In this document: one piece after another, positions 1 to 64,000 of the stretch
Position numbering within the stretch: position 1 is the first letter of the stretch
How the letters are laid out: every line of letters begins with the position of its first letter
Origin: Candidatus Nomurabacteria bacterium
GTDB lineage: Bacteria > Patescibacteriota > Minisyncoccia > Phycocordibacterales > UBA9973
NCBI GenBank assembly: GCA_016199805.1
Contig: JACQGC010000004.1
Location: forward strand, 106,908-170,907
DNA length: 64,000 nucleotides
Reading direction: 5' to 3'
Program-made: the position numbers and the translations under genes
The notes under the pieces: model-generated
Seen by the model: the letters and a program-made list of their open reading frames with translations, nothing else
What the model was told of the DNA's origin: nothing
The model's database searches: none

Positions 1-1196
1 CAGATTTGGTCACTGAAGGATGCCTCACCCTGATACCAAGAGTCTGGGTATGTACCCGCGTCCACTGATTTTGGCACAGCACAATATACAGTGTTGCTCA
101 AACTACCCCAGACACATTTCTCCGACAGTGTCCGTACTCCAATCGGGGTCGAGACTTTCGTGTCAGTATGGTAAATATTCAGGGATAAATTATCGTTACT
201 ATAAAGAATCAGTTTTCCATTTGGGCTGGCCAGCGTGGTGAGCCCGTTTATGCCGCTAAGTATATTGGTTAGACTCTTTGTGCTGGTATTCAAGGAATAT
301 ACATATCCGGGTATGCCGGATGCGGGTTTGGTTGTGAGATTAATTGTGCCGGGGTTTGGCCACTGTGATAACCATTCAGTAAAAGGTGAAATAAAAATCT
401 GTACTTTTTTACTGGTTGCCAGGTTCATCGTTGTACCTACCATATTGCCTACATTGTTGAATAAATAAAAAATACTTGAAGTGTCGGGCGATAAACTCAT
501 ATCTTTAATATTTTCCGGCAAGAAAGCCCCCTTGATTTCATTGTTTGACACTCGGTCGACACCCAGGAGTTCTTTGGGTAAGGTCGCGGCAAAAGTTTCT
601 ATTGTCCTCCCATCACTTTTCAAGTAACGCATGACTACAGATTGCCCCTTATTGCCAAAAACCGCCTCATAAATCTGAGGTATCACGGTTATGGAAAACT
701 TCTGCTCAAAAATTTTGTCCGCAAAAGTTTCATAAATATTTCCACTGGCTCTGTCCACATACCTCAAAATAGGAGCAAACTCTGTCAAAGGTTTTGTTGC
801 TTTCGGTGGAGTTTTTGATATTACTACTGGAGTTGTAGTGGCTCCATCCCCTGACAAGGGGAGGGTCGGGGTGGGGTTGGTTGCTGGTATTTCTTTTATC
901 CTTTCTTGACTAAACACTGCAAATCCCGCAACCGGCATAGTTGAAACCTTGATTAGTTTTGCGGTCGTTTCCGGAGTAGTACCTGGCTCATTATTGGGTA
1001 TTTCGACAGGAGGTATAGTAGTCGGTGGAGTTTTTGTTTTACTGCTTGCAAAAGGATTAAATTGCGAGAAAAAATTTGTACCCGTACTTTCCCCGCCTGG
1101 AGTGGTTGGGCCAGAATTAAAAACCAGAAAGCCAAAAATCGCGATAACGACGATGGCCAGAACTATTACTAAAAGTATAAAATTTCTTCGTGACAT
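1..1196 (-). CDS. Membrane-anchored hypothetical protein, 3' end beyond window edge. N-terminal TM helix then Thr/Pro-rich linker and large extracytoplasmic domain; first gene of the T4SS-like array
   Basis: Hand translation of the minus strand from ATG at 1196-1194 (MSRRNFILLVIVLAIVVIAIFGF...) runs without a stop to position 1. It is absent from the ORF track because it is truncated by the window edge. The plus-strand ORFs 20-241 and 235-468 are antisense artefacts. Confidence 0.5.
   Translation of the reverse strand, partial: MSRRNFILLVIVLAIVVIAIFGFLVFNSGPTTPGGESTGTNFFSQFNPFASSKTKTPPTTIPPVEIPNNEPGTTPETTAKLIKVSTMPVAGFAVFSQERIKEIPATNPTPTLPLSGDGATTTPVVISKTPPKATKPLTEFAPILRYVDRASGNIYETFADKIFEQKFSITVIPQIYEAVFGNKGQSVVMRYLKSDGRTIETFAATLPKELLGVDRVSNNEIKGAFLPENIKDMSLSPDTSSIFYLFNNVGNMVGTTMNLATSKKVQIFISPFTEWLSQWPNPGTINLTTKPASGIPGYVYSLNTSTKSLTNILSGINGLTTLASPNGKLILYSNDNLSLNIYHTDTKVSTPIGVRTLSEKCVWGSLSNTVYCAVPKSVDAGTYPDSWYQGEASFSDQI
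845..880. repeat. In-frame GC-rich hairpin (CCCCTGACAAGGGG, identical to the type A hairpin) within the edge ORF
   Basis: catcccctgacaaggggagggtcggggtggggttgg encodes NPTPTLPLSGDGA. Confidence 0.45.
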
Positions 1197-1212
1197 AAAA
1201 ATTAATTATATA

Positions 1213-2310
1213 TTAAGGACCAACATGCCAATGATTCCCCTCGTACCTAAATGAAATGCCATCTTTTGAGTACCTTTGGTTAAGAGCCGGAGCTTTTCCA
1301 CCGGTTATGTAGTTGGTCAGGGTAGAATTTACGCCGAGATCTATGGTCGGGCTACCAATTCCGTGGCTGGTGCTTCCGGTTTCTCCACCATGCAGCCAAA
1401 ATTCTGTTCCACCTTGTATGGACAATGCACAGGTGGGGCATTTTTGATGGATGGTGTTTAAGTATGCTGGGTCAAGACCGGCCGTTGATGTGCAACTTGT
1501 TTGTCCAACAGTTGTACACTGTGCATTATATACAGTTGCGCCGCTGTCTGCTAGGTTGGCAAGTGCGCCAGCTCTGGGTGCGTAGGGTTCATTTTTGTTA
1601 TAAGCAAGACCTCCATGGGTATATTGTAATTGACCATTAACTAATGTTCCTGTTTGAGGAATATTATCATTAACTGCCACATCCACTGTCACTGGCGCCA
1701 AACTGTTGAGCTCCGTGCCCAATATGTCCGGATTTATTTGGTATAGGAGTGTCCAGGCGCCAAGGGCCAAGAGCAGACCGAATATGGCGTGAGTTATCCT
1801 TTCCTTTCCTGCTTCTTTCCCGGAAATCAGTTCCGTGGTCATGTATTCTATCCCCCCTATCACAATCATCACTACAGCCAAGACAGCGCAAAGGCCGATG
1901 AATATTCTTATCATGACGTTTAAGTATCCGCCGATTTTGTTTGGGCCGGTAGGGTCAAAAGTTGTCAGTTTGCCGTTTTCATCACATCCGCCAACGCCAG
2001 GTGTAGCACAAGGCAGTGGCGCCAGGAGCACATAAGGCCCCGCCCAAGTGCCACCTTGGCTTGCACAATCAGATTGTATTGTTGGGCCGACATTGTCGCC
2101 TATGGTGCATGTCCCAATCGGGTCGACAAATGTTCCACTGGGGTTTGATACGCTCGCGCAGTCATTTTGCGCCTGCAGTTGAGTAATTCCTGTTTTAGTT
2201 TCACTGGTAATACAATGTTCCAGATTTGTTTCCGCATAAAGAGCGGACAAGGGGCTAAGTATTCCCACCAGTGTAATGATTATTAAAATGTAGTTTATGT
2301 ATTTTCGCAT
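1213..2310 (-). CDS. Secreted/membrane protein: signal peptide, Cys-rich repeat module, VirB2/TrbC-like double-TM hairpin, C-terminal LAS/M15-type metallopeptidase-like domain (putative cell-wall hydrolase)
   Basis: 365 aa. N-terminal hydrophobic leader. Two hydrophobic helices (IFIGLCAVLAVVMIVIGG ... FGLLLALGAWTLLY). C-terminal motifs S-x-H-x-x-G-x-x-x-D (STSHGIGSPTIDLG) and E-x-x-HWH (EGNHWHVGP) resemble VanY/M15 zinc ligands. Confidence 0.45.
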   Translation of the reverse strand: MRKYINYILIIITLVGILSPLSALYAETNLEHCITSETKTGITQLQAQNDCASVSNPSGTFVDPIGTCTIGDNVGPTIQSDCASQGGTWAGPYVLLAPLPCATPGVGGCDENGKLTTFDPTGPNKIGGYLNVMIRIFIGLCAVLAVVMIVIGGIEYMTTELISGKEAGKERITHAIFGLLLALGAWTLLYQINPDILGTELNSLAPVTVDVAVNDNIPQTGTLVNGQLQYTHGGLAYNKNEPYAPRAGALANLADSGATVYNAQCTTVGQTSCTSTAGLDPAYLNTIHQKCPTCALSIQGGTEFWLHGGETGSTSHGIGSPTIDLGVNSTLTNYITGGKAPALNQRYSKDGISFRYEGNHWHVGP

Positions 2311-2350
2311 TTTACTTTATGAACTTTATAACTTTCTACTTTATAACTAC
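2311..2350. promoter_or_regulatory. AACTTTATAA-word motif block immediately upstream of minus-strand gene start
   Basis: ttactttatgaactttataactttctactttataact. Confidence 0.35.
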
Positions 2351-3337
2351 TCAAAAGTTGACATTTATTTCTTTACTTACATTTTCAAAAAGCTTATAAG
2401 TGTTGCTGATTTGCAAGTCTATCTTAGATGTTCCGGAAACTCCGGGTTGCAGTTTGAGGGGCATTAAGTTTTGTTGAAAGCTCTGAATGACGACGGGGCT
2501 GTCATTTATAGACCAACTCCAAATGAGGGTCGGTATTCGTATGTCCCCCGGCGAGATAAAGTATGGTGCGGCCTGGATAGTTTCATCACCGGTCACTTTA
2601 TGTTCGTCTGAAATGGCTTGCTCCCACAAGGTTCCGAGCTGTAAATCATTTTTATAAAATACAATCTTGGGTTGATAGGTGCCTACATCTATACTTGCCT
2701 CAGATGAAGATGTTTGGTCAACCGTACTAGCCACCACATCTATGTTGTTTGAACCGTCCAGATAATCGTTGACATAAGTGAAAGAATTTTTGCCATAACC
2801 GGAACCATCCGGCACATTGGTGTAGTCTTGTTTCCACGTATAAACGAGGTTTGTGGGGTTGGTCGTCTGAGAACCGGACTTTATTTCCGGCATGGCTACC
2901 ACTTTTATCTCACTTTGGGGTGAAGGCAAGGCCTTGCCTTTGTAAAAAGGAGGGACATAAGAGTCATCCGCCTGCCAAAGCAATATCATAACCGAAGACT
3001 TGATTAACATCGTGGTGTTGATGTCGCCATCGGGTAATTTGGTGGTGGCGATGACTGTCGTCTGTGCTCCTGCGGCTGGAGCATTCAAAGAAAAGGATTT
3101 TTTGCCGATTCCCGACAATCCACTCTTGCCGTTTACGGACCAAGATATCAAAACACTGTTTAAGTTGTCCACATAGCTATTTAAAGTGATGGTCACAGTC
3201 TCGCCGGGCGCTGGATTTTGCGGGGCGATATTTACCAAGATGGTGTCGGGAGAAGAAGCCTTTGCTTCAAAGGGTAAAACAACACTTGTTCCCATAAGTG
3301 TGATAACCAAATACAACAATAAGAATCTCAGTTTCAT
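2351..3337 (-). CDS. Secreted hypothetical protein (signal peptide, beta-rich)
   Basis: 328 aa ORF; N-terminal MKLRFLLLYLVITLMGTSVVLPFEAKA signal-like leader; preceded by the AACTTTATAA-type motif. Confidence 0.55.
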   Translation of the reverse strand: MKLRFLLLYLVITLMGTSVVLPFEAKASSPDTILVNIAPQNPAPGETVTITLNSYVDNLNSVLISWSVNGKSGLSGIGKKSFSLNAPAAGAQTTVIATTKLPDGDINTTMLIKSSVMILLWQADDSYVPPFYKGKALPSPQSEIKVVAMPEIKSGSQTTNPTNLVYTWKQDYTNVPDGSGYGKNSFTYVNDYLDGSNNIDVVASTVDQTSSSEASIDVGTYQPKIVFYKNDLQLGTLWEQAISDEHKVTGDETIQAAPYFISPGDIRIPTLIWSWSINDSPVVIQSFQQNLMPLKLQPGVSGTSKIDLQISNTYKLFENVSKEINVNF

Positions 3338-3392
3338 GCTATATAATTATATCACAACTACTTTATAAACTTTAAAACTTTCAACTTTATAA
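3338..3392. promoter_or_regulatory. AACTTTATAA-word motif block
   Basis: actactttataaactttaaaactttcaactttataacta. Confidence 0.35.
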
Positions 3393-5249
3393 CTATTGCT
3401 TATTTTCCACCTGACGAGATTCCAGTTCTTGTTTGGCTTTTTTGTTTGAGAGTATCTGCGAAGGATCGGAGGTAATAATCTGATCTTCGGTATAGGAAGA
3501 AATAATTTTTATGGCCACATGTTTTGTGCCGGCAAAGAATATTCCCTCACCCACATTGGATTCCAAAAGCAAATACTTTTCTTCATCCGTCAGGTTGAAA
3601 GTCTTTTGCAAAAGGTCAATCGTGGTAGGAGATTGTTTCAAAAGAAGCTGGATGGAAGAGTTGGTAATAATCGGCACGCCATAAGGGGAATTCAAAAAGT
3701 CGGCAGCGTCTTGAGTAATGGTGGAAAGTCCCAGGTAATATTTTCGTCCTCTTTTGGCGATGGAATACAAGAATGAGGCGGTATCTTCGGATTTCATCAT
3801 CCACCAGGCTTCGTCCACTACCAAAAGGCGTTTTTTCAAATTCTTACGCACCGCGTTCCAAATGTAATGCATGATGATATACATGGCCACCGGTTTGAGT
3901 TCGTCTTCCATGTCGCGCACCGAGAACACCACGAATTTTTTATTAATATCCACGTTTGAAGGTCTGTTTAAAAACGTGGCCCAAGAACCCTTGGTATATT
4001 TTACCAGTCTTTGCACCACGGAATCACTGCCGTCCATCCCCGAGAGCACCATTTCAAAATCCGATAAAAGTGGAGGTTCGATATTTGCAAAATCGGATTC
4101 CGGAGTTATGTCTTTTATGGCGTAAGTTTCCGAAATGGCGCGGTCCACCATGGAATCTTCTTCCGGAGTCAGCCCCCCGAGCATCAGTCGGAAAAGCCCG
4201 ACTAGGTTTATGATATTTGAACGCAACACGTCTTCAGCGGTTTCATCTTCACGGGGCATCGGCAAATCAAAAGGATTGATATGGTGGTCGGAAGAAAGTG
4301 AAATATTGAAATATCTGCCACCGACGGCTTCGGCCAAAAATTCATACTCTCTTTCCGGGTCGATGACGATGACATCGGTGTCAAACATCAAGGAACGTAA
4401 TATTTCCAGTTTGGTAGCATAAGATTTACCGGAACCGGCCTTGGCGAAAGTCACCGAATTATAATTTTCCAGAGAAAATCTGTCGAAAATAACCAAGCTG
4501 GAATTGCTTCTGTTTACCCCATAGAGAATTCCTTTGTCGGAAGTGAGGTCGGAAGAAATGAACGGGAAGACACTGGACAGAGGCTCGGAATTTAATTTTT
4601 GGTGGATGTTTAGCAGGTCTGTCTCTATCGGAATAACGCTTTTGAAACCTTCTTCTTGCTGGAAAAGGGCTGGTTTGATATATATCAGCTTTGATTCCAA
4701 CATCGATTTTATTTCATTTTCAATTTTGAAAAGCTCGAGTTCATTGTCCGCATAAATGGTGACATATATACCCACATCAAACATCTTTTCCTGCGCTTGA
4801 ATCAGGTTGTCGCGCAAGCCTTCCAGGTCTTGGTAAGCGGTGTCGAGCATCGGGTCGCGCACCATGCCTTTACCTTCACGCACGGAAATCTGGCTCTGCA
4901 CTTCGGCGACTTTTTTCTGAAATTGTCGGAGCATCAGCGAAGTGTCAATCGGATGAACAAAAATTGAAATATCAAAAACCTTGTCCAGGTTGATAATCGG
5001 GGAAAACCAATTGTCGGTTAAAAATCTCGGATAAGATATTATAAAAAATGTGCGGGCAATTTTCTCGCCCAGATTTATGGACTTGGGTTCTATCTTCAGA
5101 GCCGATGGCGCGATGACATCTTCGAGCTCCAGGTTGGCGGACTCGTAAATATCTTCGGGTAAAATAGCCAAAGTAGAAGCCCGGGCCTGGCCCCCGGCCG
5201 ACGTTCCTTGTTTTCTAAATAAATTTTTTATGTTATCTAAAATACTCAT
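3393..5249 (-). CDS. VirB4/TrbE/TraC-family type IV secretion ATPase
   Basis: 618 aa; Walker A FAKAGSGKSYAT, Walker B LLVVDEAWWM; size and motif spacing typical of VirB4-like ATPases. Confidence 0.8.
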   Translation of the reverse strand: MSILDNIKNLFRKQGTSAGGQARASTLAILPEDIYESANLELEDVIAPSALKIEPKSINLGEKIARTFFIISYPRFLTDNWFSPIINLDKVFDISIFVHPIDTSLMLRQFQKKVAEVQSQISVREGKGMVRDPMLDTAYQDLEGLRDNLIQAQEKMFDVGIYVTIYADNELELFKIENEIKSMLESKLIYIKPALFQQEEGFKSVIPIETDLLNIHQKLNSEPLSSVFPFISSDLTSDKGILYGVNRSNSSLVIFDRFSLENYNSVTFAKAGSGKSYATKLEILRSLMFDTDVIVIDPEREYEFLAEAVGGRYFNISLSSDHHINPFDLPMPREDETAEDVLRSNIINLVGLFRLMLGGLTPEEDSMVDRAISETYAIKDITPESDFANIEPPLLSDFEMVLSGMDGSDSVVQRLVKYTKGSWATFLNRPSNVDINKKFVVFSVRDMEDELKPVAMYIIMHYIWNAVRKNLKKRLLVVDEAWWMMKSEDTASFLYSIAKRGRKYYLGLSTITQDAADFLNSPYGVPIITNSSIQLLLKQSPTTIDLLQKTFNLTDEEKYLLLESNVGEGIFFAGTKHVAIKIISSYTEDQIITSDPSQILSNKKAKQELESRQVENKQ

Positions 5250-5299
5250 TTTTGTTTTTACTTTCTACTTTATAAACTTTATAACTTTTTACTTGAAGA
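5250..5299. promoter_or_regulatory. AACTTTATAA-word motif block
   Basis: tactttctactttataaactttataactttttactt. Confidence 0.35.
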
Positions 5300-5953
5300 T
5301 TAAGCTTCCAGCTTAATTTTCCCTTCCAATTCCCCCGGATTGAAAACTTTATAAAATACCTCGACGACTTCTTCGGTGCCGAGTTGGGCGGAATTTATAC
5401 CGCAGCGGCCGAGGCCCTGCTGAATGACGGCGACTCTCTCTTCCAGTTGCGACCTCTTTTCTTCAAAATCCACTTCCTTGGCCACCCGGTTTTCTTCTTT
5501 ACTGCCACCCTTAAAGAATTTTCCGAATATCCCGCCAAATATTCCCGAATCTGATTTTAGAACAGTATGGGTATATGGCACAACCACAAAAAAACTTTTG
5601 GTCATAATGGCTACCGACTCGGTGAAATTTCTGATAAATTCTATATACTCTTTTGTCTGTAGTTTGAGTAAGGGTTCGGTCTGCACTTTTACTCTGTTTT
5701 CCAACAATAACAAATATGGTCTTATGTCCAACTTCCTGGACTGGATAGATACCTGCACCGAAAAATCGAGAGTGTTTAGGAAATTTTGAAATTGTAAAAT
5801 TGTCGCCTTTTGTTCATCGTCTGACTTTAGGGAAAGGTTCACCGAGTTGGCCAAGACGAGCGCCCGCAAGTCGCCGTCTTTTAGAACCACGATGCCGTCG
5901 CGTACTTCTTTGATGGGTATAAACTCTTGTGTTGCTTTTGCGTTTAAGGCCAT
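5300..5953 (-). CDS. Hypothetical protein within T4SS-like cluster
   Basis: 217 aa ORF, co-directional, preceded by AACTTTATAA motif. Confidence 0.5.
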   Translation of the reverse strand: MALNAKATQEFIPIKEVRDGIVVLKDGDLRALVLANSVNLSLKSDDEQKATILQFQNFLNTLDFSVQVSIQSRKLDIRPYLLLLENRVKVQTEPLLKLQTKEYIEFIRNFTESVAIMTKSFFVVVPYTHTVLKSDSGIFGGIFGKFFKGGSKEENRVAKEVDFEEKRSQLEERVAVIQQGLGRCGINSAQLGTEEVVEVFYKVFNPGELEGKIKLEA

Positions 5954-6053
5954 AGATGTCTAGTTAAAAGTTCATAAAGTTCTTAAAGTTATAAAGTTGG
6001 ATTAAAATTAATTTGCATTGTATTTACTTGACGGACTTTATAAACTTTCTACA
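5954..6053. promoter_or_regulatory. AACTTTATAA-word motif block (both orientations, 100 bp)
   Basis: aaagttcataaagttcttaaagttataaagtt ... ggactttataaactttctacattataact. Confidence 0.35.
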
Positions 6054-6482
6054 TTATAACTGATGTTCTTGATTTTTTCTTAAATCAAGAACATCGAGAC
6101 TCCAGGCCAAGTCCCGGAGCTTGCTCCCAGTCAACTTGTTCCCGTATACCGCCTGATCTTTGTTGTCAGTTGTGGCTTGTGGTTGGTTGTTCGCAGACGA
6201 GCTCTTTTTCTTTTTCCAAATATAAAGCTTATTTTGACTGAAATATTTGAACCCGGATTCCAGCATGTTGATAAACGGCTTATTGTTGGGACGGTAAAAT
6301 ATTAGCATACCGGAAAATCCGGCAATCAGTAAAATGGGGATAGCTGCAAAAAGTAGACCGAGCAATTTAAATAGTATGTAGCACAAACCCGCCCCTCCGG
6401 CCAAATAGGCAAATTCCCTAAAGGTGAAAGGGCCAAAAATTTTGTCTTCAATATCCAAAAATTGTGGAACTTTAAATTGCAT
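6054..6482 (-). CDS. Small two-TM membrane protein, PrgI/VirB3-like
   Basis: 142 aa; two adjacent hydrophobic helices (YLAGGAGLCYILFKLLGLLFAAIPILLIAGFSGMLIF) near the N-terminus; sits next to the VirB4-like gene as VirB3/PrgI usually does. Confidence 0.45.
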   Translation of the reverse strand: MQFKVPQFLDIEDKIFGPFTFREFAYLAGGAGLCYILFKLLGLLFAAIPILLIAGFSGMLIFYRPNNKPFINMLESGFKYFSQNKLYIWKKKKSSSANNQPQATTDNKDQAVYGNKLTGSKLRDLAWSLDVLDLRKNQEHQL

Positions 6483-6535
6483 GGGGATGAGTTATAAAGT
6501 TATAAAGTTCATAAAGTTGTAAAGTTAATGCAATA
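6483..6535. promoter_or_regulatory. AACTTTATAA-word motif block
   Basis: gagttataaagttataaagttcataaagttgtaaagtta. Confidence 0.35.
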
Positions 6536-6883
6536 CTAATCCAGAGTTTTAATAAGACCTGATAATAGCTTAGAAATTTCTAGAGTTAAATCATACATTT
6601 TCTTAAAATCTCGTTCTGTAATGTATTTTAACTCCAAACCTAAGTTTAACATAGATCTGACTTCTCCGGCAGACCCCTTGGATATAAATAGAAAGTTTTT
6701 AAGCTCTTTGTTTGTTCGCCTTTCAAAACCTTCAGCAATGTTGTTCATTATTGAAACTGAAGCTCTTTCTATTTGGTTTTTAAAACTATAGTCTTTACAG
6801 CTCTTAAATACTATATAAACATTAATCGTTAAATCTTTTCCTTTTTGCCAAGATATTATTTCCTCAAATTTTTCTATTCGCAT
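6536..6883 (-). CDS. Four-helix-bundle protein (TIGR02436-like; former 23S rRNA intervening-sequence protein family)
   Basis: 115 aa; NIAEGFERRTNKELKNFLFISKGSAGEVRSML motif is characteristic of this family. Confidence 0.7.
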   Translation of the reverse strand: MRIEKFEEIISWQKGKDLTINVYIVFKSCKDYSFKNQIERASVSIMNNIAEGFERRTNKELKNFLFISKGSAGEVRSMLNLGLELKYITERDFKKMYDLTLEISKLLSGLIKTLD

Positions 6884-6930
6884 TTTACTTGATGACTTTA
6901 TGAACTTTTTACTTTATAACTGGACCACTC
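6884..6930. promoter_or_regulatory. AACTTTATAA-word motif block
   Basis: tgactttatgaactttttactttataact. Confidence 0.35.
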
Positions 6931-7935
6931 CTACTCCGGCACCTCTCGGTAAGGATCAACCAAAGGTTTACTTGATGGAGGTGTGGGTGCTGTAATGTTT
7001 GGCAAGGAGTGGTCGGTTTTTACTACCGGCGATGGCACGGGAATAGACATTTTTTGGGCCAAGGCGGGATGAATTGTATTATTACCCTCTTGAGGGGTGG
7101 CTTTAGCCGGGGTGGATAGTTCCAATTTTTCCGGGACGGGCATAGGATTATTCCCCTCTTGAGGGGTGGTGCTTGCGCCGGGGTGGATAGACTTCTTCTC
7201 CGGAATAATTTCAATCCCATGTGTTTTCAGTACGTTTGCGTTACTTACTTTCTGCTCCTCGGTGTCATGTTTTTCTTCGGGTTCCCCCATCTTGGTTCTG
7301 ACTTCTTTTATAATTCTTTGATTAACGGAATTTACGATTGTGTAGGCTATCCCGTCCGGCACTTTCAAAATGCTCTTTATCGCATCCTCGAATTTATCGG
7401 TAGGAACAGTGCCCAAAATCACACTAGTGGTTGTCGTTTCCAGCAGCCCTATTTGTTCCACCGTAAGCCCGTTTTCACTCCCGATGTTATAGATGGTCTC
7501 ATAATAATGCGCTTCTTTGATGTAATTTTTTATTTCTTCCGGTAGTTTCGCGAAACGCTCATCGAGCTCTTCTTCGAAACTTGCCCCTGCATTTCCTTCG
7601 GACCTTATGTTTGCGTCAAACACATTTAGAAGCTCCGGACGGATAGTTTTTATTATCGACTCATTTATTTCGGCGAGAATATTATCCAAAAATTCTTTTT
7701 GCAGACCCAAATCCAATTCCAGATTTTTCTTATATTCATCCAAATGAATTATGCCGAGCAAAACCAGAGTCATTTCCGTGCCCAAGGTTTCTTGTTGAGC
7801 CTTGGTCAGGTCGTGTTTGGTGCTGATTTGCTGCAATGTCTCCAGCCATTTCATACTGGAAAATATTTCCTGCAATTTGGGTGTAAGTTTTGAGTAATAT
7901 AAAGCAACATTTTGTTGTAATTCTGTTTTATCCAT
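6931..7935 (-). CDS. Hypothetical protein with C-terminal Pro-rich tail containing a tandem ATPQEGNN repeat encoded by a palindromic DNA repeat
   Basis: 334 aa; two copies of the CCCCTCTTGAGGGGTGG...GGGGTGGATA element lie in-frame at 7084-7190. Confidence 0.55.
   Translation of the reverse strand: MDKTELQQNVALYYSKLTPKLQEIFSSMKWLETLQQISTKHDLTKAQQETLGTEMTLVLLGIIHLDEYKKNLELDLGLQKEFLDNILAEINESIIKTIRPELLNVFDANIRSEGNAGASFEEELDERFAKLPEEIKNYIKEAHYYETIYNIGSENGLTVEQIGLLETTTTSVILGTVPTDKFEDAIKSILKVPDGIAYTIVNSVNQRIIKEVRTKMGEPEEKHDTEEQKVSNANVLKTHGIEIIPEKKSIHPGASTTPQEGNNPMPVPEKLELSTPAKATPQEGNNTIHPALAQKMSIPVPSPVVKTDHSLPNITAPTPPSSKPLVDPYREVPE
7084..7119. repeat. Type D palindromic repeat CCCTCTTGAGGGGTGG...GGGGTGGATA (copy 1, in-frame in the 6931-7935 gene)
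   Basis: accctcttgaggggtggctttagccggggtggata. Confidence 0.55.
7153..7190. repeat. Type D palindromic repeat copy 2 (in-frame)
   Basis: cccctcttgaggggtggtgcttgcgccggggtggatag. Confidence 0.55.
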
Positions 7936-7963
7936 AAATTATCTGATATTTATTATCAATTCT

Positions 7964-10519
7964 TTAATGATGGTCTGGAGCATGCGCGCTAGCCGTCGGG
8001 CCGTGCGCTGCTCCATGTCCTCCACCCCCATCTCCCAATTTCACATCTATCTTCGCGTGTTTTAGCGAATCACTGATTGTCTGACCAAGGTCCTTGAATA
8101 TATTTCCTTGAGGAGAGCCAGCTTCAACTCCGGCTCCTTTCTTTAGTCCGGCCCTCATTCCAAGCGCTACCGCAGAAATGATGCCAATAGTTGCTTTTGC
8201 GCCCAATCCCTCTCTCTTGTCTGCCGTTAACCCAGGTATATTTCTTACATCGTAAGTTCCACTTGTTGTTCTGGACGCTATTCTTGTTCCCATTCCCACT
8301 TTTTGCTGTGCTTCTTCTTGAAGTTTTGTAAACCTTTCTTTCCCTATTGATTGGGTTAGATTTTTCAATACTTCATTAAATTCTTTATTTAATTTATCTT
8401 CAACCTGCTTTCTTCCTTGATCATTCAACTCGCCCGCTGCGTCAATACTGTTAGGATCTGTTCTCTTTGTTTCATTTATAACATCTTGACGTCTTTTTAC
8501 TTTGTAATCATTCTCACCTTTTGCGTTTATGATATTGCCATTTACGTCTTTCTCGATAAGAACATCTCTGTTTTTGGCATCATAACCTCTCTTGATGTCT
8601 GATTCTACCTCTGACCTCTTTTCTTTCACGAATGTCTTTTCTATCTTTTCTTGTTCTACTCCAGAGAGGAATTTATCTCCTACTCCTTCGAGTCCTGCTT
8701 TTTTCTTTACTTCATCTATTTCATGTCTTGCGTGGTCTATTTCTCCTGACCTAGATTGAGCAGCGTTAATTCTTCCTCCTATTGCATCTACTCCACTGAT
8801 TTTTACTCCAGGATTTTTAGCTTCATAAGCCTTTTTTGACCCCTCCCACGTAGGCTTGGCCCCGGTCTTTCCTCCACTCTCCCATTTATCTAGTTCCCTG
8901 TTGTGCTCAATCATCGCCTTTCCGTAATGTTTTGCTCCTTCTGTTCTTGAAGTCGCCGCGGCTCCTCGGGCGATTAGTGTTCTTCCAGCAAAAGCTGCAC
9001 CCAAAGCAGTTCCGCCAACAGCTAGACCACCCAATACTTTTGCGCCAGCAATCAAATCCTCGGTGTATTTTCCGGACCCCTCCTTGGCAAGTTTTGTCGC
9101 CTTAAGAAGAAGACTGATGATTACCGCGGCTGGAAGCAAGACGAGAATGATAGTTTCTATCGATCCCACATCGGCTCGGTTGGAAGTGACTGCGAGGTCG
9201 TTAAAAATATTTGACCTTATCAACATAAATATCAAATACAACATAAACATAAAAGCCGGAGCCATAAACGCGGCTCCGAGCAGGCGCTTCAGCCAGGCTT
9301 CCCATCCCCAACGGTCAATACCGCTTAGCTTGGGCAAACTTGAAGACATAAAAGCAAAAGGCGCGGCAATAATCAAAACCCAGAGTTCTACCAGACGTCC
9401 GAGGAAACTCATGCCTGACATAAAGAGCGCATAGGCGGCGAAGAGCATTATTAATCCCGATATAAAAATAATTCCTAAAATCATTGGAGTTGGGATTTCT
9501 TCCGGGGACGGGTACCAATAACCATAAATTGCCCTGGGTATAAAATATATTGGCGCAGCGACAATATTGGCGGCGCTTATCAATGTCGAGCTGGTTGTCG
9601 CCGGCACTACCTGTGTTTTATTTTTAAGCTTGTCAAAAAAACCTTGGGTTAAAAATTGGGATGGGTCAAAAGCGGAGACCATACCGCCAGAAATATCTTT
9701 CTGGTCATATTTTGTAGCGGGGACATATGGTCTAGGGGTTATTGTCCCGTCCGGATTTTTTGTGTCCACATTTAATTTATTGTAAAAAACCAAAGCCAGA
9801 GCATTGGAAGTATCAATAATTACTTCGGTGAAAAACATACTAAAATTTATCAGCAAGGCCATGATTATGACCTGCACGATTATTTTTTTGGAATCATGCC
9901 CTAAATCCAAAATAATTTGGATGGCGACATAAAGTAAAATCAAAATAAAGAAAATATTTGAAAGGTCCCGCACGATGCCCCAAGCGGCGGGGATAAAAGT
10001 AGACCCGGCAAACAAGGTACTGCTCAAGGTCATAGATATCAAAACATTGAATAGTTTTGCCGCGACGATAAGCAACAAAGATGGAACGCCATAAAAAACA
10101 AAGAAAGCTATTTTTTGTATACAACCTTCAATGCTACCAGTTCCAATAACGTCACATTTTTTAAGGTTGTCTACTAAAGCATTGGTCGATGTTGGTGTTG
10201 TAGTTGCGGTTCCATTTACATTGGTTGTGGTTGTGGTGCCATTCGCGTTAGTGGTGGGTGGGTTAGGGGTAACATTTCCATTTGCTGGGTTGCAAGTTTG
10301 ATCTATCACAGACTGAGGCTGTTTTCCTGATAGTCGTGCTCGACATTCTGCTTCTGTTTCAGCCCGCGCTTTTCCAGCCGAAACAAAAGTTCCGGCTAAA
10401 ACCATAAGGAACAAGAATCCCAGTACTAAAATTTTACTTTTAGTTTTTGGTTTTAATTTATTTTTATCCTTTGTCGTCATCATTATTGATTTAACTTTAC
10501 AAACTTTAAAACTTTTCAC
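7964..10519 (-). CDS. Polytopic membrane protein, TrbL/VirB6-like, with Thr-rich N-terminal region and charged C-terminal tail
   Basis: 851 aa; signal/TM at the N-terminus, Thr-rich low-complexity segment, at least 6 hydrophobic helices in the middle, long Lys/Glu-rich C-terminal domain. This architecture is typical of VirB6/TrbL homologues. Confidence 0.5.
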   Translation of the reverse strand: MKSFKVCKVKSIMMTTKDKNKLKPKTKSKILVLGFLFLMVLAGTFVSAGKARAETEAECRARLSGKQPQSVIDQTCNPANGNVTPNPPTTNANGTTTTTNVNGTATTTPTSTNALVDNLKKCDVIGTGSIEGCIQKIAFFVFYGVPSLLLIVAAKLFNVLISMTLSSTLFAGSTFIPAAWGIVRDLSNIFFILILLYVAIQIILDLGHDSKKIIVQVIIMALLINFSMFFTEVIIDTSNALALVFYNKLNVDTKNPDGTITPRPYVPATKYDQKDISGGMVSAFDPSQFLTQGFFDKLKNKTQVVPATTSSTLISAANIVAAPIYFIPRAIYGYWYPSPEEIPTPMILGIIFISGLIMLFAAYALFMSGMSFLGRLVELWVLIIAAPFAFMSSSLPKLSGIDRWGWEAWLKRLLGAAFMAPAFMFMLYLIFMLIRSNIFNDLAVTSNRADVGSIETIILVLLPAAVIISLLLKATKLAKEGSGKYTEDLIAGAKVLGGLAVGGTALGAAFAGRTLIARGAAATSRTEGAKHYGKAMIEHNRELDKWESGGKTGAKPTWEGSKKAYEAKNPGVKISGVDAIGGRINAAQSRSGEIDHARHEIDEVKKKAGLEGVGDKFLSGVEQEKIEKTFVKEKRSEVESDIKRGYDAKNRDVLIEKDVNGNIINAKGENDYKVKRRQDVINETKRTDPNSIDAAGELNDQGRKQVEDKLNKEFNEVLKNLTQSIGKERFTKLQEEAQQKVGMGTRIASRTTSGTYDVRNIPGLTADKREGLGAKATIGIISAVALGMRAGLKKGAGVEAGSPQGNIFKDLGQTISDSLKHAKIDVKLGDGGGGHGAAHGPTASAHAPDHH

Positions 10520-10535
10520 TTTATAACTAACCCCC
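10498..10535. promoter_or_regulatory. AACTTTATAA-word motif block
   Basis: ttaactttacaaactttaaaacttttcactttataact. Confidence 0.35.
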
Positions 10536-10675
10536 TCTATTTTAGCACTCTTTTTGTTTTTTTACCCTAATTTTCTGTGTATATGTATGCTTTTCGCTTG
10601 ACATTTGTGATCTATTTGCTATACTTTGTATACAAATGGCTTCGGCCTCGCCCCGCGCAAGCAGGGCAAAATAAT

Positions 10676-11068
10676 TCAGTCAAACAAGAGCGCCTTCAGG
10701 GCGCTCTTTAGTTGAGAGAATAATTTCTCATCAATCATTCCGATTTTTCTAGTTAATCTCCTAATATCGATAAGTCTTATTTGGGAAAGAATAGCACTGG
10801 CATCACGATTTTCTAATTTACCTAAGTAAAAATAATGTTTCCCTTTTTTTATTTTACCGGTCAATGCGATCGCTAAGAAAATTTCTCGATTGAAACCCTT
10901 AATGACAATTATCGGTCGGTCAAAATTCTTACCCGTGCCGTCTTGTTCATTTCCGACATTTACGCCCAAAGAGCACCACCAAACTTCTCTTTCATGGTAG
11001 AAGACATTTGGTTTTTGTTTATGGATTGTTTTTTTATCGCTATTCCATTTGTCAAAATCTTTTTGCAT
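10676..11068 (-). CDS. PemK/MazF-family endoribonuclease-like toxin (no adjacent antitoxin found)
   Basis: G-x-EQ-x-G-x(4)-RP-x-I-V then SQIRLIDIRRLTRKIGMIDEKLF matches the MazF/PemK pattern. The track ORF (to 11137) starts upstream inside the palindromic repeat; the internal Met at 11068 is the more likely start. Confidence 0.5.
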   Translation of the reverse strand: MQKDFDKWNSDKKTIHKQKPNVFYHEREVWWCSLGVNVGNEQDGTGKNFDRPIIVIKGFNREIFLAIALTGKIKKGKHYFYLGKLENRDASAILSQIRLIDIRRLTRKIGMIDEKLFSQLKSALKALLFD

Positions 11069-11084
11069 TGATTTTTTGTATTTA

Positions 11085-11129
11085 TTCCCCTCTTGAGGGG
11101 TGGCTTTTGTAACCAAAAGGCGGGGTGGA
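11085..11129. repeat. Type D palindromic repeat copy 3 (at the 5' end of the MazF-like ORF)
   Basis: cccctcttgaggggtggcttttgtaaccaaaaggcggggtggatg. Confidence 0.55.
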
Positions 11130-11144
11130 TGTATCAACTTTATT

Positions 11145-13058
11145 TTAATTTTGTACCCAGGTTATGTTGTTGCGTATGTTGGGCCCGCAGCTGGCTTCTG
11201 TGATATTGGTTGTTGTCGTGCCGTCGGGATAAGTGCAAGTGCCATATGGAGCCCATGTTCCTGCACCCACAGGAGTATTTGCGCAGTTGGCTTGGGTTGT
11301 ATTTTGAAGTGGGGTGCCATTGACGATGCAAGCACCGAGCGGGCCGGTAGTGGTGGTCACTGTCGGACTCCAGTTTCCGCCCAAGGTTGTGCATTCTGAT
11401 TGTTTGGTATTGTTTACTGGGCTGCCGCTTATGGTGCAAGTTCCAATCAGGTCAGTTACTCCAGTAACCGGCGGGGCCACAGTTGTAGCTGTTGGAGTTA
11501 TTGTAATTGGAAGAATTATAACTTTGGCCGGAAGAGAAGAATCTTGAATAGTTACTAGGGCATTTCCTGCAGCTACGCCAATGACAGTTATGGTGGAGCC
11601 CTGAGCATACACGGTTGCAAATTGCGGGTCTGTGGGGTTCCATGTTCCTGCTCCGCTGGTAGTTGCCGAACAAGCAGCTTGAGTAATATTTTGTGTTGTT
11701 CCAGCTCCGCCATTGTCACAATTTCCCAAAAGAATGTAGGGAGGAGTGCCGCCAGAAATGGTTATGTTGTTGACGGCATTGCCGGGAAAAACAGAGACAC
11801 TGGTTGGGCTGACAGACAAAGGACCGCCAGTGATTGTTGTATTTGTGCCAGCGCTGCCTCCGGTGGTATTTGTAACCAAGGTGTTTCCTTGATAACTCCA
11901 AGAGTCTGTGGAGGAACTGCTTCCATTTATGGCATTACCTAGGGCGTTCAAACCTTGATCTAAAAAGTGACTAACCAGAGTATTTAGAATGGCGCTCAAG
12001 CTGCCTTCCACCATGGAGCCTAGAGCGGTCTGGTCTATATTTGAACCCAAAGCCTTGAATACCTGGTTGGCTGCCACCGCGCCAGGGGTTGTGTTTACTA
12101 ATCCATTTGAACCATCAGCTTTTTTACATTCATTCTTTTTACTCCAGTCAGATTTTTCTGTTGCGAGGTCTCTCTGGTAATTTGCATTTACTTGAGCAAT
12201 ACAATCACTTACCACTCCAGGTGCACTTTTAGAACCAACTGGACCATAACAGGCGTCTATTCTAGCTGTGAGATTTGAATCCAGATTAGATTGAAAAGCT
12301 GGCCTGTTGAATTCATTGTATCCATTATTGTAATTTGGGTTTACGTCATTTGGGCAAATTTGCGGAGACAAGAAGCCCATACCCTGATTTAAGGTGGTGT
12401 TTATTTTTTGCGCGGCGTTTTGGGTTGTACCTTGGAGTTGGCGGGCGAGTTTATCTGTGGCGAGCATATCAAAACCCAAATAATTATTTTGCGGATATTG
12501 TGTGTTGACAAGGAATCCATTCCATCCGCCGGCGTTGAAATTGTTTCTGTAGTTTTGCGCCATTATCGGGCTCATCACTGCCGAGAGCGAATAGGCCGCA
12601 TTTGAATCGGCCGCTGCTTTGTATCTGTTTATTACGTTTAGGGCAAAATTTTGACCATAAGGGAATCTGTTTGGGTCGTAACCGAATTCACCGACAATAG
12701 TTTTAATTTCGGATTTGGCGATGTCGTGAAAGAAAGAATCGGAATTGGTCAGAAAGAGCGGAGAGCCGTGGAAGCCACTATTGATCCAACCGGTAATGCC
12801 CTTGGTCAGTTCTTGAAGTAATCTCTTTTCAATAACCATCACTACTTGCTTGGCTATAGCGATGAGCGCATTTACCACAACATTGCCAGTCTCTATGGTT
12901 TGTGGAACCCCAACACTTAGTCCAACTACTGATATAAGAGTTGGGTCTATCACTACCCACTGCGCTTGCGCCTGCTTGGGCCCAGAAAACAAAACAGCCG
13001 GAAGTATTATCAATATGAGCAACAAAGCTGAGATTAATTTTTTATTTTTTTCTTTCAT
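11145..13058 (-). CDS. Large secreted protein with C-terminal Cys/Thr-rich repeats (possible surface or pilus-tip/adhesin component of the T4SS-like system)
   Basis: 637 aa; signal peptide; three C-terminal repeats of G-x-C-(T/I)-x(8-12)-T-x(3-5)-C-x(5)-G-x-W, shared with the N-terminus of the 1213-2310 protein. Confidence 0.6.
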   Translation of the reverse strand: MKEKNKKLISALLLILIILPAVLFSGPKQAQAQWVVIDPTLISVVGLSVGVPQTIETGNVVVNALIAIAKQVVMVIEKRLLQELTKGITGWINSGFHGSPLFLTNSDSFFHDIAKSEIKTIVGEFGYDPNRFPYGQNFALNVINRYKAAADSNAAYSLSAVMSPIMAQNYRNNFNAGGWNGFLVNTQYPQNNYLGFDMLATDKLARQLQGTTQNAAQKINTTLNQGMGFLSPQICPNDVNPNYNNGYNEFNRPAFQSNLDSNLTARIDACYGPVGSKSAPGVVSDCIAQVNANYQRDLATEKSDWSKKNECKKADGSNGLVNTTPGAVAANQVFKALGSNIDQTALGSMVEGSLSAILNTLVSHFLDQGLNALGNAINGSSSSTDSWSYQGNTLVTNTTGGSAGTNTTITGGPLSVSPTSVSVFPGNAVNNITISGGTPPYILLGNCDNGGAGTTQNITQAACSATTSGAGTWNPTDPQFATVYAQGSTITVIGVAAGNALVTIQDSSLPAKVIILPITITPTATTVAPPVTGVTDLIGTCTISGSPVNNTKQSECTTLGGNWSPTVTTTTGPLGACIVNGTPLQNTTQANCANTPVGAGTWAPYGTCTYPDGTTTTNITEASCGPNIRNNITWVQN

Positions 13059-13123
13059 TGTTGTTTATATTATACCCGGTAGTAGAACTTTTATCAAAGT
13101 CTCACTACCGGGTTATACACCTT

Positions 13124-14002
13124 TTAGGGTTTCAATTTTTGGTTGATAACAGCGGCTAGGTTTTTTACATCTGATACCAAAGTGGTGGCGTTTTGATTAT
13201 ATTTAGTCATCCCCCCCAAGGCGACAATCGGGTCGGTATTATAAAGCTTGAGGTCATTTAAATTTTCTACAACTCTCTCAAAATCATTTAAAACATTTAA
13301 ATGGAGAGACGCGAGAGACGAAGGAACACTAATTTTTGCCATCCCATCTATAAAACCACTAATTTGTTTAATGTTTGGGTCGAGTAGAGCAAGCGCGCTT
13401 ATGTCTGGGTTGTTTTGGTCGGCCGAGAACTTTTGCAAAATGTCTAAAATAGTATATTTTGTTGGATTTTTTTTATAAATAGTAGCTAGGGTGTCGGCAT
13501 ATTTTTTTACAGTGGCATACGAATCATCCTTTAATATTTTGAGATCGGTTAATATGTAAACTTTTCTTACCGGAGTATTTTGAATTTGCTGTGCTAGTGT
13601 GTCTCCCAAGTTGCTTGCCGTAATCTCGTCCATTCCCCCGTTTTGGCTCAAGGTGGTGACAGTCGCCATCAGGTCTTGAGAGAATTTATCTGTTTGGGTC
13701 AGATTTTCCGGTCCTTTGGTCAAAGGCAGCCCTTGTTCGGTTTGATTTTGCGCCACTAATTTTTGGATAGTTACACTATCCGGTGTTCCCGGGGTGGTTT
13801 CTTTCTTTGTCGGGTCGAGCCCGTACAAGCTCTCTTCCCAGTCCGGTACTCCGTCCCCGTCGGTATCTTTATTTACCGCGTCTTGCAGAGTCATGGTGCT
13901 GTCGTAAGTAAGACCTTCTTTTTTAAACAGAGAATCAATCGGATTTTTAAACACAAATCCTATTTTTATCAAAAAAAGCACAACAAGAAACACTATCGCC
14001 AA
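13124..14002 (-). CDS. Membrane-anchored hypothetical protein with Ca-binding-like DTDGDGVPD motif
   Basis: 292 aa; N-terminal TM; thrombospondin-type-3-like Asp-rich loop. Confidence 0.5.
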   Translation of the reverse strand: MAIVFLVVLFLIKIGFVFKNPIDSLFKKEGLTYDSTMTLQDAVNKDTDGDGVPDWEESLYGLDPTKKETTPGTPDSVTIQKLVAQNQTEQGLPLTKGPENLTQTDKFSQDLMATVTTLSQNGGMDEITASNLGDTLAQQIQNTPVRKVYILTDLKILKDDSYATVKKYADTLATIYKKNPTKYTILDILQKFSADQNNPDISALALLDPNIKQISGFIDGMAKISVPSSLASLHLNVLNDFERVVENLNDLKLYNTDPIVALGGMTKYNQNATTLVSDVKNLAAVINQKLKP

Positions 14003-14090
14003 AGCGATTGATATTATCCTTTTGTGTTTTTGCCAGATATTTTTAATAATGGGTTAATTATAACAACAATATAAATGTAAAGCAAAAAAC

Positions 14091-14168
14091 AACCCCCTAA
14101 ATCCCCCTTATCAGGGGGACTCCTGAATTTTTCCTCCCCTGACAAGGGGAGGCTAGGAGGGGTTGTAT
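14091..14168. repeat. Type A GC-rich double-hairpin element (CCCCCTTATCAGGGGGA + CCTCCCCTGACAAGGGGAGG), overlapping the ksgA 3' end
   Basis: aaccccctaaatcccccttatcagggggactcctgaatttttcctcccctgacaaggggaggctaggaggggttg. Confidence 0.55.
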
Positions 14169-15013
14169 TCTTCTGCAAGCTTGAGCCAGTCTTCCAGGGT
14201 CAAATCTTCCGCTCTTTTGTCCTTCATTTCTTCTGGTAAGACAAATTTTTCGTTTTTTAGGGCTTTTAGATTGCCGGAAAGCTTTTTTCTCTTGTGCGCA
14301 AATCCGGTTTTTACTATTTCCCAGAATCTTTGTTCGAAACCCTCCCCTCCTTTCGGAGGAGGGGTGCCGAAGGCGGGGTGGTGGTTTAGTGAGGGGAGAA
14401 AATTCTTCCTCGAAATATTTTTTATCAAAATCACCGCCGAGTCCACTTTCGGGGCTGGAGAAAAATATCTGGCCGGTACCTTCATTATCATTTTTGGCTC
14501 GCCATAAGCTTTGACAGAAATGGAAAGTAAACTTTCTTTTCCTCCCCTCCTTTCACCCGAGGGGCCGGGGGTGGTGATTCTCTTTGCCACTTCATTTTGG
14601 ACCATGAGCACCATACGCTCCGGCTGGCGCTCGGAAGTCAAAAACTTTTTCAAAATTGCGCCGGTGATGTTGTAAGGAATATTGGCGATTATTTTGTATT
14701 TCTCTCCCCCTGCTAAGGGGGAGATTAAGAGGGGGTCAAAATCCAAAATATCTTCATTCAGTAATTTTAATTGCCCGGATAAAATTTCTTTTTCAAATTT
14801 GGTTTTTAAAAACCCGAAAAGTTCGTAATCTTTTTCTACAGCTATAAGCTGACAGCTACTAGCTAGAAGCTTTCTGGTGAGTGCGCCTTTGCCGGGGCCA
14901 ATTTCCAAAACTGTGTCGCCCGGTTTCAAATCTCCTGCTTCTACGATTTTTCGTAATGCCGGTTCAGATTTCAAAAAGTTTTGCCCGAGAGATTTTTTTG
15001 CTTTGTGTATCAC
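14153..15013 (-). CDS. rsmA: 16S rRNA (adenine1518/1519-N6)-dimethyltransferase RsmA/KsgA, carrying three in-frame GC-rich palindromic insertions
   Basis: SLGQNFL motif, Rossmann-fold SAM-binding region. Insert-encoded peptides are TPPPKGGEG, PGPSGERRGGK and LAGGEKY. Confidence 0.85.
   Translation of the reverse strand: MIHKAKKSLGQNFLKSEPALRKIVEAGDLKPGDTVLEIGPGKGALTRKLLASSCQLIAVEKDYELFGFLKTKFEKEILSGQLKLLNEDILDFDPLLISPLAGGEKYKIIANIPYNITGAILKKFLTSERQPERMVLMVQNEVAKRITTPGPSGERRGGKESLLSISVKAYGEPKMIMKVPARYFSPAPKVDSAVILIKNISRKNFLPSLNHHPAFGTPPPKGGEGFEQRFWEIVKTGFAHKRKKLSGNLKALKNEKFVLPEEMKDKRAEDLTLEDWLKLAEEYNPS
14338..14398. repeat. In-frame GC-rich palindromic insert within ksgA (1 of 3; others at 14541-14576 and 14701-14736)
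   Basis: ccctcccctcctttcggaggaggggtgccgaaggcggggtggtg within otherwise AT-rich coding sequence. Confidence 0.5.
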
Positions 15014-15016
15014 TTT

Positions 15017-16609
15017 TTATCTAAGGATAAAAACGCCAATAATTAAAATCAAATAAATCATGTATATTACAAATCCTTTCCACTCTACATAATCTTCCTT
15101 GGTAATAAAATACCAAGAAAAAACAACGGCCACAATGGAAGGTATAAACAAAGATGGTATTTTAAAATACCACGGAATCAAAAGAAAGAAAAAACAAATA
15201 ATTCCAGCAATCAGTTTTTGGGATTTTTTTAATCCGAGCAACACCGGCAACGTCTTTATGCCATCAGCCTTATCCCCTTCAAAATCCTTGATGTCGCGAA
15301 TATTGGTAACAGCTGAAAAGAAAATGATTATTGCCAAGACTAGACCGGGCGGAAAAGCCAAAATGCTTTTGTCATTATTCACCAAGAAAAATCCAGCCAA
15401 AATGATTGCTAGGCAAGCGAGGCTGACCAGGAATGAATTGAGTATCACAAAGCGTTTTAGGCGCAGTGGTGGGTTGGAATAAATATAATAAACAAATAAA
15501 AACATACTTACAAAAAACAATATGTAATGGCTCGCCGCATAGGCTGTGAGGAAAGTGAACAGCAAAAATATTTTTGAAACTACCTGCATATCATCTTTTG
15601 ATAAATCTTTTGAAATAACAGGGCGGTCCTTATTTGAGAGAGAATCAATTTTCTCATCGTAAATATCATTCTGGCAAACACAAAACATCCAGGCACAGAT
15701 AAAAGAAATGAAGGCTAATAAATAAACCTGAACATCAACCCAATTTGCAAACCACGACGCGTGCACTAGGGCGGAGCCGAATAAAAACAAAAGAAAAAAG
15801 TGAAAAATTCTCTCTGGTCGGCTGTTTTTTATCATCACTTGTAATTTCTTGCGGGTTCCAAGGAAAAATAAAAATATAGTGGCACCCATAGCAACCAGGG
15901 TGTTAATCCCAATCATAATTTTATTAAAAGCCAAATCAAACAATCCTAAATTGTCGGCAGTAAAAGCTGGATGAATATTGTTTTGAATGATGTGCGAAGA
16001 AAATGTCGATTGCACGATTGCGTTAATTGGCGGAATCTGTTGCGTTGCAAACAAGACTGCAAGTGATGGCAGGGAAAATATAAAAAATATCAGGCAATAA
16101 AATGCCACAGCCGCCCCGATTGCCCGGTGCGTGTTTGTTGTTGTGTGAACGTAAATGTAGCAAAAGATAATTCCTAAAATTGTTTCAATTTGGATGCCGA
16201 GAGTGATGCCGGCGTGTGTGTGCCAACCAAAAAAAGTCAAAAAGCTAAACAATAATTCTCTCATAGGCAAGAAAAAATAACTTATCTGGTATCCACCGAT
16301 TCCTCCTGCGATGAGGTCGATAACTGGTGCCAATAAAATAACGGAAGAACCCAAAATGCCGACAGCCAAAGCTTCCTGTATTTTTATCTTGCTAAAAAAC
16401 ATCAGAATGCACATGAGACAGAGAGAGATTGCCAAATAAGATATGCCATAGTGTAGAATAGTCGGCAAATCAATCAAAACAAAATGTCCCTTACTAAAGT
16501 CGGGATATTGTTCAAAAAACGTTCTGATTATCACAATGCCGACGAAGGAGATAATCCAGGATTCGAAAGTGATTGGCAGAGACTGTGCGTACTGGCGCAT
16601 TTTTTTCAT
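15017..16609 (-). CDS. Polytopic membrane protein with C-terminal UbiA-family prenyltransferase-like domain
   Basis: 530 aa; Asp-rich motif NDIYDEKIDSLSNKDRPV (N/DxxDxxxD) typical of UbiA prenyltransferases; about 300 aa of extra N-terminal TM helices. Confidence 0.5.
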   Translation of the reverse strand: MKKMRQYAQSLPITFESWIISFVGIVIIRTFFEQYPDFSKGHFVLIDLPTILHYGISYLAISLCLMCILMFFSKIKIQEALAVGILGSSVILLAPVIDLIAGGIGGYQISYFFLPMRELLFSFLTFFGWHTHAGITLGIQIETILGIIFCYIYVHTTTNTHRAIGAAVAFYCLIFFIFSLPSLAVLFATQQIPPINAIVQSTFSSHIIQNNIHPAFTADNLGLFDLAFNKIMIGINTLVAMGATIFLFFLGTRKKLQVMIKNSRPERIFHFFLLFLFGSALVHASWFANWVDVQVYLLAFISFICAWMFCVCQNDIYDEKIDSLSNKDRPVISKDLSKDDMQVVSKIFLLFTFLTAYAASHYILFFVSMFLFVYYIYSNPPLRLKRFVILNSFLVSLACLAIILAGFFLVNNDKSILAFPPGLVLAIIIFFSAVTNIRDIKDFEGDKADGIKTLPVLLGLKKSQKLIAGIICFFFLLIPWYFKIPSLFIPSIVAVVFSWYFITKEDYVEWKGFVIYMIYLILIIGVFILR

Positions 16610-16627
16610 GAGAAAACTATATCATAA

Positions 16628-18661
16628 TTATAGGTATATTGTCTTCAGTAAATTTTTTTCTCCTTCTTTTTCAAATAAATCTCCCGGAATATCCGAAATA
16701 AATTCCGATGGCGCATTTATATTTCTTGACCCGAAAATGGTGCGGAAGTTTGCAAATGACAAAAACAATTTTTCCTTGGCGCGGGTGATGGCCACGTAAA
16801 AAAGCCTGCGCTCCTCTTCCCTATCTTCGCCTGTCTGCGTCTCATTGTGCCTTTGGTGCGGGAAAAGTCCGTCTTCTAGACCAGTCACAAAAACGTATTT
16901 AAATTCAAGGCCTTTTGACGCATGCACAGTCATTAGTTTAATTGAGTTTGTTTCTTTTTTCTTCTCCTGATTTATCATTATACTGTCTTGGTCGGAAGCA
17001 AGTGAAGCATCCTCTAAAAGCTTTTCAATTCCTGCTCCATTTACCAAATTATCGTATTTGAGGGCGAGGGTGGCGAGCTCTTTTATGTTCTCCAGTCTTT
17101 CCATATCTTCTTCGGTGCCACTAGAAAGTTCCAACTCGATGCCGGATTTTTTGACCACGAATTTTATCACCTCGCTCGTTTTTGCTTCTCCAATTTTTTC
17201 TTTTATTTCTTCCAGTATTTTATAAAAATTTTCAACTTTTACGCGCACTTTTATCGGCAGAGTTTCTTTTTCTCCGGCAAAAATTTTCGCCAAGGTCACT
17301 TTGCCTATGCCGCGCGCCGGAAAGTTAATTATTCTTTTTATATCCGACAAACTCTCCGGGTTCAAGGCCGCGCGCAGGTACGCGAGCGTATCTTTTATTT
17401 CTTTTCTTTCAAAAAATTTAACACCCAAAACTTGGTAAGGAATATTGTAGCGGAGCATAGCTTCTTCGAGCGCGCGCGATTGAAAATTTGCGCGGTACAG
17501 AACGGCTATATTAGATGGGGAAAAGGATTCTGCTTTTGCGGGGTCGCTGTCTGGGGCTTCTGCCCCAGCGCTCCCTCTCGGCTCGTCAGCCTGCGAGAGA
17601 CCCCGCGAAAGCAAATCCATTCCCCCATCCAGAATTTCCAAAATCTTTGTCGCCACGAAATCCGCTTCGTCATTTTCATCGAGCGCTTCGTACAGACCTA
17701 TCTTCTCGCCGACGATGTTGTCGGTAAATAAATTTTTGTCGGGTCTGAATTTATTTTTTTTGATTATTTCGTTGGCGGCTTCCAAAATATTTTTCGTGGA
17801 GCGGTAATTTTGTTCAAGCAGAACTATTTTCGCGTTCGGATAATCTTTTTCAAAACTCAAAATATTCTTCAGGTTGGCTCCGCGCCAGGAATATATATTT
17901 TGGTCGGCATCGCCCACCACGCAGATGTTTTTGCGTTCATTCAGAAGTAGTTTGGACATCATATATTGCACTTCGTTGGTGTCTTGGTACTCGTCGATGT
18001 GTATATATTCCCATTTCTCCTGGTAAATCTTCCGTATTTCAGCGTTGTCCTGCAAGAGTTTTGTGGCTTTCAGAAGTAAATCGTCAAAATCGAGTGAATT
18101 CTCTTTCATTTTTTGTTTCTCGTATAAATTCCATACCTGCGCCACTATTTTACCCAGAGTGCTGGTGCTTTGAGTTTCGGCATATTCCGCCAAATGGGTA
18201 AATTTTCCCTTCTCGCGGGAAATAATATTTTTTATTTTCTTCGGGTCATATTGTTTGGGGTCGATGCCGAGCTCTTTTATTATTTCTTTTATCATCGAGG
18301 TGGCGTCGCTTTCATCCAGAATAGTGAAATATTTTGTCAGGCCCAAAAGCCGCGCGTTTTCTTTTATTATGTAAACTCCGAGCGAGTGAAAAGTGCTGAC
18401 AAAGGGAATTTTGTCCTGGCCCTGGGTGTTTTTCTCTATTTCGGCAATTATTCTCTCCCGCATTTCCTTGGCGGCTTTATTGGTGAAAGTTACTGCCAAA
18501 ATTTTCTCCGGTGCGACTCCGTTTTTGATTAAGTTTACTATTCTGTGAGTGATAGTCTTGGTTTTTCCAGCGCCAGCCCCGGCCACTATCAAAATAGGCC
18601 CTGCCATATGCAAAGCCGCCTCTTTCTGCTCTTTATTTAAGCCCTTCAGGTGCTCGTCCAT
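16628..18661 (-). CDS. UvrD/PcrA/Rep-family ATP-dependent DNA helicase (with in-frame GC-rich insertion)
   Basis: 677 aa; Walker A AGAGAGKTKT, DEYQDTN helicase motif II, C-terminal VITRAKEKLFLS motif. Confidence 0.85.
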   Translation of the reverse strand: MDEHLKGLNKEQKEAALHMAGPILIVAGAGAGKTKTITHRIVNLIKNGVAPEKILAVTFTNKAAKEMRERIIAEIEKNTQGQDKIPFVSTFHSLGVYIIKENARLLGLTKYFTILDESDATSMIKEIIKELGIDPKQYDPKKIKNIISREKGKFTHLAEYAETQSTSTLGKIVAQVWNLYEKQKMKENSLDFDDLLLKATKLLQDNAEIRKIYQEKWEYIHIDEYQDTNEVQYMMSKLLLNERKNICVVGDADQNIYSWRGANLKNILSFEKDYPNAKIVLLEQNYRSTKNILEAANEIIKKNKFRPDKNLFTDNIVGEKIGLYEALDENDEADFVATKILEILDGGMDLLSRGLSQADEPRGSAGAEAPDSDPAKAESFSPSNIAVLYRANFQSRALEEAMLRYNIPYQVLGVKFFERKEIKDTLAYLRAALNPESLSDIKRIINFPARGIGKVTLAKIFAGEKETLPIKVRVKVENFYKILEEIKEKIGEAKTSEVIKFVVKKSGIELELSSGTEEDMERLENIKELATLALKYDNLVNGAGIEKLLEDASLASDQDSIMINQEKKKETNSIKLMTVHASKGLEFKYVFVTGLEDGLFPHQRHNETQTGEDREEERRLFYVAITRAKEKLFLSFANFRTIFGSRNINAPSEFISDIPGDLFEKEGEKNLLKTIYL
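17536..17612. repeat. In-frame GC-rich palindromic insert within the UvrD-family helicase gene
   Basis: ggggcttctgccccag and ctctcggctcgtcagcctgcgagag hairpins; encodes LSQADEPRGSAGAEAPDSDPAKAES. Confidence 0.5.
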
Positions 18662-18676
18662 AATGTAATACTAACA

Positions 18677-18754
18677 CAACCCCCTAAATCCCCCTTATCA
18701 GGGGGACTCCTGAATTTCTCCTCCCTTGATAAGGGGAGGTAGGGAGGGGTTGTA
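18677..18754. repeat. Type A GC-rich double-hairpin element copy
   Basis: caaccccctaaatcccccttatcagggggactcctgaatttctcctcccttgataaggggaggtagggaggggttg. Confidence 0.55.
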
Positions 18755-18758
18755 TTTT

Positions 18759-19853
18759 TTATTTCTGCTCCGGCAATTTAATTCCAAAAGCTTCTGCTTC
18801 GTCTGGCGATATCATTTTCCTCTCGCCAGGAAACAATCTTTTCCCGGCGGCGGTAGTTTCCATGTGCCCATCGGAAAATATTCTGGTTACCATTTCGGAA
18901 CCATCAGTTAGTGGTAAAGTCCGAATAAACATCCTCTCACCTTTTTCATCAACTGATTCAGTGAATTGGTCTTTTTCGTGTTTTGCATTTTCCTTGGCGC
19001 GTTCTTTTAATAATTCTTCATAAGACTTTGGCTTGGCTGTTTCTGGTTTTTTTACTGTTTCCACTTTTTTAGTGGGAGTTTCAATCTTATCCTTTTTCTT
19101 TGAAGCAGTTTTTTCCGGCGCGCTGCTTGTAATTTTGTCTTTGTCGTTTGGGTTTAAATGCGCCCTTTTTATTGACTCATCGTACACCCAGCCACCCACA
19201 GCTACTCCGGCTACAGCAGCGAGCGCAATCCATCGTTTTTTTAATGAACGCCAAAACCCTCTCGGGCGTTCTTCCTCATATTCTTCGTCTTTATCCTCTA
19301 TGTGTGAAGTAGTAGGCGGGATATTTATTATTACTGGAGGTGGTGGAGTATTGGGTGTTGGCGGAACAGGAGGTAAAGGCGGAAGTACTTCTGGGTTTAT
19401 TCCTAAAGGAGCCGAAATGGCGAGTCCTTGGGTTTGTTCAGCCTCACTAGGTGTTGGTTTTGTATATCCTTGTTCTAGCATATTCATTGCCTCGTCCAAT
19501 AATTCCTGCTCAGTTTTTTGCGCAATCGGACCTGTGGGTGCAGTGTCTTTTTGGGGTTCAGGTGGCAAAGGCTTGGGCGTAATCCGTCCAGTAGGCGCGG
19601 TGTCTGGTGTTGTGGGCGCATAAAGTGGTATCGATACACCACCCTTCCAACGACCCGTCGTCGTGCCGTCCCAATCAAAACCTTCCTTGCTTCCATCTGC
19701 ATAAATTCTTTCAGTCAACACCCCCTTGGCATCATAGTGTTCGGTGTATTCAATGTCTCCACGAGTGAATTTTTTCCAAACCAAACGACCATTCTCATAA
19801 TGTTCTGTTGGCGTATCTTGTGGCTCTCCTGGTTTTGGTTCTCCTGATTCCAT
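18759..19853 (-). CDS. Pro-rich single-pass membrane protein with N-terminal MORN-like repeats
   Basis: 364 aa; YENGRLVWKKF / YDAKGVLTERIYADGSKEGF repeats; PPxP-rich linker; one TM (WIALAAVAGVAVGGWVY); Lys-rich C-terminus. Confidence 0.5.
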   Translation of the reverse strand: MESGEPKPGEPQDTPTEHYENGRLVWKKFTRGDIEYTEHYDAKGVLTERIYADGSKEGFDWDGTTTGRWKGGVSIPLYAPTTPDTAPTGRITPKPLPPEPQKDTAPTGPIAQKTEQELLDEAMNMLEQGYTKPTPSEAEQTQGLAISAPLGINPEVLPPLPPVPPTPNTPPPPVIINIPPTTSHIEDKDEEYEEERPRGFWRSLKKRWIALAAVAGVAVGGWVYDESIKRAHLNPNDKDKITSSAPEKTASKKKDKIETPTKKVETVKKPETAKPKSYEELLKERAKENAKHEKDQFTESVDEKGERMFIRTLPLTDGSEMVTRIFSDGHMETTAAGKRLFPGERKMISPDEAEAFGIKLPEQK

Positions 19854-19976
19854 AGTTGTAATTTATTATATATTTTTTAGCTTTCAGAGCCTAATTTTTA
19901 CTTTAAAGTACTTTAATTATACATAATATACAACAAGCTGTCAAATTCGAGTTTTCCACAGCCGACCCCTTCCAGA

Positions 19977-20005
19977 TTGACTTTTGACCCTTTTTGCGCT
20001 ATTCT
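19977..20005 (+). promoter_or_regulatory. Candidate sigma70-type promoter for the LysM-M23 gene (TTGACT-17-TATTCT) giving an ~190-nt leader
   Basis: TTGACT at 19977, 17-nt spacer, TATTCT at 20000. Confidence 0.3.
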
Positions 20006-20203
20006 GAGTTTGTTATTCAGAAGAGAGGTACGGTACAAATTGACCGAAAGATAGAGCCGACAGTAACCATCGTGAGAACCTTAGTTTACAGAACTAAATA
20101 GGTCGTCCTGTGATTCTACCCTTATATTATAAGGGCTGAGAAGGAAATCTCGCGAAAATTCGTTTGTTTTATAAAAAACACAACTAAAATAGTTTGCAAA
20201 ATA

Positions 20204-21388
20204 TTGAGGTCGGCTTTAACCTTTTCCATCTTATTTGGAACTCTTTTGATTCCCCTTCGGGTGCTGGAAGCCAGCTTTTTGTCTTCCCTTTTTGTCGGAG
20301 ACCAAGCTTATGCCAAGACAGACAGCAAGGCGGACAAAACAAATAAGCCATATGAAATAAAGCCCCCCGAGAATGACAGCAATTCTCAAAACCCCGAGCT
20401 TTCCCTCGAGGCCAATGTTTCTTCCTCCTCTGTTTTTAAAACCAAAAACTCTACAAATAAGCCAATTTCTACAATTACAGGCAAGAACGACGCTCAAGTT
20501 GTCCAAGTTTCTCCGGTTGACCCAAATACAAAGGTAACCATTGTCGCCGACAATGCCATACAGCCAGCCACCGGTCCCATGGGAGTATCGGACGGCAAGG
20601 ACACTCCTACCCCTTCCACAAATGACACCAGTGTGTACGTGGTCAGAGCCGGAGATTCGATTTCCCAAATAGCCGATATGTTTGGGGTCACAGTCAATAC
20701 TATCCTCTCTGCCAATGATATGAAAAAGGGCGACAAGCTGACTCCTGGTGACGTTCTCCTGATTTTACCTATTTCCGGTATTGAGTACACGGTTAAAGCG
20801 AAAGACTCTTTGCAAAGTATTGCCAAGCTCTATAAGGTGGACATAAATGATATTGTGCAAAACAATGATATATCTGTGAACACCCCTCTCGTTGTCGGAG
20901 ACACTCTCATTATTCCAAATGCTGATGTTTCTCAGGAAAACGATAAGCCAATTCCTGCCAAAGATCTCGGCGCAAGCATTGCTAAAGACAAACAATACTA
21001 TGTACAGCATCCCGTGCAAAATCTTGCCGGATATTTCATAGACCCTGTTCCGGGATACAGACTGAGCCAGGGCATTCATGATAAAAACGCCGTGGATTTG
21101 GCGATAGGAAAAGGAACCCCTATTCACGCCGCTGCCGCCGGAGTGGTTCTCCTAGCCCGAAACGGATACAACGGAGGATTTGGTAATGTGGTCATCATTA
21201 ATCACCCAAATGGCACGCAGACCGTATATGCTCATCAATCGAAATTGGCCACGCACACCGGAGACCAGGTCTACCAAGGACAGGTTATCGGCTACGTCGG
21301 TTCTACTGGCCACTCTACCGGACCTCACTTACACTTCGAAGTTCATGGAGCGCAAAATCCTGGCGCGGATGATTCTTGGAAATACTAA
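20204..21388 (+). CDS. Peptidoglycan DD-metalloendopeptidase, two LysM domains + M23 peptidase domain
   Basis: LysM-like segments (YVVRAGDSISQIA..., YTVKAKDSLQSIA...); M23 motifs HxxxD and GSTGHSTGPHLHFEVH. Confidence 0.85.
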   Translation: MRSALTFSILFGTLLIPLRVLEASFLSSLFVGDQAYAKTDSKADKTNKPYEIKPPENDSNSQNPELSLEANVSSSSVFKTKNSTNKPISTITGKNDAQVVQVSPVDPNTKVTIVADNAIQPATGPMGVSDGKDTPTPSTNDTSVYVVRAGDSISQIADMFGVTVNTILSANDMKKGDKLTPGDVLLILPISGIEYTVKAKDSLQSIAKLYKVDINDIVQNNDISVNTPLVVGDTLIIPNADVSQENDKPIPAKDLGASIAKDKQYYVQHPVQNLAGYFIDPVPGYRLSQGIHDKNAVDLAIGKGTPIHAAAAGVVLLARNGYNGGFGNVVIINHPNGTQTVYAHQSKLATHTGDQVYQGQVIGYVGSTGHSTGPHLHFEVHGAQNPGADDSWKY

Positions 21389-21397
21389 AAAAATAAA

Positions 21398-21470
21398 TAG
21401 CAAATTTTTTTGTCGCTCACCCTTCCCCGAGTACGGGGCGGGACCCTACTCCAAAAAAATTTGCTGTTTG
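21398..21470. terminator. Bidirectional terminator between convergent M23 and ZIP genes: 13-bp AT inverted repeat flanking the GC core CCCCGAGTACGGGG
   Basis: agcaaattttttt...cccttccccgagtacggggcggg...aaaaaaatttgct. Confidence 0.45.
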
Positions 21471-21475
21471 TTTTT

Positions 21476-22210
21476 TTATATTCCTGCAAAATGTATAGCC
21501 GTGTATAAAACCGCTACGCCCAAAACCGTGGCGAAAGTTGTCCACGCGGTCGGATGGCTGTGATGGCTCTCCGGCAACAAGTCCGAAGCGCCGATATACA
21601 GGAAAAACCCTGTAAAAATGGCTAAAATTACACCCAGGGTCGATTCCGATACCGAAAAAAATAAAGTAGAAATTACTCCGAGGACCGGGGCAAGCGCGTC
21701 AATCAAAAGCCATTTGAAAGCCTGTGCGCGAGTGCCGGAATTTTTCAAAATCATATTCACTGTATTTATACCATCGGAGAAATCATGCACCAGCACCGCC
21801 GTGGCCACCACTACGCCGACGGCTGCAGACACCTGAAAGGCTAAACCCATAGCTACCCCATCGAGCAAGCTGTGCGCCGATAAACTTCCCGCCCCCAGTA
21901 TTCCCCTCTCGCTCATTTTTCTCACCGCACTTTCTTCGTCTTGGTCATGTGAATGAAAAAAAACAAATCTGTCTAAAATAGTATAAGCTATGAATCCTAA
22001 AGCGACGATAGAAGTAATATATGAGACAGAGTAGTGTGCGCCACCGAGACTTATAGCTTCCGGTAGTAAATCAAAAAAGGCCACACCGATGATTGCCCCG
22101 GCCGAGAAACCTAAAATCAAATGTAATTTATCTTTAAAACGCAAAGCAAACATACCACCCAAAAAAGTGGAAACCAACGCCGCGACGCTGATTAAAATTA
22201 TCATTCCCAT
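21476..22210 (-). CDS. ZIP-family divalent metal transporter (ZupT-like)
   Basis: 244 aa, about 8 TM; His-rich loop and HDFSDG / HSLLDGVAMG motifs. Confidence 0.7.
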   Translation of the reverse strand: MGMIILISVAALVSTFLGGMFALRFKDKLHLILGFSAGAIIGVAFFDLLPEAISLGGAHYSVSYITSIVALGFIAYTILDRFVFFHSHDQDEESAVRKMSERGILGAGSLSAHSLLDGVAMGLAFQVSAAVGVVVATAVLVHDFSDGINTVNMILKNSGTRAQAFKWLLIDALAPVLGVISTLFFSVSESTLGVILAIFTGFFLYIGASDLLPESHHSHPTAWTTFATVLGVAVLYTAIHFAGI

Positions 22211-22227
22211 AGTATAGCAATTTTTTG

Positions 22228-22298
22228 TGCGGGATGGGAGAATCGAACTCCCAACCTCAGTTTGGAAAACTGACGTTTTACCATTAAACTAATCCCGC
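22228..22298 (-). tRNA. tRNA-Gly (anticodon TCC)
   Basis: Reverse complement GCGGGATTAGTTTAATGGTAAAACGTCAGTTTTCCAAACTGAGGTTGGGAGTTCGATTCTCCCATCCCGCA folds into a cloverleaf with a 7-bp acceptor stem, anticodon loop TTTCCAA and T-loop TTCGATT. Confidence 0.75.
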
Positions 22299-22324
22299 AA
22301 AACAAAACTAATTCAAAAAACTTG

Positions 22325-22395
22325 TCGGGCTGCTGGGAGTCGAACCCAGCCTAAATGCTCCCAAAGCACTTGTACAACCGATATACTACAGCCCG
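22325..22395 (-). tRNA. tRNA-Pro (anticodon TGG most likely; alternative register GGG)
   Basis: Reverse complement CGGGCTGTAGTATATCGGTTGTACAAGTGCTTTGGGAGCATTTAGGCTGGGTTCGACTCCCAGCAGCCCGA: C1-G72 acceptor typical of tRNA-Pro, anticodon loop TTTGGGA with G37, T-loop TTCGACT. Confidence 0.6.
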
Positions 22396-22425
22396 CTGCC
22401 TCAAATTCAACGATGATTTAATATA

Positions 22426-22854
22426 TCATAAAATTATATCGCTGACTACTTTTACTCTTGCCTTTCTTTCTTTTTGGCATAAATAAATGACCAACAAATC
22501 CACTTGCCATTCTTTTTCTTCTAAATTTCTATGGGACAAAAGGTAGGTTTGGATTGTCCGTGACAGGCGTTTTAGTTTCCATGGGTGCATATTGTCTTCG
22601 GGCCGGGGTTCGTATCTGTCGTCGGAACTACTATATGATTTTGGTGTAAATGTATCTAAAGTTTCTCGTGAAACGCTTTTTACCTCGATAAAATATAGCT
22701 TCCCTTCTTTTTCGGCAACAATATCAATTTCACCCCATTTTTTAGTGTAGTTCCTATCTAATATTAGAAATCCATGTTTCACGAGGAACTTTGCAGCTAT
22801 ATTTTCGCCAAGTTCTCCTATCTTTTGCTTTTCTGATGTAAATACCTTAGGCAT
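22426..22854 (-). CDS. YraN/UPF0102-family predicted endonuclease
   Basis: GELGENIAAKFLVKHGFLILDRNY...EIDIVAEKEGKLYFIEVKS matches the UPF0102 signature. Confidence 0.65.
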   Translation of the reverse strand: MPKVFTSEKQKIGELGENIAAKFLVKHGFLILDRNYTKKWGEIDIVAEKEGKLYFIEVKSVSRETLDTFTPKSYSSSDDRYEPRPEDNMHPWKLKRLSRTIQTYLLSHRNLEEKEWQVDLLVIYLCQKERKARVKVVSDIIL

Positions 22855-22934
22855 ATAAATAGCAATGTTTCACGATTAACCGGCCTCAAGTTTCACGCCT
22901 GCCCGCCTCTGGCGGGAATAACATACTAATTTAA

Positions 22935-22948
22935 GTTTCACGTGAAAC
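22935..22948. promoter_or_regulatory. Perfect 14-bp palindrome GTTTCACGTGAAAC, one of about 8 GTTTCACG-type motifs clustered at 22660-24140
   Basis: Other copies at about 22667, 22775, 22866, 22891, 23888 and 24105/24130 (the last two in coding sequence). Confidence 0.3.
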
Positions 22949-23135
22949 AAAACCGTAATTTATCGTGTCTTTTATCAAAATAACCTTATTTTACAACGTA
23001 TATTAAACAAAAATCACCCTGAAAGACATCGCAAAACTATGTCCTTTATAAACATTACTAACATAGTTATCCCCATTTTCAACAAAATCCTTTAACGACA
23101 AGCACTTTATAAAGGACAGGACAGAATCATTCGTG

Positions 23136-23206
23136 TGCGGCCACCGGGAATCGGACCCGAATCTGATCCTTGGCAAGGACCTGTTCTACCATTAAACCAT
23201 GACCGC
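23136..23206 (-). tRNA. tRNA-Gly (anticodon GCC)
   Basis: Reverse complement GCGGTCATGGTTTAATGGTAGAACAGGTCCTTGCCAAGGATCAGATTCGGGTCCGATTCCCGGTGGCCGCA; anticodon loop TTGCCAA. Confidence 0.75.
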
Positions 23207-23298
23207 TTTTTTGATTTCAAAAGCAGATTCATTATAGTATTTTATTAAAAGTAATGCAATTGTAAACTTCGAATATATCTTGTGTTCCGAAGTTAATC

Positions 23299-23751
23299 GT
23301 GCTAGAATATAGGTCAATGAAGAAATGCACAAAGTGCGGAAAAGAAAAAAAGGAAAGCGAATTTAATTTTAAAATCAAAGTTTTGGGATTGCGCCATAAT
23401 CAATGCAATGAATGCACTAGGTTATTTGTAAAAAATCATTATAATAAGAATAAAGAGTATTATTTAATAAAGACGCATAAGCGTAATAGCAAATTAAGAC
23501 TAGAGGTGTTAAATTACCAGCGGCAATATTTACAGGAAAACCCTTGCGTAGACTGCGGTGAATCGGATATTACCGTTCTCGAATTTGACCATAAGGGTAA
23601 AATTCCAAAATTTAAGGCAGTATCTTCTTTAATGCGGTCTCGTTATTCACTGATAAGAATAAAAGAAGAAATTAATAAGTGTGATGTTAGGTGCGCAAAT
23701 TGCCATAGACGAAAAACAGCAAAAGATTTCAAATGGTTAAAAAGTAATTGA
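23299..23751 (+). CDS. HNH endonuclease-family protein with multiple Zn-ribbon CxxC motifs
   Basis: 150 aa; CTKCGK, CNECT, CVDCGESDITVLEFDHKGK...N...CANCHRRK (HNH D-H-N-CxxCH pattern); lies between two tRNA genes. Confidence 0.6.
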   Translation: MLEYRSMKKCTKCGKEKKESEFNFKIKVLGLRHNQCNECTRLFVKNHYNKNKEYYLIKTHKRNSKLRLEVLNYQRQYLQENPCVDCGESDITVLEFDHKGKIPKFKAVSSLMRSRYSLIRIKEEINKCDVRCANCHRRKTAKDFKWLKSN

Positions 23752-23756
23752 ATAAC

Positions 23757-23828
23757 GCGCTTGTAGCTCAACGGATAGAGTACTCGTCTTCGGAACGAGT
23801 GATGTGGGTTCGATTCCTGCCAGGCGCA
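23757..23828 (+). tRNA. tRNA-Arg (anticodon TCG)
   Basis: GCGCTTGTAGCTCAACGGATAGAGTACTCGTCTTCGGAACGAGTGATGTGGGTTCGATTCCTGCCAGGCGCA; anticodon loop CTTCGGA, T-loop TTCGATT. Confidence 0.75.
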
Positions 23829-23838
23829 CAAAAACTAG

Positions 23839-25455
23839 ATGGAACAAAATCTAAAAAACTTAATACAAAAAATACCCAAGGAAGTTTCACATGTAACCGA
23901 AACTTTAGAAAAAGCCGGTTTTGAGGCGTACCTGGTCGGTGGCTGTGTCCGCGATCTGATTATCGGCAGAGAGCCGAAAGATTGGGATGTTACGACCAAT
24001 GCCAAGCCGGAGCAGATTATCGGTCTTTTTGAGAAAACTGTATATGAAAATACGTTTGGGACCGTGGGAGTTGTTATTTCCTTCGGGGGTACTCAGGACG
24101 TTCCGCGTGAAACGGGGGATGAGGTTGTTCCTCGTGAAACACCGGAAAACATGATGATAGAAGTCACTCCCTACAGAATCGAAGCAAAATATAGCGATTT
24201 TAGGCATCCGGATGAGGTAAAATTCAGTGAAAATCTATCGGACGACCTTAAAAGACGTGATTTCACTATCAATGCGCTGGCAATGGACTCTAAAGGACAC
24301 GTAACGGACTTGTTTGAAGGCATAAAGGACATAAAGGACAAGACCTTGCGAGCCGTCGGTAATCCTGACGACAGATTTACCGAAGATGCGCTCCGAATGT
24401 TGCGCGCCGTGCGCTTCGCTTGCCAACTGGATTTTTCTGTGTCGTATGAAACAATGGAAAGTATTTTGAAAAATGCGGAATTGCTTTCCAAAATTTCCGC
24501 CGAAAGAATTCGTGATGAATTTGAAAAAATAATTATGTCAGCAAATCCCGCCAGCGGAATCGTGATGTTGCAAAAATTTAATTTGTTAAAAAATATTATT
24601 CCGGAGCTTGAAGAGGGAATTGGTTGCGAACAAAGTGGCGAACATATCTATGATGTTTGGAATCATCTTCTGCACGCGGTGCAACATGCCGCCGACAAGA
24701 ATTGGCCGCTGCATATAAGGCTCGCCGCGCTTTTTCACGATATAGGGAAGCCGAAATCCCGACGCTTGGCGGGAGCCGAAGAAGTAAAGAAAAATTTCTC
24801 GGCATTACTCCAGCCTTCGGCTGGAACCTTCCGCCAGCAAAATTCTTCTTTACCTCTTCGGCAGAAAAAGAAATATACTTTCTACGGGCACGAAGTTGTC
24901 GGCGCGAGGATGACAAAAAAAATATTGGAGCGTTTGAAATTTCCCAAAAAAGAAATTGATTTGGTGGATAAGCTTGTCCGCAACCATATGTTTTTTTCGG
25001 ATACGGAATTGATTACGCTTTCGGCTGTGCGCCGCATCGTGGTAAAAGTCGGCAAAGAAAATATTTGGTCTCTCATGAATGTGCGTGAGTGTGACCGGGT
25101 AGGCATGAAGAAAAAAGAAGCACCATACAGATTGCGAAAATATTTTGCGATGATAGAAGAAGCTCTGCGTGACCCGATTTCCGTCGGCCAGTTGAAAATA
25201 AACGGTGAATACATGATAAAAGAGCTAGGAATAACACCCGGTCCACGCATGGGGTGGATTTTAAACGCGCTCCTCGAAGAAGTGCTGGACGCTCCGGAGA
25301 AAAATACCGTGGAGCATCTCTCTGAACTGGTGAAATCCCTAAACATGCTTGGTAACGAAGAATTAAAAACCCTAGGCGATAGAGGAAAAGAAAAAAAAGA
25401 AGAATTAGAGGAAGAAGAAGTGAAAAAATTACATCTACGCCATGGCGTAGATTAG
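23839..25455 (+). CDS. cca: CCA-adding tRNA nucleotidyltransferase with HD domain (carries in-frame repeat/hairpin insertions)
   Basis: GGCVRDLIIGREPKDWDV nucleotidyltransferase motif; HDIGKP HD motif; tandem VPRETGDEVVPRET duplication; CCAGCCTTCGGCTGG hairpin in-frame. Confidence 0.8.
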   Translation: MEQNLKNLIQKIPKEVSHVTETLEKAGFEAYLVGGCVRDLIIGREPKDWDVTTNAKPEQIIGLFEKTVYENTFGTVGVVISFGGTQDVPRETGDEVVPRETPENMMIEVTPYRIEAKYSDFRHPDEVKFSENLSDDLKRRDFTINALAMDSKGHVTDLFEGIKDIKDKTLRAVGNPDDRFTEDALRMLRAVRFACQLDFSVSYETMESILKNAELLSKISAERIRDEFEKIIMSANPASGIVMLQKFNLLKNIIPELEEGIGCEQSGEHIYDVWNHLLHAVQHAADKNWPLHIRLAALFHDIGKPKSRRLAGAEEVKKNFSALLQPSAGTFRQQNSSLPLRQKKKYTFYGHEVVGARMTKKILERLKFPKKEIDLVDKLVRNHMFFSDTELITLSAVRRIVVKVGKENIWSLMNVRECDRVGMKKKEAPYRLRKYFAMIEEALRDPISVGQLKINGEYMIKELGITPGPRMGWILNALLEEVLDAPEKNTVEHLSELVKSLNMLGNEELKTLGDRGKEKKEELEEEEVKKLHLRHGVD

Positions 25456-25458
25456 AAA

Positions 25459-27210
25459 TTAGTAAATTTCTTGCTGGTAGCAAGTTTCGCAGTAAACTGT
25501 CTCTGTTCGGTCAGGGGAGTAGCTGGTTTCAAATTCATTCTCGCATTTTTCCGCGCCATGTTGGTGGTTTTCTTTTTCACACATGCAAGCGCGATGCCAA
25601 AGTTTTATTAAATTTCTTTCCTTAAACATTTCAAAATATCTGGTATTCGGACATTTAGTTGGCAGGGGAATATTCCATTTTCTATACATATTAAGTTCGT
25701 TTTGAGTTATTTTGAATGCCTTTGTGCATTTATGATTTTGAGCTTCGTTTTTGTTTTTATCCCAAGCTTCGCACAAAATAATTTCAGAAAGTATGTCATT
25801 GTCAGTTTCCTCAATACTTTCGGGTAAATCTTTCCAATTTTTAGTCGGAACGTAACCTTTTTCTTCAATACTATCCCAGGAATAGCCAAGTTTTTTAGCA
25901 CCGTCTTCATTAATTGGTATGTATTCTTGAGCTAAAGTTTCGTTGTATGCGTGAGGGCTAAATTCAAATGGAAAAAATTCTCCATATTTATATATTTTTC
26001 CCTTTTTATCTAAATATGGCATTTCTTCCATATTCTTTTTAACTTTTTCTACCAACGCCGCATATTCTTCCCGCGAATATTGTTTGTTGAGAATGCAATA
26101 TTCTTTTTTGCGAACGGAAATATTTCCAAATGAATTATTTACATGATCACAATCTAATAAATATTCGGAATTCATATTATTTTCTCCATTGATGGCAAAA
26201 AAACATCGGGAAGAGAAATCTATATTATTACATTCGTAGCACAATTCTCCAGCGTGGACACCGAAACCATCAAATGTGTCTTTTTGGCCTATTCCTCCCC
26301 TCACGGCATATTTTTCGTTTTCACCGTTGTCTATATAATAAGATTTGTGCACGTTTTTGGAATTGGAAATAAATTCCCCGGAAACATTTTGATTATGTTC
26401 TCCGGTCATAAATCTATGTATGGCATTTTCTTGGACAATTTTTTTAAATTTATTTTTTGCATTTTGGAGAGTTGAACGCGAACTGAATATTTCTTGCTTA
26501 GTTTTATTAAACTCTTCTTTTGAAACCGGTTTGTTAAAAATGTGGTAATTTTTGCTTCTCAAGTTATAACAAAAAAGGCAATTCTGGCAGTTTCGGCAGT
26601 CGTATATAAAGGTAGAATCAATACAGGCAGTACATTGCTTACTGAAAAGCACCTGGTTGCATTTTGTGCAATCCGTCGAGCCAAAACACAACTCGCAATC
26701 TCTAACAAATACACAATCCCAGCATTCTTTACTACTCAAAACAGTTTGCCCATATCCACAGTTTTCGGAAAACCAACTACCAAACATTAAATAGCTTCCC
26801 TTCATGTGGGCAGTGTAATTGCAATATTCACTATTTACATTTTTAGTTGCATAAGAAGCGGCTCGGGGAACTGTTTTCTGTAATTTTTTGAATTGTTCGA
26901 AAAATGAAATATTAAAATCACAATCTTGTCCATAATCAAGCGGACTCCATTCATCTCCCCACCAACATTCGTGGCAATACACCGGGAATGAAACACCTTG
27001 TTTATACATTGAAATAATATCTTTTTTACATAAGTCGCAACTTCTTTTATATAAAGATCTTTCGTTTCTCCAGGTGAGTTTTCGAGCTAGGCGGCATTCA
27101 GGGCAAAATGTCGGAGAAGGCATTTTTATTCTTTCATAAAACTTAAAGTCTTCCGTCTCTATCGTGAAATTCTTTTTACAGTTTTGGCAGTTTTTTGTTT
27201 CGTTTTCCAT
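25459..27210 (-). CDS. Cysteine-rich protein (583 aa), N- and C-terminal zinc-ribbon-like motifs, internal CxxC repeat arrays; paralog of the next gene
   Basis: CQNC...CPECR at N-terminus; arrays like CWDCVFVRDCELCFGSTDCTKC...CRNCQNCLFCYNLR; C-terminal CETCYQQEIY. Confidence 0.6.
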   Translation of the reverse strand: MENETKNCQNCKKNFTIETEDFKFYERIKMPSPTFCPECRLARKLTWRNERSLYKRSCDLCKKDIISMYKQGVSFPVYCHECWWGDEWSPLDYGQDCDFNISFFEQFKKLQKTVPRAASYATKNVNSEYCNYTAHMKGSYLMFGSWFSENCGYGQTVLSSKECWDCVFVRDCELCFGSTDCTKCNQVLFSKQCTACIDSTFIYDCRNCQNCLFCYNLRSKNYHIFNKPVSKEEFNKTKQEIFSSRSTLQNAKNKFKKIVQENAIHRFMTGEHNQNVSGEFISNSKNVHKSYYIDNGENEKYAVRGGIGQKDTFDGFGVHAGELCYECNNIDFSSRCFFAINGENNMNSEYLLDCDHVNNSFGNISVRKKEYCILNKQYSREEYAALVEKVKKNMEEMPYLDKKGKIYKYGEFFPFEFSPHAYNETLAQEYIPINEDGAKKLGYSWDSIEEKGYVPTKNWKDLPESIEETDNDILSEIILCEAWDKNKNEAQNHKCTKAFKITQNELNMYRKWNIPLPTKCPNTRYFEMFKERNLIKLWHRACMCEKENHQHGAEKCENEFETSYSPDRTETVYCETCYQQEIY

Positions 27211-27254
27211 ATTTTTCTCGAATTACATATTTACGCTATAGCTGATATATGTTT

Positions 27255-29027
27255 TTAATATATTTCCTGATTATAGCATTTTTCACAATATACAATTTCT
27301 TTACGGTTAGGGGAGTAGGGAGTCTCAAATTCATTCAAACAAGCTGATCCATTGTGTTCATGGGTACGAGTATTTTTGTAAATATCATTTGAGGAGGCTG
27401 GGCCGATACATTGGCATTTCCTGGACCACAATTTTATGGGATTTCTTTTCGCGATTCTTTCACAATACCTGCAGTTGTAGCAAAGGCGAGGGAGGGGAAT
27501 ATGCAATTTTTTATAAAAATCGAGTTCAGTCTCAGTTATTTTGTATGCTTTTGTGCATTGGTGGTTACAATTTCCTTCGTGCTGGCAACTAATTACTTTT
27601 TTAGTGATTGAATCATCTGTCTCGTTCAGCGAGTCTGGCAAATCTTTTGCTTTTACATCACTTATATAATCCTTTACTATTTTTTCTCTCCATAAATATC
27701 CTTTTGCCTCAGCCTCCTTTTTTGTAAGTGGGAAAAGCTCTTGGGCGACGGTTTCATTGTAGCCAAAAGGGGACAAGTCTGCTGGGAAATAATCTCCATA
27801 TTCATAAATCCTACCCGCTGCGTCTTTGTAAGGCAGTTCATCCATGTGTTTTTTTAAGTCAGGAATAAGTTTCAAATATTCTTCTTTCTCATATTGCTTG
27901 TTGAAGATACAGAAACTTTTATTTCTGAGCCCAACGCATCCAAAAAGATTGGAAGAATTGTGGCAATTATAGGAATAAGAAATATCATGAGACTCAAAAA
28001 TAAACCTGGAAAATAAGACTTTATTACCCGGATATACTGTTGAGGTCTGGTAGCAATCCTGTGAATTTCTGCCGAAATGATCGCAGTCATAGCAGTCGCA
28101 GACGGCCGAGTAAGAAAGCCAAATATTTCCGCAATCTTTTACACCGTTTGAAACATCAAAACAATTCTTGCAGTTTTTTGTTCCGTCCAAATTGTTCCCG
28201 GTTGAATTTATTGATTTGATGACATTGGCGAACTTATGGGGATATTCTAAGATAAATTCTTCAAATTGCTTTTTATATTTTTCAATTTGAGAAAAAGACG
28301 ATAAATCGATTTTTTTCATCGTGTCCGCGTAAGATTCTTTGTCTAGTTGCTCATTAAAGAAACAATACGAAGCATTGCGCAGGTTTACGCAGCCGAAACA
28401 GTTGCTGCAATTCTTGCAATTAAAAAGAAGGACAGAGTCCAGGCAAGCTTCACATTGGCGGCTATATAAAAGTCTAGAGCAAGATATGCAATCCACGCTT
28501 TCATAACTCAAATCGCTTTTTGAAACCCAATGTAAATCAATACTGTCCTTGGTATTAAAGGTAAAACTGGAATACATGACATTTTCATTGAAATCTCCGC
28601 CTACAACCAAGTAGCAATTTTTATTTCCCTCGGTAATACTGCAGTAATCACTGTTTACAGGATTGATGTTCATTAGGGCGATATCAGGGACTTTTCTCCA
28701 TAAAGTTTTTAATTGTTCAAAAAACGGTTTACTAAAATCAATTTCTTGGCCATAAGACAAAGCATCCCAGGAATCCCCCCACCAGGTCTTGTGATCATAT
28801 ACTTTTTGGTCGGAATCAGGGGAGAATATGGAAAAAATTTCTCCTTTTGAATCTAGCGCATCAGATTTTCTTTTATAAAGAGTTCGCTCGTTTCGGAACA
28901 TCATTCGCTGTTGTAATCTGCAATCGGGGCAAAGTTTCGGAATTGGAACATTAATTTTTCCATAGAAACCAAGCTCTTCTTTTACTATTTCAAACTCTTT
29001 GTTGCAGTTTTTGCAGGTTTTTTGCAT
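27255..29027 (-). CDS. Cysteine-rich protein (590 aa), tandem paralog of 25459-27210
   Basis: Same architecture: CKNCN...CPDCR; CKNCSNCFGCVNLR; CYNCRYCERIAKRNPIKLW; C-terminal CEKCYNQEIY; colinear conserved blocks (WWGD, EYGD(E/Y)FP, YNET(L/V)AQE). Confidence 0.6.
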   Translation of the reverse strand: MQKTCKNCNKEFEIVKEELGFYGKINVPIPKLCPDCRLQQRMMFRNERTLYKRKSDALDSKGEIFSIFSPDSDQKVYDHKTWWGDSWDALSYGQEIDFSKPFFEQLKTLWRKVPDIALMNINPVNSDYCSITEGNKNCYLVVGGDFNENVMYSSFTFNTKDSIDLHWVSKSDLSYESVDCISCSRLLYSRQCEACLDSVLLFNCKNCSNCFGCVNLRNASYCFFNEQLDKESYADTMKKIDLSSFSQIEKYKKQFEEFILEYPHKFANVIKSINSTGNNLDGTKNCKNCFDVSNGVKDCGNIWLSYSAVCDCYDCDHFGRNSQDCYQTSTVYPGNKVLFSRFIFESHDISYSYNCHNSSNLFGCVGLRNKSFCIFNKQYEKEEYLKLIPDLKKHMDELPYKDAAGRIYEYGDYFPADLSPFGYNETVAQELFPLTKKEAEAKGYLWREKIVKDYISDVKAKDLPDSLNETDDSITKKVISCQHEGNCNHQCTKAYKITETELDFYKKLHIPLPRLCYNCRYCERIAKRNPIKLWSRKCQCIGPASSNDIYKNTRTHEHNGSACLNEFETPYSPNRKEIVYCEKCYNQEIY

Positions 29028-29169
29028 ACAAATATTATAGTACTTTGAAATATATTGTCAAGTAGTTTGACCAAAAAAAGTTACAAATATGCTTTTTTAT
29101 ATAGGCAAAAAGGATTAAATGGAATTTTGTTCATAGTTATTGACAAATTTTTGGGCTTTATGATATAGT

Positions 29170-29961
29170 ATGGAAATGGAAAATGGTAATTTGGATTTGC
29201 AAAAAAGTTTGGAATTTATCGGCTTTAGTGAAAAGGAAGTTTTGGTCTATTTGGCACTGCTTGAACTCGGCAAAGGGACAGTCACCCAAATTTCCCGCAA
29301 AGCCGGAATCAACCGCCCGACGGGGTACCATATTTTGGCTTCGCTTGCAGTGAAGGAACTTGTCAAAGCTTCCGGCAAGGAACCAAAGCAAGAATATGTA
29401 GCAGAGTCGCCAGACCAGATTGAAAAACTACTTGTTAAGAAAATTGAAAACGACCAGGCATTTATAAAAGAAGCGAAAAAAATAATTCCGGAATTAAAAT
29501 CCATGCACAATGTCGCCGACCGGCCGAAAGTTTCTTTTTATGAGGGCAGGGAAGGTTTGGAAAAAGTTTACGAAGATACTTTGACCTCGCACGAGCCGAT
29601 ACGCGCTTATGCGACATATGATGATATGCAAGTTGCCTTGCCTGGGTATTTTCCGGATTATTTTCACCGTCGGGCAAAGAAAGGAATACCAATAAGAGCT
29701 ATTTTCCCATTCACAAAAGCCGGCATAGAATTGAGCAAGGATGATATAGCGCAAAAAAGAGAAATAGCTATGATTCCGGCTGATAAATATTATTTTTCTC
29801 CTGAGATAAATATTTACGATAATAAAATTATGATTGCATCTTGGAAAGAAAAACTTGGTATAGTCATCGAGTCTCACGAAATAGCCGATGCTATGAAAAA
29901 AGTTTTTGAGCTCTCGTGGGCAGAGGCAAAGAGACTAGATGCAGAACTCAAAAAGAGCTAA
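29170..29961 (+). CDS. TrmB-family winged-helix transcriptional regulator
   Basis: N-terminal LKSLEFIGFSEKEVLVYLALLELGKGTVTQISRKAGINRPTGYHIL matches the TrmB HTH; about 260 aa, typical size. Confidence 0.65.
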   Translation: MEMENGNLDLQKSLEFIGFSEKEVLVYLALLELGKGTVTQISRKAGINRPTGYHILASLAVKELVKASGKEPKQEYVAESPDQIEKLLVKKIENDQAFIKEAKKIIPELKSMHNVADRPKVSFYEGREGLEKVYEDTLTSHEPIRAYATYDDMQVALPGYFPDYFHRRAKKGIPIRAIFPFTKAGIELSKDDIAQKREIAMIPADKYYFSPEINIYDNKIMIASWKEKLGIVIESHEIADAMKKVFELSWAEAKRLDAELKKS

Positions 29962-29989
29962 ATCTTTCAGCCAGTGCCTTAGACACTGG

Positions 29990-30652
29990 CTAGTCTGCAA
30001 AGTGGCCCTTGGTGTCTTCGCCGAAGAAGAGGCGATGCAATGCTTTTAGGAAACCTTCAAAGAGATATGTGCTATAAGATGAGAGGTTGAAGATTACAGC
30101 CAAGGTAAACAAGAAGAAGGAAAGTTTGATGCTCCAGAAACAAATAAGTATTGCCACCAGTGCGAACAATACCGGCATAAGGATGCGGATGGTGCTGCCG
30201 CGGATTTCGCGCTTGGTGATTTCCGGATTCTTGATATGGTCGGAGTAGAAAACATATCGGCGCATCCAATACAATACGAGGCCTATCAGAATAGTATGCA
30301 CACCAAATATTACTATTGATAATTCGTTTTTGCTGTACTCGCCCAAAACACTGGCGGAAAAAGGTATCAAACTTATGAGCATAAAAAATAGGGCATTGAT
30401 GTTTGTAAGCTTTGGGTCAATATTTTTCGCATACACTGAGACAAAGAAATGATGCGCACGCCAGTATGTGAAGAGTAGAGAAAAGGAAAGAAGGTAAGTT
30501 AGGAGTAGGGGAAACAAATGTTTGATTTGCAACCAGAGGCCCATGTTGTCTATGGGGCCCCACACTGCAGCTACTTTTATATCGAAAACGAGAATAGTCA
30601 TAACTATGGCAAAGATGCCATCTGCCAACTGGTCTAATCTATTGTGGTTCAT
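29990..30652 (-). CDS. DUF1211/TMEM175-like membrane protein (putative K+ channel family)
   Basis: RLDQLADGIFAIVMTILVFDIK resembles the RxxxFSDGVFAIAxTLLV signature; about 6 TM. Confidence 0.5.
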   Translation of the reverse strand: MNHNRLDQLADGIFAIVMTILVFDIKVAAVWGPIDNMGLWLQIKHLFPLLLTYLLSFSLLFTYWRAHHFFVSVYAKNIDPKLTNINALFFMLISLIPFSASVLGEYSKNELSIVIFGVHTILIGLVLYWMRRYVFYSDHIKNPEITKREIRGSTIRILMPVLFALVAILICFWSIKLSFFLFTLAVIFNLSSYSTYLFEGFLKALHRLFFGEDTKGHFAD

Positions 30653-30753
30653 CCCGTACGAAGTAAAGAGTATTTTTTTTCTTTACTTTAATTAAATAAT
30701 AATCAAAAGTTTTCTTCTCCGTAAGAACATATTACATAAACTTCGTACGGGAT

Positions 30754-31026
30754 TCATTCCCTCAAAAACAAAAATTGTCTTAATCGAGATTTCATATACC
30801 TCTTACCTTTTCCAGATTTAAGATACAACTCTCTTGACCTTGCATCTTTTTGTTCTACACATGCCTCGTAATAAATTAACTCAAACGGACCTTTTCCCTT
30901 AGTATATATAGACTCTCCGTTGTTGTGTTCCTTAAAACGCCTTCGCAGATTATCTGTATATCCTGTATACATCTTACCATCTTTTTTACTTTTTAATACA
31001 TAAGTGTAAAACATACTTTTATACAT
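30754..31026 (-). CDS. GIY-YIG nuclease-domain protein (UPF0213-like)
   Basis: FYTYVLKSKKDGKMYTGYTDNLRRRFKEHN: GIY...YTG motif with R and E catalytic residues. Confidence 0.7.
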   Translation of the reverse strand: MYKSMFYTYVLKSKKDGKMYTGYTDNLRRRFKEHNNGESIYTKGKGPFELIYYEACVEQKDARSRELYLKSGKGKRYMKSRLRQFLFLRE

Positions 31027-31059
31027 CTATATTATCATAGTGTGTGATATATTGTTAAT

Positions 31060-31842
31060 ATGCGTATAGGTATTTTTGATTCGGGGTTGGGCGGGCTAAT
31101 TGTCGCCCGGGCTGTGCAAAAGGCGATGCCTGAATATGACTATATTTACCTAGGGGACACAAAAAGATTGCCTTATGGGAACAAAACCCAAAATGAAATT
31201 TATAAAAATACTATTCAGGCGCTTCGGTATTTATTTGAAAAAGATTGCGTTTTGGTGGTAATCGCTTGCAACACAGCATCCTCCCAGGCTTTGCGTAGGG
31301 TGCAACAAGAATGGTTACCAAAATCAAAATATTTTGACAGAAAAGTTTTGGGGGTAATCCGCCCGACAGTGGAGATGGTGGAAAAGGCCAGAAACATTGG
31401 GTTGATTGGAACATTGCGCACAGTAGACTCCACGGCGTATTTGCAAGAACTGCAAAAAATAAACAAAAATATAAAGTTGCTCGCCAAAGCTACTCCAAAA
31501 CTTGTATCTATGGTTGAGTCTGGAAAGTACGAAGATGAAATTTTAAAAAATTATTTGGTTCCTTTTAAAAATGTGGAAATTTTAATTCTCGGCTGTACGC
31601 ATTTTGGTATGCTAAAAAAAGAAATACAAAATATTCTCGGGAAGAAAATAAAAATTATCGCGCAAGAAGATATTTTGCCGGGAAAACTAAAAAGCTACTT
31701 GGCAAAACATAAAGAGATAACAAAAAAATTGGGAAAAAGTAAGAAATTTGAAATTTTGGTGACAAAATCAAGCAGGCGTTACGAAAAATTATCCCGCGAA
31801 TGGTTCGGAGCGAAAACAAAACCGAAACTAATCAATCTCTAG
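31060..31842 (+). CDS. murI: Glutamate racemase
   Basis: IGIFDSGLGGL and VIACNTAS motifs. Confidence 0.85.
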   Translation: MRIGIFDSGLGGLIVARAVQKAMPEYDYIYLGDTKRLPYGNKTQNEIYKNTIQALRYLFEKDCVLVVIACNTASSQALRRVQQEWLPKSKYFDRKVLGVIRPTVEMVEKARNIGLIGTLRTVDSTAYLQELQKINKNIKLLAKATPKLVSMVESGKYEDEILKNYLVPFKNVEILILGCTHFGMLKKEIQNILGKKIKIIAQEDILPGKLKSYLAKHKEITKKLGKSKKFEILVTKSSRRYEKLSREWFGAKTKPKLINL

Positions 31843-31883
31843 GCCTCACCCCTGGCCCCTCTCCAGAGTACTGGCGAGGGGAA
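31843..31883. terminator. GC-rich palindromic element type B (CCTCACCCCTGGCCCCTCTCCAGAGTACTGGCGAGGGGAA); bidirectional terminator-like between convergent murI and xth
   Basis: Stem CCCCTCTCCAG/CTGGCGAGGGG; three further copies at 32710, 34177 and 56702. Confidence 0.5.
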
Positions 31884-31893
31884 GAATAATGAA

Positions 31894-32685
31894 TCAAATT
31901 TCAATCATTACAGGGCAGTGGTCCGAGCCCAGCACTTTATCCAAAATTTCAGCTTTTTTCACTTTCTTTTCCAGATTTTTGCTGACGAAAATATAATCTA
32001 TTCTCCAGCCCACGTTTCTAGCTCTAGCGTTTGCGAAATGGCTCCACCAGGTGTAGTGGCCGTTGCCTTTGGTGAAAATTCTGAAAGTATCCACAAATCC
32101 CGAATCTATTATATTTTGGATGCCTTCACGTTCTTCTGTCGTGAAACCTTTGTTGCCTTCGTTTTCTTTTGGGCGAGCCAAGTCATCCGGAGTATGAGCC
32201 ACGTTTAGGTCTCCGCAAAATATTACCGGCTTTATTTTTTCCAAATCTTTCATGTATTGCAGAAAGGCCGGGTCCCATTGTTTGTGGCGCAGGGGAATGC
32301 GCGAAAGGTCATCTTTGGCGTTTGGCGTGTAAACGGTTACTATGTAGAATTTTTTATATTCAAGCGCCACCACTCGGCCTTCGGTGTTCGGGTTGCCATA
32401 TTTATCTTCAACCAGTCCATACTTCTTTATTATTTTTTCCGGCATGCCGAGCACCACCGCCAACGGTTTCTCTTTGGTAAAAATGGCTGTGCCACTGTAA
32501 CCGGGTCTTTCAGCCGAGTTCCAATATTCAGTGTATTCTTTCAGCTCCACTTCATGCTGGTGTTGTTGCGCCTTTGTCTCTTGTAAGCATAAAATATCAG
32601 GCTTATATTTTTCAATGAAGGGCACAAAAAGACCTTTTTTGTGCACTGCCCTTATTCCGTTTACGTTCCAGCTGATGATGCGCAT
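31894..32685 (-). CDS. xth: Exodeoxyribonuclease III (AP endonuclease)
   Basis: MRIISWNVNGIRA N-terminus, C-terminal SDHCPV. Confidence 0.85.
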   Translation of the reverse strand: MRIISWNVNGIRAVHKKGLFVPFIEKYKPDILCLQETKAQQHQHEVELKEYTEYWNSAERPGYSGTAIFTKEKPLAVVLGMPEKIIKKYGLVEDKYGNPNTEGRVVALEYKKFYIVTVYTPNAKDDLSRIPLRHKQWDPAFLQYMKDLEKIKPVIFCGDLNVAHTPDDLARPKENEGNKGFTTEEREGIQNIIDSGFVDTFRIFTKGNGHYTWWSHFANARARNVGWRIDYIFVSKNLEKKVKKAEILDKVLGSDHCPVMIEI

Positions 32686-32709
32686 TAGTTTATTTTATCA
32701 CAAATTCAG

Positions 32710-32750
32710 CCTCACCCCCTGCCCCCTCTCCAGATTACTGGCGAGGGGAG
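32710..32750. repeat. GC-rich palindromic element type B copy
   Basis: cctcaccccctgccccctctccagattactggcgaggggag. Confidence 0.5.
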
Positions 32751-32762
32751 TTTGTGGGAATT

Positions 32763-33740
32763 CTATTGCTTGTTGTGAAATTTCTTGTGAATATCTCGCA
32801 AATGTTTGTCTGTCACGTGGGTGTAAATCTGGGTGGTACTGATGCTGGCATGGCCGAGCATGACTTGCACGGAGCGGATGTCGGCGCCGTTGTTTAAGAG
32901 GTCGGTGGCGAATAGGTGACGCATCATGTGCGGAGTAACTCTTTTGGCTATTCCGGCAATTGTCGCATAGTGTTTTACTATTCTCTCTACCGAGCGCCGG
33001 TCTAAATTGCCATATTCTTTACCGGTATATTTTTTCTTATTGATTTTGCCGGGCTTTTCTTCTTCGTTTAATTTTTTACTTTCACCCGGGCCATCCAGCC
33101 GAATGAATAATCCTTCTTCCATATCTTTTCTTGCCGACAAATATTTTTTCAAAGCGGACTTGGCTTCTTCGGAGAAAAAAACCATTCTTATCTTGCCACC
33201 CTTTCCTCTTACTGAAATTTCGTCAGCTGCCAGATTGATGTCACGGGGCAGGGAACACAGTTCGGAGACACGCAAGCCGGTGGAAAACAGGAGTTCCAGT
33301 ATTGCTTTGTCGCGAAGAGATTTTATATCGGTACCATCCGGAGCTTTTAAAATCTTTTGCAGTTCTTCGGCGGTGATTAGGTCGAGAGAATGTTCGGGAG
33401 TTTTAGCCAGTTCTATTTGGTCTGTAGAAATGGCGGGTATCGCTCTTTTCGCCAGATACTTCAGGAACACGCGCAAAGCTATCATATAATAATTTTGAGT
33501 TCTCTTCGACATTGTTTCGGTTCGTGTTTTTGAAGGGGAATATCCCGCTTGCCTGTTGAGCCACAGACGAAACTCTCTTACTGATGTAGCGGTGATGTCT
33601 TTCGGCTCTTTGATTTTTCCAAATTTAAAATAGCGGTCAAGATACTGGCCATATAGCTCGATGGTTCGGAGAGATGACCCCTTTTCAATTTCCAAGTATT
33701 CCAAAAATTCGCGTTGGAGTTTGTCCATTTCTGTGGCCAT
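32763..33740 (-). CDS. Tyrosine site-specific recombinase, XerC/XerD-like
   Basis: R...HxxR...Y catalytic pattern: LRVSEL, HMMRHLFAT, QIYTHV; N-terminal SAM-like core-binding domain. Confidence 0.85.
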   Translation of the reverse strand: MATEMDKLQREFLEYLEIEKGSSLRTIELYGQYLDRYFKFGKIKEPKDITATSVREFRLWLNRQAGYSPSKTRTETMSKRTQNYYMIALRVFLKYLAKRAIPAISTDQIELAKTPEHSLDLITAEELQKILKAPDGTDIKSLRDKAILELLFSTGLRVSELCSLPRDINLAADEISVRGKGGKIRMVFFSEEAKSALKKYLSARKDMEEGLFIRLDGPGESKKLNEEEKPGKINKKKYTGKEYGNLDRRSVERIVKHYATIAGIAKRVTPHMMRHLFATDLLNNGADIRSVQVMLGHASISTTQIYTHVTDKHLRDIHKKFHNKQ

Positions 33741-33819
33741 ATGTGTATTTTAGCATAAATATTGTGCGACACGATAGGAATTGCAATTTTTTGGCTTTTG
33801 TGCTAATATGAAAAGTAGT

Positions 33820-33897
33820 TGAAAGTTATCAAGTTCATAAAGTAATCAAGGGAATACTTTAAAAACTTTCTACTTTATAAACTTTAAGAACTAAATT
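33820..33897. promoter_or_regulatory. AACTTTATAA-word motif block (both orientations) upstream of rpsO
   Basis: gaaagttatcaagttcataaagtaatc...aaaactttctactttataaactttaag. Confidence 0.35.
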
Positions 33898-33898
33898 C

Positions 33899-34162
33899 AT
33901 GTTAGCAACAAAGAAAAAGCAAGCAGTTATAAAGAAAAATCAGATTCATGATAAAGACACGGGTTCACCCGAGGTGCAGGTGGCGGTTTTGTCCGTGCAG
34001 ATTGATCTTTTGGCCAAACATTTAAAGAAACACAAAAAGGATAATCATTCCCGCCGAGGTCTCATCAAGATGGTGGCAGACCGACGCACTCATTTGAAAT
34101 ATTTGGAACGAAAAAGTAAGCCTCGTTATGTGGCTTTAATGAAGAAGATGGAGCTAGCGTAG
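33899..34162 (+). CDS. rpsO: 30S ribosomal protein S15
   Basis: 87 aa; [16 protein letters not shown]...[20 protein letters not shown]. Confidence 0.9.
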
Positions 34163-34176
34163 ACCTATTTCGCCCG

Positions 34177-34217
34177 GCCTCACCCCCGACCCCTCTCCAG
34201 ATTACTGGAGAGGGGAA
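34177..34217 (+). terminator. Type B GC palindrome acting as rpsO terminator
   Basis: cctcacccccgacccctctccagattactggagaggggaaaag, 15 nt after the rpsO stop. Confidence 0.5.
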
Positions 34218-34343
34218 AAGGTGCTATACTATATATACTTGTCCCGTATGAAATTTTTGATTACATATTTTTATCAAGAATAAAAAGAAGGGAAAAGTAA
34301 GTCGATTTAAGATTATTATTAAAAATAAAATTTTCATACTGGG

Positions 34344-34856
34344 ATGACAGTAATAAAGCATAAAGAACAAAGAGTTGGAGTTTTTATTGATACTCAAAAT
34401 TTATATCATTCAGCTCGCAACTTATACCAAGCTCGGGTAAATTTCGGCGCGGTCTTGAAAGATGCGGTGGCGGGCAGGAAGCTCGTGCGGGCGGTGGCTT
34501 ATGTCATCACCACTGAAGCCGGAGATGAGAAAAACTTTTTTGAAGCGCTTGCAAAACAGGGGATTGAAACTAAGACAAAAGATTTACAAATTTTTGCCGG
34601 AGGCGCAAAGAAAGCGGATTGGGATGTGGGTATAGCTGTTGATGCTATTACCATGGCACCCAAGCTAGATACAGTTGTGCTTGTTTCAGGAGACGGAGAT
34701 TTTGTTCCCTTGATAGAATACTTAAGAGTACATTCCGGCATTCAAGCGGAGGTTGCTTCCTTTGGCAAATCAACATCCGGCAAACTTCGCGAAGCTACCG
34801 CTGATTTTTTGGACCTTTCCGCCTTCCCTAGGAAATATCTGATGGGGATGAAATAA
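34344..34856 (+). CDS. NYN-domain (LabA/YacP-like) protein
   Basis: VGVFIDTQNLYHSAR...VSGDGDFVPLIEYL motifs (conserved Asp residues of the PIN-like fold). Confidence 0.65.
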   Translation: MTVIKHKEQRVGVFIDTQNLYHSARNLYQARVNFGAVLKDAVAGRKLVRAVAYVITTEAGDEKNFFEALAKQGIETKTKDLQIFAGGAKKADWDVGIAVDAITMAPKLDTVVLVSGDGDFVPLIEYLRVHSGIQAEVASFGKSTSGKLREATADFLDLSAFPRKYLMGMK

Positions 34857-35026
34857 ATCTCAACTTCGTTGCATTTTGGGCCGAAAATGCTAATATAATC
34901 AATAGTTCTTTCATTTAATCCGCCAAAGGCGGACAAGTTTATTAGTTAATCGGTTCGCGTTCAGACATATAGTAGTGTTCTGTTAAACAGGAACAATACT
35001 CCAGTCTGAATACGAGTCTAAAAATT

Positions 35027-35071
35027 GCGCCGCGTTTAATCGACGGTTACGCGGCATGATTTCGCAAAATC
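35027..35071 (+). promoter_or_regulatory. Start-proximal conserved element E (GC hairpin + ATGATTTCGCAAAATCA) directly 5' of the pnp start
   Basis: gccgcgtttaatcgacggttacgcggcATGATTTCGCAAAATCatg; near-identical copies at 61171-61219 and 59911-59955, variants at 51933-51979 and 50287-50343. Confidence 0.5.
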
Positions 35072-37219
35072 ATGTACAAAAAAGAATATAGTGTAGAGAT
35101 TGGAGGAAAAACTTTAACTGCCATGTTTACGGATTTGGCAGAGCAAGCTCACGGTTCGGTCTTATTAAAATACGGCGAGACTATCGTCCTCGCGACTGCT
35201 TGCATGTCGAAAGACAGACAAGCCGGGCTTGGATATTTTAATCTGACGGTGGACTACGTGGAGAAATTTTACGCAGCCGGAAAAATCCTGGGCTCACGTT
35301 TTGTGCGCCGGGAAGGGAAGCCATCCGAAGAAGCGATATTGGGCAGCAGAGTTATAGACAGAACTTTGCGTCCGCTTTTTGACCAATCCATCCGCCATGC
35401 AGTGCAGGTCATCGTTACAGTATTGTCTGTAGATGATAACGATCCCACGATTTTAGCGGTGAACGCCGCGTCCCTCGCTTTGGCTGTCTCCAATATTCCT
35501 TGGAATGGACCGGTAGGTTGCGTGAGAATTGGCAAGTATGCAGATAAAGACAACAGCGATACTTTAAAAATTAATCCGGCGCAATCTTTACGCTTGGGCG
35601 AAATGGATTACAAGTTTGACCTGACAGTTTGCGGCAAAGATGGAAATATAAATATGATTGAAGCGGCTGCGCACCAGAGCACCGAAGATGAACTGGAAAA
35701 AGCCTTCGGGGTAGCTAGCGCGGAAATAACCAAACTGGAAAATTTCCAGAAAAATATCGTCAAAGAAATCGGTAAAGAAAAAAGAGTGATAGAAAAAGAG
35801 ATAATCAATCCGGAGTCTACGGCATTGTTCAACGAAAATATCTTGCCCAAAATGGAGACGGCAATTTTCAACGAAGTCGGCAAAAAACATATTGATGAAT
35901 TGCACAATGTTTGGAACAAAATGGTAGCGGAAAAATATCCCGACCGAAAAGATTTTGCAGTTGAGGATGATTTATTTGATGACACCGAAAACGACATCTT
36001 ACACAAAAAAGCGATTGAAGAAAATTTGCGAGCTGATGGCCGAAAAATGGATGAGGTGCGTGATTTGTACGCGCAAGCCGGTGGACTTTCTCCTGTTCTA
36101 CACGGCTCTGGAATTTTTTATCGTGGGGGCACACACGTTCTTTCCGTATTAACTTTGGGAGGACCGGACGACAGAAATTTGGTGGATGGATTGCAACTGA
36201 AAACAGAAAAAAGATTTATGCACCATTACAACTTTCCGCCGTACTCGGCCGGAGAAACCGGACGCGCGGGATTTACAAATCGTCGCGAAGTCGGGCACGG
36301 AGCACTTGCTGAAAAAGCATTGCTTATGGTGTTGCCGCCAGTGACAGAATTTCCGTACACAATCCGAATCGTTTCTGAATCGATGGCCTCGAATGGTTCC
36401 ACTTCACAAGCTTCCATCTGCGCATCTATTCTCGCGCTCATGGATGGTGGAGTGCCCATCCTTGCCCCGGTCGCGGGTATCGCCATGGGATTGATGATGA
36501 CGACATCCGCCAAAGGCGGACAAGAATATAAAGTGCTGACCGACATCCAGGGACCTGAAGACCATTACGGTGATATGGATTTTAAAATTGCCGGTACACG
36601 TGAAGGGGTCACGGCTATCCAACTGGATGTGAAAGTAGAAGGTGTGCCGATAAAAATATTGGGCGAAGCCATGAAGCAAGCCAAAGGTGCGCGCGTAACC
36701 ATCATCGACAGAATTGAAAAAGAAATTCCAAAACCTCGGGCCAATATTTCTCCAAACGCTCCAGAAATCTTAATCATCAAAATCAATCCGGATAAGATAG
36801 GTATGGTTATCGGTGGTGGCGGAAAAACCATCAAAGACATTCAAGAGAGAACCGGGGCAACGATAACAATTGACGACGACGGAACTATCTATTTCACCGG
36901 TAAAGACGGTTCGGCCGGAAAAGCCAAAGCAATAGTGGAAGAAATGACCCATGAGTTTAAAATAGGCGAAGTTTTGCAAGGAAAAATAGTAAAAATGGCT
37001 GATTTTGGAGCCTTTGTTGAGCTCAATCCCTTTACCGATGGCATGGTGCATATATCCGAAATGGCCCCGTTCCGCGTGGAAAGAGTGTCCGACCTGGTAA
37101 AAGAAGGCATGATTGTGCCAGTCAAAATAATAAATATAGACGCGGAAAGAGGCAAAATCGGCCTATCTATCAAAGAAGCCGACAAAGATTTCTTCTCCGC
37201 TCACATCAAAAAGGCGTAA
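35072..37219 (+). CDS. pnp: Polynucleotide phosphorylase
   Basis: 715 aa; two RNase PH domains, KH (IGMVIGGGGKTIKDI) and S1 (GEVLQGKIVKMADFGAFVEL) domains. Confidence 0.9.
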   Translation: MYKKEYSVEIGGKTLTAMFTDLAEQAHGSVLLKYGETIVLATACMSKDRQAGLGYFNLTVDYVEKFYAAGKILGSRFVRREGKPSEEAILGSRVIDRTLRPLFDQSIRHAVQVIVTVLSVDDNDPTILAVNAASLALAVSNIPWNGPVGCVRIGKYADKDNSDTLKINPAQSLRLGEMDYKFDLTVCGKDGNINMIEAAAHQSTEDELEKAFGVASAEITKLENFQKNIVKEIGKEKRVIEKEIINPESTALFNENILPKMETAIFNEVGKKHIDELHNVWNKMVAEKYPDRKDFAVEDDLFDDTENDILHKKAIEENLRADGRKMDEVRDLYAQAGGLSPVLHGSGIFYRGGTHVLSVLTLGGPDDRNLVDGLQLKTEKRFMHHYNFPPYSAGETGRAGFTNRREVGHGALAEKALLMVLPPVTEFPYTIRIVSESMASNGSTSQASICASILALMDGGVPILAPVAGIAMGLMMTTSAKGGQEYKVLTDIQGPEDHYGDMDFKIAGTREGVTAIQLDVKVEGVPIKILGEAMKQAKGARVTIIDRIEKEIPKPRANISPNAPEILIIKINPDKIGMVIGGGGKTIKDIQERTGATITIDDDGTIYFTGKDGSAGKAKAIVEEMTHEFKIGEVLQGKIVKMADFGAFVELNPFTDGMVHISEMAPFRVERVSDLVKEGMIVPVKIINIDAERGKIGLSIKEADKDFFSAHIKKA

Positions 37220-37337
37220 AATTCTAAAAAAATGTTAGAATATAAAAGATAAAGTAAGAAGACCCCGAAAGAATTTTTTAGACTTTATTTTATGAATGAG
37301 ATGAACACTTAGTAAGTAAATTATATTTTTAGTCAAC

Positions 37338-38231
37338 ATGACAAAAGAAAGTGAAAATTCAAACGGGGCAGGTAAAAATCTCGAGCACAGCGCAATCGTG
37401 GAAACTTACAGCGGAGACATGGCCGAGGTCCTTGAGAGCGACACAGAAGGGCTAATCAAAAAAATAATTCACGGCGAAGAGGAACATAGCAAGGAACAAA
37501 AAGAAATGTCTCCCGAGTCGAAGAAAAACAGGCTTTTCATGATTATCGGTATAGTGTTGATTGCCATAGCTTTGATTATTTTATCTTTTTTCTTATTTAG
37601 GAAAAATGCAAGTACTGTTCCCGTGGCGCAGCAGTTCATTCCAATTGTTTTTAACGACCAAATAACTTATCTCGAAATTTCCGGACTCAAAAAAGACCAG
37701 ATAGCCCAAGCCGTGCTGAACGACATCGATAATACAAAGGTAAAAGTGGGAGGACTGGAGGGTATTTATCCGACCGAAAATAAAAAAATAATCGGACTGA
37801 GAAGATTTATCTCTCTGACAGAGAGCGGCTTTGCTCCGGGAGATAACCCGCTTTTCATCAACGACAATTTCTTGATGGGAGATGTGAATAGTCCGGCCGG
37901 ACCCGCCTCTGAATTGGCGGGCAAGGATTTTTTCATGCTGATAAAAGTGCGGCAGACAGCGGATGTCTTTGCCCCGATGCGCGCGTGGGAAAAGAATCTT
38001 TTTGTCGACTTGCGCGGTTTTTTGAGTATAAATACCGGCAGCGATACAAGCTACCTGCTCTCGAAAAATTTTGAAGACGGAATTATAGAAAACAAAAACG
38101 CTCGAATACTTTATGACCAAAACAAGCAAATAGTTTTGATGTACATTTTTGCCAATGATAATTCGGTAATCATCACTGGCTCGGAAGCCGCAGCGCACGA
38201 GGTATTGCTTCGCTTGGCTTCGGGGAAGTAA
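37338..38231 (+). CDS. Membrane-anchored hypothetical protein
   Basis: 297 aa; acidic N-terminus, one TM (LFMIIGIVLIAIALIILSFFLF), extracytoplasmic domain. Confidence 0.5.
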   Translation: MTKESENSNGAGKNLEHSAIVETYSGDMAEVLESDTEGLIKKIIHGEEEHSKEQKEMSPESKKNRLFMIIGIVLIAIALIILSFFLFRKNASTVPVAQQFIPIVFNDQITYLEISGLKKDQIAQAVLNDIDNTKVKVGGLEGIYPTENKKIIGLRRFISLTESGFAPGDNPLFINDNFLMGDVNSPAGPASELAGKDFFMLIKVRQTADVFAPMRAWEKNLFVDLRGFLSINTGSDTSYLLSKNFEDGIIENKNARILYDQNKQIVLMYIFANDNSVIITGSEAAAHEVLLRLASGK

Positions 38232-38251
38232 CCCAAAAGACCGTCTTTTGG

Positions 38252-39850
38252 CTATTCTATAGCCGGTAATTCTAGATAAAATTGAGAACCTTTGTCGGCG
38301 CCTTCGGATTCCGCCCAGACACGTCCTTTGTGGGCTTCTATTATGAATTTCACGGAATAGAGACCATAGCCGGTGCTGTCCACATTTACCTTAACCGAGT
38401 TTTTACCTCTGCCACCTTCGGTAAACAACCCTTTTTTGTCTTCTTCGGTAATGCCTACTCCTGTGTCTTTAACTGAAAGTAAAATTTTGTCAGCATTCTT
38501 TTCCAAGCCAACTGTTATTTTTCCCTCCCGTGTATATTTTATGGAGTTTTCAATCAAATTATTTACGGCTTCTTTGAGCCAGAAAGCATCACCCAAAACC
38601 GAGTAAGCATTTTCTTTTATTTTCATCGTAATTTCCAAACCTTTTGCTTTTGCTGAAACATTTTTTTCCTCGACAGTTTTCTGCACGATTTCTTTAAAGT
38701 CAGTTTTTTGCATATCGTATTTTACGATGCCTTTTTGCAGATTGTCCGCGTTTAAAACCAAATCCACGGTCTCGATACCCATATTGTCGGATTCCAGTCC
38801 CTGCTCGGCTCTCTTTTTTACTTCGTCATTTATTTCACCGAAAGTTCCATCCAAAATTCCGGCAAAAATATATTTGGAACGGGTAAAAGAGCCTTTGACT
38901 TTGTGGGTGACCAAGTGCACTAAGCTCTCTCTTTGCTTGATGGATTCTTCCAGGCTGGTGTTGAGCTTTGCCAGTTCTTCTTTTTGTTCAACTTCTAAGA
39001 TAACACTTCTGATTAAATTTATGCCAAATATGAGCACTAATAGGAAAACACTGCTTCTAAAAATAATCAGGACAAGAGTATTTGAAAATATTATTTCCAG
39101 AAATAAAACGATTGATAGAAGAAAAACCAGCGTTGAGGTAGAAACTACTTTTATACTGAAAAGACGATGATGTAGGATTGCATAAGTGGTGAAAATGACG
39201 AAGGGGAAAGTGAATAATGCACCCAAAGGAAGGTATCTTGGATTTTCCAGAATAGCTGGAAATATAAAGTTAAAGGTTATAATTAACCCGAACATAATAG
39301 CTGTTCCGAAAAGTATTTTAACGTAGGCTCCTGATTGTGCCTTGTCCGCACGGTGAAGATTTCTAATAAATATAAATAAAGCCGAAATTACCAAAGCAAC
39401 ACTGACCACTCCAAAAAGAGGGATAGCTGGCCCGTTTGATATTTTTATTATACTTCCTGTCGCCGACATTTCTTTTATTTTGGAAAGAACCAAAGGTGAA
39501 GCTGATATACCTGCCGTAAGCAGCACAAACGGCACCAAAAGATATTTGTAGATTTTGGAAAATATTACTGTTGTATTTGGGAATACGTAAAAAAATTGAA
39601 AAATAGAAAAAGCTTGAAGTACCGCCAAAAATAAAACCAATCTTAGTAGCGCAAAAGCTATGTTTGGGTTCATGAGCTTATATCCAAAATAGTTTGCCAA
39701 CCCCCATACTCCAGTAACTATTGAGAATAAAAGGAATGTTTTATTAGTTATGCTTTTCTTATCAGTAAAGAACACCGTAAACCCAAGTATAAAGGTTCCC
39801 GCAATTGCCACGGCAACCGACAGAATATCCAAATTTTCTATTACATTCAT
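38252..39850 (-). CDS. Sensor histidine kinase with polytopic N-terminal sensor domain (no cognate response regulator nearby)
   Basis: At least 8 TM; HATPase_c motifs NLIENSIKYT, DTGVGI, GYGLYSVKFIIEAHKGRVW. Confidence 0.7.
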   Translation of the reverse strand: MNVIENLDILSVAVAIAGTFILGFTVFFTDKKSITNKTFLLFSIVTGVWGLANYFGYKLMNPNIAFALLRLVLFLAVLQAFSIFQFFYVFPNTTVIFSKIYKYLLVPFVLLTAGISASPLVLSKIKEMSATGSIIKISNGPAIPLFGVVSVALVISALFIFIRNLHRADKAQSGAYVKILFGTAIMFGLIITFNFIFPAILENPRYLPLGALFTFPFVIFTTYAILHHRLFSIKVVSTSTLVFLLSIVLFLEIIFSNTLVLIIFRSSVFLLVLIFGINLIRSVILEVEQKEELAKLNTSLEESIKQRESLVHLVTHKVKGSFTRSKYIFAGILDGTFGEINDEVKKRAEQGLESDNMGIETVDLVLNADNLQKGIVKYDMQKTDFKEIVQKTVEEKNVSAKAKGLEITMKIKENAYSVLGDAFWLKEAVNNLIENSIKYTREGKITVGLEKNADKILLSVKDTGVGITEEDKKGLFTEGGRGKNSVKVNVDSTGYGLYSVKFIIEAHKGRVWAESEGADKGSQFYLELPAIE

Positions 39851-39887
39851 ATGTTGTTTTTATTATATATTAAAATACATTCATTTC

Positions 39888-40943
39888 CTATTCTATAACT
39901 GGTTCCTTCCTACTGCTGCGAGCTGACGGATTTTTTGCGTAGCCAACGCGGAACATCAGAAGAGGTACCTCGCTTGAGGATAGATTGAACGCGGAAAATA
40001 TGTCTTGGTATGATTTTAATGCAATTTTTTTGTGTTTCTGGCTTAGTATCTGGTCGGTCAAACTGTTTTGTAGTTTAAAGCCCAAAAAAAGAATTGCGGC
40101 TACCGGCTGAAAAGCAAGCCCCAGTGACGTTGTTTTTAGCCAGATTTCCTGCAGTTTCATTCCAAGTTTAACAAAATTTTCCGGGGATATTTTTTTTAAA
40201 GTTAATAATCCCATTACAGAACTACTCGAATATAACACCGCATCTTGTTTCGCAATAAAATAAGGCAGATGAATTTTTACTGCCAGTCGCATCAATATTT
40301 TATTACTGGCTAACTTAAAAAGAAGTCGTTGCACAGGATTAAATTCCATTGTTTTTATATAAAGACCGTGTTTTTCTTTCCTTTCCTGTTTTTCGGACCA
40401 CATCACATCCTTGAAAAGGTATTCGTGAAGTAATTTATTTTCTAAAATAATTATTTCTGCTGAACTCCCCGCTGTTCCAGCCAGATTTTTATTTTCCGTA
40501 TCCGTTATAAAATGAACGGAAACATCGTCAAACGCACCTGCCTCTTCAAAGAGTATATTTTCTTTTCCAGAAAGTTGTTTTTGCTCATAGGGTCTTCTAT
40601 TTGTCGCCCGTTTCGCGATAAATTCAAACAGAGGATCAATCTGTATATCTAAACTGTTTTCAAAATTAATTTCTGCCACAAGATTTAAATCGCCCGGTTC
40701 CGGGAATAATTTTATTTTTGTCACTAATCCTAGTTTTGGGGATGCGATTTCTATATTTTTTAGCAGTGCGCCATGTGCAATCAAGGAACCACCCTGCATG
40801 AAATTTAAATACGGGTTATCTTTGTCCGGTAAATTATAAATTCTAAGCGTGGTGTTTGATAAAACAAACCGCCATGGTTGGGAGTTGTCACCCGATGGGG
40901 CCATCACACTATATGAAAGTATTTCTTTTATTTTTTTATCCAT
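39888..40943 (-). CDS. Nitroreductase-superfamily FMN oxidoreductase, double-domain (Acg/SagB-like)
   Basis: APSGDNSQPWRF and IAKRATNRRPY (RRSxR-like FMN-binding) motifs; 351 aa, longer than single-domain nitroreductases. Confidence 0.6.
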   Translation of the reverse strand: MDKKIKEILSYSVMAPSGDNSQPWRFVLSNTTLRIYNLPDKDNPYLNFMQGGSLIAHGALLKNIEIASPKLGLVTKIKLFPEPGDLNLVAEINFENSLDIQIDPLFEFIAKRATNRRPYEQKQLSGKENILFEEAGAFDDVSVHFITDTENKNLAGTAGSSAEIIILENKLLHEYLFKDVMWSEKQERKEKHGLYIKTMEFNPVQRLLFKLASNKILMRLAVKIHLPYFIAKQDAVLYSSSSVMGLLTLKKISPENFVKLGMKLQEIWLKTTSLGLAFQPVAAILFLGFKLQNSLTDQILSQKHKKIALKSYQDIFSAFNLSSSEVPLLMFRVGYAKNPSARSSRKEPVIE

Positions 40944-42445
40944 TTTTGCTTTATTCCTGGCTTAAAGTATTCTTGGCTTCCGTTTTTCCAAAGCGTCACG
41001 GAAACGCGCGCCCTATCATTGAAATGACTTATTGTCTCCTTGTATTCTGAATGAGTTTTTAGCAGCTGATTATGGATAAGTTCCGTAACTTCATTTAAAA
41101 GATGTGCGGACGGGCTGACATTTTTTTTAAGTTCAACGTGGACAATAAGTTTCGGGTCTTGTTCCCCGGAAAAACTTGATTCAAGTACGAATTTTCCGGT
41201 AACTTTCTTTTGGATGTCCTTTCCTAATAATATTTTCCTTATAGGACCTGGATATACCTGAAAAGCATAATAGCTCACAGAAAAATCGCTTCTCTCAAAC
41301 ACATAAACAAACGGCAGTTCCCAAACACTACCCTGTATTTTATGTTTTTTGGCTTCTATCTGAAGATCAATGCCAAATTCTTTGAATAAATAGACCATAT
41401 CCCGGAACCTTATGACACTTCCTCTGTCCTCCAGGTCATATCTGATTAAGGGAATTGCGCTTTCGCTGGTGCAGTAAATATTATTATCAATAGATTCGAA
41501 ATAAAACAACTCTGGCAGATATTGTGTCAGGGTTGGTATTTTTATGATATTTCCGAATATTTTTTTATACAAAACCTCATTTTTTTCGGCCAATTTTTTT
41601 ATCAAAATACAGATAGGTGTTTCGTAAGACATAGTTCCGAGGTCTACTGTGCCATAATGGTTGAGCGTATCCAAAAAAATATTCTTACTGCCAACAATAT
41701 CACCGACATAATCTCGGAAAGATTCAGGGAAAGCTTCTGCAGAAAATACGAACTTAATGTTATATTTTTTCCAGTTGATACCCTCATGAAGTCCCGCATC
41801 CAAAATATCTTTGGCAAATGGGCCATATGCCCCGATGATTATTTGGTCGTAATTTTTTCCCATTTTTCCCACTGTTTTTATAACCAAAGAAGTATCAATT
41901 CCGGCCGTAATTATGCTTAGCGGATAGTTTGCCTCACGAGCAATTCGGGTTATCACTTCATAGGTAAAAATACCACCAATCCATGGGCCCATCGGAAAAG
42001 CATCAATATATAAAGTTTTTTTCTTGTGTACTTGAAAATTATTTCTTAAATAAATTTCAGCGTAGAGCTGGTATTGTCTATCCTGTGTTTCAGTTCTGGG
42101 GAAATAAAACGGTTCCCCTGTCGAACCTGAAGTAGTGGCAAAAACCCTGGGTATCTCTGTCAATTGGTTTTTAGTAAAAAGTTTTTCAAAAGGATAAGAC
42201 CTCAAATAGCTGTTTTTACCCGGAGGCGGTAAATCTTTAAATTCGCTCACTGTTTTAACAAGAGGTATTTTACCGATTTGTTTTTTTAAAAAATCTTTAT
42301 AAGCCGGAACCTGTTTGGCTTCCTTAAAAAGTTTCAAAAGATTTTTTTCGCCACGTTTAATCCAAAAAGACTCCTTTTTGGTTCCGAGTAGCTTTTCCAA
42401 TTCAAGAGTTTTTTTGTGAACGGAATACCTCATATGTTTATTCAA
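40928..42445 (-). CDS. ANL-superfamily adenylate-forming enzyme, PaaK/coenzyme-F390-synthetase-like
   Basis: 505 aa; ATTSGSTGEPFYFP (TSGSTG P-loop of PaaK/F390 ligases). Confidence 0.6.
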   Translation of the reverse strand: MNKHMRYSVHKKTLELEKLLGTKKESFWIKRGEKNLLKLFKEAKQVPAYKDFLKKQIGKIPLVKTVSEFKDLPPPGKNSYLRSYPFEKLFTKNQLTEIPRVFATTSGSTGEPFYFPRTETQDRQYQLYAEIYLRNNFQVHKKKTLYIDAFPMGPWIGGIFTYEVITRIAREANYPLSIITAGIDTSLVIKTVGKMGKNYDQIIIGAYGPFAKDILDAGLHEGINWKKYNIKFVFSAEAFPESFRDYVGDIVGSKNIFLDTLNHYGTVDLGTMSYETPICILIKKLAEKNEVLYKKIFGNIIKIPTLTQYLPELFYFESIDNNIYCTSESAIPLIRYDLEDRGSVIRFRDMVYLFKEFGIDLQIEAKKHKIQGSVWELPFVYVFERSDFSVSYYAFQVYPGPIRKILLGKDIQKKVTGKFVLESSFSGEQDPKLIVHVELKKNVSPSAHLLNEVTELIHNQLLKTHSEYKETISHFNDRARVSVTLWKNGSQEYFKPGIKQKWIKK

Positions 42446-43503
42446 AAATTATTAAATTTTTTCTCAGCGATTTCATTGGCTATAATGTTTGTAGCTTTTT
42501 TATTTTGGTCGCTTCCTATGAAAATTTCATTCAAAATATCCTTAATTTTCATTACCTTGGCGCTGACAGTGTCTTTGTTGTAAATTTTATTACTATATTC
42601 ATCAAAAACACTAATAAGCCCTCCCGCATTTGCAATATAATCAGGCGCATATAAAATATGCTTCTCGAAAAGAACCGTACCGAGAGATTCTTTTTCCAGC
42701 TGGTTGTTGGCTCCACCCGCGACAATCTTGCATCTCAAATCCTGTATAGTTTTTTCATTAATTACTCCTCCCAAAGCGCAAGGACAAAATACATCCACTT
42801 CTAGCTTGTGAATTTCCTTAGGGTCGACGATTTTAACATCTGGAAATTTTTCTTTAATCATCTTTATTTTTTCCGGAATAATATCGGAAACATAGATGAT
42901 GCGACAACCTGAATCCGAGAGGAGTTTTATCAATCCGGCGCCGATATTCCCGACTCCTTGAATTGCAAAACTTCTTTTTGAAACATCTTTCGTGCTAAAT
43001 ACTTTTTGCAGAGATACTTGGATAGCGTTGTAGATGCCAAGAGTGGTAAATTCCACTGAATTATCGTTAAACCCCACAATATATGGAGTTTCCTCTTTCA
43101 TAATGGCCAAATCCCTCTGGCATAAACCAACGTCAGTACCTGTAATAAATTTTCCTTTGAGTAAGTCTACATTTTTCGCATATTCTCTTAAAAGTTCCTC
43201 TCGATTTGGAGAGGTCGGGTTTGCAATAATTACGCCCTTCCCGCCGCCACAATCTAGTCCGGCCAGCGCGGCTTTATACGACATCATTCGAGATAAACGT
43301 AAGGAGTCCCGAAGTCCCTCTATACCATTTTTATATGCCCACATTCTAGTTGCTCCAAAGGAGGGGACAGTTGGATTTTTCCTGTGAATGGAGATGTACC
43401 CCTTGAAGCCAATGTCTTTATTTTCTAAAAGAAAAACCCCATTGTGATTTTCAAATTCCGGCAGGGCTCTGATTTCGGGATTATTTGTTATGTCTGTTAT
43501 CAT
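42442..43503 (-). CDS. Glu/Leu/Phe/Val-family amino-acid dehydrogenase
   Basis: 353 aa; KAALAGLDCGGGKGVI catalytic glycine-rich motif; NAD Rossmann segment GVGNIGAGL. Confidence 0.75.
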   Translation of the reverse strand: MITDITNNPEIRALPEFENHNGVFLLENKDIGFKGYISIHRKNPTVPSFGATRMWAYKNGIEGLRDSLRLSRMMSYKAALAGLDCGGGKGVIIANPTSPNREELLREYAKNVDLLKGKFITGTDVGLCQRDLAIMKEETPYIVGFNDNSVEFTTLGIYNAIQVSLQKVFSTKDVSKRSFAIQGVGNIGAGLIKLLSDSGCRIIYVSDIIPEKIKMIKEKFPDVKIVDPKEIHKLEVDVFCPCALGGVINEKTIQDLRCKIVAGGANNQLEKESLGTVLFEKHILYAPDYIANAGGLISVFDEYSNKIYNKDTVSAKVMKIKDILNEIFIGSDQNKKATNIIANEIAEKKFNNF

Positions 43504-43506
43504 AAT

Positions 43507-44586
43507 TTATTCGTTGTGTGTGCCATATTGAATTCCGAGCGGGCTAATGTGTCCACGGACGTCGATTCGCTTGTCATAGCCGAGGATAATTTGCTTGATG
43601 GCGTATGTTGCCATTACTCCTGCCAGGATGGCAGCAGACCCAAGCTGTGGCCAGGATACCAATTCTTTCTTGATAACTCTAGATACTGATTTTATCATTC
43701 TTTTGTCCACTTTATTAATTCCTCCTACAATATCGGAAATAATTAACTCGGCAACTTTCTCTCTCGCAATACCGGGAGCCATAAAAGATTCAAAATGAGC
43801 CAACTCTTTCCCGAATATTTTTTTATGAGCTAAATCATATCGTTCAATATGTAAAACTATACTCTCGCCGTTATCGGTAACCATGACTACAGGCACTTTG
43901 TATTTTTGGGCGAGAACGCGTATGTCAATTTTTACAGCCATATTGTCGACTTCATCAACAATGAGATCCAGTTTTTTATGCCTTAAAAGATTTTCAATGT
44001 TTTTTTTATTGACTCCGTCGGACAAAACAGTGATTTTCGCGAAAGGATTATCTTCGTATATATGTCTAGCGGTGATGGCGCACTTACTTAAGCCGACCTG
44101 GTGAACACCAGCGATGATTCGGTTTAAATTTGTAGTATCCAGGGAGTCAAAATCGGAAATCGTAATCTCGTTCGAAATGCCAGCCTGCGTCAGCACCAGA
44201 GCAATATTGCTTCCGACACTCATTCCGAAAACCGCAATTTTAGCTTTTCGTAACTTGGTTTGTTCTCCCTCGGTGATCAGGTCTCTGTTTCGGTTGGTCT
44301 TTAATTCCAAATAATCTTTCTTCTGTACTGTTTTTACTAGAGAAAAATTCCATGGATAAAACACGTAAACATATTTTTTCCCTATTTTCTTGGAAAAATC
44401 TGCGAATTCTCGCGTTTGGTATGCTTTTTCTTTTTCCGGTCCAGCATATTCCGGATTTTTGATTATGAAGAGTTCCTTTACTTGGAACGAAAAAGCATCA
44501 ACAAAATTAATTGATTTATTTTTCATCAATTTTTTTGTCTCTATTTCGCTCAATATTACTGGCTTATATTCTTGTTTTCGTGTCAT
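43507..44586 (-). CDS. ThiF/MoeB/E1-like adenylyltransferase-family protein
   Basis: KIAVFGMSVGSNIALVLTQAGI nucleotide-binding segment, DFDSLDTTNLNRI motif. The track ORF extends to 44622, but the upstream 12 codons are AT-rich promoter-like sequence, so start set at Met-13. Confidence 0.6.
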   Translation of the reverse strand: MTRKQEYKPVILSEIETKKLMKNKSINFVDAFSFQVKELFIIKNPEYAGPEKEKAYQTREFADFSKKIGKKYVYVFYPWNFSLVKTVQKKDYLELKTNRNRDLITEGEQTKLRKAKIAVFGMSVGSNIALVLTQAGISNEITISDFDSLDTTNLNRIIAGVHQVGLSKCAITARHIYEDNPFAKITVLSDGVNKKNIENLLRHKKLDLIVDEVDNMAVKIDIRVLAQKYKVPVVMVTDNGESIVLHIERYDLAHKKIFGKELAHFESFMAPGIAREKVAELIISDIVGGINKVDKRMIKSVSRVIKKELVSWPQLGSAAILAGVMATYAIKQIILGYDKRIDVRGHISPLGIQYGTHNE

Positions 44587-44661
44587 TTCCCAAATGAAAG
44601 ATATGTGTATATTATAGCACATTAAATAAATGGAAAATAATCTAAAAAAAGCTATAAAAAT

Positions 44662-44787
44662 TTACTTTTTGATTTTTTTATTTAATCTCTTTGCCTCTTC
44701 AAGTGCCATATCAAAAATACTTTTCATAACATCTGACATTTCTTTAATTTCAATAATTACGGCTATGCCACCTTTTTCAGTGGACAT
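44662..44787 (-). CDS. Unlisted 42-aa ORF directly upstream of the ThiF-like operon (MSTEKGGIAVIIEIKEMSDVMKSIFDMALEEAKRLNKKIKK)
   Basis: Hand-translated; ATG at 44787-44785, TAA at 44664-44662; below the ORF-track length cutoff. Confidence 0.25.
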   Translation of the reverse strand: MSTEKGGIAVIIEIKEMSDVMKSIFDMALEEAKRLNKKIKK

Positions 44788-44816
44788 ATACGCAATCGCC
44801 AAAAAAATAGGATATA

Positions 44817-45758
44817 ATGTGTATTATGAGTATACAAAATATGTTTTCTGAGAAAAAGCTTGTGATTCTTGTAGTCGTCGTTGCAGTTTTGGTTTTTGGG
44901 TATGTTGGATTAAACCAGTATCGCTCTAATAAAGCAGAACAAGCAAGACTCGAACCTTTATCTACTAGAGGTTTACCTCCACCGGCTGCAGATGTTGCCA
45001 CAGAATTATTTAAAGTAAAACCAATTTTAGAATTAAAAATACAAGACTCAGATACGAGCTCAACAAGCACAACGTCATCTCAACAATGGAAACTCACAGG
45101 TATAACAAATAAACAAATAAAACGAGTTACATTGGAATCTCATGATGGTTCTACTCAATCAACTATTCACCTAGAATTTAATACTGAAGGCACAAAATTA
45201 ATATATGAAACAACTAAAGCAAATATTGGGAAGAAAATGGGGATTTTTGTTAATGGAAAACTTTTGAGTGCTCCTAGAATAGGGGGAGTAATTAATGAGG
45301 GTCAGGTAATAATTAGTGGCAATTTAAGTGTAGATGAAGCAAACAGTATAGCTAGTCAAATTAATAATACTATTCCAATAGCCAATAGGCCAATACTTAA
45401 GCTAGTACCAGTTGATGATGTTACTAAACGAGATAATATTCGTATTGAGGATGTCCAACAAATAAATAAAGCGATTAAATTATACTATAATGATAAAAAT
45501 CCTTATTACCCTAAGAACTTAAAAGATTTAGTACCCAATTATATTTCAAAATTACCAGTAGCTCCAACACCAGCAGACGGTGATTGTAGTTTTTATGATA
45601 ATTCCTACGAGTATACCTTGGTAAGTAGCGAGAGTTACGTAATAAGTTTTTGCTTAGGAAATGAAACCAGTGGTTACTCAGCAGGATACCACACCATGAA
45701 TCCAAATGGAATTATTAGTTCTGATGGTGCACGTTATTTGCCAGGGTTTTCTTACTAG
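44817..45758 (+). CDS. Membrane-anchored/secreted hypothetical protein with Ser/Thr-rich linker
   Basis: 313 aa; N-terminal TM LVILVVVVAVLVFGYVGL; divergent from the ThiF-like operon. Confidence 0.55.
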   Translation: MCIMSIQNMFSEKKLVILVVVVAVLVFGYVGLNQYRSNKAEQARLEPLSTRGLPPPAADVATELFKVKPILELKIQDSDTSSTSTTSSQQWKLTGITNKQIKRVTLESHDGSTQSTIHLEFNTEGTKLIYETTKANIGKKMGIFVNGKLLSAPRIGGVINEGQVIISGNLSVDEANSIASQINNTIPIANRPILKLVPVDDVTKRDNIRIEDVQQINKAIKLYYNDKNPYYPKNLKDLVPNYISKLPVAPTPADGDCSFYDNSYEYTLVSSESYVISFCLGNETSGYSAGYHTMNPNGIISSDGARYLPGFSY

Positions 45759-45892
45759 ACTTCTTTTAAACATGACATATTATTTGAAGTGCAAATAACC
45801 ACGGTGGTCTTCAATGAAGTGAACGAAATGCTTCATGCAGGATACCACCTAAGGAAATATCATTTGTGAAACCTGCGACAATGCAACATTCG

Positions 45893-46375
45893 TCACAGGT
45901 TTTCTTTTAGAATTTTTTTTGCCAAAGCTTTGGTGTTGGAAAGCATATCCAAATTATCTATTTCACTAAGCGTAACCCATTTATATTCAGTGTGTTCGGC
46001 AGGATTTAAAATTATGTCTTTATTTTCAGGGAGAATGTTGAAAACATAGCCACGGCATCTTTTTTTATCAGAAACAGCATTGAAATCGAAAATTTCTGGC
46101 TTCGAGAGAAATTCTTTTATAGATAAATTTGTTTCTTCGAATAATTCTCTCCGCCCCCCAGAGAAAATATCCTCATTTTCATCGAGTTTACCTCCGGGCA
46201 GTTCATATAATCCCGGGAAATGGTCGGTTTTCGCTCTCTTCAACATTAACAGTGAATCACCTCGCACCATAGCTAGTCTTACTATTTTTCTACTTATTCC
46301 GTCTTTTTCTGCCGTGTCTGATAATTTCTTATTAATTATTTTATAATCTTTTTTTAAAATTGTTTTTTTAGGCAT
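45893..46375 (-). CDS. NUDIX hydrolase
   Basis: Nudix box GGKLDENEDIFSGGRRELFEETNL. Confidence 0.75.
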   Translation of the reverse strand: MPKKTILKKDYKIINKKLSDTAEKDGISRKIVRLAMVRGDSLLMLKRAKTDHFPGLYELPGGKLDENEDIFSGGRRELFEETNLSIKEFLSKPEIFDFNAVSDKKRCRGYVFNILPENKDIILNPAEHTEYKWVTLSEIDNLDMLSNTKALAKKILKENL

Positions 46376-47042
46376 GTGACAGTGTTCTCATATGTGCAAT
46401 ATATTCCCTGCAGATTGGTAATGATTTTTCCCAATATTCCAACGCCTTGTCAACTTCAAGCGGTATGCCTCCCCAGATAGCCTTATTTTCAAGTGAATTA
46501 GAACTAATACCGCATTGTTCCAATATATCTATCACTTCTTGTTTAGATTTTTCAATAATTGGAGCGTGTAACTTTATACCATACTCTTTCAAAAAATTTT
46601 TCATAAGTTCAAAAAAATCGTTTCGTTGTTCTATGTATCTGTCTTGCTTACCCTGATACCCAGAGTATCCGCACGCAATGTCATGAATATCGTTTTCCAA
46701 ACAATATAAAATAGCCCCGGCATATATGCCGAAGGCAATGGCGATAGGGTATACCACATGCATACTGTTTGTCTTTTCTATGGCTAGTTTTCTGAGTAAA
46801 TACCCATTTCCGGTAATAATACGTTCGGGGTCAATACTTTCAGGAAAAGCCTTCAAAAGCTCCATTTGTCTGATGTCTGGCGCTGAATCTCCATGCGGGC
46901 CAACCAGTTCGGGCAATCCTCCTTGATAGGTAAACAATTTTATAAAATATCCGGCGCGTATCATCTCAATGACTACAGACGAAGAATCCCTTCCTCCTGA
47001 GAACAACACAAGCACTTTTTTAGAAGTATTCACAATGTACAT
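46368..47042 (-). CDS. PP-loop ATP pyrophosphatase-family protein (QueC-like)
   Basis: VLVLFSGGRDSS PP-loop (SGGxDS); 224 aa; 8-nt overlap with the NUDIX gene. Confidence 0.5.
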   Translation of the reverse strand: MYIVNTSKKVLVLFSGGRDSSSVVIEMIRAGYFIKLFTYQGGLPELVGPHGDSAPDIRQMELLKAFPESIDPERIITGNGYLLRKLAIEKTNSMHVVYPIAIAFGIYAGAILYCLENDIHDIACGYSGYQGKQDRYIEQRNDFFELMKNFLKEYGIKLHAPIIEKSKQEVIDILEQCGISSNSLENKAIWGGIPLEVDKALEYWEKSLPICREYIAHMRTLSHA

Positions 47043-47279
47043 ATTTTAACACAAAAACCAATTTTTACTTGCCATGTAAACAAGGCATGTTATGATTGGC
47101 TTATGCTTAACAAGAAAAAAATAAAAGAAAAATTGGAAAAAGAAAGAGATCTTCTACTCGAAGAGATGAAAGGTATGGGCAAGCTGAATCCCGAGACAGG
47201 AGACTGGGAAGCAATTCCAGACTCAAACCTGCAAGAAACATAAGGAAGAAAATATTTAAAAAAATAATACTATCAAAAT

Positions 47280-48893
47280 ATGTCTTTCTCACGAGTATAT
47301 TCAGCTCAGACGCATCTACTAAAGGGAAAGATTGTTACTATTGAAGTTGATATTACTAAAAAAACTTTACATGCTTTTACTATTGTCGGATTGCCGGACA
47401 AAGCTGTGGACGAATCCAAAGACCGCATGAGCTCGGCCCTAAAGAATTCCGGCTTTAAGTCTCCCAAAAATCAAAATCAAAAAATAGTCATTTCACTTTC
47501 TCCGGCGGATTTAAAAAAAGAGGGGCCATACTTTGACTTGGCTATCGCATTGGCATATCTGCTCTCCGGTGAGGAAATAGATTTCGACCCGAAAGGAAAA
47601 ATTTTCTTGGGAGAACTTGCTTTAAACGGAGAATTACAGCCGGTTAAAGGAGTGCTGCCGCTCGCCGAGCAAGCCATGAAGCTGGGTTACAAAGAAATTT
47701 TTGTGCCGGAAGCAAATGCCCCCGAGGCGGCTTTGGTAAAAGGCATTACTGTTTACGGAGCGCGCACCTTAAAAGAAGTTATCGAACATCTCTCGAGTGG
47801 CGCCGACCCCGAAGGAAAGAGTACTTCCTACGGGGCAGGCAAAAAAGCAAAATTAGTTGGGAAAAAACAAATAAGAATTATTCCACAAAAACCAACTCAA
47901 ATAATTCACAAAGATACAGTGCATGATGTAGACTTTTCCGATATTAAGGGGCAAGAAAGTGCAAAGCGCGGGCTCGAAATAGCCGCTGCTGGTGGGCACA
48001 ATATAGCTATGTCTGGCCCGCCCGGCACCGGCAAAACCATGCTGGCGCGGGTGTTTTCACACTTGCTACCCGAGCTCGGCAATGACGACATTTTGGAAAT
48101 TACGGGCATACACTCCGTCGTGGGACTACTCGAAGATGCTCTCGTCACCGAGCCGCCTTTTCGCGCTCCGCACCATACCGCGAGCTATGTATCCATGATT
48201 GGTGGCGGCACAAACCCCAAACCCGGGGAAGTTACTTTGGCCCACAAAGGGGTGCTTTTCTTGGACGAATTTCCGGAATTTGAAAAGAGGGTATTGGAGG
48301 CTTTGCGCCAACCCCTCGAAGATAACATTGTTTCCATTTCCCGCGCCAGAGGTTCCGCTATTTTCCCTTCAAATTTTATTTTAGTCGCGGCAATGAATCC
48401 CTGCCCGTGCGGGAACAAGGGCAACAAAGACAAAATTTGCATTTGCAAACCGAGCGACTTGGACCGCTACGCGCGGCGAATCTCGGGACCCATCATAGAC
48501 CGCATAGACCTGTGGGTCGCCGTCGGCAATGTGGATTATGAAAAACTTAGTGACGAAGTGGTACGCAGTGAAAGGACGCACACCATAAAAGAACGGGTGA
48601 AAAAAGCGCGACTGATGCAGGAGAAAAGATTTGCGAAATCCCAAAACAATTCGAAGAGAAGAATAAAAACCAACAGTGAGATGAATGTGAAAGAGCTCAG
48701 TGTGTTTGTGCCACTTAGCCCCGAAGTGAAAGAACTTTTAAACGACAGTGCCGAGAGGTTAGCTTTGTCGGCGAGAGCGTATCATAGAGTAATAAAAATA
48801 GCCCGCACAATAGCCGACCTAGAAAATTCCCCCAATGTGGAAGCGAATCATATTTTGGAAGCTATTCAGTACCGCCCGAAGGTCACTAACTAA
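47280..48893 (+). CDS. comM: Mg-chelatase-like AAA+ ATPase YifB/ComM
   Basis: 537 aa; Lon-protease-like N-terminal domain, Walker A GPPGTGKTML, C-terminal ChlI-like domain. Confidence 0.85.
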   Translation: MSFSRVYSAQTHLLKGKIVTIEVDITKKTLHAFTIVGLPDKAVDESKDRMSSALKNSGFKSPKNQNQKIVISLSPADLKKEGPYFDLAIALAYLLSGEEIDFDPKGKIFLGELALNGELQPVKGVLPLAEQAMKLGYKEIFVPEANAPEAALVKGITVYGARTLKEVIEHLSSGADPEGKSTSYGAGKKAKLVGKKQIRIIPQKPTQIIHKDTVHDVDFSDIKGQESAKRGLEIAAAGGHNIAMSGPPGTGKTMLARVFSHLLPELGNDDILEITGIHSVVGLLEDALVTEPPFRAPHHTASYVSMIGGGTNPKPGEVTLAHKGVLFLDEFPEFEKRVLEALRQPLEDNIVSISRARGSAIFPSNFILVAAMNPCPCGNKGNKDKICICKPSDLDRYARRISGPIIDRIDLWVAVGNVDYEKLSDEVVRSERTHTIKERVKKARLMQEKRFAKSQNNSKRRIKTNSEMNVKELSVFVPLSPEVKELLNDSAERLALSARAYHRVIKIARTIADLENSPNVEANHILEAIQYRPKVTN

Positions 48894-48977
48894 ACCTGGA
48901 CTTTCTCTTCATATATGTTATCGTAAATACGAATTTAAACTTGTCCCCCATACACAATTGGGGAGTATGGAGTATAT

Positions 48978-49253
48978 ATGTACACAAAACAAAGCATTTT
49001 GAACTTCCTTACCCGCACAAGGCAGCACGAGGAAGTCCAAGAAGATGTGAGGAGGAGAATGGAGGTTATCGCCAAGGGAAAGAACAATTTCCCCGAAGGG
49101 GACATCTACTATGTCCTGGAAAATCCCATCCTCGTGCGGGCCTTTCTCGAGTGGGTCGCCGAGTCCTACCTCCTCTCGGTTTCGGCGAGGGAAGCAGAAC
49201 GCCAGGCGGAGGCTTGGCACGAGGCTTTCGCTTACAAATACGCAATCACATAG
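48978..49253 (+). CDS. Hypothetical 91-aa protein in GC-rich island
   Basis: ORF followed 9 nt later by a strong hairpin (ccgcccgggtggag/ctccacccgggcg) plus T-tract. Confidence 0.4.
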   Translation: MYTKQSILNFLTRTRQHEEVQEDVRRRMEVIAKGKNNFPEGDIYYVLENPILVRAFLEWVAESYLLSVSAREAERQAEAWHEAFAYKYAIT

Positions 49254-49261
49254 TTAGTCAT

Positions 49262-49300
49262 CGCACCCGCCCGGGTGGAGGAAGCTCCACCCGGGCGCTT
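49262..49300 (+). terminator. Rho-independent terminator
   Basis: cacccgcccgggtggaggaagctccacccgggcg followed by cttcctatttta. Confidence 0.6.
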
Positions 49301-49390
49301 CCTATTTTATATACAATTTTATCAACTAGCTTTTATTTTTTTATGGGTTCATAATAAATTCATAACTTAGTCCTTTGAAAGGGGATCAAG

Positions 49391-49723
49391 ATGAAAGAAG
49401 GCAGAACCATACTGTGGTTCGGATACGAAGTTGTGCTGATAGCGTTTGTGTGCGAAATCGGCATAAACGCTTACTGGTGGGCTCTGCGAAATGGCAAGAA
49501 AGAAATGTTGTCATTTCGCACATCCGGGAACGAAACAGACGACCACTCGTATCAGCACAAGCCATCTAAAAAGTGTTCTTCTACCAAAAAGTCACGCCAA
49601 TGGCTTCAGGTGAAAAAGCGGACTGCCAAAGTCCGTTCCAAGAAGAACAGCAAGAAGAAGCGGACCGTCGCCCAAGTCCGCAAAGACAAGAAACGGCTCG
49701 CCCGCCAACGTCTCCGCAAATAA
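49391..49723 (+). CDS. Hypothetical 110-aa protein: one TM helix followed by an extremely Lys/Arg-rich tail
   Basis: ILWFGYEVVLIAFVCEIGINAYWWAL then KKCSSTKKSRQW...KKNSKKKRT...RKDKKRLARQRLRK. Confidence 0.4.
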   Translation: MKEGRTILWFGYEVVLIAFVCEIGINAYWWALRNGKKEMLSFRTSGNETDDHSYQHKPSKKCSSTKKSRQWLQVKKRTAKVRSKKNSKKKRTVAQVRKDKKRLARQRLRK

Positions 49724-49740
49724 CTCCCGCCATCATCGTA

Positions 49741-49780
49741 TCGTATCAAGGCGGTCGCTTCCCCAGCGACCGCCTCTTCT
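49741..49780 (+). terminator. Rho-independent terminator
   Basis: aggcggtcgcttccccagcgaccgcct followed by cttctagtttt. Confidence 0.6.
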
Positions 49781-49854
49781 AGTTTTAGTGCGGCTAGCTT
49801 TTTATTTTTATAGGTGCATACTTGATTTGATACAGTTCCTCAGGTGAGGTTTCT

Positions 49855-50076
49855 ATGCGCTCCGGACACAAGGAATGTTTCTGCCCCGTTTGCGAAAAGA
49901 AGACATTCTTCTATCTTTACGCAGCCGGTTGGGCCTGTATGAATCTAGAGCTCTCACACCCCTGGAGGGAGGGGAAGGAGATCAAACCGATTCCAGTCAT
50001 CGTCATAGAGGTGGCGACAATAGCCCATCGCGATAACGTGGTGGAGCTTCTCCCAAGGAGGAAGAAGGCCGGATGA
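49855..50076 (+). CDS. Hypothetical 73-aa protein with CPVC Zn-ribbon-like motif
   Basis: HKECFCPVCEKK; followed by hairpin gtgaggggg...ccccctcac at 50093-50125. Confidence 0.3.
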   Translation: MRSGHKECFCPVCEKKTFFYLYAAGWACMNLELSHPWREGKEIKPIPVIVIEVATIAHRDNVVELLPRRKKAG

Positions 50077-50092
50077 ACTATCGAACAGTGTG

Positions 50093-50125
50093 AGGGGGCC
50101 GACGCAACTCGACCCCCTCACAAAA
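50093..50125 (+). terminator. Rho-independent terminator-like hairpin
   Basis: gtgagggggccgacgcaactcgaccccctcac followed by aaaataatcttt. Confidence 0.45.
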
Positions 50126-50224
50126 TAATCTTTAAATTGGACTAGGTAATACCTAGTTTTTTTATTGCTTGAGCCTGCCCCGTATCAAGTTTGGCTTTGG
50201 TTCGGGGTTATCCACAGTTTGCAT

Positions 50225-50253
50225 TTGACAGTGAACGAGCGTTCACTTATACT
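50225..50253 (+). promoter_or_regulatory. Sigma70-type promoter TTGACA-17-TATACT with embedded LexA (Cheo-type) box GAAC-N4-GTTC
   Basis: ttgacaGTGAACGAGCGTTCACttatact; box at 50232-50245 lies in the spacer. Confidence 0.65.
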
Positions 50254-50286
50254 AACTAAGTCGTAGTTTATAAGTTTAATTAAAAT

Positions 50287-50343
50287 TTACGTCGCGCTTC
50301 GTCGCATTTCAATGGAGAATGCGACATGATTCAGCAGAATCAA
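50287..50343 (+). promoter_or_regulatory. Variant copy of start-proximal element E overlapping the start of the SOS-box-regulated small ORF
   Basis: acgtcgcgcttcgtcgcatttcaatggagaatgcgacATGATTCAGCAGAATCAA. Confidence 0.4.
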
Positions 50344-50571
50344 TTGCGCGACGCGATTTTGCAAAATCGCATGTCTCAATCACAATATTTAAAAATGTTA
50401 GAAAAAGAGATTCAGAAGATTAATCAAAAGATTGATTTGAAGATTCTTCAAGGTGAAGCATATTTCAAGGAAGCCAGGGACCACAAGTTGCTCCTCAAAA
50501 AAGTCCGCTATCATACCCGCCGCAGTTTTTTCAGCCGGGTTTTTCCGGGATTGGCAAAATTTTCTTTCTAA
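50326..50571 (+). CDS. Small coiled-coil hypothetical protein co-transcribed upstream of lexA, under the LexA-box promoter
   Basis: 81 aa (MIQQNQLRDAILQNR...); 6-nt gap to lexA. Confidence 0.5.
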   Translation: MIQQNQLRDAILQNRMSQSQYLKMLEKEIQKINQKIDLKILQGEAYFKEARDHKLLLKKVRYHTRRSFFSRVFPGLAKFSF

Positions 50572-50577
50572 AAAATA

Positions 50578-51156
50578 ATGAGAAACGAATATCAAAATAA
50601 ATTAGAAACTTTCTACGGCGACAATAAACGGATGCCGACTTATTCCGAGATGCTGAAACTTTTCGGTTTCAAGTCCAAGAACGCCGTGGCCAGAGTGGTG
50701 GAGAAACTCATAGATGCCGGACTGGTGGCCAAAGACCATTTGGGCAGATTGATACCAAGTCAAACCTTTTCGGAAATGACCACCAATGTGCCTATGCTGG
50801 GCTATGTCACCGCCGGTTTCCCGGCGACAGTGGAAGAGGAACTGGTCGACACGGTGAACCTGGACGATATGCTGATAAAAAACAAACCGCTGACATATAT
50901 GCTCGAAGTGGACGGAGACTCGATGATAGATGCGCACATAGAAAAAGGGGATATGGTTCTCGTAGAAAAAGCCACCACAGCCAAAGATATGCAAATAGTC
51001 ATAGCCGAAGTAGACGGGGAGTTTACCATGAAATATTTTAGAAATAAAAATGGGAAATCTTGGCTCGAACCGGCCAATAAAAACTATAAGCCGATATATC
51101 CGGAGCATTCTTTAAACATCAACGCCGTGGTGAAGGCAGTTATTAGAAAATATTAA
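50578..51156 (+). CDS. lexA: LexA repressor (S24 peptidase)
   Basis: N-terminal wHTH (MPTYSEMLKLFGFKSKNAVARVVEKLIDAGLV); cleavage region AG/VTAG; S24 catalytic GDSM and K (EVDGDSMIDAHI...MQIVIAEV). Confidence 0.8.
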   Translation: MRNEYQNKLETFYGDNKRMPTYSEMLKLFGFKSKNAVARVVEKLIDAGLVAKDHLGRLIPSQTFSEMTTNVPMLGYVTAGFPATVEEELVDTVNLDDMLIKNKPLTYMLEVDGDSMIDAHIEKGDMVLVEKATTAKDMQIVIAEVDGEFTMKYFRNKNGKSWLEPANKNYKPIYPEHSLNINAVVKAVIRKY

Positions 51157-51162
51157 AATTTT

Positions 51163-51600
51163 ATGCATCTTTTCTGGGAAAATCTAATTGAAGTTTCGAT
51201 TAAAATAATACCCATACTGGTCGCAGCGCTGGTGGGATTTCTATTTGGTGTATTGAAAGACCACAAAAATACAATTTTTAATAAAAAACTGGCCGTATAT
51301 TCTCAAATAATATCGAGCATCAACAAACATGAATATATGACGGAAAATTTCAACAAGATGGATTTGATAGACCTCTTTGCCCCGGCTCGCTTGTTGGGTA
51401 GCAGGAAGCTGGAATTTTACTTAAGGGAATATTATGCCTTGGTTGTGGAATATTTGCATATTGATGAAATCTCCGCAAGGGAAACCAAAAGCGATGAAAT
51501 CTCGGAAGTGGTGATGAACATAGAGCAGATAATGCGGGAAGAATTGGGCAACCGGAGAACCTTATCTGCAAAAGAAATATTTAAGCATGTGTATAGATAA
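51163..51600 (+). CDS. Hypothetical protein with N-terminal TM
   Basis: 145 aa ORF; 7 nt after lexA. Confidence 0.45.
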   Translation: MHLFWENLIEVSIKIIPILVAALVGFLFGVLKDHKNTIFNKKLAVYSQIISSINKHEYMTENFNKMDLIDLFAPARLLGSRKLEFYLREYYALVVEYLHIDEISARETKSDEISEVVMNIEQIMREELGNRRTLSAKEIFKHVYR

Positions 51601-51603
51601 AAA

Positions 51604-51640
51604 CAAAAAACACCCTAGTGGGTGTTTTTTGTTTTTCATT
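51604..51640. terminator. Bidirectional rho-independent terminator (A-tract, hairpin acaccctagtgggtgt, T-tract)
   Basis: aaaaaacaccctagtgggtgttttttgttttt between the convergent 51163-51600 and hup genes. Confidence 0.65.
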
Positions 51641-51659
51641 CTTTTCGCGCGAAAAGAAT

Positions 51660-51932
51660 TTATGCAACCATATCTTTCAAACCTTTTGCAGCTCGGAATT
51701 TTGGAACTTTCTTTGCGGCAACTTTGACTTGCTCTCCAGTCTTTGGATTGCGAGCCATGCGGGCAGCTCGGGCCTTTACGGAGAAGATTCCGAAGCCAGC
51801 TATTGAAACTTCACCTCCCTTTTTCAAGGTTGCAATGATAGCGTCAAATAGGCTGTCTACGATTTCCTCTGCTTGCACTTTCGTGCCACCCAACTTTCCG
51901 TGTACTAATTCAGCTAATGCTTGTTTATTCAT
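51660..51932 (-). CDS. hup: HU-family DNA-binding protein
   Basis: 90 aa; GFGIFSVKARAARMARNPKTGEQVKV arm motif. Confidence 0.85.
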   Translation of the reverse strand: MNKQALAELVHGKLGGTKVQAEEIVDSLFDAIIATLKKGGEVSIAGFGIFSVKARAARMARNPKTGEQVKVAAKKVPKFRAAKGLKDMVA

Positions 51933-51979
51933 ATGATTCTGCGAATCACGTCGCGCAAGTCCTTTCGGCGCGACGCAAC
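51933..51979 (-). promoter_or_regulatory. Variant copy of start-proximal element E in the hup leader (GC hairpin + GATTCGCAGAATCAT + ATG)
   Basis: On the mRNA strand: gcgtcgcgccgaaaggacttgcgcgacgtGATTCGCAGAATCATatg. Confidence 0.4.
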
Positions 51980-52087
51980 TTAAAAGTTAATTTAATAATC
52001 TGTTCGACCTTTTAACCCTTATATTTGCTACCACCTTATTATATAGCAAGGGTTTTTTAAGGCAAGGGGTCGAAAAATATAACTTTT

Positions 52088-53614
52088 TTAGCGGGCGTAT
52101 TCGATAATACGTGTTTCGCGTATCATGGTGACCTTGATTTCACCAGGGTATTTGAGTTCTTGTTCTATTTTTATGGCTATATCGCGGGCCATGAGCTTGG
52201 CTTCGGCGTCGGAAATCTTTTCCGGGGTGACAAATATGCGGATTTCACGTCCGGCTTGCAAGGCATACGATTTCTCGACAGCCGGGAAGGTGTTTACCAG
52301 CGCTTCCAATTCTTGCAAGCGTTTCAAGTAGTTTTCTACGGAGTCTCGGCGAGCGCCAGGGCGGCCACCAGAGATGGAGTCGGCTGTCTGCACGATAATG
52401 GATTCGATGGTTTCATAAGGGTAGTCTTCGTGATGGCTTTTCATCGCGGTTATTATGCGCGGGTCGGCGCCGAACTTTTGCAATATGCGCATACCTATCT
52501 CTATGTGTGTGCCTTGTACTTCATGGTCGAGGGCTTTACCGATGTCGTGCACCAGGGCTCCGGCTTTGGCGATGGCCACGTCGGCGCCGAGTTCTTCGGC
52601 CAGCATGCCGGCAATGTGCGCCATTTCAATGGAATGCTGGAGAACATTTTGCCCGTAACTGGTGCGGAAATATAATCGTCCAATGATGGCCACGATGCGC
52701 GGGTCGAAATTGAATATACCGCATTCGTAAACCGCTTGTTCTCCTTTTTCCTTGATGATTTTATTTATTTCCTCTTTGGCTTTTTCCACCAGCTCCTCAA
52801 TCTTGGCGGGCTGAATGCGTCCATCCAAAATCAAATTTTCAAGCGCCAAACGGGCCACTTGCCTGCGGATAGGGTCAAAAGAAGAAATGACGATAGAGCC
52901 CGGAGTGTCATCCACGATGAGTTCCACGCCGGAAGCTCGCTCAAAAGCTCGGATGTTACGGCCTTCCTTTCCGATAATTTTACCCTTGATTTCGTTGTTG
53001 GGTATGGAAACGACGGTGGTCATGAGCTCGGAAGCCGTGCTGGAAGACAGGCGTTGGATAGAAGTAGCCAAAATATCTTTAGCTCTACGGTCCAATTTTT
53101 CCTCATTATTATTTTCGAGCTTTTGTATCTTCACCAAGATGTCTTCCTCGTACTTTTTCTCCACGTCTTTCAGAAGTTCGTCTTTTGCTTCTACCTCGGT
53201 CAGCTTGGCTACGCGTTCCAATTCCAATATCTTGTCCGCTTCGGCCTTGGAAACTCTCTCCTGGATCTTTTTAATTTCTTCCACCTTCGTCTTTATATTT
53301 TCTACCTCTTTGTCCACCTCCATCTGGCGCACGTCCAAAAACTCATCCTTCTTGATAAGTCTTTTTTCCGTCTCTTTGAACTCGTGTTCTTTCTTCTTCT
53401 CTTCGTCGCGAAGTTCCGCCAGTTTTGTCTCGGAAGTTTTCTTGGCTTCGTCCACAATGTTTTGCGCTTCTTCCTTGGCGCCGACCATCATCTGCTTGAT
53501 GTCTATCTCGATAGACCTTCTCTTCCCGAGAGCGATAATCAGACGCAGATAGTAACCTATGCCTACGCCCAAGAGGAGCACCGCGACCCCGACTAAAATT
53601 ATTATTATACTCAT
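52088..53614 (-). CDS. rny: Ribonuclease Y
   Basis: N-terminal TM, long coiled coil, KH (GKIIGKEGRNIRAFE), HD domain (HSIEMAH...LVHDIGKA). Confidence 0.85.
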   Translation of the reverse strand: MSIIIILVGVAVLLLGVGIGYYLRLIIALGKRRSIEIDIKQMMVGAKEEAQNIVDEAKKTSETKLAELRDEEKKKEHEFKETEKRLIKKDEFLDVRQMEVDKEVENIKTKVEEIKKIQERVSKAEADKILELERVAKLTEVEAKDELLKDVEKKYEEDILVKIQKLENNNEEKLDRRAKDILATSIQRLSSSTASELMTTVVSIPNNEIKGKIIGKEGRNIRAFERASGVELIVDDTPGSIVISSFDPIRRQVARLALENLILDGRIQPAKIEELVEKAKEEINKIIKEKGEQAVYECGIFNFDPRIVAIIGRLYFRTSYGQNVLQHSIEMAHIAGMLAEELGADVAIAKAGALVHDIGKALDHEVQGTHIEIGMRILQKFGADPRIITAMKSHHEDYPYETIESIIVQTADSISGGRPGARRDSVENYLKRLQELEALVNTFPAVEKSYALQAGREIRIFVTPEKISDAEAKLMARDIAIKIEQELKYPGEIKVTMIRETRIIEYAR

Positions 53615-53851
53615 AAGCTTTGTGTCAGCTTACAAGAACAAGCCACTATATAGAGTTCTCCTTTTTTGCGAGGATGTCAGTAAAGATTTGAAAATTTTCT
53701 CTCATACTTTCTTTTATAAACTTCATAATATATGGAATATTCCTGTGAACCGGACTTAAATTAACAAAATAAATTTCTAAATTTCAACTTTTTCAGTATA
53801 ACAGATAAAAGATTTTTTGTCTATATAATTTTTTTGTGCTAAAATAATGCT

Positions 53852-55741
53852 ATGCATCCCGGGCTAAAATCTTGGCGGAACCTTGTCATCTATGCTTTTA
53901 ACGCTTTTTCCATACCGCTACTTCTAAAGACTCTAATTTCTCCATGGAAGATGGACGGCAGCGCCACCGGGCACTTGTCGATTTTTGAGAGGTTGGTTTT
54001 TGCCATATTCTCTCGGGTTTTGGGTTTGGTGGCCCGAATTTTTCTCATAGTTCTCGGTTTGGTTTTTACTTTAATTATTATTCTGACTTTCCCAATCTTC
54101 TTGGTTTTGCCGATAAATATCAGTCGGGAAACTTTGCAAAGTTTCGGCAGTTTTGGCGCTTCACTTTCTTATGGCGACACTTTTACATTAAATAAACACA
54201 GCCGCGACGTCGTGCTTTTCTCCGCCCAAAAAATTTACGGTAAAGAAAAAGCTCTGCGCATGATTGAGCGGGGACTTTCCAGAGATACCAACCACAACAT
54301 GCTCTTGGTGGGAGACACGGGCATAGGTAAGTCGACCCTGATTTCTTATCTCGGGCTCCTCGGGCAGTCCGGCTTGTCTTTCCCGGGCATTCATAATCAT
54401 AGAGTGGTGGAGCTGATGATTGAAGGTCTTTCGGTTCCGGATTTTGAGAAGTGCTTGAAAGAAGCAGCCGGAGCGGGTAATATAATTTTGGTCATCGAAA
54501 ACATACACGCATATGAATCAATATATGAAAAACTCATGCCATCTCTCGATATGCGCCACCTGGGCATCATCGTGACCACCGATTTGTCCGATTACGACAG
54601 AGTGCTGAAAAATCATCCGGAATTTCTTTCGAAGTTTGGAAAAGTCGACATAGAAGAAACATCCGAAGCCGACACTGTGGCAATCTTGAAGAATAACGCT
54701 CGCTTACTTCGGATGAAAATCAAGCCGGATGCCATTTTGGAAATTGTGAAACTGTCCGACCGGCTGATTGCCAACATTCCGGAACCGGCCAAGTCGCTTT
54801 CCGTTTTGTCGGAACTTCAAACGTTAAAGAAAACTATCACTATCGATGATGTCAGGCAGATAATCTCCGACAAAACAAATGTCCCGATTGGAGCCATCGG
54901 CGCCGACGAGAGAAAAGTGCTGATAGGGCTGGAAGTTTCAATGCGGGAAAAAATTGTCGGGCAAGACGAAGCCGTGAAAGACGTGTCCGAAGCTCTGCGC
55001 CGATTGCGTACCGGAGTGGCTGACCACAGCAAGCCAGCCGGGAGTTTTCTTTTCTTGGGTCCGACGGGTGTGGGCAAGACATATACCGCTAAAATCTTGG
55101 CGGAAAGTTATTTTGGCCGGAAAAACGCGATGATTCGTTTTGATATGAGTGAATTTTCCCTGCCGGGCTCCGTGGATGTATTTGTGGACAGACTCTCGGC
55201 GGTGATAGAAGAAGCGCCACTCTCGCTTGTGTTCTTTGATGAACTCGAAAAGGCCAATTCCTCTATTCACAATTTGCTCCTGCAGGTGCTAGACGAAGGA
55301 CGCCTGACCAGAAATTCTGGGCGAGAAGCCAGCTTTAAAGACAGTATCATCATCGCCACTTCCAATGCCGGCAGCGCGGATATTATCGCCAGCCCAAACA
55401 TTGATAAAAAAGTTTTGATAAATGGTTTGATAAAAAGGGGAGTGTTCGCGCCGGAATTTTTAAACAGGTTCAATGACATCGTGCTTTTCAAACCCCTCAA
55501 TCAGGATGAAGCGAGAAAGATTGCCTCCTTGATGCTCTCCGAGTTTGCCGAGAGGCTTTTGGAGGATAAAAAAATCACTTTGGTCATCACTGATGCATTG
55601 ATTGATAAAATTTCCGCGGCGGGTTTTGACCCGGAGTTTGGAGCCAGACCCATCAAACGGGCCATGGAAGAAATTGTCGAAAATAAAGTGGCGGAATACA
55701 TAATGGCGGGGAACAGCGAAGGTAGCTTGAAGATACTGTAA
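53852..55741 (+). CDS. ClpA/ClpB/ClpC-family double-AAA+ ATPase with N-terminal polytopic membrane domain in place of the usual N-domain
   Basis: About 3 TM in the first 100 aa; NBD1 LLVGDTGIGKSTLI; NBD2 SFLFLGPTGVGKTYTAKILAESYFG...MIRFDMSEF, highly similar to the ClpA/B D2 signature. Confidence 0.65.
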   Translation: MHPGLKSWRNLVIYAFNAFSIPLLLKTLISPWKMDGSATGHLSIFERLVFAIFSRVLGLVARIFLIVLGLVFTLIIILTFPIFLVLPINISRETLQSFGSFGASLSYGDTFTLNKHSRDVVLFSAQKIYGKEKALRMIERGLSRDTNHNMLLVGDTGIGKSTLISYLGLLGQSGLSFPGIHNHRVVELMIEGLSVPDFEKCLKEAAGAGNIILVIENIHAYESIYEKLMPSLDMRHLGIIVTTDLSDYDRVLKNHPEFLSKFGKVDIEETSEADTVAILKNNARLLRMKIKPDAILEIVKLSDRLIANIPEPAKSLSVLSELQTLKKTITIDDVRQIISDKTNVPIGAIGADERKVLIGLEVSMREKIVGQDEAVKDVSEALRRLRTGVADHSKPAGSFLFLGPTGVGKTYTAKILAESYFGRKNAMIRFDMSEFSLPGSVDVFVDRLSAVIEEAPLSLVFFDELEKANSSIHNLLLQVLDEGRLTRNSGREASFKDSIIIATSNAGSADIIASPNIDKKVLINGLIKRGVFAPEFLNRFNDIVLFKPLNQDEARKIASLMLSEFAERLLEDKKITLVITDALIDKISAAGFDPEFGARPIKRAMEEIVENKVAEYIMAGNSEGSLKIL

Positions 55742-55786
55742 AAAAGAGTATAGTGGGGGTATTAATATTAAATCGGATATAAAAAT

Positions 55787-56056
55787 ATGAGTATGGAAAA
55801 TGTACCACAGCCATTCGGTCAGAAAGTTAAACATTTTTTGGGTATGGATTTTAAAGCTAGAAAAGATGCTGATAGAAGAAAAGAGCTAGAAACGAAATTA
55901 GCAACTGCTAAAAAATGGCTTTTATCTTCGGATTATAGTGGGCAAAGAGATTCATCTGACACCGGAGGTGGCAGTGTAAATAGTAACATCGTAGAAGGAT
56001 ATAAAAAGGAAATTTTTGATTTGGAAAAAGAGTTAGGTGAACTAAATAAAAATTAA
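55787..56056 (+). CDS. Small hypothetical protein
   Basis: 89 aa ORF between the Clp ATPase and convergent clpP; 4-nt overlap with the clpP stop. Confidence 0.35.
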
Positions 56057-56658
56057 TCTTCTCTCTTTTTCTCCGGAGCTTTGGATTTGGTGACTATTTC
56101 GTCTATGATGCCGTATTTTTTGGATTCTTCGGCGTCCATAAAGAAATCCCTTTCTACGTCTTTTTCTATTTGAGCTAAAGGCTTGCCGGTATTTTTGGCG
56201 AGTAATTTATTTAAATTATCTCTGGTCTTCAGAATGTGCTTGGCAGTGATGGCGATATCTGTGGCCTGGCCCTCCACTCCACCCATCGGCTGGTGAATCA
56301 TCACTTCGGCATTTGGAAGAATAAATCTTTTTCCTTTTTTGCCGGCAGATAAAACAATAGCCGCGCCGGAAGCGGCTAGACCCACGCAGAAAGTGGAAAT
56401 ATCCGGGCGCACGTGGTTCATCGTGTCTACGATGGCCATAGTGCTGGTGACGGAACCGCCGGGGGAGTTGATATAAAGATAAATATCTTTTTTAGAATCT
56501 TCGGATTCGAGGAACAAGAGCTGGGCGATGACGATATTCGCCGTGTCGTCATCTATCGCTCCGGCCAGGAAAACGATCCGCTCGCGCAAAAGACGCGAGT
56601 AAATATCATAAGCTCTTTCTCCAAACTGTGATTTTTCTATAACTGTGGGGATTAACAT
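56053..56658 (-). CDS. clpP: ATP-dependent Clp protease proteolytic subunit
   Basis: [31 protein letters not shown], catalytic S (GGSVTS), H and D regions. The track ORF start (56748) is an artefactual extension through the GC palindromic element; Met at 56658 matches the ClpP N-terminus. Confidence 0.85.
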
Positions 56659-56701
56659 AATGAGTATTATAGCAAAAATTTTAGTTTTTTCAAATACAAG
56701 A

Positions 56702-56835
56702 GCCTCACCCCTGACCCCTCTCCAGAGTACTGGCGAGGGGGAATACAACCCCCTGAATCCCCCTTGTCAGGGGGACTGAAATCCACGAAGTATTTTTCCT
56801 CCCCTGACAAGGGGAGGCCGGGAGGGGTTGTATTT
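56702..56835. repeat. Composite GC-rich palindromic element (type B followed by type A) between clpP and tig
   Basis: cctcacccctgacccctctccagagtactggcgaggggg...cccccttgtcaggggga...cctcccctgacaaggggagg...gggaggggttgta. Confidence 0.55.
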
Positions 56836-56841
56836 CTTCTT

Positions 56842-57891
56842 TTATTGATTCTCCAAAAACTGGAAGATTTTTTCGTTGGTGAGGACGTTCTCGGCGTGCG
56901 TTTCCGCCCTTTGCGGGTCCGCGTCTTTATATTGTTCCAATATCATGGCGACTTCTTGCGCCACTTGTTCTTTGTCCGCTTCTATTTTTTCTTCCTTGGC
57001 TATTTCATTCAAAATGAGCGCCAGCTTGGCTTTTTTCTCGGCATCAGCACGAAAGTCTTTTTGTAAATCTTCTTTGGTTTTATTCAAGTGCTTCAAATAG
57101 TCCTCGAATTTCAGGCCCATCTGGGTGATGTCGGACTCCATGCGGTACAAAATTTTGTCCAGTTCAATATTCACCAAGATTTCCGGCAACTCCAAAGTGC
57201 TTTCGTCTATTATTTTCTCAATAATTTTCAGACGAGTTTTTTCTTTGAGGGCATTTTCTTTTTCCAGTTTGATATTGGCCTTCAATTTTTCCTTGAAGTC
57301 TGCCACGTTCTCGAATGGGCCAAGAGCCTGTACAAAATCATCGTTGAATTCCGGAAGTTCAGGTTCAAGATGAACTTCGCCTTCTTTGTGTTCATGCTCG
57401 GCGATGTTTACTTTGGGAGCGCGGGATTTACGGATATCCATTACGGTATTTTCCACGTCTTCGGGAGTGACTTCCACGTTTTTCTCTTCGTCGGTGATGG
57501 AGGAGATCATTTCCTTGGCCACTTTTTTATAATCGGGAAGTTTTATCCCCGGCATAACGGCGGTTTTTATTTTGAAGCCGAGAGGGTTTTTGCGCGCGAG
57601 TTTGATGATGGAAATTTCCGGTCGGCTGATGGCATCTATTTTTTCATCGGCGATAATTTTCGGATAATATTCTGCCAGAGCCATCTCGGCCATTTCTTCC
57701 AAGATACTGATTTCCGGAACATTGGACAGTAAAACACTTTCCGGAACTTTACCCGGCCTAAATCCGTCCAGTTTTACATTTTCGCCTATCTTTTTAAGCG
57801 CAGCAGAATAATAAGATTCGAATTTCTCTGCGTCTATTTCACCTTCAATTTCTACTTCGCTATTGGGAAGTTTCTTGACTGTTATTTGCAT
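56842..57891 (-). CDS. tig: Trigger factor (short form, 349 aa)
   Basis: N-terminal ribosome-binding domain MQITVKKLPNSEVEIEGEIDAE...GFRPGKVP. Confidence 0.75.
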   Translation of the reverse strand: MQITVKKLPNSEVEIEGEIDAEKFESYYSAALKKIGENVKLDGFRPGKVPESVLLSNVPEISILEEMAEMALAEYYPKIIADEKIDAISRPEISIIKLARKNPLGFKIKTAVMPGIKLPDYKKVAKEMISSITDEEKNVEVTPEDVENTVMDIRKSRAPKVNIAEHEHKEGEVHLEPELPEFNDDFVQALGPFENVADFKEKLKANIKLEKENALKEKTRLKIIEKIIDESTLELPEILVNIELDKILYRMESDITQMGLKFEDYLKHLNKTKEDLQKDFRADAEKKAKLALILNEIAKEEKIEADKEQVAQEVAMILEQYKDADPQRAETHAENVLTNEKIFQFLENQ

Positions 57892-57895
57892 ATAT

Positions 57896-59908
57896 TTATA
57901 TCAATAAAATAACTATGAGTAAGGCCACGATGTTCAAGATTTTTATCATCGGGTTGATGGCTGGGCCGGCAGTATCTTTGTATGGGTCGCCGACGGTGTC
58001 TCCGGTCACAGCGGCCTTGTGGGCATCACTGCCTTTGCCTCCATGGTTTCCACCTTCAATGTATTTCTTGGCATTGTCCCAAGCGCCTCCGCCGGAGGTC
58101 ATAGAGATAGCCACGAAGAGCCCGGTCACGATTGAGCCGACGAGCAGTCCGCCCAACACAACCAAACCTTTTTCTTTTCCAAAAATTAAAACGACGAGAA
58201 TCGGAGCAAGTACCGGAATCAAAGCTGGTAATATCATTTGCTTGATGGCGGCGCCGGTGATGATGGAAACGGCCTTGGCGTAATCCGGTTTTGCTTTTCC
58301 TTCCATGATGCCTTTTATTTCTCTGAATTGTCGGCGGATTTCTTCCACGACTTTTCCGGCAGTTTTTCCCACGGCTTCCATGCAGAGCGCGCCGAAATAA
58401 TATGGCAAGAGTCCTCCCAAGAAGAGTCCGACGATGACATAAGGATTACTCAAATCAAAAGTGATACTTTTCCCGGCCTTGATAATTTCTTCAGTGTAAG
58501 AAGCGAAGAGCACAAGAGCGGCAAGTCCGGCAGAACCGATGGCGTAACCCTTGGTCACAGCCTTGGTGGTGTTGCCTACGGCATCGAGTGGGTCGGTGAC
58601 ATCGCGAACCTCTTTTGGCAATTCGGCCATTTCGGCGATACCTCCAGCGTTGTCGGTGATGGGCCCATAGGCATCGATAGCTACAATGATTCCGGTCATC
58701 GAGAGCATGCTCATAGCGGCTACGGCGATACCATAAAGTCCGCCGTATGTGTAACTAATTAATATTCCAACAACGATAGTAATCAAAGGCAGAGCGGTAG
58801 ATTTCATGGAAATAGCCAAACCTTGGATGACGTTTGTGCCGTGTCCGGATACGGATGCTTCCGCGATAGATTTAACAGGATAGTATTTTGTAGAAGTAAA
58901 ATATTCGGTGATGACTACGAGTGCTCCGGTGACCAAAAGGCCAACCAGAGAACAAATAAATAAATCCATTACGGAATATTTTCCATTTCCGGACATAAGC
59001 ATATTGGTGATAGGGTAGAAAGCGATAGCGGCGATGACTCCAGCGGCAATGAGGCCTTTGTACAAAGCCCCCATGATATTTTGTTTTTTACCGAGGCGTA
59101 CAAACCAAGTGCCGATGATGGAGGCGAAGATTGCCATCCCGCCGATAGCCAGAGGATAGAGAACTGCATTTTCAAAACCGGCAAAAAGAAGTGAACCTAA
59201 AAGCATTGTCGCCACAGAAGTAACTGCGTAAGTTTCAAAAAGGTCCGCGGCCATGCCAGCACAGTCTCCTACATTGTCTCCTACATTGTCGGCGATAACT
59301 CCCGGATTTCTTGGGTCATCTTCGGGAATTCCGGCTTCAAGTTTACCCACCAAATCTGCGCCGACATCGGCTGCTTTAGTGAAAATTCCACCACCGAGTC
59401 TGGCAAATACGGAAATGAGTGATGCGCCGAAACCAAGTCCGACGAGAGCGGTAACGTCATGAGTAATAGCATAAAAAGCCGATACGCCGAGAAGAGCCAG
59501 TCCGACTACCAAGAGTCCGGTCACAGTTCCTCCTTTAAAAGCTAGAGAAAGTGCTTCATTTATTCCACCACGAGCAGCTTCAGCGGTGCGTACGTTTGCG
59601 CGGACAGATACGTTCATACCGATGTATCCGGCCAAAGCAGAGAAGACAGCGCCGACTAAAAATCCGAAAGCCATTGTCCAGCCGAGCTTGGGAACGAGTC
59701 CGACGATGAAGAAGAGAACCACGGCAATCATGCCGATGGTTTTATATTGTTTATTTAAATAAGCGCCCGCGCCCTCTTGGATAGCTTTGGCTATTTCTTG
59801 CATCCGCGCATTCCCGGCGCTCTTTTTTAAAATAGACTTTGCTAAAAACAAACCGTAAACAATAGACAGAACAGCACTAATTATTGCAAACAATAAAAAT
59901 GTATTCAT
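57896..59908 (-). CDS. hppA: Membrane-bound proton/sodium-translocating pyrophosphatase
   Basis: [22 protein letters not shown] and other V-PPase motifs, about 15 TM. Start set at MNTFLL (59908); the track ORF extends through element E via TTG/ATG. Confidence 0.85.
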
Positions 59909-59910
59909 TT

Positions 59911-59955
59911 GATTTTGCGAAATCATGCCGCGCAATCGTCCATTAAAGCGCGGCG
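59911..59955 (-). promoter_or_regulatory. Start-proximal element E copy at hppA
   Basis: mRNA strand: cgccgcgctttaatggacgattgcgcggcATGATTTCGCAAAATCAAatgaat. Confidence 0.5.
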
Positions 59956-59971
59956 TTTAATTAATAATAAT

Positions 59972-61168
59972 TTATTCCTCTTCTTTTGCTTCTTCTGCTA
60001 CTTTTTCTTCTGTCGCCGATGTTTCGTCTCCTTTTATATCTATTCTCCAGCCGGTCAGCTTGGCGGCCAAGCGAACATTTTGTCCGCCTTTGCCGATGGC
60101 GAGTGAGAGCTGGTCGTTGCCCACTTCCACTGTCGCCTTGTGTTCTTTTTCATCAATTTCTATAGAGATGACTTTGGCCGGGGAAAGAGCGTTGGAAACA
60201 AAAACTTTTGGGTCTACAGACCAAGGAATTATATCAATTTTTTCTCCGGAAAGCTCACTGGTGATGGTGTTTACTCGGGTGCCTTTTTGTCCGACACAAG
60301 AACCCACGGCATCTATATGTTCGTCGTTAGAAAATACCGCTATCTTGGAGCGGGCGCCGGCTTCACGGGCCACCGCTTTTATTTCCACCACGCCGTTTTC
60401 AATTTCCGGAGCTTCCAGAGCGAAAAGTTTTTCTATAAATTTTGGATGAGTGCGGGAAAGACGCAAATTTATGCCCCGAGGAGAATCTTCCACGCTAAAG
60501 AGGTAAGCTCTCACTCTGCGGCCCCGTTCCCAATATTCGCCGGGAATTTGTTCTTCGGCTCCCAGGATACCTGTGGCCCGGTTGAAATCTATGTAAACAT
60601 TGCCCCTCTCCACTTTTTGGACCACACCGGAAACCACTTCGCCTTCTTTGGTGCCGTATTCATCTATGATGGAAGTACGTTCCGCTTCACGGATTTTCTG
60701 GATGATGACTTGCTTGGCTGTCTGTGCGGCGATGCGTCCGTAATCATCTTTGGCTTCGAGCGGGAAAATAATTTCATCGTTCAGCTCTACCCCTTTTTTT
60801 ATTTTCTTGGCATCTTCGAGGAGGATGTGGTGCTCGCTGTTAAAATGCACGCGTTCGTCTGTGTTTTCTTTGAGTGAATACTCACCCCCTCCTTTCTCCT
60901 CCCCCTTAGTAAGGGGGAGGCCGGGTAGGGGTCTTTCTCCGTCCATTATGGCGATACTTTCATCCACAACTATTTTTACCTGGAAAAAATCCGTTTTGCC
61001 TGTCTCCATGTCAAACTTGGCGCGGACAATTTGTCCTTTTTTGCCGTAATCTTTCTTGTAGGCGGCGGCCATAGCTTGCTCGATGGCTTCCAATATTTTT
61101 TCCTTAGGAATCTTCCTCTCTTCCTCTAATTGCTCTAACGCTGACTTGAATGTTTTTATATCTAACAT
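59972..61168 (-). CDS. nusA: Transcription termination/antitermination factor NusA (with in-frame GC palindromic insert encoding KGEEKGGGEYS)
   Basis: S1 domain and two KH domains (GQNVRLAAKLTGWRIDIK). Confidence 0.85.
   Translation of the reverse strand: MLDIKTFKSALEQLEEERKIPKEKILEAIEQAMAAAYKKDYGKKGQIVRAKFDMETGKTDFFQVKIVVDESIAIMDGERPLPGLPLTKGEEKGGGEYSLKENTDERVHFNSEHHILLEDAKKIKKGVELNDEIIFPLEAKDDYGRIAAQTAKQVIIQKIREAERTSIIDEYGTKEGEVVSGVVQKVERGNVYIDFNRATGILGAEEQIPGEYWERGRRVRAYLFSVEDSPRGINLRLSRTHPKFIEKLFALEAPEIENGVVEIKAVAREAGARSKIAVFSNDEHIDAVGSCVGQKGTRVNTITSELSGEKIDIIPWSVDPKVFVSNALSPAKVISIEIDEKEHKATVEVGNDQLSLAIGKGGQNVRLAAKLTGWRIDIKGDETSATEEKVAEEAKEEE
60881..60940. repeat. In-frame GC-rich palindromic insert within nusA
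   Basis: ctcaccccctcctttctcctcccccttagtaagggggaggccgggtagggg. Confidence 0.5.
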
Positions 61169-61170
61169 GT

Positions 61171-61219
61171 GATTTGATTTTGCGAAATCATGCCGCGTAA
61201 CCGTCGATTAAACGCGGCG
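61171..61219 (-). promoter_or_regulatory. Start-proximal element E copy at nusA
   Basis: mRNA strand: cgccgcgtttaatcgacggttacgcggcATGATTTCGCAAAATCAAatcacATGtta; 45/45 identity to the pnp copy over the core. Confidence 0.5.
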
Positions 61220-61355
61220 TTATTCTATTAAATTGTTAAAACAAAAGCCCTGTTGCGACAGGACTCATACAGTGAAGATACTATCACGAATGTTGCCTTT
61301 ATGCAAACACATTATGCTATAATAACAGCGTACATTTATCAGTTAAAATATTTTT

Positions 61356-63248
61356 ATGAAATACAAAAAATTCGTCTTTTTATTAAGTTTTGTTTTGTTG
61401 GTTTTATTTGCCGTCCCGGGTTTGTCCCGCGCGACAGACTGCGCTGTGACCGCTACTTGTGGCGGAGGAAATGCTGACACTAGGGATGCAGATTTTGCTG
61501 CGGGCGGATTTGTGGCCAATATGTCTGCCTGCCAAACTATTATCGGATCTCCCTTGGCTTCTATGTTACAAACAGAAGAAGAATTAACCAGAATTAGTCC
61601 TTTTCCTCCAGAAAACGGTGGTCCAAGACCGGTTTTTCATTACAATCCAGGGCAATATTCCACACTAGCGGCTTCAGATTTATTGGCCAGTTGCTTGGGT
61701 GGGACAGCCATTGTGAGAGTTTTAGCAGATGCGTCTTCTCCTTTTGATATTCCTGCAGAACCCGACGTTATTTTTAAAGGCCTAACTTTTGATTCAGCTG
61801 AATATATAACCCTGCTTAACAGTTTGGGTAATGTGCGAGAGTGGTACTACGCTTGGATTCAACCTGGTATAAGTACGACTTCTCCCGCGACAGGAAGTTC
61901 TACCCCCTCAACTCCTTTGCCTGTTTCATCTTCGTCTTCATCTACAAGTACAAGTGCCAGCACTTCTGCTCAATCTTCTTCAGACAAAGCCATGGCCGCT
62001 TTAAATGCGCAAGTAAAGCAAGCGCAAGAAAAATACCTTAATCAAATCAGCCAGGTTATAAATGCTGTCGGCAGTACGGTTCCTTGCGGTACTAATATTT
62101 GTCCGGACTTACAACAACTTATAAATTTACAGACCCAGCTTTACCAAACCGGATCGGTTTATTCCAAGCCGATATTTACGACCAATGCCAATGGCTCTAT
62201 GCGCGTCGGTGATATCTGGAGCGTGGCTATAACTGGACTCAACCCTGGAGAAATCATTTACGGGACTGGCGGCAGAAAAACAGGTAGTGTTGTGCCAACC
62301 GACAAAACCCCATACACGGCAAATGGCCTGGGAGTTTTCTTTGAAACAGGTACTCACACCAAAGAAGTAGTCGGTGATTGGCAAATTGTTTGGACTCGCG
62401 CGAACGGTACGGTGTTGGGCACAATGACCTTCAGTGTGGCAAACAGAGTGGTAGCGGGAGTTCCCGTATCAGGTACAACCAGTGGAAACAGAGTTGAACT
62501 TCCTACGACTATCTCTTGCAGATTGACCGCTACTTGCAGTAGAGGTGACAACGCACCTACATCCTCACCTGTTCCTGGAACAAAGACCAGTAATTTTGAT
62601 TACATGTTTACAAAAAATGGCGACGCCTGGGTCATCACCTTAGACAACGTAGCTCTCGGCACACCGGCAGACCACTTCTATATTCCCGCAAGTTATTCTA
62701 TCACCGCGCTCGGCGCGTATGACCTGAATATGCAGGCCCAAAGCCGATTTAATACTGGTTCATACTTTCCGGGAACACCAGATGGAAACACATTCTACTC
62801 GCAGATGTTTGGCGCCTTTATCGCCGCTTACTATGACTGGGATAATAAAACCGGCACCAACTCGTCTTCAAACGCAACACAAACGGCAGATGTTCTGACC
62901 GCCAACGATTCTACGCTCGCCACGGTCAAAGTCGGTGATACTATAAAGTACGTGTGGAATTCTGTCGGAGGTACCAGTTACGATTCATATTATATGGCTG
63001 ACAAACCGGATACCTGTGTCGGTGGTTTTACTTCCGCTGGCACGACCAAACCATGGGTGGCAAATAGCGCAAAGGGTTCCGTGTCGGAAACAGCTCTGTC
63101 TTGCCAAGTCGGCGTGACTTACACCATCGCGTACAGGGTTCACAATGCCATTGGTTCAGATAGTCTAAAATCGGTCATCGTAGTTGTAAAAGATGCCTCC
63201 GGAGCGACAGGCGCCTGCGGCATTACCGGCACTTGCGCTACGTACTAA
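61356..63248 (+). CDS. Secreted hypothetical protein with signal peptide, Ser/Thr-rich linker and recurring (D/S)C-x-(V/L)TATC motifs
   Basis: 630 aa; MKYKKFVFLLSFVLLVLFAVPGLSRA leader; DCAVTATCGGG, SCRLTATCSRG, C-terminal GACGITGTCATY. Confidence 0.6.
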   Translation: MKYKKFVFLLSFVLLVLFAVPGLSRATDCAVTATCGGGNADTRDADFAAGGFVANMSACQTIIGSPLASMLQTEEELTRISPFPPENGGPRPVFHYNPGQYSTLAASDLLASCLGGTAIVRVLADASSPFDIPAEPDVIFKGLTFDSAEYITLLNSLGNVREWYYAWIQPGISTTSPATGSSTPSTPLPVSSSSSSTSTSASTSAQSSSDKAMAALNAQVKQAQEKYLNQISQVINAVGSTVPCGTNICPDLQQLINLQTQLYQTGSVYSKPIFTTNANGSMRVGDIWSVAITGLNPGEIIYGTGGRKTGSVVPTDKTPYTANGLGVFFETGTHTKEVVGDWQIVWTRANGTVLGTMTFSVANRVVAGVPVSGTTSGNRVELPTTISCRLTATCSRGDNAPTSSPVPGTKTSNFDYMFTKNGDAWVITLDNVALGTPADHFYIPASYSITALGAYDLNMQAQSRFNTGSYFPGTPDGNTFYSQMFGAFIAAYYDWDNKTGTNSSSNATQTADVLTANDSTLATVKVGDTIKYVWNSVGGTSYDSYYMADKPDTCVGGFTSAGTTKPWVANSAKGSVSETALSCQVGVTYTIAYRVHNAIGSDSLKSVIVVVKDASGATGACGITGTCATY

Positions 63249-63509
63249 AAAATCTGGCATAGAAACATGAATCTACAACCCAGAGCTATAATTTCCGCGA
63301 TACTCACTCGCAAAAGAAATAATCAAACATGATTTTTCTGCCATATTTTATAATCATTTTACTATTTCAACCAAAACAAGCAATGTTTTCACGTTTCTTT
63401 ACAAGTATCTATATTTATACTAGTCTCTCTAAAGACAAGGATGGGCTTTGTGGTCTGTCCCGTAATTAGTTGTTTGACAACAAAACTCAAGTAAAATAGA
63501 AAGGAAACC

Positions 63510-64000
63510 ATGAAGAACATCACTGTAAAAGGAATTCGGAAGTCTTTCAACACCATTTCAATCCTCGACGGAGTGAGCTTTGCTTTGCCTGAAGGAAAGC
63601 GGCTTGCGCTCATCGGCGAAAACGGCAGCGGTAAATCTACGCTGCTCAGGATTGTTACTGGCAACCTAAAACCCGACGCTGGAGAAGTATTCGGCTTGGA
63701 CGCCGGATGCGCTTACATTGCGCAAGACTTTTCCGGCAATGATAAAGATACGCCGCGCGAGTTTTTAACGCATCGTGTAGAGTCCATCAACAAAGCGGTT
63801 AGACTGCTCAGCCAGTCCGGCTTCGACCTGGGTAAAGACGAAGCGAGACTTCAACAAGTCAAATGTGGTGATCTTTCCGGCGGAGAGAAGAAGAAGCTGG
63901 AGATAGTCGCAGGACTTGCGAGCGGATCGCTGTTCATCGCCATGGATGAGCCGGAAAACCATCTCGATTATCAGACAATCGAGTGGTTGATCGGCTTTCT
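63510..64000 (+). CDS. ABC-F/ABC transporter ATP-binding protein, N-terminal fragment (runs off window end)
   Basis: RBS aaggaaa then ATG at 63510; Walker A GENGSGKST, signature LSGGEKKKL, Walker B FIAMDEPENHLD; absent from ORF track because it has no stop in the window. Confidence 0.75.
   Translation, partial: MKNITVKGIRKSFNTISILDGVSFALPEGKRLALIGENGSGKSTLLRIVTGNLKPDAGEVFGLDAGCAYIAQDFSGNDKDTPREFLTHRVESINKAVRLLSQSGFDLGKDEARLQQVKCGDLSGGEKKKLEIVAGLASGSLFIAMDEPENHLDYQTIEWLIGF

Follow-up and report, generated by a model that had tools for sequence, protein, structure and literature searches.

Introduction

REP elements are extragenic repeats, usually situated at gene 3' ends and in both orientations, that carry a 5' GTAG and are linked to a RAYT gene. 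The Rickettsia palindromic elements (RPE; Ogata et al. 2000) are about 100–150 bp long, and about half of the RPE-1 copies are intragenic (PMC10969869). The Correia/NEMIS repeats of Neisseria and other gene-upstream MITEs are mostly mapped directly in front of genes, with which they are co-transcribed, and can alter expression via promoters or RNase III processing (PMC10969869).

The element described here consists of two hairpins (H1 and H2) and was studied in a 64-kb stretch of DNA, hereafter the window, and in reference genomes. Like the RPEs, it is a dispersed palindromic repeat in small reduced genomes of host-dependent bacteria, which inserts in frame in unrelated conserved protein genes, adding a conserved peptide, and also occurs in non-coding DNA. 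It differs in its length of 44 nt and in its intragenic share (about 8%), and no homology is apparent as judged by length and composition, the element being found in Patescibacteria only among the matches listed; we know of no RPEs that lie flush with start codons. With the REP/BIME repeats (RAYT, TnpA_REP) it shares a similar size class (20–45 nt), multiple copies of a short imperfect palindrome (five in 64 kb), hairpins that show compensatory changes in their stems and conservation of unpaired bases, composite or nested arrangements, and the lack of terminal inverted repeats (TIRs) and target-site duplications, no direct repeat flanking the 98 copies examined. In contrast to these repeats, it has two different hairpins and stands in sense orientation before ATG codons or within ORFs, rather than extragenically, downstream of genes and in either orientation, and no GTAG was found beside the hairpin in the 102-copy alignment, where copies start with G(T/C)CGC. 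The Correia/NEMIS repeats likewise lie upstream of genes, are co-transcribed and insert into one another, whereas Correia elements measure 100–150 bp, possess 26-bp TIRs, a TA duplication, promoters and an IHF site, and are neither flush with ATG nor limited to one orientation. Unlike IS-derived MITEs, the element has ends (GYCGC.. and ..AATCA) that form no inverted repeat with one another, and unlike intrinsic terminator-like repeats such as SPRITE, which combine a GC hairpin with a U-tract downstream of genes, it lies upstream of genes or in ORFs. Gene-specific cis-regulatory RNA leaders differ from it in their conservation in orthologous leaders, coherent gene function and Rfam matches. Mitochondrial tRNA punctuation, in which a structured element directly adjoins the AUG where leaderless mRNAs are translated, serves as a working analogy only; the element is not tRNA-like, and its cleavage is hypothetical. 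No description of such a family in Patescibacteria/CPR was found in Rfam or in literature searches by sequence and topic.

Copies of the Element in the Window

A covariance model search of the 64 kb returned exactly five full copies (48–73 bits, E = 4e-10 to 2e-16), all oriented toward their gene, as shown in Table 1, and the core pattern TGATTYNGCNRAATCA occurred four times against 0.10 expected by chance. The genes were confirmed by Pfam as those of PNPase (pnp), NusA (nusA), H+-PPase (hppA), with a trigger factor gene downstream of it, and HU (hup), while the small ORF is followed by an S24 LexA-like gene. All five copies lie where the original prediction had placed a conserved GC hairpin with a second motif abutting the translation starts of pnp, nusA, hppA, hup and an SOS-box small ORF, and its statement that the pnp and nusA copies are identical over about 45 nt was borne out by alignment (45/45 nt, CGCCGCGTTTAATCGACGGTTACGCGGCATGATTTCGCAAAATCA; nusA side 61175–61219).

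Table 1. Element copies and associated promoters in the window; d, spacing in nt between palindrome end and ATG.
Feature	Coordinates	Strand	ATG	d	Covariance model (bits)	Details
pnp copy	35029..35072	+	35072	-1	61.2	H1 arms 35029–35035 + 35049–35055; H2 35057–35072
nusA copy	61175..61218	-	61168	6	64.4	
hppA copy	59910..59954	-	59908	1	73.4	
hup copy	51934..51976	-	51932	1	48.1	
hup promoter	52065–52038					TTGCCT-16-TATAAT
Small-ORF copy	50290..50369	+	50371 (most likely)	1		nested double element
Small-ORF outer element						H1 arms 50290–50297 + 50346–50353; H2 50354–50369
Small-ORF inner copy					56.4	H1 50301–50325; H2 50327–50342
Small-ORF promoter	50225–50253					

The pnp ATG shares the last A of H2, and in the predicted fold of this copy the start codon is paired within a 9-bp extended H2. 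The 63-nt spacer between nusA and hppA is almost entirely taken up by the hppA copy, whose internal ATG at 59926 is in frame with hppA. The hup copy is of G-type, with a 15-nt H2 with a 3-nt loop and an H1 lengthened by GC/GU pairs, and the promoter upstream of it places the element within a 5' UTR of ~98 nt. The small ORF has its promoter upstream of the nested element, where a complete inner copy is enclosed by the outer H1 arms and the outer H2 (CGATTTTGCAAAATCG) follows; this double element has an MFE of -36.3 (z = -3.2), and the z-scores of single-copy folds in the window were unremarkable (-0.9 to -1.7). The peptide MIQQNQ, read from 50326, had been taken for the N-terminus of the small ORF, but the ORF most likely starts at the ATG directly 3' of the outer palindrome, since its orthologue in L107 begins MSQKQYLKSI directly after its own element copy. 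The element misleads gene callers in this way (false starts at 50326 and 59935 in the window) and can pass for a regulon motif.

The promoter scan and the terminator scan of the window flagged no copy of the element, and ARAGORN and Rfam (gathering thresholds) reported only four real tRNAs in the window. Rfam at E ≤ 10 on the pnp copy gave noise only, in agreement with the earlier view that the element is no known Rfam leader.

Two other repeat families also precede start codons in the window. The genome is without SD motifs, and many genes show TGnTAAAAT followed by 6 nt and the ATG, as expected of leaderless genes.

Architecture of the Element

Copies in the window and the reference genomes measure 42–47 nt, with a mode of 44 nt. 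H1 is a GC stem (GYCGCRY/RYGCGRC) with a loop of 11–14 nt, in which TTCAAnGAC is conserved, the next sequence on its 3' side being AUGAUUUC, with four U in eight; H2, 3' of H1, is a weak hairpin (TGATTY-NGCA-RAATCA) forming a 16-bp near-palindrome with a spacer of 3 or 4 nt, depending on the copy. The conserved loop bases are GAC in H1 and GCA in H2, and the 5' flank of the copies is A-rich, with AGC being frequent. In the alignment of 102 copies, which also gave the covariance model, pairs of H1 occur as UA/CG (77/22), GC/AU (76/16) and CG/UA (59/32) and the inner pair of H2 as UA/CG (71/27). The covariation score was 0.219, while shuffles gave 0.112 and none of the 500 exceeded the observed value. 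Two further H2 pairs have compensatory changes in copies found without pattern bias, and G.U and A.C intermediates are approximately equal (12 vs about 10). Both stems carry compensatory changes together with conserved loop bases.

These features also bear on a role at the DNA level, by which H2 would be the operator of a dimeric repressor, or the element would be a promoter with a -35 box (TTGACA/TGGACA) in the H1 loop and a -10 box (CARAAT) 18 nt downstream. The near-palindrome of H2, the symmetry of the G.U and A.C intermediates, the match of the H1-loop GAC to the core of the -35 hexamer, and the resemblance of CAAAAT to the TAAAAT -10 box of the genome are consistent with such a role. However, the variable H2 spacer and the compensatory substitution of half-sites that are not themselves conserved match a hairpin rather than a dimer operator; the ATG stands only 2–3 nt after the putative -10 box, against 6 nt in native leaderless genes, so that transcripts would start inside the ORF; and both the small ORF and hup own strong promoters upstream, while the promoter scan left the element unflagged. 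A role as DNA site is consequently considered very improbable.

Genomic Distribution and Placement

The reference scan of 185,579 species genomes matched at least 116 stretches, and at least 108 copies outside the window derive from Nomura-, Paceibacterota, Kaiser-, Zambryski-, Taylor-, Yonath-, Minisyncoccia or Patescibacteria MAGs, with up to 4 stretches per MAG among the matches listed. Eight of the matches listed were without H1 and look like chance matches.

Random placement relative to gene starts had been named in advance as evidence against the original prediction; the genome-wide search showed placement to be far from random, with an ATG-started ORF 0–12 nt downstream in about 80 of 111 copies (~72%) among the matches listed. 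Within the same set, the spacing to the ATG was d = 1 in 39 copies, d = 0 in 12 and d = 3 in 10, the AUG beginning 0–1 nt after H2 in 51/80 copies and at most 3 nt after it in 64/80; just 5 of 78 copies had d mod 3 = 2, which amounts to a 3-nt periodicity of spacing, and every start codon adjoining a copy before a gene was ATG. Orientation is near-absolutely sense (at least 89 sense vs at most 3 antisense), and the distance from the upstream stop codon to the element is broad (median 75 nt, range -9 to 758). Several copies have a -10 box only 3–5 nt 5' of H1, so part of the H1 5' arm would be missing from their transcripts.

More than 60 unrelated gene families are preceded by the element in other genomes, such as tuf, rpsL, rplJ/X, atpD/G, recA, frr, secE, dnaJ, rnc and ung, as well as glutaredoxins and many hypothetical proteins, with functions spanning translation, energy, repair, secretion, cell wall and redox and including many unknowns. 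The same genes bear the element in several genomes (nusA, pnp, hup, tuf, frr, ung, glutaredoxin and the small ORF), a recurrence that could reflect function. As pnp, nusA, hup, tig and recA are cold-shock genes in Escherichia coli, several host genes belong to this class, and the weak A-U-rich stem of H2 adjoins the AUG, which is paired in the pnp copy; an RNA thermometer, one of the mechanisms suggested originally, or a cold-shock leader common to cold-inducible genes would fit these observations. Yet the AUG is left unpaired in all predicted window folds but that of pnp (4 of 5) and the single-copy z-scores are ordinary, the host gene set is very broad, and copies are absent from orthologous leaders and present inside ORFs, which makes temperature sensing exceedingly unlikely.

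Presence and Absence at Orthologous Sites

The presence of the element is patchy at orthologous sites. It was found in the nusA leader of 1 of 80 metagenomic orthologue loci and was absent from the other 79, including 6 of the 7 closest. The slot before the nusA ATG is empty in L117 and holds unrelated repeats in L118, L119, L121, L123 and L126, while the nusA–hppA spacer is empty in L119, L123 and L126, in L123 even though its left flank is nearly identical to that of the window. Absence from the orthologous leaders of close relatives is the very outcome that the original prediction had set beforehand against a regulatory leader. Paralogous copies of one genome can be identical, as those of pnp and nusA are, while copies at orthologous sites differ, such as the pnp copies of L100 and L052, which differ from that in the window.

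Copies Inside ORFs and Nested Copies

Nine copies among the matches listed (~8%) lie within long ORFs, all in sense orientation and in the same frame, adding about 15 residues (..RRAS[IM]D[GT]AR[HR]D[FS]A[KE]S..). Domains recognised by Pfam extend across the insert, namely UDG, DAO, the IleRS anticodon-binding domain, pol III delta, TrmD and RecA, and the RecA of L041 shows a clean 22-aa insert when compared with that of L029 (75% identical). An A5+ run lies 5' of the in-ORF copy in 6 of the 9 cases, against 5% of random in-ORF 14-mers. In about a dozen cases one copy is nested within another, the site in the H1 loop of the outer copy being fixed, and the same layout as in the small-ORF copy was observed in L009, L047, L093, L022, L043, L048, L032, L078, L110 and L031.

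The ATG within the element had been read as the start of a mini-uORF or of an N-terminal extension (MISQN..); by this account the internal ATG or GTG would be a working start codon that controls the downstream gene. Among the matches listed, 38 of the 57 A-type copies have their internal ATG in frame with the gene, for the most part at d = 1, and in the window this holds for hppA alone, whereas the pnp (MISQNHVQKRI, then stop) and nusA (MISQNQITC, then stop) uORFs are short and out of frame, their stops having no conserved relation to the start codon. The triplet itself is ATA in L066, ACG in L076 and in inner nested copies, GTA in L010 and GCG in the outer copy of the small ORF in the window, each accompanied by a compensating change that keeps H2 intact, at an unaltered d of 1; most G-type copies have d = 0, which leaves their GUG out of frame, and this GUG is partly paired in the extended H1. 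Protein N-termini conserved among orthologues begin at the downstream ATG, and neither the start codon nor the frame of the short ORF is conserved, its frame relation to the gene varying among copies. Since compensatory changes destroy the internal ATG, the MISQN reading fails, and a leader-peptide mechanism is judged very unlikely.

Discussion

On balance, the element is probably one family of short, non-autonomous two-hairpin dispersed repeats of Parcubacteria/Paceibacteria-type Patescibacteria, selfish and comparable to RPE and REP repeats. Its copies would be gained and lost over short evolutionary times and would persist in two places, either flush with a start codon, where a copy would become the last ~44 nt of the 5' UTR, or in frame within an ORF. 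Copying might be performed by a factor recognising single-stranded hairpins, such as an HUH/RAYT-like enzyme, or might proceed by microhomology-driven template switching at A-tracts; no mobilising gene was detected, an approximate IS200 TnpA query giving no tblastn match in 1.3 Mb at E < 0.05, which is a weak test. No near-identical pair of filled and empty alleles occurred among the loci compared, and the insertion event itself was not observed. The A-rich 3' strand (CAAAAUCA) may replace the native A-rich, SD-less leader, so that translation would survive, and since the element, once transcribed, would form two self-contained hairpins, it may be retained before the ATG for this reason. On this view, the site preference of the element, rather than membership of a common regulon, would explain its presence on all five genes of the window. 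The shared regulatory leader once proposed for a functional set of genes is not supported, given the more than 60 unrelated gene families, the in-ORF copies and the absence from orthologous leaders. The regulatory interpretation as a whole is partly supported: the observation behind it is confirmed, and a generic post-transcriptional role of the element, in translation initiation or mRNA processing, is possible.

Selection that merely tolerates copies where they are harmless fails, on its own, to explain why they directly adjoin the ATG even where the 5' UTR is long and why their orientation is near-absolutely sense; the ATG-flush position, the sense bias and the 3-nt periodicity of spacing suggest that some constraint acts on the transcript. 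An alternative would be a domesticated, portable RNA module at the start codon, in which a conserved factor acting in trans, whether RNase, RNA-binding protein or ribosome, would recognise the sense-transcribed H1 and H2. Either cleavage at the foot of H2 would free an mRNA that starts at or 1 nt before the AUG, a punctuation yielding leaderless mRNAs, or the element would be a translational operator or enhancer common to many housekeeping mRNAs, and the in-ORF copies would be by-products of its mobility. The tight spacing of the AUG after H2 regardless of the distance to the upstream gene, the sense orientation, the conserved bases of both loops, the uniform ATG, the SD-less genome with its many leaderless-type genes, the position of window copies in 5' UTRs 3' of good promoters, and the recurrence on the same housekeeping genes all argue for this module. 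Against it, the element is dispensable at orthologous sites of close relatives, unrelated repeats fill the same slot, so that the slot requires no particular sequence, the copies inside ORFs would also be cleaved or bound, the G.U and A.C intermediates are about equally common, unlike in typical functional RNA helices, transcripts starting from a -10 box 3–5 nt before H1 would fall short of its 5' arm, and no ribozyme or leader of Rfam matches. A domesticated module is regarded as unlikely. The two properties may also be combined, the element being a start-codon module that is mobile and spreads by itself. Its 44 nt and two hairpins would then form an RNA signal, read at the H1/H2 junction by a conserved factor of the Parcubacteria that would either cut the transcript and thereby turn internal or leadered cistrons into leaderless mRNAs, or load or block ribosomes at the adjacent AUG; this combination is held to be unlikely.

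Proteobacteria and Rickettsia are well known to harbour small selfish palindromic repeats, and a family of them in Patescibacteria/CPR has apparently not been described. The family probably represented here is notable for its almost invariant core across many Parcubacterial lineages and for its in-frame insertion in essential proteins, such as RecA, IleRS and TrmD. Its placement in one orientation and flush with start codons shows either how ultra-compact, largely leaderless and SD-poor genomes tolerate insertions, or an unrecognised translation-start signal. If the element were a mobile start-codon module, its transposition would rewire housekeeping gene expression across a whole bacterial superphylum.

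Copies of the element in the window

All five copies of the element were confirmed at the gene starts to which the original prediction had assigned them, each pointing toward a gene, and a search of the window with R1, a covariance model built from 102 element copies, returned exactly five full copies. The core TGATTYNGCNRAATCA occurs 4 times in the window against 0.10 expected, and the proposed identity of the pnp and nusA copies was borne out by alignment over 45 nt; the observation of a shared element is real and statistically solid. The host genes were assigned by Pfam to PNPase, NusA, an H+-pyrophosphatase followed by trigger factor, HU, and a small ORF followed by an S24 LexA-like gene. 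No identical protein was on record for the HU or the NusA of the window. Both the small-ORF and the hup copies have good promoters upstream and are therefore transcribed within 5' UTRs. Mechanical ORF calling produced false starts inside the element (ATG at 50326 for the small ORF, TTG at 59935 for hppA), and the true starts are likely 50371 and 59908, respectively. The small ORF, of 66 aa, is conserved and has an orthologue in L107 (L-numbers denote stretches from other Parcubacteria-type MAGs or metagenomic orthologue loci).

Element copies, further repeats and neighbouring features of the window (d, nt between the end of the second hairpin, ..AATCA, and the downstream ATG)
Feature	Position	Strand	d	Remark
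Element at pnp	35029-35072	+	-1	
Element at nusA	61175-61218	-	6	
Element at hppA	59910-59954	-	1	occupies nusA-hppA spacer
Element at hup	51934-51976	-	1	
Element at small ORF	50290-50369	+	1	nested double copy
Second repeat family, AGTTATAAAGT	2323-6921, 10503-10528, 33824-33935	both		short intergenic stretches directly upstream of consecutive genes' ATGs
Third repeat family, CCCCCTGAYAAGGGGGATTYAGGGGG	14093-14118, 18680-18705, 56749-56774	all -		G-rich hairpin, three near-identical copies
Small ORF/S24 LexA-like operon promoter	50225-50253	+		strong, TTGACA-17-TATACT
Cheo-type LexA box, GAAC-N4-GTTC	50233-50246			between the promoter hexamers of the small-ORF operon
nusA leader hairpin	61243-61270	-		terminator-like, with U-tract, AGTCCTGTCGCAACAGGGCTTTTGTTTT; downstream of TTGCAT..TAGTAT promoter
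pnp leader hairpin	34952-35018	+		just upstream of element
Genes with TGnTAAAAT or TATAAT about 6 nt before ATG (examples)	27255-29027, 31894-32685, 32763-33740	-		
Same, further example	53852	+		

Structure and covariation

The 102 aligned copies gave the consensus G-Y-CGC-R-Y / TTYAAnGGAC-R-N-T / R-Y-GCG-R-C / R / TGATTY-NGCA-RAATCA, with a length of 42-47 nt (mode 44). The first hairpin (H1) has a 7-bp GC stem and a loop of 11-14 nt in which TTCAA..GAC is conserved, and it is lengthened to at least 9 bp by GC 5' and GT 3' of the stem in G-type copies, which carry an internal GTG in place of the ATG of A-type copies; the second (H2) has a 6-bp A/U-rich stem and a 3-4-nt loop with an invariant GCA. 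Compensatory changes were frequent in H1 (UA/CG 77/22, GC/AU 76/16 and CG/UA 59/32) and at the inner H2 pair (UA/CG 71/27), and copies found by the covariance model rather than by the search pattern showed compensation at two further H2 pairs (TAATT..AATTA, CGATT..AATCG). The covariation score was 0.219 compared with 0.112 in shuffles, none of 500 shuffles scored higher, and slid registers reached at most 0.1. Intermediates with G.U and with A.C were nearly equal in number (12 and about 10), so the data fit a hairpin formed as RNA and one formed as single-stranded DNA alike. Readings of the GGA in the H1 loop as SD-like or CsrA-like were rejected, as conservation extends to GAC alone, with CGAC and TGAC variants frequent; K-turn, box C/D and tRNA-like readings, weighed from sequence, were unsupported.

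Distribution across genomes

One genome from each of 185,579 species was scanned for the exact pattern, which yielded at least 116 stretches, with about 9 expected by chance. Among the matches listed, 108 of 116 came from MAGs labelled Nomurabacteria, Paceibacterota, Minisyncoccia, Parcubacteria, Kaiser-, Zambryski-, Taylor- or Yonathbacteria, Patescibacteria group, or Saccharibacteria, the last being an automated TPA label; the other 8 (Psychrobacter, Planctomycetes, Acidobacteria and similar) lacked H1 and scored low. Viral contigs gave no match to the element. As predicted, it is not a known Rfam leader, since neither gathering nor permissive thresholds produced a relevant match, and literature searches by element sequence and for CPR repeats, MITEs and REPs found no description of such repeats in CPR bacteria; a TIGR-Tas paper naming Parcubacteria and palindromes deals with tandem guide arrays and is unrelated. 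The element is best described as a new family of dispersed repeats, 44 nt long with two hairpins, that is widespread in Parcubacteria and has an unusual position, flush with the start codon and in sense orientation only.

Insertion into genes and polymorphism of orthologous sites

Nine of the copies listed lie within long ORFs, all in sense and in one shared frame (..RRAS[IM]D[GT]AR[HR]D[FS]A[KE]S..), and Pfam domains span these inserts in a family-4 UDG, a DAO oxidoreductase, the IleRS anticodon-binding domain, pol III delta, TrmD and RecA. The RecA proteins of L041 and L029 are 75% identical, and the alignment is broken cleanly by a gap of 22 residues precisely where the L041 gene carries the element. 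A run of five or more A precedes 6 of the 9 in-ORF copies compared with 5% of random in-ORF 14-mers, which suggests a preference for A-tracts, typical also of the region before ATGs. About a dozen nested copies occur among the matches listed, including the small-ORF copy of the window, in which the H1 loop of one copy is interrupted between TTYA and GAC by a second, complete copy, and some copies occupy the apex of longer inverted repeats. Copies without an adjoining ATG (L019, L021, L042, L077, L083, L092) often form the tip of far longer inverted repeats, with the arms of the composite palindrome in L019 reading GTATCAGTCGCGATATGCCCGACGGGGTC ... GACCCCGTCGGGCATATCGCGACTGATAC. Paralogous copies can be identical, as in pnp and nusA, and copies at the orthologous pnp site of other genomes differ. 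In a weak test, an approximate IS200 TnpA query run by tblastn against 1.3 Mb of DNA gave no match to an HUH transposase at E < 0.05.

Orthologous sites are polymorphic for the presence of the element. Of 80 metagenomic nusA loci with 42-86% amino-acid identity, L120 alone has it, and L123 closely matches the window on the left side of its nusA-hppA spacer (ATTATTATTAATTAAA) and carries no element there. The closest relatives, L117 and L121, come from Hainich groundwater. A promoter and a covarying terminator-like hairpin are common to the nusA leaders; between this hairpin and the ATG, L117 has nothing, the window, L120 and L009 have the element, and L118, L119, L121, L123 and L126 have unrelated repeats instead. 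These include the ~170-nt palindromic repeat of L121, present before both nusA and hppA (L121:2330-2500, L121:3682-3880); runs of CTAAAGC and AGGCACTAGG-type heptamers were observed upstream of nusA in L118, L119 and L126. The idea of a regulon leader under a shared regulator was largely unsupported, given very diverse host genes, polymorphic orthologous sites and copies inside ORFs, and the element is best described as a dispersed, selfish or mobile repeat rather than the leader of a five-gene regulon.

Two further repeat families lie just before start codons in the window. The second family and its variants gave 15 matches with at most one mismatch compared with 1.6 expected, and contains TATAAA, resembling a -10 box; two of the three copies of the third family are 0-19 nt upstream of called start codons. 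The nusA leader hairpin recurs in most relatives (L117-L139), with compensation in its stem, and is a candidate NusA autoregulatory attenuator. The long pnp leader hairpin (MFE -24.7 kcal/mol, z = -4.4, matched in stability by none of 200 shuffles) is, in its predicted fold, reminiscent of the autoregulatory hairpin of the E. coli pnp leader, which is cleaved by RNase III.

Comparison with known repeat families

In behaviour, the element is closest to Rickettsia palindromic elements and REP elements. It shares in-frame insertion into conserved genes with the former, which at 100-150 bp are longer than its 44 nt, and size, a covarying hairpin and the lack of TIRs and TSDs with the latter, whereas the GTAG motif and the extragenic or 3' location of REP elements have no counterpart here, and no RAYT gene was found in the 1.3 Mb searched. 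Correia elements, the best-known repeats lying mostly just upstream of genes (PMC10969869), are 100-150 bp long with TIRs and a TA duplication; the element has neither and is shorter. It belongs to none of these three families.

Placement at start codons

Among the matches listed, about 80 of about 111 Patescibacterial copies are followed by an ATG opening an ORF 0-12 nt past ..AATCA; d is 1 for 39 of them, 0 for 12, 3 for 10, and 6 or 7 for 9. All of these are sense-oriented and every start codon is ATG. The gap to the upstream gene is broad (median 75 nt, range -9 to 758, upstream gene divergent in 17 cases, matches listed), indicating that the element is tied to the start codon and not to the upstream stop. 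Downstream genes of the listed matches are very diverse (tuf, rpsL, rplJ, rplX, atpD, atpG, recA, frr, secE, dnaJ, rnc, ung, tpiA, map, gyrB, cysS, glutaredoxins, pilin and many small unknowns), with nusA, pnp, hup, tuf, frr, ung and the small ORF recurring in several genomes. The same matches comprise at least 89 sense and at most 3 antisense copies; two open frames exist on the antisense strand as well, and counter-selection of antisense copies as terminators is a weak explanation, since 4 of the 8 nt after the sense H1 are likewise U. Values of d show a 3-nt periodicity (only 5 of 78 listed copies have d mod 3 = 2), A-type copies are linked with d = 1 and G-type copies with d = 0, and a -10-like hexamer occurs 3-9 nt before H1 more often than expected (19 of 65 listed copies, about 7 expected).

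The proposal of a uORF encoding MISQN fails, because the internal ATG can be ATA, ACG, GTA or GCG while a compensating change keeps H2 and d is still 1; in G-type copies, d is mostly 0, placing the GUG out of frame, and a stop/start overlap (AUGA) accounts for only 3 of the 10 copies with d = 3. The suggested RNA thermosensor is unlikely, the AUG being unpaired in four of the five predicted folds and paired in the pnp copy alone, within a 9-bp extended H2. A promoter reading was rejected because the ATG follows the -10-like CARAAT by 2-3 nt compared with 6 nt in native leaderless genes, and a dimer operator on account of the variable H2 spacer and of half-sites that undergo compensatory changes. 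The ATG is ruled out as the insertion target, as in-ORF copies are not followed by it, and AAUCA, about 2.9-fold enriched before ATGs, behaves like other A-rich 5-mers rather than as a native leader motif.

Most genes in the window lack a Shine-Dalgarno motif, and within 14 nt before the ATG GGAGG was counted only 10 times across 664 genes of the window and related loci; the spacing of TGnTAAAAT or TATAAT in many window genes is as would be expected for leaderless mRNAs. Judging by the -10-like hexamers ahead of H1, many copies seem to have inserted into the discriminator of leaderless promoters, beside the transcription start, which is the ATG in those genes. Simple tolerance of a mobile repeat does not explain the flush position even in UTRs of about 100 nt, the sense-only orientation, the periodicity of d or the link between type and d, and these features, together with the -10 enrichment, leave room for an RNA-level or transcription-coupled explanation. 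One form of it would be strand-specific insertion into the exposed non-template strand; the other, a role of the transcribed element as a functional module at the start codon, is improbable, at roughly one chance in five. If the start-codon position reflects a function in translation initiation or mRNA processing, the family would be of high interest, and otherwise of moderate interest.

Follow-up and report, generated by a model that had tools for sequence, protein, structure and literature searches.

Organization of the locus

The window, the whole 64-kb stretch of DNA that was analysed, comes from an ultra-small CPR/Patescibacteria bacterium (Candidatus Nomurabacteria) and carries a five-gene operon on its minus strand. 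We found all five genes, encoding a ThiF-like protein, an ELFV dehydrogenase, a PaaK-fold ligase, a double-domain nitroreductase-fold oxidase (FDO) and a 7TM histidine kinase, to be real and intact. From upstream to downstream, the features are:

44662..44787, minus strand: 42-codon ORF, 3' relic of a TrmB-family regulator gene (partial matches to TrmB-like proteins)
44611..44619, minus strand: putative extended -10 promoter element TGcTATAAT, 5' of the operon (read from the sequence)
43507..44586, minus strand: ThiF-like adenylating enzyme/cyclase of the TrzS/TyzB/OxzB type, 359 aa (Pfam ThiF and NF005901)
42442..43503, minus strand: ELFV-family amino-acid dehydrogenase, aromatic (Trp/Phe-DH-like), 353 aa (Pfam ELFV_dehydrog and ELFV_dehydrog_N)
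40928..42445, minus strand: PaaK-fold adenylate-forming ligase, 505 aa from TTG (fold match via AF2/Foldseek)
39888..40943, minus strand: double-domain nitroreductase-superfamily FDO of the Acg/TrzS-C-terminal type, 351 aa (NCBIfam and PDB matches)
38252..39850, minus strand: polytopic sensor histidine kinase, 532 aa, last gene (HATPase_c and an HMM from other loci)
38233..38251, no strand assigned: hairpin, possible operon terminator (terminator-like match CCAAAAGACCGTCTTTTGG)

The preliminary description had reported four minus-strand genes with overlaps of 4-16 bp. The genes, their order and their strand were correct, and the motifs it quoted are present in the translations (TSGSTG in the ligase; APSGDNSQPW and RATNRRPY in the nitroreductase-fold protein), but the only clear overlap is the 16 nt between ligase and FDO. 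ThiF and dehydrogenase are separated by a 3-nt gap, and FDO and kinase by one of 37 nt. Dehydrogenase and ligase overlap by 4 nt only if the ligase begins at TTG; with the ATG start of the 501-aa NCBI protein, at 42433, there is an 8-nt gap.

The longest ThiF ORF spans 43507-44622 on the minus strand, and its upstream ATG (44622) falls within a perfect extended -10 element at 44619-44611. This element lies in the 5' end of that ORF, 25 nt upstream of M13 (44586). Translation therefore almost certainly starts at M13, which gives the 359 aa of the NCBI protein. A simple promoter scan did not list TGcTATAAT because a -35 hexamer match is absent, and its promoter function is predicted from the motif. 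At the other end of the operon, the hairpin CCAAAAGACCGTCTTTTGG lies just past the kinase gene, at its convergent junction; as only the plus strand was scored, its role in the minus-strand operon is putative.

The 42-codon ORF (41 aa plus stop) exists as previously described, but it is not a new gene. Its matches are confined to the final ~39 residues (~232-270) of full-length TrmB-like proteins at three other loci (L021, L065 and L014), one of which, L021:5524-6441, belongs to Pfam TrmB, and an intact TrmB-family paralogue lies in the window at 29170-29961. The ORF stops 42 nt before the -10 element, and the nearest relatives that share this gene order (L006-L009) have no copy of it 5' of ThiF. 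It is what remains of the 3' end of a TrmB-family regulator gene and stands outside the pathway.

Conservation and gene fusions across Patescibacteria

We found the gene set in 80 species-level genomes and in at least four gene orders across 80 loci. Because it recurs so widely and in several orders, the linkage is far beyond chance. The earlier proposal of one tightly coupled operon was right. Frequencies were taken from 50 well-flanked loci of other Patescibacteria, those with 5 kb or more of sequence to either side. Ligase and ThiF were present in all of them (50/50 each), a dehydrogenase or an aminotransferase in 49/50, and the kinase in 48/50. The FDO occurred in 39/50; since it is missing nearby in 11 of these loci, desaturation is not universal. 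A receiver protein was present in 27/50 and an alpha/beta-hydrolase in 11/50. No N-acyltransferase family was found among the conserved neighbours, nor was any small ORF conserved in or beside the 80 clusters.

Natural fusions join the enzymes. The ligase is fused as DH~ligase, DH~ligase~ThiF, ThiF~ligase and ligase~ThiF, while ThiF is fused to the FDO six times, the FDO to the hydrolase five times, and ThiF to the hydrolase once. Fusions such as DH~ligase~ThiF, ThiF~FDO and FDO~hydrolase show that these enzymes work in a single pathway.

The dehydrogenase and a class-I aminotransferase replace one another. The former was found in 41 loci and the latter in 33, and both together in none of the 80 (0/80), so the key step is the interconversion of an amino acid and a 2-oxo acid. 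The alternation tracks lineage and therefore may reflect few evolutionary events. The preliminary description was right that ligase and dehydrogenase suggest activation of an amino or keto acid; it had overlooked that the dehydrogenase is interchangeable with an aminotransferase.

It had likewise noted correctly that a sensor histidine kinase follows, while missing the place of this gene as a core co-transcribed member: in 43 of the well-flanked loci the kinase lies directly downstream on the same strand, at a median gap of about 4 nt. The window kinase scores 75 bits on HATPase_c and 529 bits on an HMM built from the kinases of other loci, which carry HisKA_7TM, HisKA and HATPase_c, and its residues 1-290 contain about 7-8 hydrophobic segments. 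There is no response regulator in the 64-kb window.

The enzymes and their families

ThiF scored 81 bits on Pfam ThiF and 223 bits on the NCBIfam Rv1355c family (NF005901, profile positions 26-325). Aligned with a Rhodococcus Rv1355c-family protein, it is 31% identical to the ThiF half (E 1e-39) and shares the motifs YPW, GxSVGS, DFDxLDxxNLNR and DExD. The FDO scored 186 bits on the C-terminal half of NCBIfam PRK14851, 159 bits on Rv1355c family profile positions 376-713 and 124 bits on the Acg family (PDB sequence match Acg 2ymv), and its identity to the Rhodococcus FDO half is only 21% (E 2e-14). By profile and alignment, then, ThiF matches the N-terminal half of the Rv1355c/TrzS family and the FDO its C-terminal half. 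In the window they are separate genes whose summed score, about 383 bits, is below the equivalog cut-off of 476, but a fused orthologue at a syntenic CPR locus (L031) reaches 534 bits on the NF005901 model and can be aligned with actinobacterial Rv1355c-family proteins along 89-95% of its sequence. Conservation across 50 cluster FDOs extends to APS..N.QPW and R112. The FDOs of Saccharimonadia loci score higher on the Acg family than on the Rv1355c family.

Experiments have shown that TrzS (Rv1355c), TyzB/TyzC and OxzB convert N-acyl Trp/Tyr/Phe to oxazolones by an ATP-dependent cyclisation and an O2-dependent desaturation (PMC12856293, PMC10404671, bioRxiv 10.1101/2020.06.11.147165). The preliminary description could name no pathway, and the whole combination indeed has no published name; what it overlooked is that ThiF plus a nitroreductase of this class is the published oxazolone-synthetase module (PMC10404671, PMC12856293).

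It was right to treat these two proteins as a functional pair. Public annotations label homologues of ThiF as molybdopterin/thiamine biosynthesis adenylyltransferases, and a housekeeping MoeB/ThiF activator of a sulfur carrier, with coincidental neighbours, would fit that label. On the MoeB, ThiF and TcdA models, however, the protein falls far below every cut-off (e.g. 54 bits vs 266), it lacks the CxxC zinc motif, and the locus has no ThiS/MoaD-like small ORF. With the invariant linkage to the ligase and the fusions added, this reading is effectively refuted and its probability is vanishingly small.

The earlier analogy with azoline/azole RiPP machinery fared little better. Here ThiF would dock a leader peptide, the nitroreductase would be a SagB/McbC-type azoline dehydrogenase and the 42-codon ORF the precursor. 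The pairing of an E1-like and a nitroreductase-fold protein is known from TOMM clusters, and the closest solved folds of the ThiF AF2 model (pLDDT 90) include the RiPP ThiFs MccB and PaaA beside AclA, MoeB and ThiF. YcaO, however, is absent within about 8 kb and among the conserved neighbours, and the ocin_ThiF_like, SagB and YcaO models gave no match at E <= 0.01. ThiF keeps its ATP-site residues in an alignment of cluster ThiFs, including the catalytic D226 (equivalent to MoeB D130 and TrzS D217; >=95% conserved in 71 cluster ThiFs). Together with the TrmB relic and the want of any conserved small ORF, these results effectively refute RiPP machinery, which we regard as very improbable.

The ligase has no Pfam match, scores only 18 bits on PaaK TIGR02155 (cut-off 646), belongs to no NCBIfam family, and gave no match in a PDB sequence search. 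Among solved structures, Foldseek ranked PaaK1 2y27 (E 4e-20, TM 0.8), BT_0428, HCL and ClxA, an amide ligase, at the top for its AF2 model (pLDDT 88.6). All of 33 homologues keep the P-loop TSGSTGEP and a C-terminal Lys (K499) unchanged, and the family, which has no Pfam model, is Patescibacteria-wide (793 clusters at 50% identity, E <= 1e-30). ClxA, of closoxazole biosynthesis, is a PaaK-fold ligase that makes amides and esters without CoA (PMC12519233, PMC9400959). PaaK and ClxA share with the window ligase the two-domain ANL fold, P-loop and C-terminal lysine; it differs from them in about 70 extra residues, its gene context and an identity of about 15%.

The best NCBIfam model for the dehydrogenase is the tryptophan dehydrogenase ScyB (292 bits, below the equivalog cut-off of 600), and the best PDB sequences are TrpDH 5b37 and LeuDH 6acf. 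Equivalents of the catalytic K68, K80 and D115 are conserved in 39/39 sequences. In the pocket, Gly stands in for A113 of LeuDH (39/39) and Leu for V291 (31/39), the aromatic-specific signature of ScyB/NpTrpDH and phenylalanine dehydrogenases, and this Trp/Phe-DH-like pocket matches the aromatic substrates of the known oxazolone enzymes. As in scytonemin biosynthesis, the dehydrogenase lies in a secondary-metabolite-like operon; unlike ScyB, it has no ScyA partner.

Amino-acid deamination next to a PaaK-fold ligase also resembles indolepyruvate/phenylacetate pathways. In an aromatic amino-acid catabolic or fermentative module, dehydrogenase or aminotransferase would yield arylpyruvate for a PaaK-like aryl-acid CoA ligase, ThiF and nitroreductase would serve in detoxification or redox reactions unconnected with it, and the kinase, as a nutrient sensor, would follow amino-acid supply. 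PaaK1 and BT_0428 as top structural matches suit such a module. The conserved neighbours, however, include no 2-oxoacid:ferredoxin oxidoreductase or decarboxylase, the ligase's score on the PaaK model is low, and the module leaves unexplained why the ligase always adjoins ThiF and is sometimes fused to it. We consider it quite unlikely.

A candidate ligase-fed oxazolone pathway

We somewhat favour the reading that the operon is a CoA-independent variant of the oxazolone / N-acyl-dehydro-amino-acid pathway, conserved across Patescibacteria. The dehydrogenase, or the aminotransferase in other lineages, would interconvert an aromatic amino acid and its arylpyruvate. The ligase would adenylate a carboxylic acid (arylpyruvate, arylacetate or another) and transfer the acyl group to the amino group of an amino acid, probably making the amide without CoA in place of the missing acyl-CoA-dependent N-acyltransferase (OxzA/TyzA/TrzA) of known systems. 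ThiF would then adenylate the free carboxylate of the N-acyl amino acid, with the amide oxygen closing a 5(4H)-oxazolone ring, and the FDO would remove two hydrogens (C-alpha to C-beta) to give a conjugated arylidene oxazolone. Hydrolysis of this product, possibly by the alpha/beta-hydrolase fused in some relatives, may yield an N-acyl dehydro-amino acid. The co-transcribed 7TM kinase, accompanied in many relatives by a stand-alone receiver protein, would regulate the pathway or perceive its product. As the set recurs across the phylum, the operon probably makes an undescribed small molecule and perhaps also senses it.

The same enzymes could form another ring or conjugate, a reading we hold to be unlikely but deserving of some weight. 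The ligase would join two amino- or keto-acid units, ThiF would close a lactam or a six-membered ring, for example of the diketopiperazine or morpholinedione type, and the oxidase would desaturate it like cyclodipeptide oxidases; or the ThiF-activated carboxylate would pass to a macromolecule (for instance tRNA, peptidoglycan or a lipid). Two adenylating enzymes and an amino/keto-acid supplier suit several condensation-then-cyclisation schemes, ThiF-like enzymes also produce lactams, thiolactones and phosphoramidates (PMC12596934), and the oxidase is not universal. A PDB sequence search with ThiF gave TcdA, the enzyme that cyclises tRNA-borne t6A, as its best match. Against this, the closest family of ThiF and FDO over their full length is the oxazolone synthetase TrzS, not TcdA or RiPP ThiFs; the 80 clusters have no conserved peptide or carrier protein gene; and tRNA-synthetase genes adjoin only a few loci.

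For the oxazolone reading, the nearest relative is the TrzAS (Rv1356c-Rv1355c) tryptazolone pathway of Mycobacterium/Rhodococcus (PMC12856293), with full-length homologues of the ThiF-like ATP-dependent cyclase and nitroreductase-superfamily FMN oxidase. Both systems have the ThiF N-terminal extension and the unusual GxSVGS loop, the fused CPR orthologue exceeds the curated cut-off, and an aromatic amino-acid substrate, as in TrzAS, is likely. Unlike TrzAS, the window has ThiF and FDO as separate genes with two others between them, a PaaK-fold ligase and dehydrogenase/aminotransferase instead of a TrzA-type acyl-CoA N-acyltransferase, and a co-transcribed 7TM histidine kinase; it comes from a CPR bacterium, whereas TrzAS belongs to mycolic-acid actinobacteria, and identity is only 21-31%.

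The tyrazolone pathways TyzACB (Rv2336-2338c) and OxzAB (Pseudoalteromonas rubra), and NAS+ThiF+nitroreductase clusters for N-acyl dehydrotyrosines (PMC10404671; bioRxiv 10.1101/2020.06.11.147165; PMC12479983), also encode ThiF and FDO in one operon, separate or fused. They perform the same chemistry, cyclodehydration and desaturation of an N-acyl aromatic amino acid, and the open-chain dehydro products of some producers parallel the hydrolase fusions in CPR relatives. In contrast to the window, all rely on a GNAT-like N-acyl amino-acid synthase that takes its acyl group from acyl-CoA or acyl-ACP, and none has been reported with a PaaK-type ligase, a dehydrogenase/aminotransferase or a linked sensor kinase.

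In this operon the enzyme pair of oxazolone lipid biosynthesis stands beside a different upstream ligase, an aromatic amino-acid dehydrogenase and a membrane sensor kinase. Several points weigh against the oxazolone reading. The requirement for a dehydrogenase or aminotransferase is without counterpart in known oxazolone clusters. Known FDOs need O2, and many Patescibacteria inhabit anoxic environments. The same side is taken by the sub-cut-off score of the split ThiF and FDO, the low FDO identity, the Acg-like scores in Saccharimonadia, the loci without an FDO, the lineage-bound alternation of dehydrogenase and aminotransferase, and the lack of a response regulator in the window. Vibrio CqsA/CqsS pairs an autoinducer synthase with an adjacent polytopic histidine-kinase receptor, and here too small-molecule biosynthetic genes directly adjoin a sensor kinase with several TM segments. 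Neither the enzymes nor the sensor domain of the kinase are homologues of CqsA/CqsS, and it is by analogy only that the window kinase might bind the product of its operon.

Gene order and surroundings of the operon

The minus strand at 38252-44622 carries five intact genes arranged head to tail, which bears out the gene set named in the preliminary description; the motifs quoted there were also found in the translations. The features, in order of transcription, are as follows.

44619-44611, minus strand: perfect extended -10 element, TGcTATAAT, read by eye
43507-44586, minus strand: first gene, ThiF-family enzyme (ThiF)
42442-43503, minus strand: second gene, ELFV amino-acid dehydrogenase (DH)
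40928-42445, minus strand: third gene, 505-aa protein without a Pfam domain, the ligase (LIG)
39888-40943, minus strand: fourth gene, double-domain nitroreductase-superfamily protein (NTR, the flavin-dependent oxidase or FDO)
38252-39850, minus strand: fifth gene, polytopic histidine kinase (HK)

The genes are tightly packed, as had been described, but of the overlaps reported between them only that of the ligase and NTR genes (16 nt) is certain. The longest ThiF ORF begins at 44622, and its ATG falls within the extended -10 element; the NCBI start of the protein corresponds to M13 and gives 359 aa. Both ThiF and the ligase show 100% identity to NCBI proteins of Candidatus Nomurabacteria (Patescibacteria/CPR), in agreement with the origin of the window. 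A promoter scan was uninformative because the number of matches (22) was no higher than in shuffled sequence (20.8). A hairpin was found 3' of the kinase gene, at the convergent junction.

The genes around the operon are housekeeping genes, encoding PNPase, a ComM-like ATPase, a NYN-domain protein, a XerC-type recombinase, a LexA-like protein and RNase Y. The G+C content was 0.34-0.39 over 38001-48000, which covers the operon and its immediate neighbours, versus 0.42-0.49 over most of the window. The lower G+C may stem from horizontal acquisition or simply from local composition. The divergent neighbour of the operon (44817-45758, plus strand) encodes a 313-aa protein that carries only the P1-head subdomain of SecDF (64 bits), not a full SecD or SecF. 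At 45893-47042 on the minus strand, the gene for a NUDIX hydrolase (160 aa) overlaps that for a 224-aa protein with weak similarity to QueC (only 30 bits against the Pfam model). In PADLOC the two proteins matched PDC-S07 (52 bits) and the defence-system QueC model; rather than serving queuosine biosynthesis, they could form a small unit for nucleotide modification or defence. A four-tRNA cluster at 22227-23829 (Gly-TCC, Pro-TGG, Gly-GCC, Arg-TCG) is ordinary.

Conservation of the cluster across Patescibacteria

A scan with one genome for each GTDB species turned up 236 stretches that encode ligase relatives, the best 80 of which we analyzed. The ligase family comprises 793 clusters at 50% identity (E <= 1e-30) and has no Pfam model. 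The best 80 loci carried Patescibacteria or generic labels, including Paceibacteria, Saccharimonadia, Gottesman-, Magasanik-, Doudna-, Roizman-, Woyke-, Kaiser- and Adlerbacteria. Some loci of relatives (L010, L012, L013, L031, L034, L044, L045, L049, L052, L055, L056 and L072) were titled "uncultured Gammaproteobacteria", with the gene content of the Patescibacteria loci. These titles are probably a mislabel in automated MAG submissions, which we suspected because one such assembly, L049, is a complete chromosome of 0.94 Mb.

Fifty loci had at least 5 kb on each side of the ligase gene, and occurrence was counted in this well-flanked set.

Occurrence of cluster members in the 50 well-flanked loci
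Ligase: 50/50
ThiF: 50/50
Dehydrogenase or class-I aminotransferase: 49/50
Kinase: 48/50
NTR: 39/50
Stand-alone receiver protein: 27/50
Alpha/beta-hydrolase: 11/50

The gene set is thus linked in related genomes as well, with ligase and ThiF together in every well-flanked locus. The kinase gene lay directly downstream on the same strand in 43 of the 50 loci, with a median gap of ~4 nt, a linkage as strong as that of the enzymes. Gene orders among the 80 loci included ThiF-DH-LIG-NTR-HK, as in the window, DH-LIG-ThiF-NTR-HK, NTR-DH-LIG-ThiF-HK and LIG-ThiF-NTR-HK, and because the order varies we conclude that the linkage has been selected and is not a matter of chance inheritance. Several of the genes were also fused (indicated by ~). 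We found ligase~ThiF (protein P0057), ThiF~ligase, DH~ligase and DH~ligase~ThiF (1242 aa). Six loci had ThiF~NTR, five had NTR~hydrolase and one had ThiF~hydrolase. A search of the 64-kb window with HMMs derived from the relatives detected neither a response regulator nor an aminotransferase.

The conservation analysis also settled the nature of the 42-codon ORF that the preliminary description had placed upstream of the operon. It resembles nothing but the C-terminal ~39 residues of complete TrmB-family regulators (~260 aa), of which one intact paralogue lies in the window (29170-29961, plus strand). The ORF ends upstream of the likely promoter, and no counterpart precedes ThiF in the four nearest relatives that share the gene order. 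It is the relic of a TrmB gene and not a precursor peptide. A systematic search for small ORFs of 20-119 aa found none common to more than 2 of the 80 clusters, which likewise argues against a RiPP precursor. Full-length TrmB-like genes occur beside or inside the cluster at three other loci (L014, with two copies between ligase and NTR, L021 and L065), and a regulator of this type may once have been linked to the window operon.

Homologies of the enzymes

The pairing of a ThiF with this branch of the nitroreductase superfamily, the FDOs, makes up the oxazolone-synthetase module. Oxazolone synthetases have been described as OxzB of Pseudoalteromonas rubra (bioRxiv 10.1101/2020.06.11.147165), as the TyzB + TyzC module of M. 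tuberculosis (PMC10404671) and as TrzS, which is Rv1355c (PMC12856293). The window ThiF matched NF005901, the NCBIfam equivalog model of the Rv1355c family, at 223 bits (E 5e-66) over profile positions 26-325, and NTR matched the same model at 159 bits over positions 376-713; each of the two proteins therefore corresponds to one half of a known fusion enzyme. Split as they are in the window, their scores fall under the 476-bit cut-off both singly and summed. The fused ThiF~NTR of one relative, L031, whose cluster reads DH-LIG-(ThiF~NTR)-HK, scored 534 bits, over the cut-off, and aligned with actinobacterial Rv1355c-family proteins over 89-95% of its length. The ThiF and NTR genes are two genes apart in the same operon in the window and adjacent in most relatives.

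Homology of ThiF to the cyclase domain of the oxazolone synthetases spans its full length, including the N-terminal extension. In BLASTP it was 31% identical over 302 aa to a Rhodococcus Rv1355c-family protein (E 1e-39), with which it has the YPW, GxSVGS, DFDxLDxxNLNR and DExD motifs in common. The FDO half of the same protein matched NTR with E 2e-14 and a common APSGxNSQPW motif; at 21% identity, the window NTR is strongly diverged from the actinobacterial FDO. NTR also matched the C-terminal half of PRK14851 at 186 bits, and the NTR proteins of Saccharimonadia are nearer to the Acg family than to the Rv1355c family. At the one actinobacterial locus examined (Rhodococcus, L086), no CPR partner gene was annotated nearby. 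Nucleotide-site residues of ThiF (D226, R111, G133/S135/G137, D159, N165 and R168) were at least 95% conserved among 71 cluster ThiFs. Alignment of the DxxD motif suggests that D226, numbered on the 371-aa ORF (D214 in the 359-aa protein), occupies the position of TrzS D217 and MoeB D130. The AF2 model of ThiF (pLDDT 90) resembles AclA, MoeB, ThiF, PaaA and MccB.

A housekeeping identity such as MoeB, which the preliminary description had raised as an alternative, was not borne out. The protein scored under all cut-offs of the MoeB, ThiF and TcdA models (71 bits vs 159 for ThiF, 54 vs 266 for MoeB), and the 80 clusters held no small ThiS/MoaD carrier ORF of the kind that a sulfur-carrier role calls for. 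The analogy to azoline-forming RiPP (TOMM) machinery drawn at that stage proved wrong: no YcaO was present among the genes at 34.3-48.9 kb or the conserved neighbour families, and neither SagB/McbC-type nor docking (ocin_ThiF_like) models were among the NCBIfam matches at E <= 0.01. An anti-phage E1/E2 system was also rejected, as PADLOC gave only generic ThiF-domain matches to E1-E2 models (<=49 bits) and none for the other genes.

The ligase sequence had no match in the PDB even at E <= 1, and structure prediction was therefore needed. Its AF2 model (pLDDT 88.6) has the two-domain ANL fold of a PaaK-type adenylate-forming ligase. In Foldseek the top match was PaaK1 (2y27; E 4e-20, TM 0.79-0.82), followed by BT_0428, the amide ligase ClxA and 2-hydroxyisobutyryl-CoA ligase. 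The P-loop TSGSTGEP and the C-terminal lysine, K499, are invariant. Phenylacetate-CoA ligase PaaK has the same two-domain fold, P-loop and C-terminal lysine but is found in a paa catabolic context, whereas the neighbours here are ThiF, a DH or aminotransferase, NTR and the kinase; the score against the PaaK model TIGR02155 was 18 bits, with a cut-off of 646. ClxA provides a precedent in the PaaK fold for amide formation without CoA (PMC12519233).

The dehydrogenase is nearest to tryptophan dehydrogenase (TrpDH, 5b37) and to leucine dehydrogenases (LeuDH), with nearly equal overall scores (244 bits vs 237 bits); against the ScyB equivalog it scored 292 bits, under the cut-off of 600. The catalytic residues K77, K89 and D124 were conserved in all 39 cluster dehydrogenases. 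In the pocket, G122 stands at the position of LeuDH Ala113 (39/39) and L296 at that of LeuDH Val291 (31/39), identical to TrpDH. In view of specificity mutants of PheDH and LeuDH, we take this Gly/Leu pair to mark aromatic specificity. We read the enzyme as probably aromatic-specific, with the pocket residues alone favouring the aromatic over the LeuDH type.

Among the 80 loci, 41 had a DH and 33 an aminotransferase next to the ligase, and none had both; the remaining six, with neither, were mostly short contigs. This mutual exclusion indicates non-orthologous displacement, in which the needed step is the interconversion of amino acid and 2-oxo acid. The counts are of genomes, not events, and the split largely tracks lineage, although the aminotransferase version extends over Saccharimonadia, Paceibacterota and Adlerbacteria and has more than one arrangement. 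One could read the cluster as a module for aromatic amino-acid catabolism, but this leaves the obligatory ligase-ThiF pairing and the fusions unexplained, and no 2-oxoacid oxidoreductase occurs among the conserved neighbour families.

Upstream of the aminotransferase-version cluster, Saccharimonadia (L035, L041, L042, L051, L054, L066, L067, L079-L081 and others) have a recurrent block of FolD, Asp/Glu racemase, Mur ligase and receiver protein genes. This is probably lineage synteny, but the racemase and Mur-type ligase could be related to amino-acid chemistry.

Proposed pathway and role of the kinase

In the known systems, an acyl-CoA-dependent N-acyltransferase begins by forming an N-acylated Tyr, Phe or Trp. 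The ThiF part next uses ATP to cyclise this N-acyl amino acid to a 5(4H)-oxazolone, which the FDO part desaturates with O2 (bioRxiv 10.1101/2020.06.11.147165, PMC10404671, PMC12856293). Oxazolones do not survive acid or alcohols (PMC12856293). Production of N-acyl dehydrotyrosines in Planctomycetota and others depends on related clusters of NAS-type N-acyltransferase, ThiF and nitroreductase genes (PMC12479983). According to a 2025 review, no ThiF-like enzyme other than OxzB is known to use a small-molecule substrate. The window operon and the oxazolone synthetases have homologous ThiF cyclases and FDOs, but the adjacent N-acyltransferase of the known systems (OxzA, TyzA, TrzA or NAS) was found neither in the operon nor among the conserved neighbour families of the 80 loci.

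Our proposal builds on the homologies, the operon, the fusions and the alternation of DH and aminotransferase, from which we infer the pathway steps. The DH (or aminotransferase) would interconvert an aromatic amino acid and the matching arylpyruvate. The DH would provide either an amine partner formed through reductive amination or an arylpyruvate that serves as acyl partner. The PaaK-fold ligase would adenylate a carboxylic acid and then acylate the amino group of an amino acid, thereby doing with ATP what OxzA, TyzA or TrzA do with acyl-CoA. ThiF would adenylate the carboxylate of the N-acyl amino acid, the amide oxygen would close the oxazolone ring, and the FDO would desaturate C-alpha to C-beta. 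Patescibacteria are reported to be without fatty-acid and acyl-CoA metabolism, and a CoA-free entry would suit such organisms.

The best description of the cluster, which is conserved across Patescibacteria, is a variant of the oxazolone / N-acyl-dehydro-amino-acid pathway that is fed by a ligase and linked to a kinase. It would bring this chemistry, so far found in Pseudomonadota, Actinomycetota and Planctomycetota, to a fourth phylum, and would show a second entry to oxazolones, in which an ATP-dependent PaaK-fold ligase takes the place of the acyl-CoA N-acyltransferase. Several points weigh on the oxazolone reading: 11 of the 50 well-flanked loci have no NTR nearby, known FDOs need O2, and the window has no response regulator. 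The same catalytic logic could instead lead to a different ring or acceptor, which we regard as less likely.

The simplest readings of the linked kinase are that it controls the operon or perceives the product. The discoverers of the oxazolones proposed signalling and saw no phenotype, and De Rond et al. considered that oxazolones might be labile signals. The cluster gives a testable hypothesis on their function. Tentatively, the operon may unite signal synthase and receptor in one self-contained unit that is widespread in Patescibacteria and specific to them. Ligase, ThiF and FDO would use a host-derived aromatic amino acid to make, without CoA, a labile aromatic oxazolone or dehydro-N-acyl amino acid, and the co-transcribed 7TM kinase would perceive this product and signal to a stand-alone receiver. 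If true, it would give these ultra-small episymbionts their first chemical communication system and bacterial oxazolones their first assigned biological role.

Literature searches on oxazolone, ThiF, nitroreductase or PaaK in Patescibacteria, Saccharibacteria or CPR, and on HisKA_7TM, returned nothing relevant, and we found no mention of this cluster in the searchable literature. The genomes of Patescibacteria (CPR) are tiny and encode very little biosynthesis. A multi-enzyme small-molecule pathway that is kept across many of their classes, and is tied to a sensor kinase, therefore likely matters for lifestyle, possibly in host sensing or cell-cell signalling.

An alpha/beta-hydrolase (Abhydrolase_1/6), absent from the window, is an accessory member of the cluster in 19 of the 80 GTDB loci and is often fused to NTR. 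The NTR~hydrolase fusions occur in L026, L051, L067, L070 and L084 and the ThiF~hydrolase fusion in L028, and a further hydrolase is encoded at L003:10582-11499. In the relatives that have it, the enzyme may open the oxazolone ring or act as an esterase.

Follow-up and report, generated by a model that had tools for sequence, protein, structure and literature searches.

A predicted self-repressed lexA operon with a candidate DnaA box and a conserved 66-residue protein in Candidatus Nomurabacteria

Introduction

The replication initiator DnaA also acts as a transcription factor, for example on nrdAB, dnaA, and uvrB in Escherichia coli and on sda and dnaA in Bacillus subtilis. Sda of B. subtilis is a DnaA-activated checkpoint protein of replication stress, which targets sporulation kinases and is not controlled by LexA. 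In the same species, the SOS-regulated yneA-yneB-ynzC operon lies next to lexA and encodes YnzC (UPF0291/DUF896; PDB 2HEP, 3BHP), and in Pseudomonas sulA forms an operon with lexA itself. The SOS network of Patescibacteria has reportedly been studied by Sanchez-Osuna, Barbe and Erill (Environ Microbiol 2017). Genes for SOS division inhibitors adjoin lexA in Bacillus, Listeria, Mycobacterium, and Staphylococcus, and such synteny with lexA was the clue through which SosA was identified (PMC6851548).

We analysed a stretch of 64,000 nucleotides (hereafter the window) from a Candidatus Nomurabacteria (Patescibacteria/CPR) genome, and found a locus which is, as judged from its sequence, an autoregulated (self-repressed) lexA operon. 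Like autoregulated lexA promoters of the Gram-positive (Cheo) type, it has a GAAC-N4-GTTC palindrome over the lexA promoter, and it encodes a LexA of canonical type, in which an AG cleavage site and a Ser/Lys dyad are present. It differs from them in the TGAACG...CGTTCA flanks of the palindrome, which is 16-18 bp long and exactly fills the spacer of a consensus promoter, in the position of lexA as second gene, and in the presence of a DnaA box in the promoter. This consensus DnaA box is located near the core promoter, as in other DnaA-regulated promoters, but in this case one box shares a compact promoter of ~46 bp with a LexA operator. The first gene is comparable to those of known lexA-linked division inhibitors, being small, lineage-specific, and placed by lexA (in an operon or divergently) under a predicted LexA operator, but its product, a predicted cytoplasmic hairpin with an amphipathic tail, shows no sequence likeness to these inhibitors. 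A full-text search of one literature library for 'DnaA box' together with 'LexA box' returned nothing related by title.

Results

The promoter and its LexA operator

The control region comprises the following features, preceded by a hairpin that would end the upstream transcription unit:

50139..50169, forward strand: terminator-like hairpin with a 9-pair stem (GGACTAGGTAATACCTAGTTT) and a T-run (TTTTATTGCT)
50225..50230, forward strand: -35 hexamer TTGACA
50231..50246, forward strand: putative LexA operator, a 16-bp palindrome (GTGAACGAGCGTTCAC) occupying the promoter spacer
50248..50253, forward strand: -10 hexamer TATACT

The terminator-like hairpin sits just before the control region of the operon. 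A sequence-only reading of this DNA had proposed that a textbook promoter, TTGACA-17-TATACT, carries a GAAC-N4-GTTC LexA box in its spacer and drives a small uncharacterised gene together with lexA, and our analysis supports this. The promoter (50225-50253) matches the consensus at 11 of 12 positions, is the top promoter-like site between 49000 and 52500, and recurs in all 80 related species. The core GAACGAGCGTTC is located at 50233-50244 within the spacer, and belongs to a perfect palindrome of 16/18 bp, (A)GTGAACGAGCGTTCAC(T).

The comparison rests on 81 sequences (the window and 80 others), all from distinct species. In each of them the promoter with its box is found upstream of the small gene-lexA pair, while the surrounding DNA is unalignable; pair and operator are kept in all relatives examined. 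TTGACA is present in 80 of the 81 promoters and TATACT in 78; the palindrome occupies the spacer in all 81, as does its GAAC-N4-GTTC core, and the form GTGAACG-NN-CGTTCAC is exact in 79 and one base off in the remaining two. The N8-10 linker, the upstream DNA, and the leader (50-165 nt) are not conserved. The predicted operator matches the core of the Cheo-type box CGAACRNRYGTTYC; the C...G flanks of this 14-mer are absent, and T...A flanks (TGAAC...GTTCA) are found instead in all 81 promoters. It is also found in distant members of the family.

The window contains two GAAC-N4-GTTC sites for 0.93 expected, which is not significant by itself, and decisive support for the operator comes from its conservation in 81 of 81 sequences. 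The other site, at 53378, is inside rny and has imperfect flanks, leaving the 64-kb window with no second good LexA box; a uvrD/pcrA-like gene (16628-18661) lacks one. Neither recA nor uvrA is encoded in the window or in the related loci examined, and in the remainder of 632 kb of related DNA the motifs of promoter, operator, and DnaA box show no enrichment. Scanning metagenomes for the perfect 16-mer with non-lexA flanks yielded 120 loci, mostly in unrelated high-GC DNA or hairpin repeats, with no recA among them.

A candidate DnaA box upstream of the -35 hexamer

One further promoter element was absent from the sequence-only reading, and its invariant presence upstream of the -35 hexamer changes the regulatory picture:

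50208..50216, forward strand: predicted DnaA box TTATCCACA, in which all 9 positions agree with the consensus (TTWTNCACA); 8 bp separate it from the -35 hexamer downstream

This exact copy is the only one in the window. A DnaA box is found at the equivalent place in the 81 promoters (exact in 73, with one mismatch in the others), separated from the -35 hexamer by 9 bp in 67 loci, 8 bp in nine, and 10 bp in three. Elsewhere in the 632 kb of related loci, exact copies of TTATCCACA number nine, for 7.5 expected. The majority of the distant members of the family (32-42% identity) also retain the box (L082, L084, L088, L089/90, and L180, with a variant in L091 and L092), and L084 does so with no recognisable GAAC-N4-GTTC box. 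In L133/L151 and L178, which represent two independent cases of a lexA promoter without the small gene, the same operator is present and the DnaA box is absent.

The best reading of these data is that the promoter would respond both to DNA damage, sensed via LexA, and to the status of replication, sensed via DnaA. Alternatively, TTATCCACA may be bound here by a different regulator, for which the small protein itself is a possible candidate, or may serve as an upstream element of the promoter. This would account for a single box outside any cluster, and for a gap to the -35 hexamer which varies among distant members (0, 0, 1, 7, 8-10, 18, and 20 bp), but we hold it to be unlikely, as the site matches the universal DnaA consensus perfectly and is kept down to ~32% protein identity. 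Moreover, the lineage's DnaA appears to keep its base-contacting residues: in the related species L048 (not the window genome), DnaA is 39% identical to that of E. coli and retains the base-reading motif of domain IV (RQM...GKDHTTVIH). In L048 the dnaA-dnaN spacer contains two tandem near-consensus boxes, each with one mismatch. On the other hand, a promoter this close to consensus has no evident need of activation by DnaA.

The leader and the start codon of the small gene

Two features follow the promoter, the 5' end of the first being placed from the -10 hexamer:

50260..50370, forward strand: structured 5' leader of ~111 nt
50371..50571, forward strand: gene for a basic protein of 66 aa (pI 10.2), a predicted helical hairpin with a Phe-rich C-terminal tail, from an unannotated family

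Within the leader, GTCG (50260-50263) and a stretch rich in A and T precede a two-hairpin element, 'element E', present as two nested copies. In the outer copy, 50290-50297 pairs with 50346-50353; the inner copy spans 50300-50346, and a last hairpin (50353-50370) abuts the ATG at 50371. The predicted RNA fold has an energy of -37.5 kcal/mol (z -2.8), and a covariance model matches the leader at 50300-50346 (49.8 bits) and 50349-50373. The motif A(A/G)GTCG follows the -10 hexamer in 63 of 80 loci, for a background of 7.7%. No Rfam family matches the leader or the 1.3-kb gap upstream.

The small gene had previously been read as an ORF of 81 aa (50326-50571) whose start overlaps a variant of element E. 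The overlap is real, since ATG 50326 is inside the inner copy at 50300-50346, but the length had to be revised: the protein has 66 aa and starts at ATG 50371, which is M16 of the longer ORF. In support of the longer form, the frame is open from 50326 and a potential ribosome-binding site, GGAG (50314-50317), is located 8 nt upstream. Translation from this codon is nevertheless highly improbable in view of four observations, on which we rejected the 81-aa model. Homologues typically have 66 aa and begin at the residue equivalent to M16; an in-frame stop occurs within 15 codons upstream of the 66-aa ATG in 55 of 81 loci, and 64 of 81 have no upstream in-frame start whatever; ATG 50326 and its GGAG both fall within the nested, repeated leader element, the ATG inside a hairpin; and Shine-Dalgarno sites are rare in this genome (among 39 ORFs with 200 aa or more, two have one). 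The deposited gene model of this genome is thereby corrected from 81 to 66 aa.

A family of small helical proteins

We identified 591 homologues of the small protein, falling into ~270 clusters at 50% identity, in which M1, N18, I21, D22, Y31, and H38 are invariant. Variability at the three codon positions of the gene is 0.13, 0.065, and 0.36, the pattern of what is, on sequence grounds, a real protein-coding gene under purifying selection. No match was obtained in Pfam, NCBIfam, PHROGs, or PADLOC, either with the single sequence or with all 35 diverse members, and these ~270 clusters, with their invariant N18, D22, Y31, and H38, form a predicted protein family that is previously undescribed. 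A phage origin was considered and rejected (no relatives in IMG/VR).

The AlphaFold2 model of the 66-aa protein (pLDDT 86.8) comprises two amphipathic helices, at residues 3-27 and 32-57, and a 15-residue tail containing Arg and Lys. The product had been described as a coiled coil; its helical nature is upheld by the model, but an antiparallel helical hairpin describes the predicted structure better. The C-terminal tail contains 22% Phe and has a hydrophobic moment of 0.52, against 0.39 for shuffled tails, which it exceeds in 30 of 35 members. Sequence-profile matches in the PDB were attributed to chance (influenza HA2 coiled coil, E about 0.5), and a Foldseek search of the PDB returned no match with E below 1, those listed being generic hairpins (such as the SerRS arm, SSV1 D-63, and CsoR/FrmR). 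That the modelled fold is a helical hairpin of generic type, lacking any significant structural match, speaks against an effector reading.

Several known checkpoint proteins were compared with this family. Neither the window protein nor the 35 members match SulA (PF03846) in Pfam, and there is no SulA fold. As for YneA, ChiZ, SosA, and SidA, the gene is predicted to be LexA-controlled and adjoins lexA, but the transmembrane segment of that type is absent from the small protein, and LysM is matched neither by the window protein nor by the 35 members. With Sda the family would share, by analogy, a small size (46-66 aa), a helical hairpin, a promoter with DnaA box(es), and a link from replication status to a cell-cycle decision. 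It differs by a lack of sequence similarity (no Pfam match to PF08970 at E<=1 in 35 members), by the absence of sporulation kinases from these bacteria, and by its predicted LexA control, which Sda lacks. Finally, YnzC is likewise encoded beside lexA and is likewise a helical hairpin of small size whose C-terminal tail is flexible, but homology to it is not detectable, as profile comparison with hhalign (YnzC/DUF896, 2HEP sequence) gave a probability of 0.2%.

lexA and the end of the operon

Downstream of the small gene, the operon contains:

50578..51156, forward strand: lexA, 192 aa, with a cleavage site at A79-G80 and an S24 peptidase domain with S115/K152
51163..51600, forward strand: ORF of 145 aa with an N-terminal hydrophobic segment, outside the conserved module
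51599..51636, forward strand: strong hairpin terminator of 17 pairs, common to the convergent hup gene, marking the end of the operon

As proposed earlier, lexA begins 6 nt past the stop of the ORF ending at 50571 and is canonical in type. Its product scores 116.6 bits against NCBIfam TIGR00498 (cut-off 110.95) over residues 15-191, contains the Pfam Peptidase_S24 domain (PF00717; E 1.2e-26), and aligns A79-G80, S115, and K152 with A84-G85, S119, and K156 of E. coli LexA. For the putative N-terminal winged-helix DNA-binding domain, Pfam LexA_DNA_bind gives no match at E<=0.1; the TIGR00498 match starts at residue 15, and this region aligns to the E. coli HTH. Judging by these matches, LexA is intact.

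With no terminator between them, the 145-aa ORF is probably co-transcribed with lexA. It was rejected as part of the module, having no relative in the 80 related loci, where lexA is usually followed by convergent hup and otherwise by assorted inserted genes (methyltransferases, HAD hydrolases). In L087, the ORF that comes after the gene pair resembles it weakly (pairwise E 4e-5), and a PADLOC match to GajB was dismissed as noise.

Linkage of the small gene to lexA

Whether the gene pair is conserved was a question raised by the sequence-only reading: lexA follows the small gene in all 80 related species. The association persists in all eight informative distant members (32-42% identity), where the small gene adjoins lexA amid unrelated neighbouring genes and in three arrangements. 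The small gene precedes lexA in L082, L083, L088, L089/90, L091, and L180, follows it in L087 and in the P0210 contig, and is divergent from it in L084-86. As divergent and reversed arrangements exist, what is conserved is co-regulation and not translational coupling. Junctions between the two genes are mostly of 3-20 nt or overlapping. Such tight coupling (in L082 the genes overlap by 4 nt) is what one would expect just as much of a protein that partners LexA physically. Conversely, LexA proteins ~50% identical (L133, L178) are found with the same operator and no small gene beside them.

Discussion

The explanation which we favour as a whole, and consider somewhat more likely than not, is an autoregulated lexA operon under dual control by LexA and DnaA, with the small protein as checkpoint effector. 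LexA bound to the promoter spacer would occlude RNA polymerase. Upon DNA damage, RecA filaments would induce LexA to cleave itself at A79-G80 through its S115/K152 dyad, and the promoter would then fire, giving a burst of small protein and of fresh LexA, the latter resetting the switch. A second input, reporting replication status, would come from DnaA at positions of about -45 to -53, acting as activator or repressor. The small protein would be the effector of the circuit, a short-lived checkpoint protein delaying cell division or replication initiation during DNA repair, and its Phe-rich amphipathic C-terminal tail may be a membrane-targeting helix, a proteolysis tag, or both.

The idea of an SOS-controlled effector, put forward from the sequence alone with SulA and YneA as analogues, fits the obligatory adjacency to lexA in three arrangements, since the small gene always adjoins lexA as SOS division inhibitors do in Gram-positive rods; the likeness to SulA or YneA is not borne out, as there is neither homology nor shared architecture. 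On the basis of synteny, such an effector would most plausibly inhibit cell division or the initiation of replication in a transient manner. A more specific proposal, which we advance tentatively and think may well be wrong, is that the 66-aa protein would be the first effector of a cell-cycle checkpoint to be identified in CPR bacteria, representing a new cytoplasmic, membrane-tethered family of helical-hairpin inhibitors. A compact logic promoter, reading DNA damage through LexA and the potential for replication initiation through DnaA, would gate its synthesis and so couple replication, repair, and division in these ultra-small episymbionts.

Two other functions deserve consideration. The small protein could interact physically with LexA or RecA or modulate them, for instance as co-repressor, as anti-repressor, or by tuning the self-cleavage of LexA, and its amount would then be fixed relative to that of LexA. 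Constant proximity to lexA, mostly in one operon with short or overlapping junctions, is what such a partner would show; the protein is strongly basic (pI 10.2), and its conserved polar cluster (N18, D22, Y31, H38), near the tip of the predicted hairpin, resembles an interaction surface. Yet the divergent loci (L084-86) and the reversed ones (L087, P0210 contig) show conservation of co-regulation and not of translational coupling, and related LexA proteins (L133, L178) act on the same operator with no small gene, so that we regard a partnership as unlikely. Somewhat more doubtful still is a scheme in which DnaA controls synthesis of the small protein, whose target would be DnaA or the initiation of replication, with feedback on initiation, the DnaA box being the primary control and LexA secondary. 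The box does travel with the small gene, being present in divergent L084 and absent from lexA-only promoters, the operon of L048 is located 2.7 kb from dnaA-dnaN, and Sda of B. subtilis provides a precedent for a DnaA-induced small helical-hairpin checkpoint protein. However, the protein is homologous neither to Sda nor to a known regulator of DnaA, only one box is present, and the sample of lexA-only promoters amounts to two.

Patescibacteria/CPR make up a large share of bacterial diversity and are almost all uncultured, with minimal genomes. The promoter described here, ~46 bp long, sharply defined, and experimentally tractable, appears to combine the universal regulators DnaA and LexA, and the conserved 66-aa protein is an obvious candidate for the output of the circuit. 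Should the DnaA input prove real, the locus would offer a clear example in which DnaA and LexA converge on the same promoter. If the checkpoint role is true, the small protein would add a new class, not spanning the membrane, to SOS checkpoint effectors.

A LexA operator and a DnaA box ahead of the small gene and lexA

The small gene that directly precedes lexA lies behind the top promoter-like site within 49000-52500, which matches the consensus at 11 of 12 positions. As the sequence-only reading had proposed, the spacer of this promoter is filled by a LexA operator. A second motif, overlooked in that reading, is found 8 bp upstream of the -35 hexamer: the 9-mer DnaA-box consensus, in its sole exact copy in the window.

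Features of the lexA operon
50139-50169: terminator-like hairpin upstream of the promoter
50208-50216: DnaA box, TTATCCACA
50225-50253: promoter, TTGACA, 17-nt spacer, TATACT
50231-50246: LexA operator, GTGAACGAGCGTTCAC, with its GAAC-N4-GTTC core at 50233-50244
50371-50571, plus strand: small gene, 66 aa
50578-51156: lexA, 192 aa
51599-51636: hairpin of 17 pairs at the end of the lexA transcription unit

The lexA gene is canonical, as had been stated: its product scores above the NCBIfam LexA equivalog cut-off, contains the S24 domain, and aligns A79-G80, S115, and K152 to the cleavage site and catalytic dyad of E. coli LexA. The LexA side of the system is unremarkable; its box, flanked by T...A, adds a new member to the Gram-positive-type group.

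Conservation in close relatives

A scan taking one genome per GTDB species yielded 80 loci from Nomurabacteria/Paceibacterota. In all of them (80/80), lexA (60-93% identity) directly follows the small gene, so that the gene pair, whose conservation the earlier reading had proposed to check, is indeed conserved. One promoter type is common to all 80 loci.

Promoter elements in 81 promoters (80 loci and the window)
-35 TTGACA: 80 of 81
-10 TATACT: 78 of 81
Spacer: 17 nt in 54, 18 nt in 27
Operator GTGAACG-NN-CGTTCAC: 79 of 81, one change in the other two
DnaA box: exact in 73, one mismatch in the remainder
DnaA box to -35: 9 bp in 67 loci, 8 bp in 9, 10 bp in 3 (boxes of loci L071 and L073 read separately)

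As these motifs are conserved while the surrounding DNA (linker, upstream region, and leader of 50-165 nt) cannot be aligned, we consider them functional, and the small gene is very probably under LexA control. Elsewhere in 632 kb of related loci, GAAC-N4-GTTC is rare (2 found vs. about 8 expected), and exact copies of TTATCCACA occur at chance level (9 vs. 7.5 expected).

Distant members of the family

Since close relatives also share wider synteny (comM in 70 and hup in 63 of the 80 loci), we examined distant members too, which are 32-42% identical to the window protein and have unrelated neighbour genes. The small gene adjoins lexA in all eight informative cases, in three arrangements.

Distant loci carrying both genes
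L082: small gene then lexA, 4-nt overlap; TTATCCACA abuts TTGACG, followed by GTAAACGATCGTTCAC and TATACT; nearly leaderless
L088, L089/90, L091, L180: small gene then lexA; control region with a DnaA box, either exact or one mismatch off, a LexA box, and a -10
L083: small gene then lexA; contig ends upstream of the pair
L087 and the P0210 contig: lexA then small gene
L084-86: divergent; 220-nt spacer with exact TTATCCACA

The gaps between DnaA box and -35 across members (0, 0, 1, 7, 8-10, 18, and 20 bp) are roughly whole helical turns, although these are too few to lean on. No GAAC-N4-GTTC box was seen in the 220-nt divergent spacer, and this lineage may use a different LexA motif; three TAGAAAA direct repeats are present in the spacer of L084 (2780-3000).

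Two independent LexA-type promoters (L133/L151 and L178) have the same operator and neither small gene nor DnaA box. On these metagenome contigs (48-59% G+C), LexA homologues about 50% identical (L133 2124-2726, L151, and L178 4683-5308) lie directly behind a TTGAC-AGTGAACG..CGTTCAC-TATACT promoter. The lack of a box at these lexA-only promoters suggests, in a small sample, that the DnaA box travels with the small gene.

DnaA in a related species

Evidence on the DnaA protein comes from a related species (locus L048) rather than from the window genome. There, dnaA-dnaN lies 2.7 kb upstream of the lexA operon, with GTTATCCACTTATCAACAG, two tandem one-mismatch DnaA boxes, in the dnaA-dnaN spacer. 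The encoded DnaA is 39% identical to that of E. coli and retains RQM...GKDHTTVIH in domain IV, a motif through whose residues E. coli DnaA reads its box. Judging from motif identity, DnaA probably binds the predicted box at 50208-50216.

In some relatives, the spacer that follows clpP also holds an exact TTATCCACA, 17-25 nt ahead of a TTGCG-type -35 (L028 ~7629, L058 ~7803, L077 7670 and 7825), which may be a second DnaA-controlled promoter; at this position the window has neither clpP nor a DnaA box. A full-text search on both box names did not find a lineage-wide promoter that combines a LexA operator with a DnaA box, although a 2017 study of the Patescibacteria SOS network may have described it.

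Leader and translation start

Transcription is expected to begin near 50260. The motif A(A/G)GTCG (50258-50263 in the window, same place in L002-L081) lies at or near this predicted 5' end; it follows the -10 by 6-14 nt in 63 of the 80 relatives' promoters vs. a background of 7.7%. The folding energy of the leader is -37.5 kcal/mol (z -2.8). The 3' part of the leader is element E, which has two hairpins, spans about 49 nt, and is found before five genes.

Copies of element E
35028-35076, plus strand: before pnp
50290-50373, plus strand: before the small gene
51930-51975, minus strand: before hup
59906-59955, minus strand: before hppA
61171-61219, minus strand: before nusA

Each copy ends 0-6 nt from the start codon. 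Five of the 13 predicted base pairs show compensatory changes, and no Rfam family matched. Element E precedes the small gene in just 8 of the 80 relatives, a distribution like that of a sporadic or mobile leader cassette.

In the leader of the lexA operon in the window, a second copy is nested in the loop of the first. The sequence-only reading called an 81-aa ORF from ATG 50326 and noted that its start overlaps a variant of element E; the overlap is real, as this ATG is the conserved (A/G)TG joining the two hairpins of the inner copy, and the supposed GGAG corresponds to the hairpin-1 loop, ATGGAC, in variant form. The 81-aa length itself is not supported. Homologues have a typical length of 66 aa, with their first residue at M16 of this ORF, and the longer form is excluded as the conserved product by in-frame stops upstream of this start in 55 of 81 loci and by the lack of any upstream start in 64. 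The genome is essentially without Shine-Dalgarno-like sites (seen at 2 of the window's 39 ORFs with 200 aa or more), and TATAAT-like hexamers 5-10 nt before the ATG of many of these ORFs suggest that leaderless mRNAs are widespread.

The small protein

The small ORF is identical to NCBI hypothetical protein HY311_01180 of Candidatus Nomurabacteria bacterium (Patescibacteria/CPR). Variability at the three codon positions (0.13, 0.065, and 0.36) indicates selection at the protein level. An exhaustive profile search, grouped at 50% identity, defined a family of 270 clusters, almost all of them stand-alone proteins 60-70 aa long. In a diverse alignment, M1, N18, I21, D22, Y31, and H38 are invariant, and I25, G28, and L41 hardly vary. 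No meaningful match was found in Pfam, NCBIfam, PHROGs, PADLOC, or a PDB structure search, and no relatives were found among viral contigs.

In the AlphaFold2 model (pLDDT 86.8), helices 3-27 and 32-57 form an antiparallel hairpin, followed by a tail of low confidence; this modelled fold is uninformative. The protein is basic (pI 10.2). Phe makes up 22% of the last 14 residues and is the final residue in 17 of 35 members; the helical hydrophobic moment of the tail exceeds shuffled controls in 30 of 35, within the range of the MinD and FtsA membrane-targeting helices, a resemblance only.

Genomic setting

The window (G+C about 42%) carries housekeeping genes (comM, RNase Y, HU, ClpB-like, trigger factor, NusA, PNPase, H+-PPase, UvrD-like helicase) and a type-IV-secretion-like cluster. 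Consecutive minus-strand genes clustered with TraG-like and T4SS-pilin-like proteins are immediately preceded by ACTTTATAAACTTT repeats (AAAGTT-type; 2304-2348, 3350-3394, 5257-5301, 6017-6061, 6877-6921, 10484-10528, 33856-33880), which look like a common leader or promoter motif. Intergenic G+C-rich hairpin repeats of types CCCCTxxCAGGGG and GGGGAGG (14086-14172, 18673-18759, 31842-31883, 32709-32750, 34176-34217, 56742-56842) have counterparts inside small-gene leaders of nine relatives (L037, L045, L049, L050, L064, L074, L076, L079, L081).

In 23 of 70 relatives, the DnaA box comes immediately after comM, whereas 1.3 kb separate them in the window (48894-50200; 48.6% G+C, several strong hairpins). 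This stretch is possibly an insertion; its ORFs are all short (91, 110, and 73 aa), and no match was found in PHROGs, Rfam, or, for the 73-aa ORF, Pfam. Downstream of lexA, a 145-aa ORF with a hydrophobic N-terminal segment (51163-51600) is probably co-transcribed with it. This ORF was not found in the 80 relatives and shows a weak pairwise similarity (E 4e-5) to the ORF after the distant lexA/small-gene pair of L087 (661-1092). In relatives, insertions concentrate at the site 3' of lexA, among them methyltransferases and HAD hydrolases.

A possible SOS output

The operon has a defined anatomy, conserved among relatives, and its LexA retains intact catalytic features. Following the established LexA/RecA pathway, LexA on the operator would block RNA polymerase, RecA-stimulated self-cleavage would derepress the promoter, and newly made LexA would reset the switch. 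From the identity of its box, DnaA would bind at about -45 to -53 and modulate the promoter. Synteny points to the small protein as the SOS output, with a C-terminal tail that may anchor it to the membrane, act as a degron, or do both.

Sda provides a precedent for a DnaA-controlled hairpin checkpoint protein. The SOS division inhibitors of Bacillus, Listeria, and Mycobacterium are reported to be encoded beside lexA, and it was this adjacency that pointed to SosA (PMC6851548). The small protein is placed like these lexA-adjacent effectors, yet it differs from them in every test of sequence and architecture, and a similar function is proposed by analogy. That it is specifically a division inhibitor is rather doubtful; given both precedents, it would most likely hold back division or initiation transiently.
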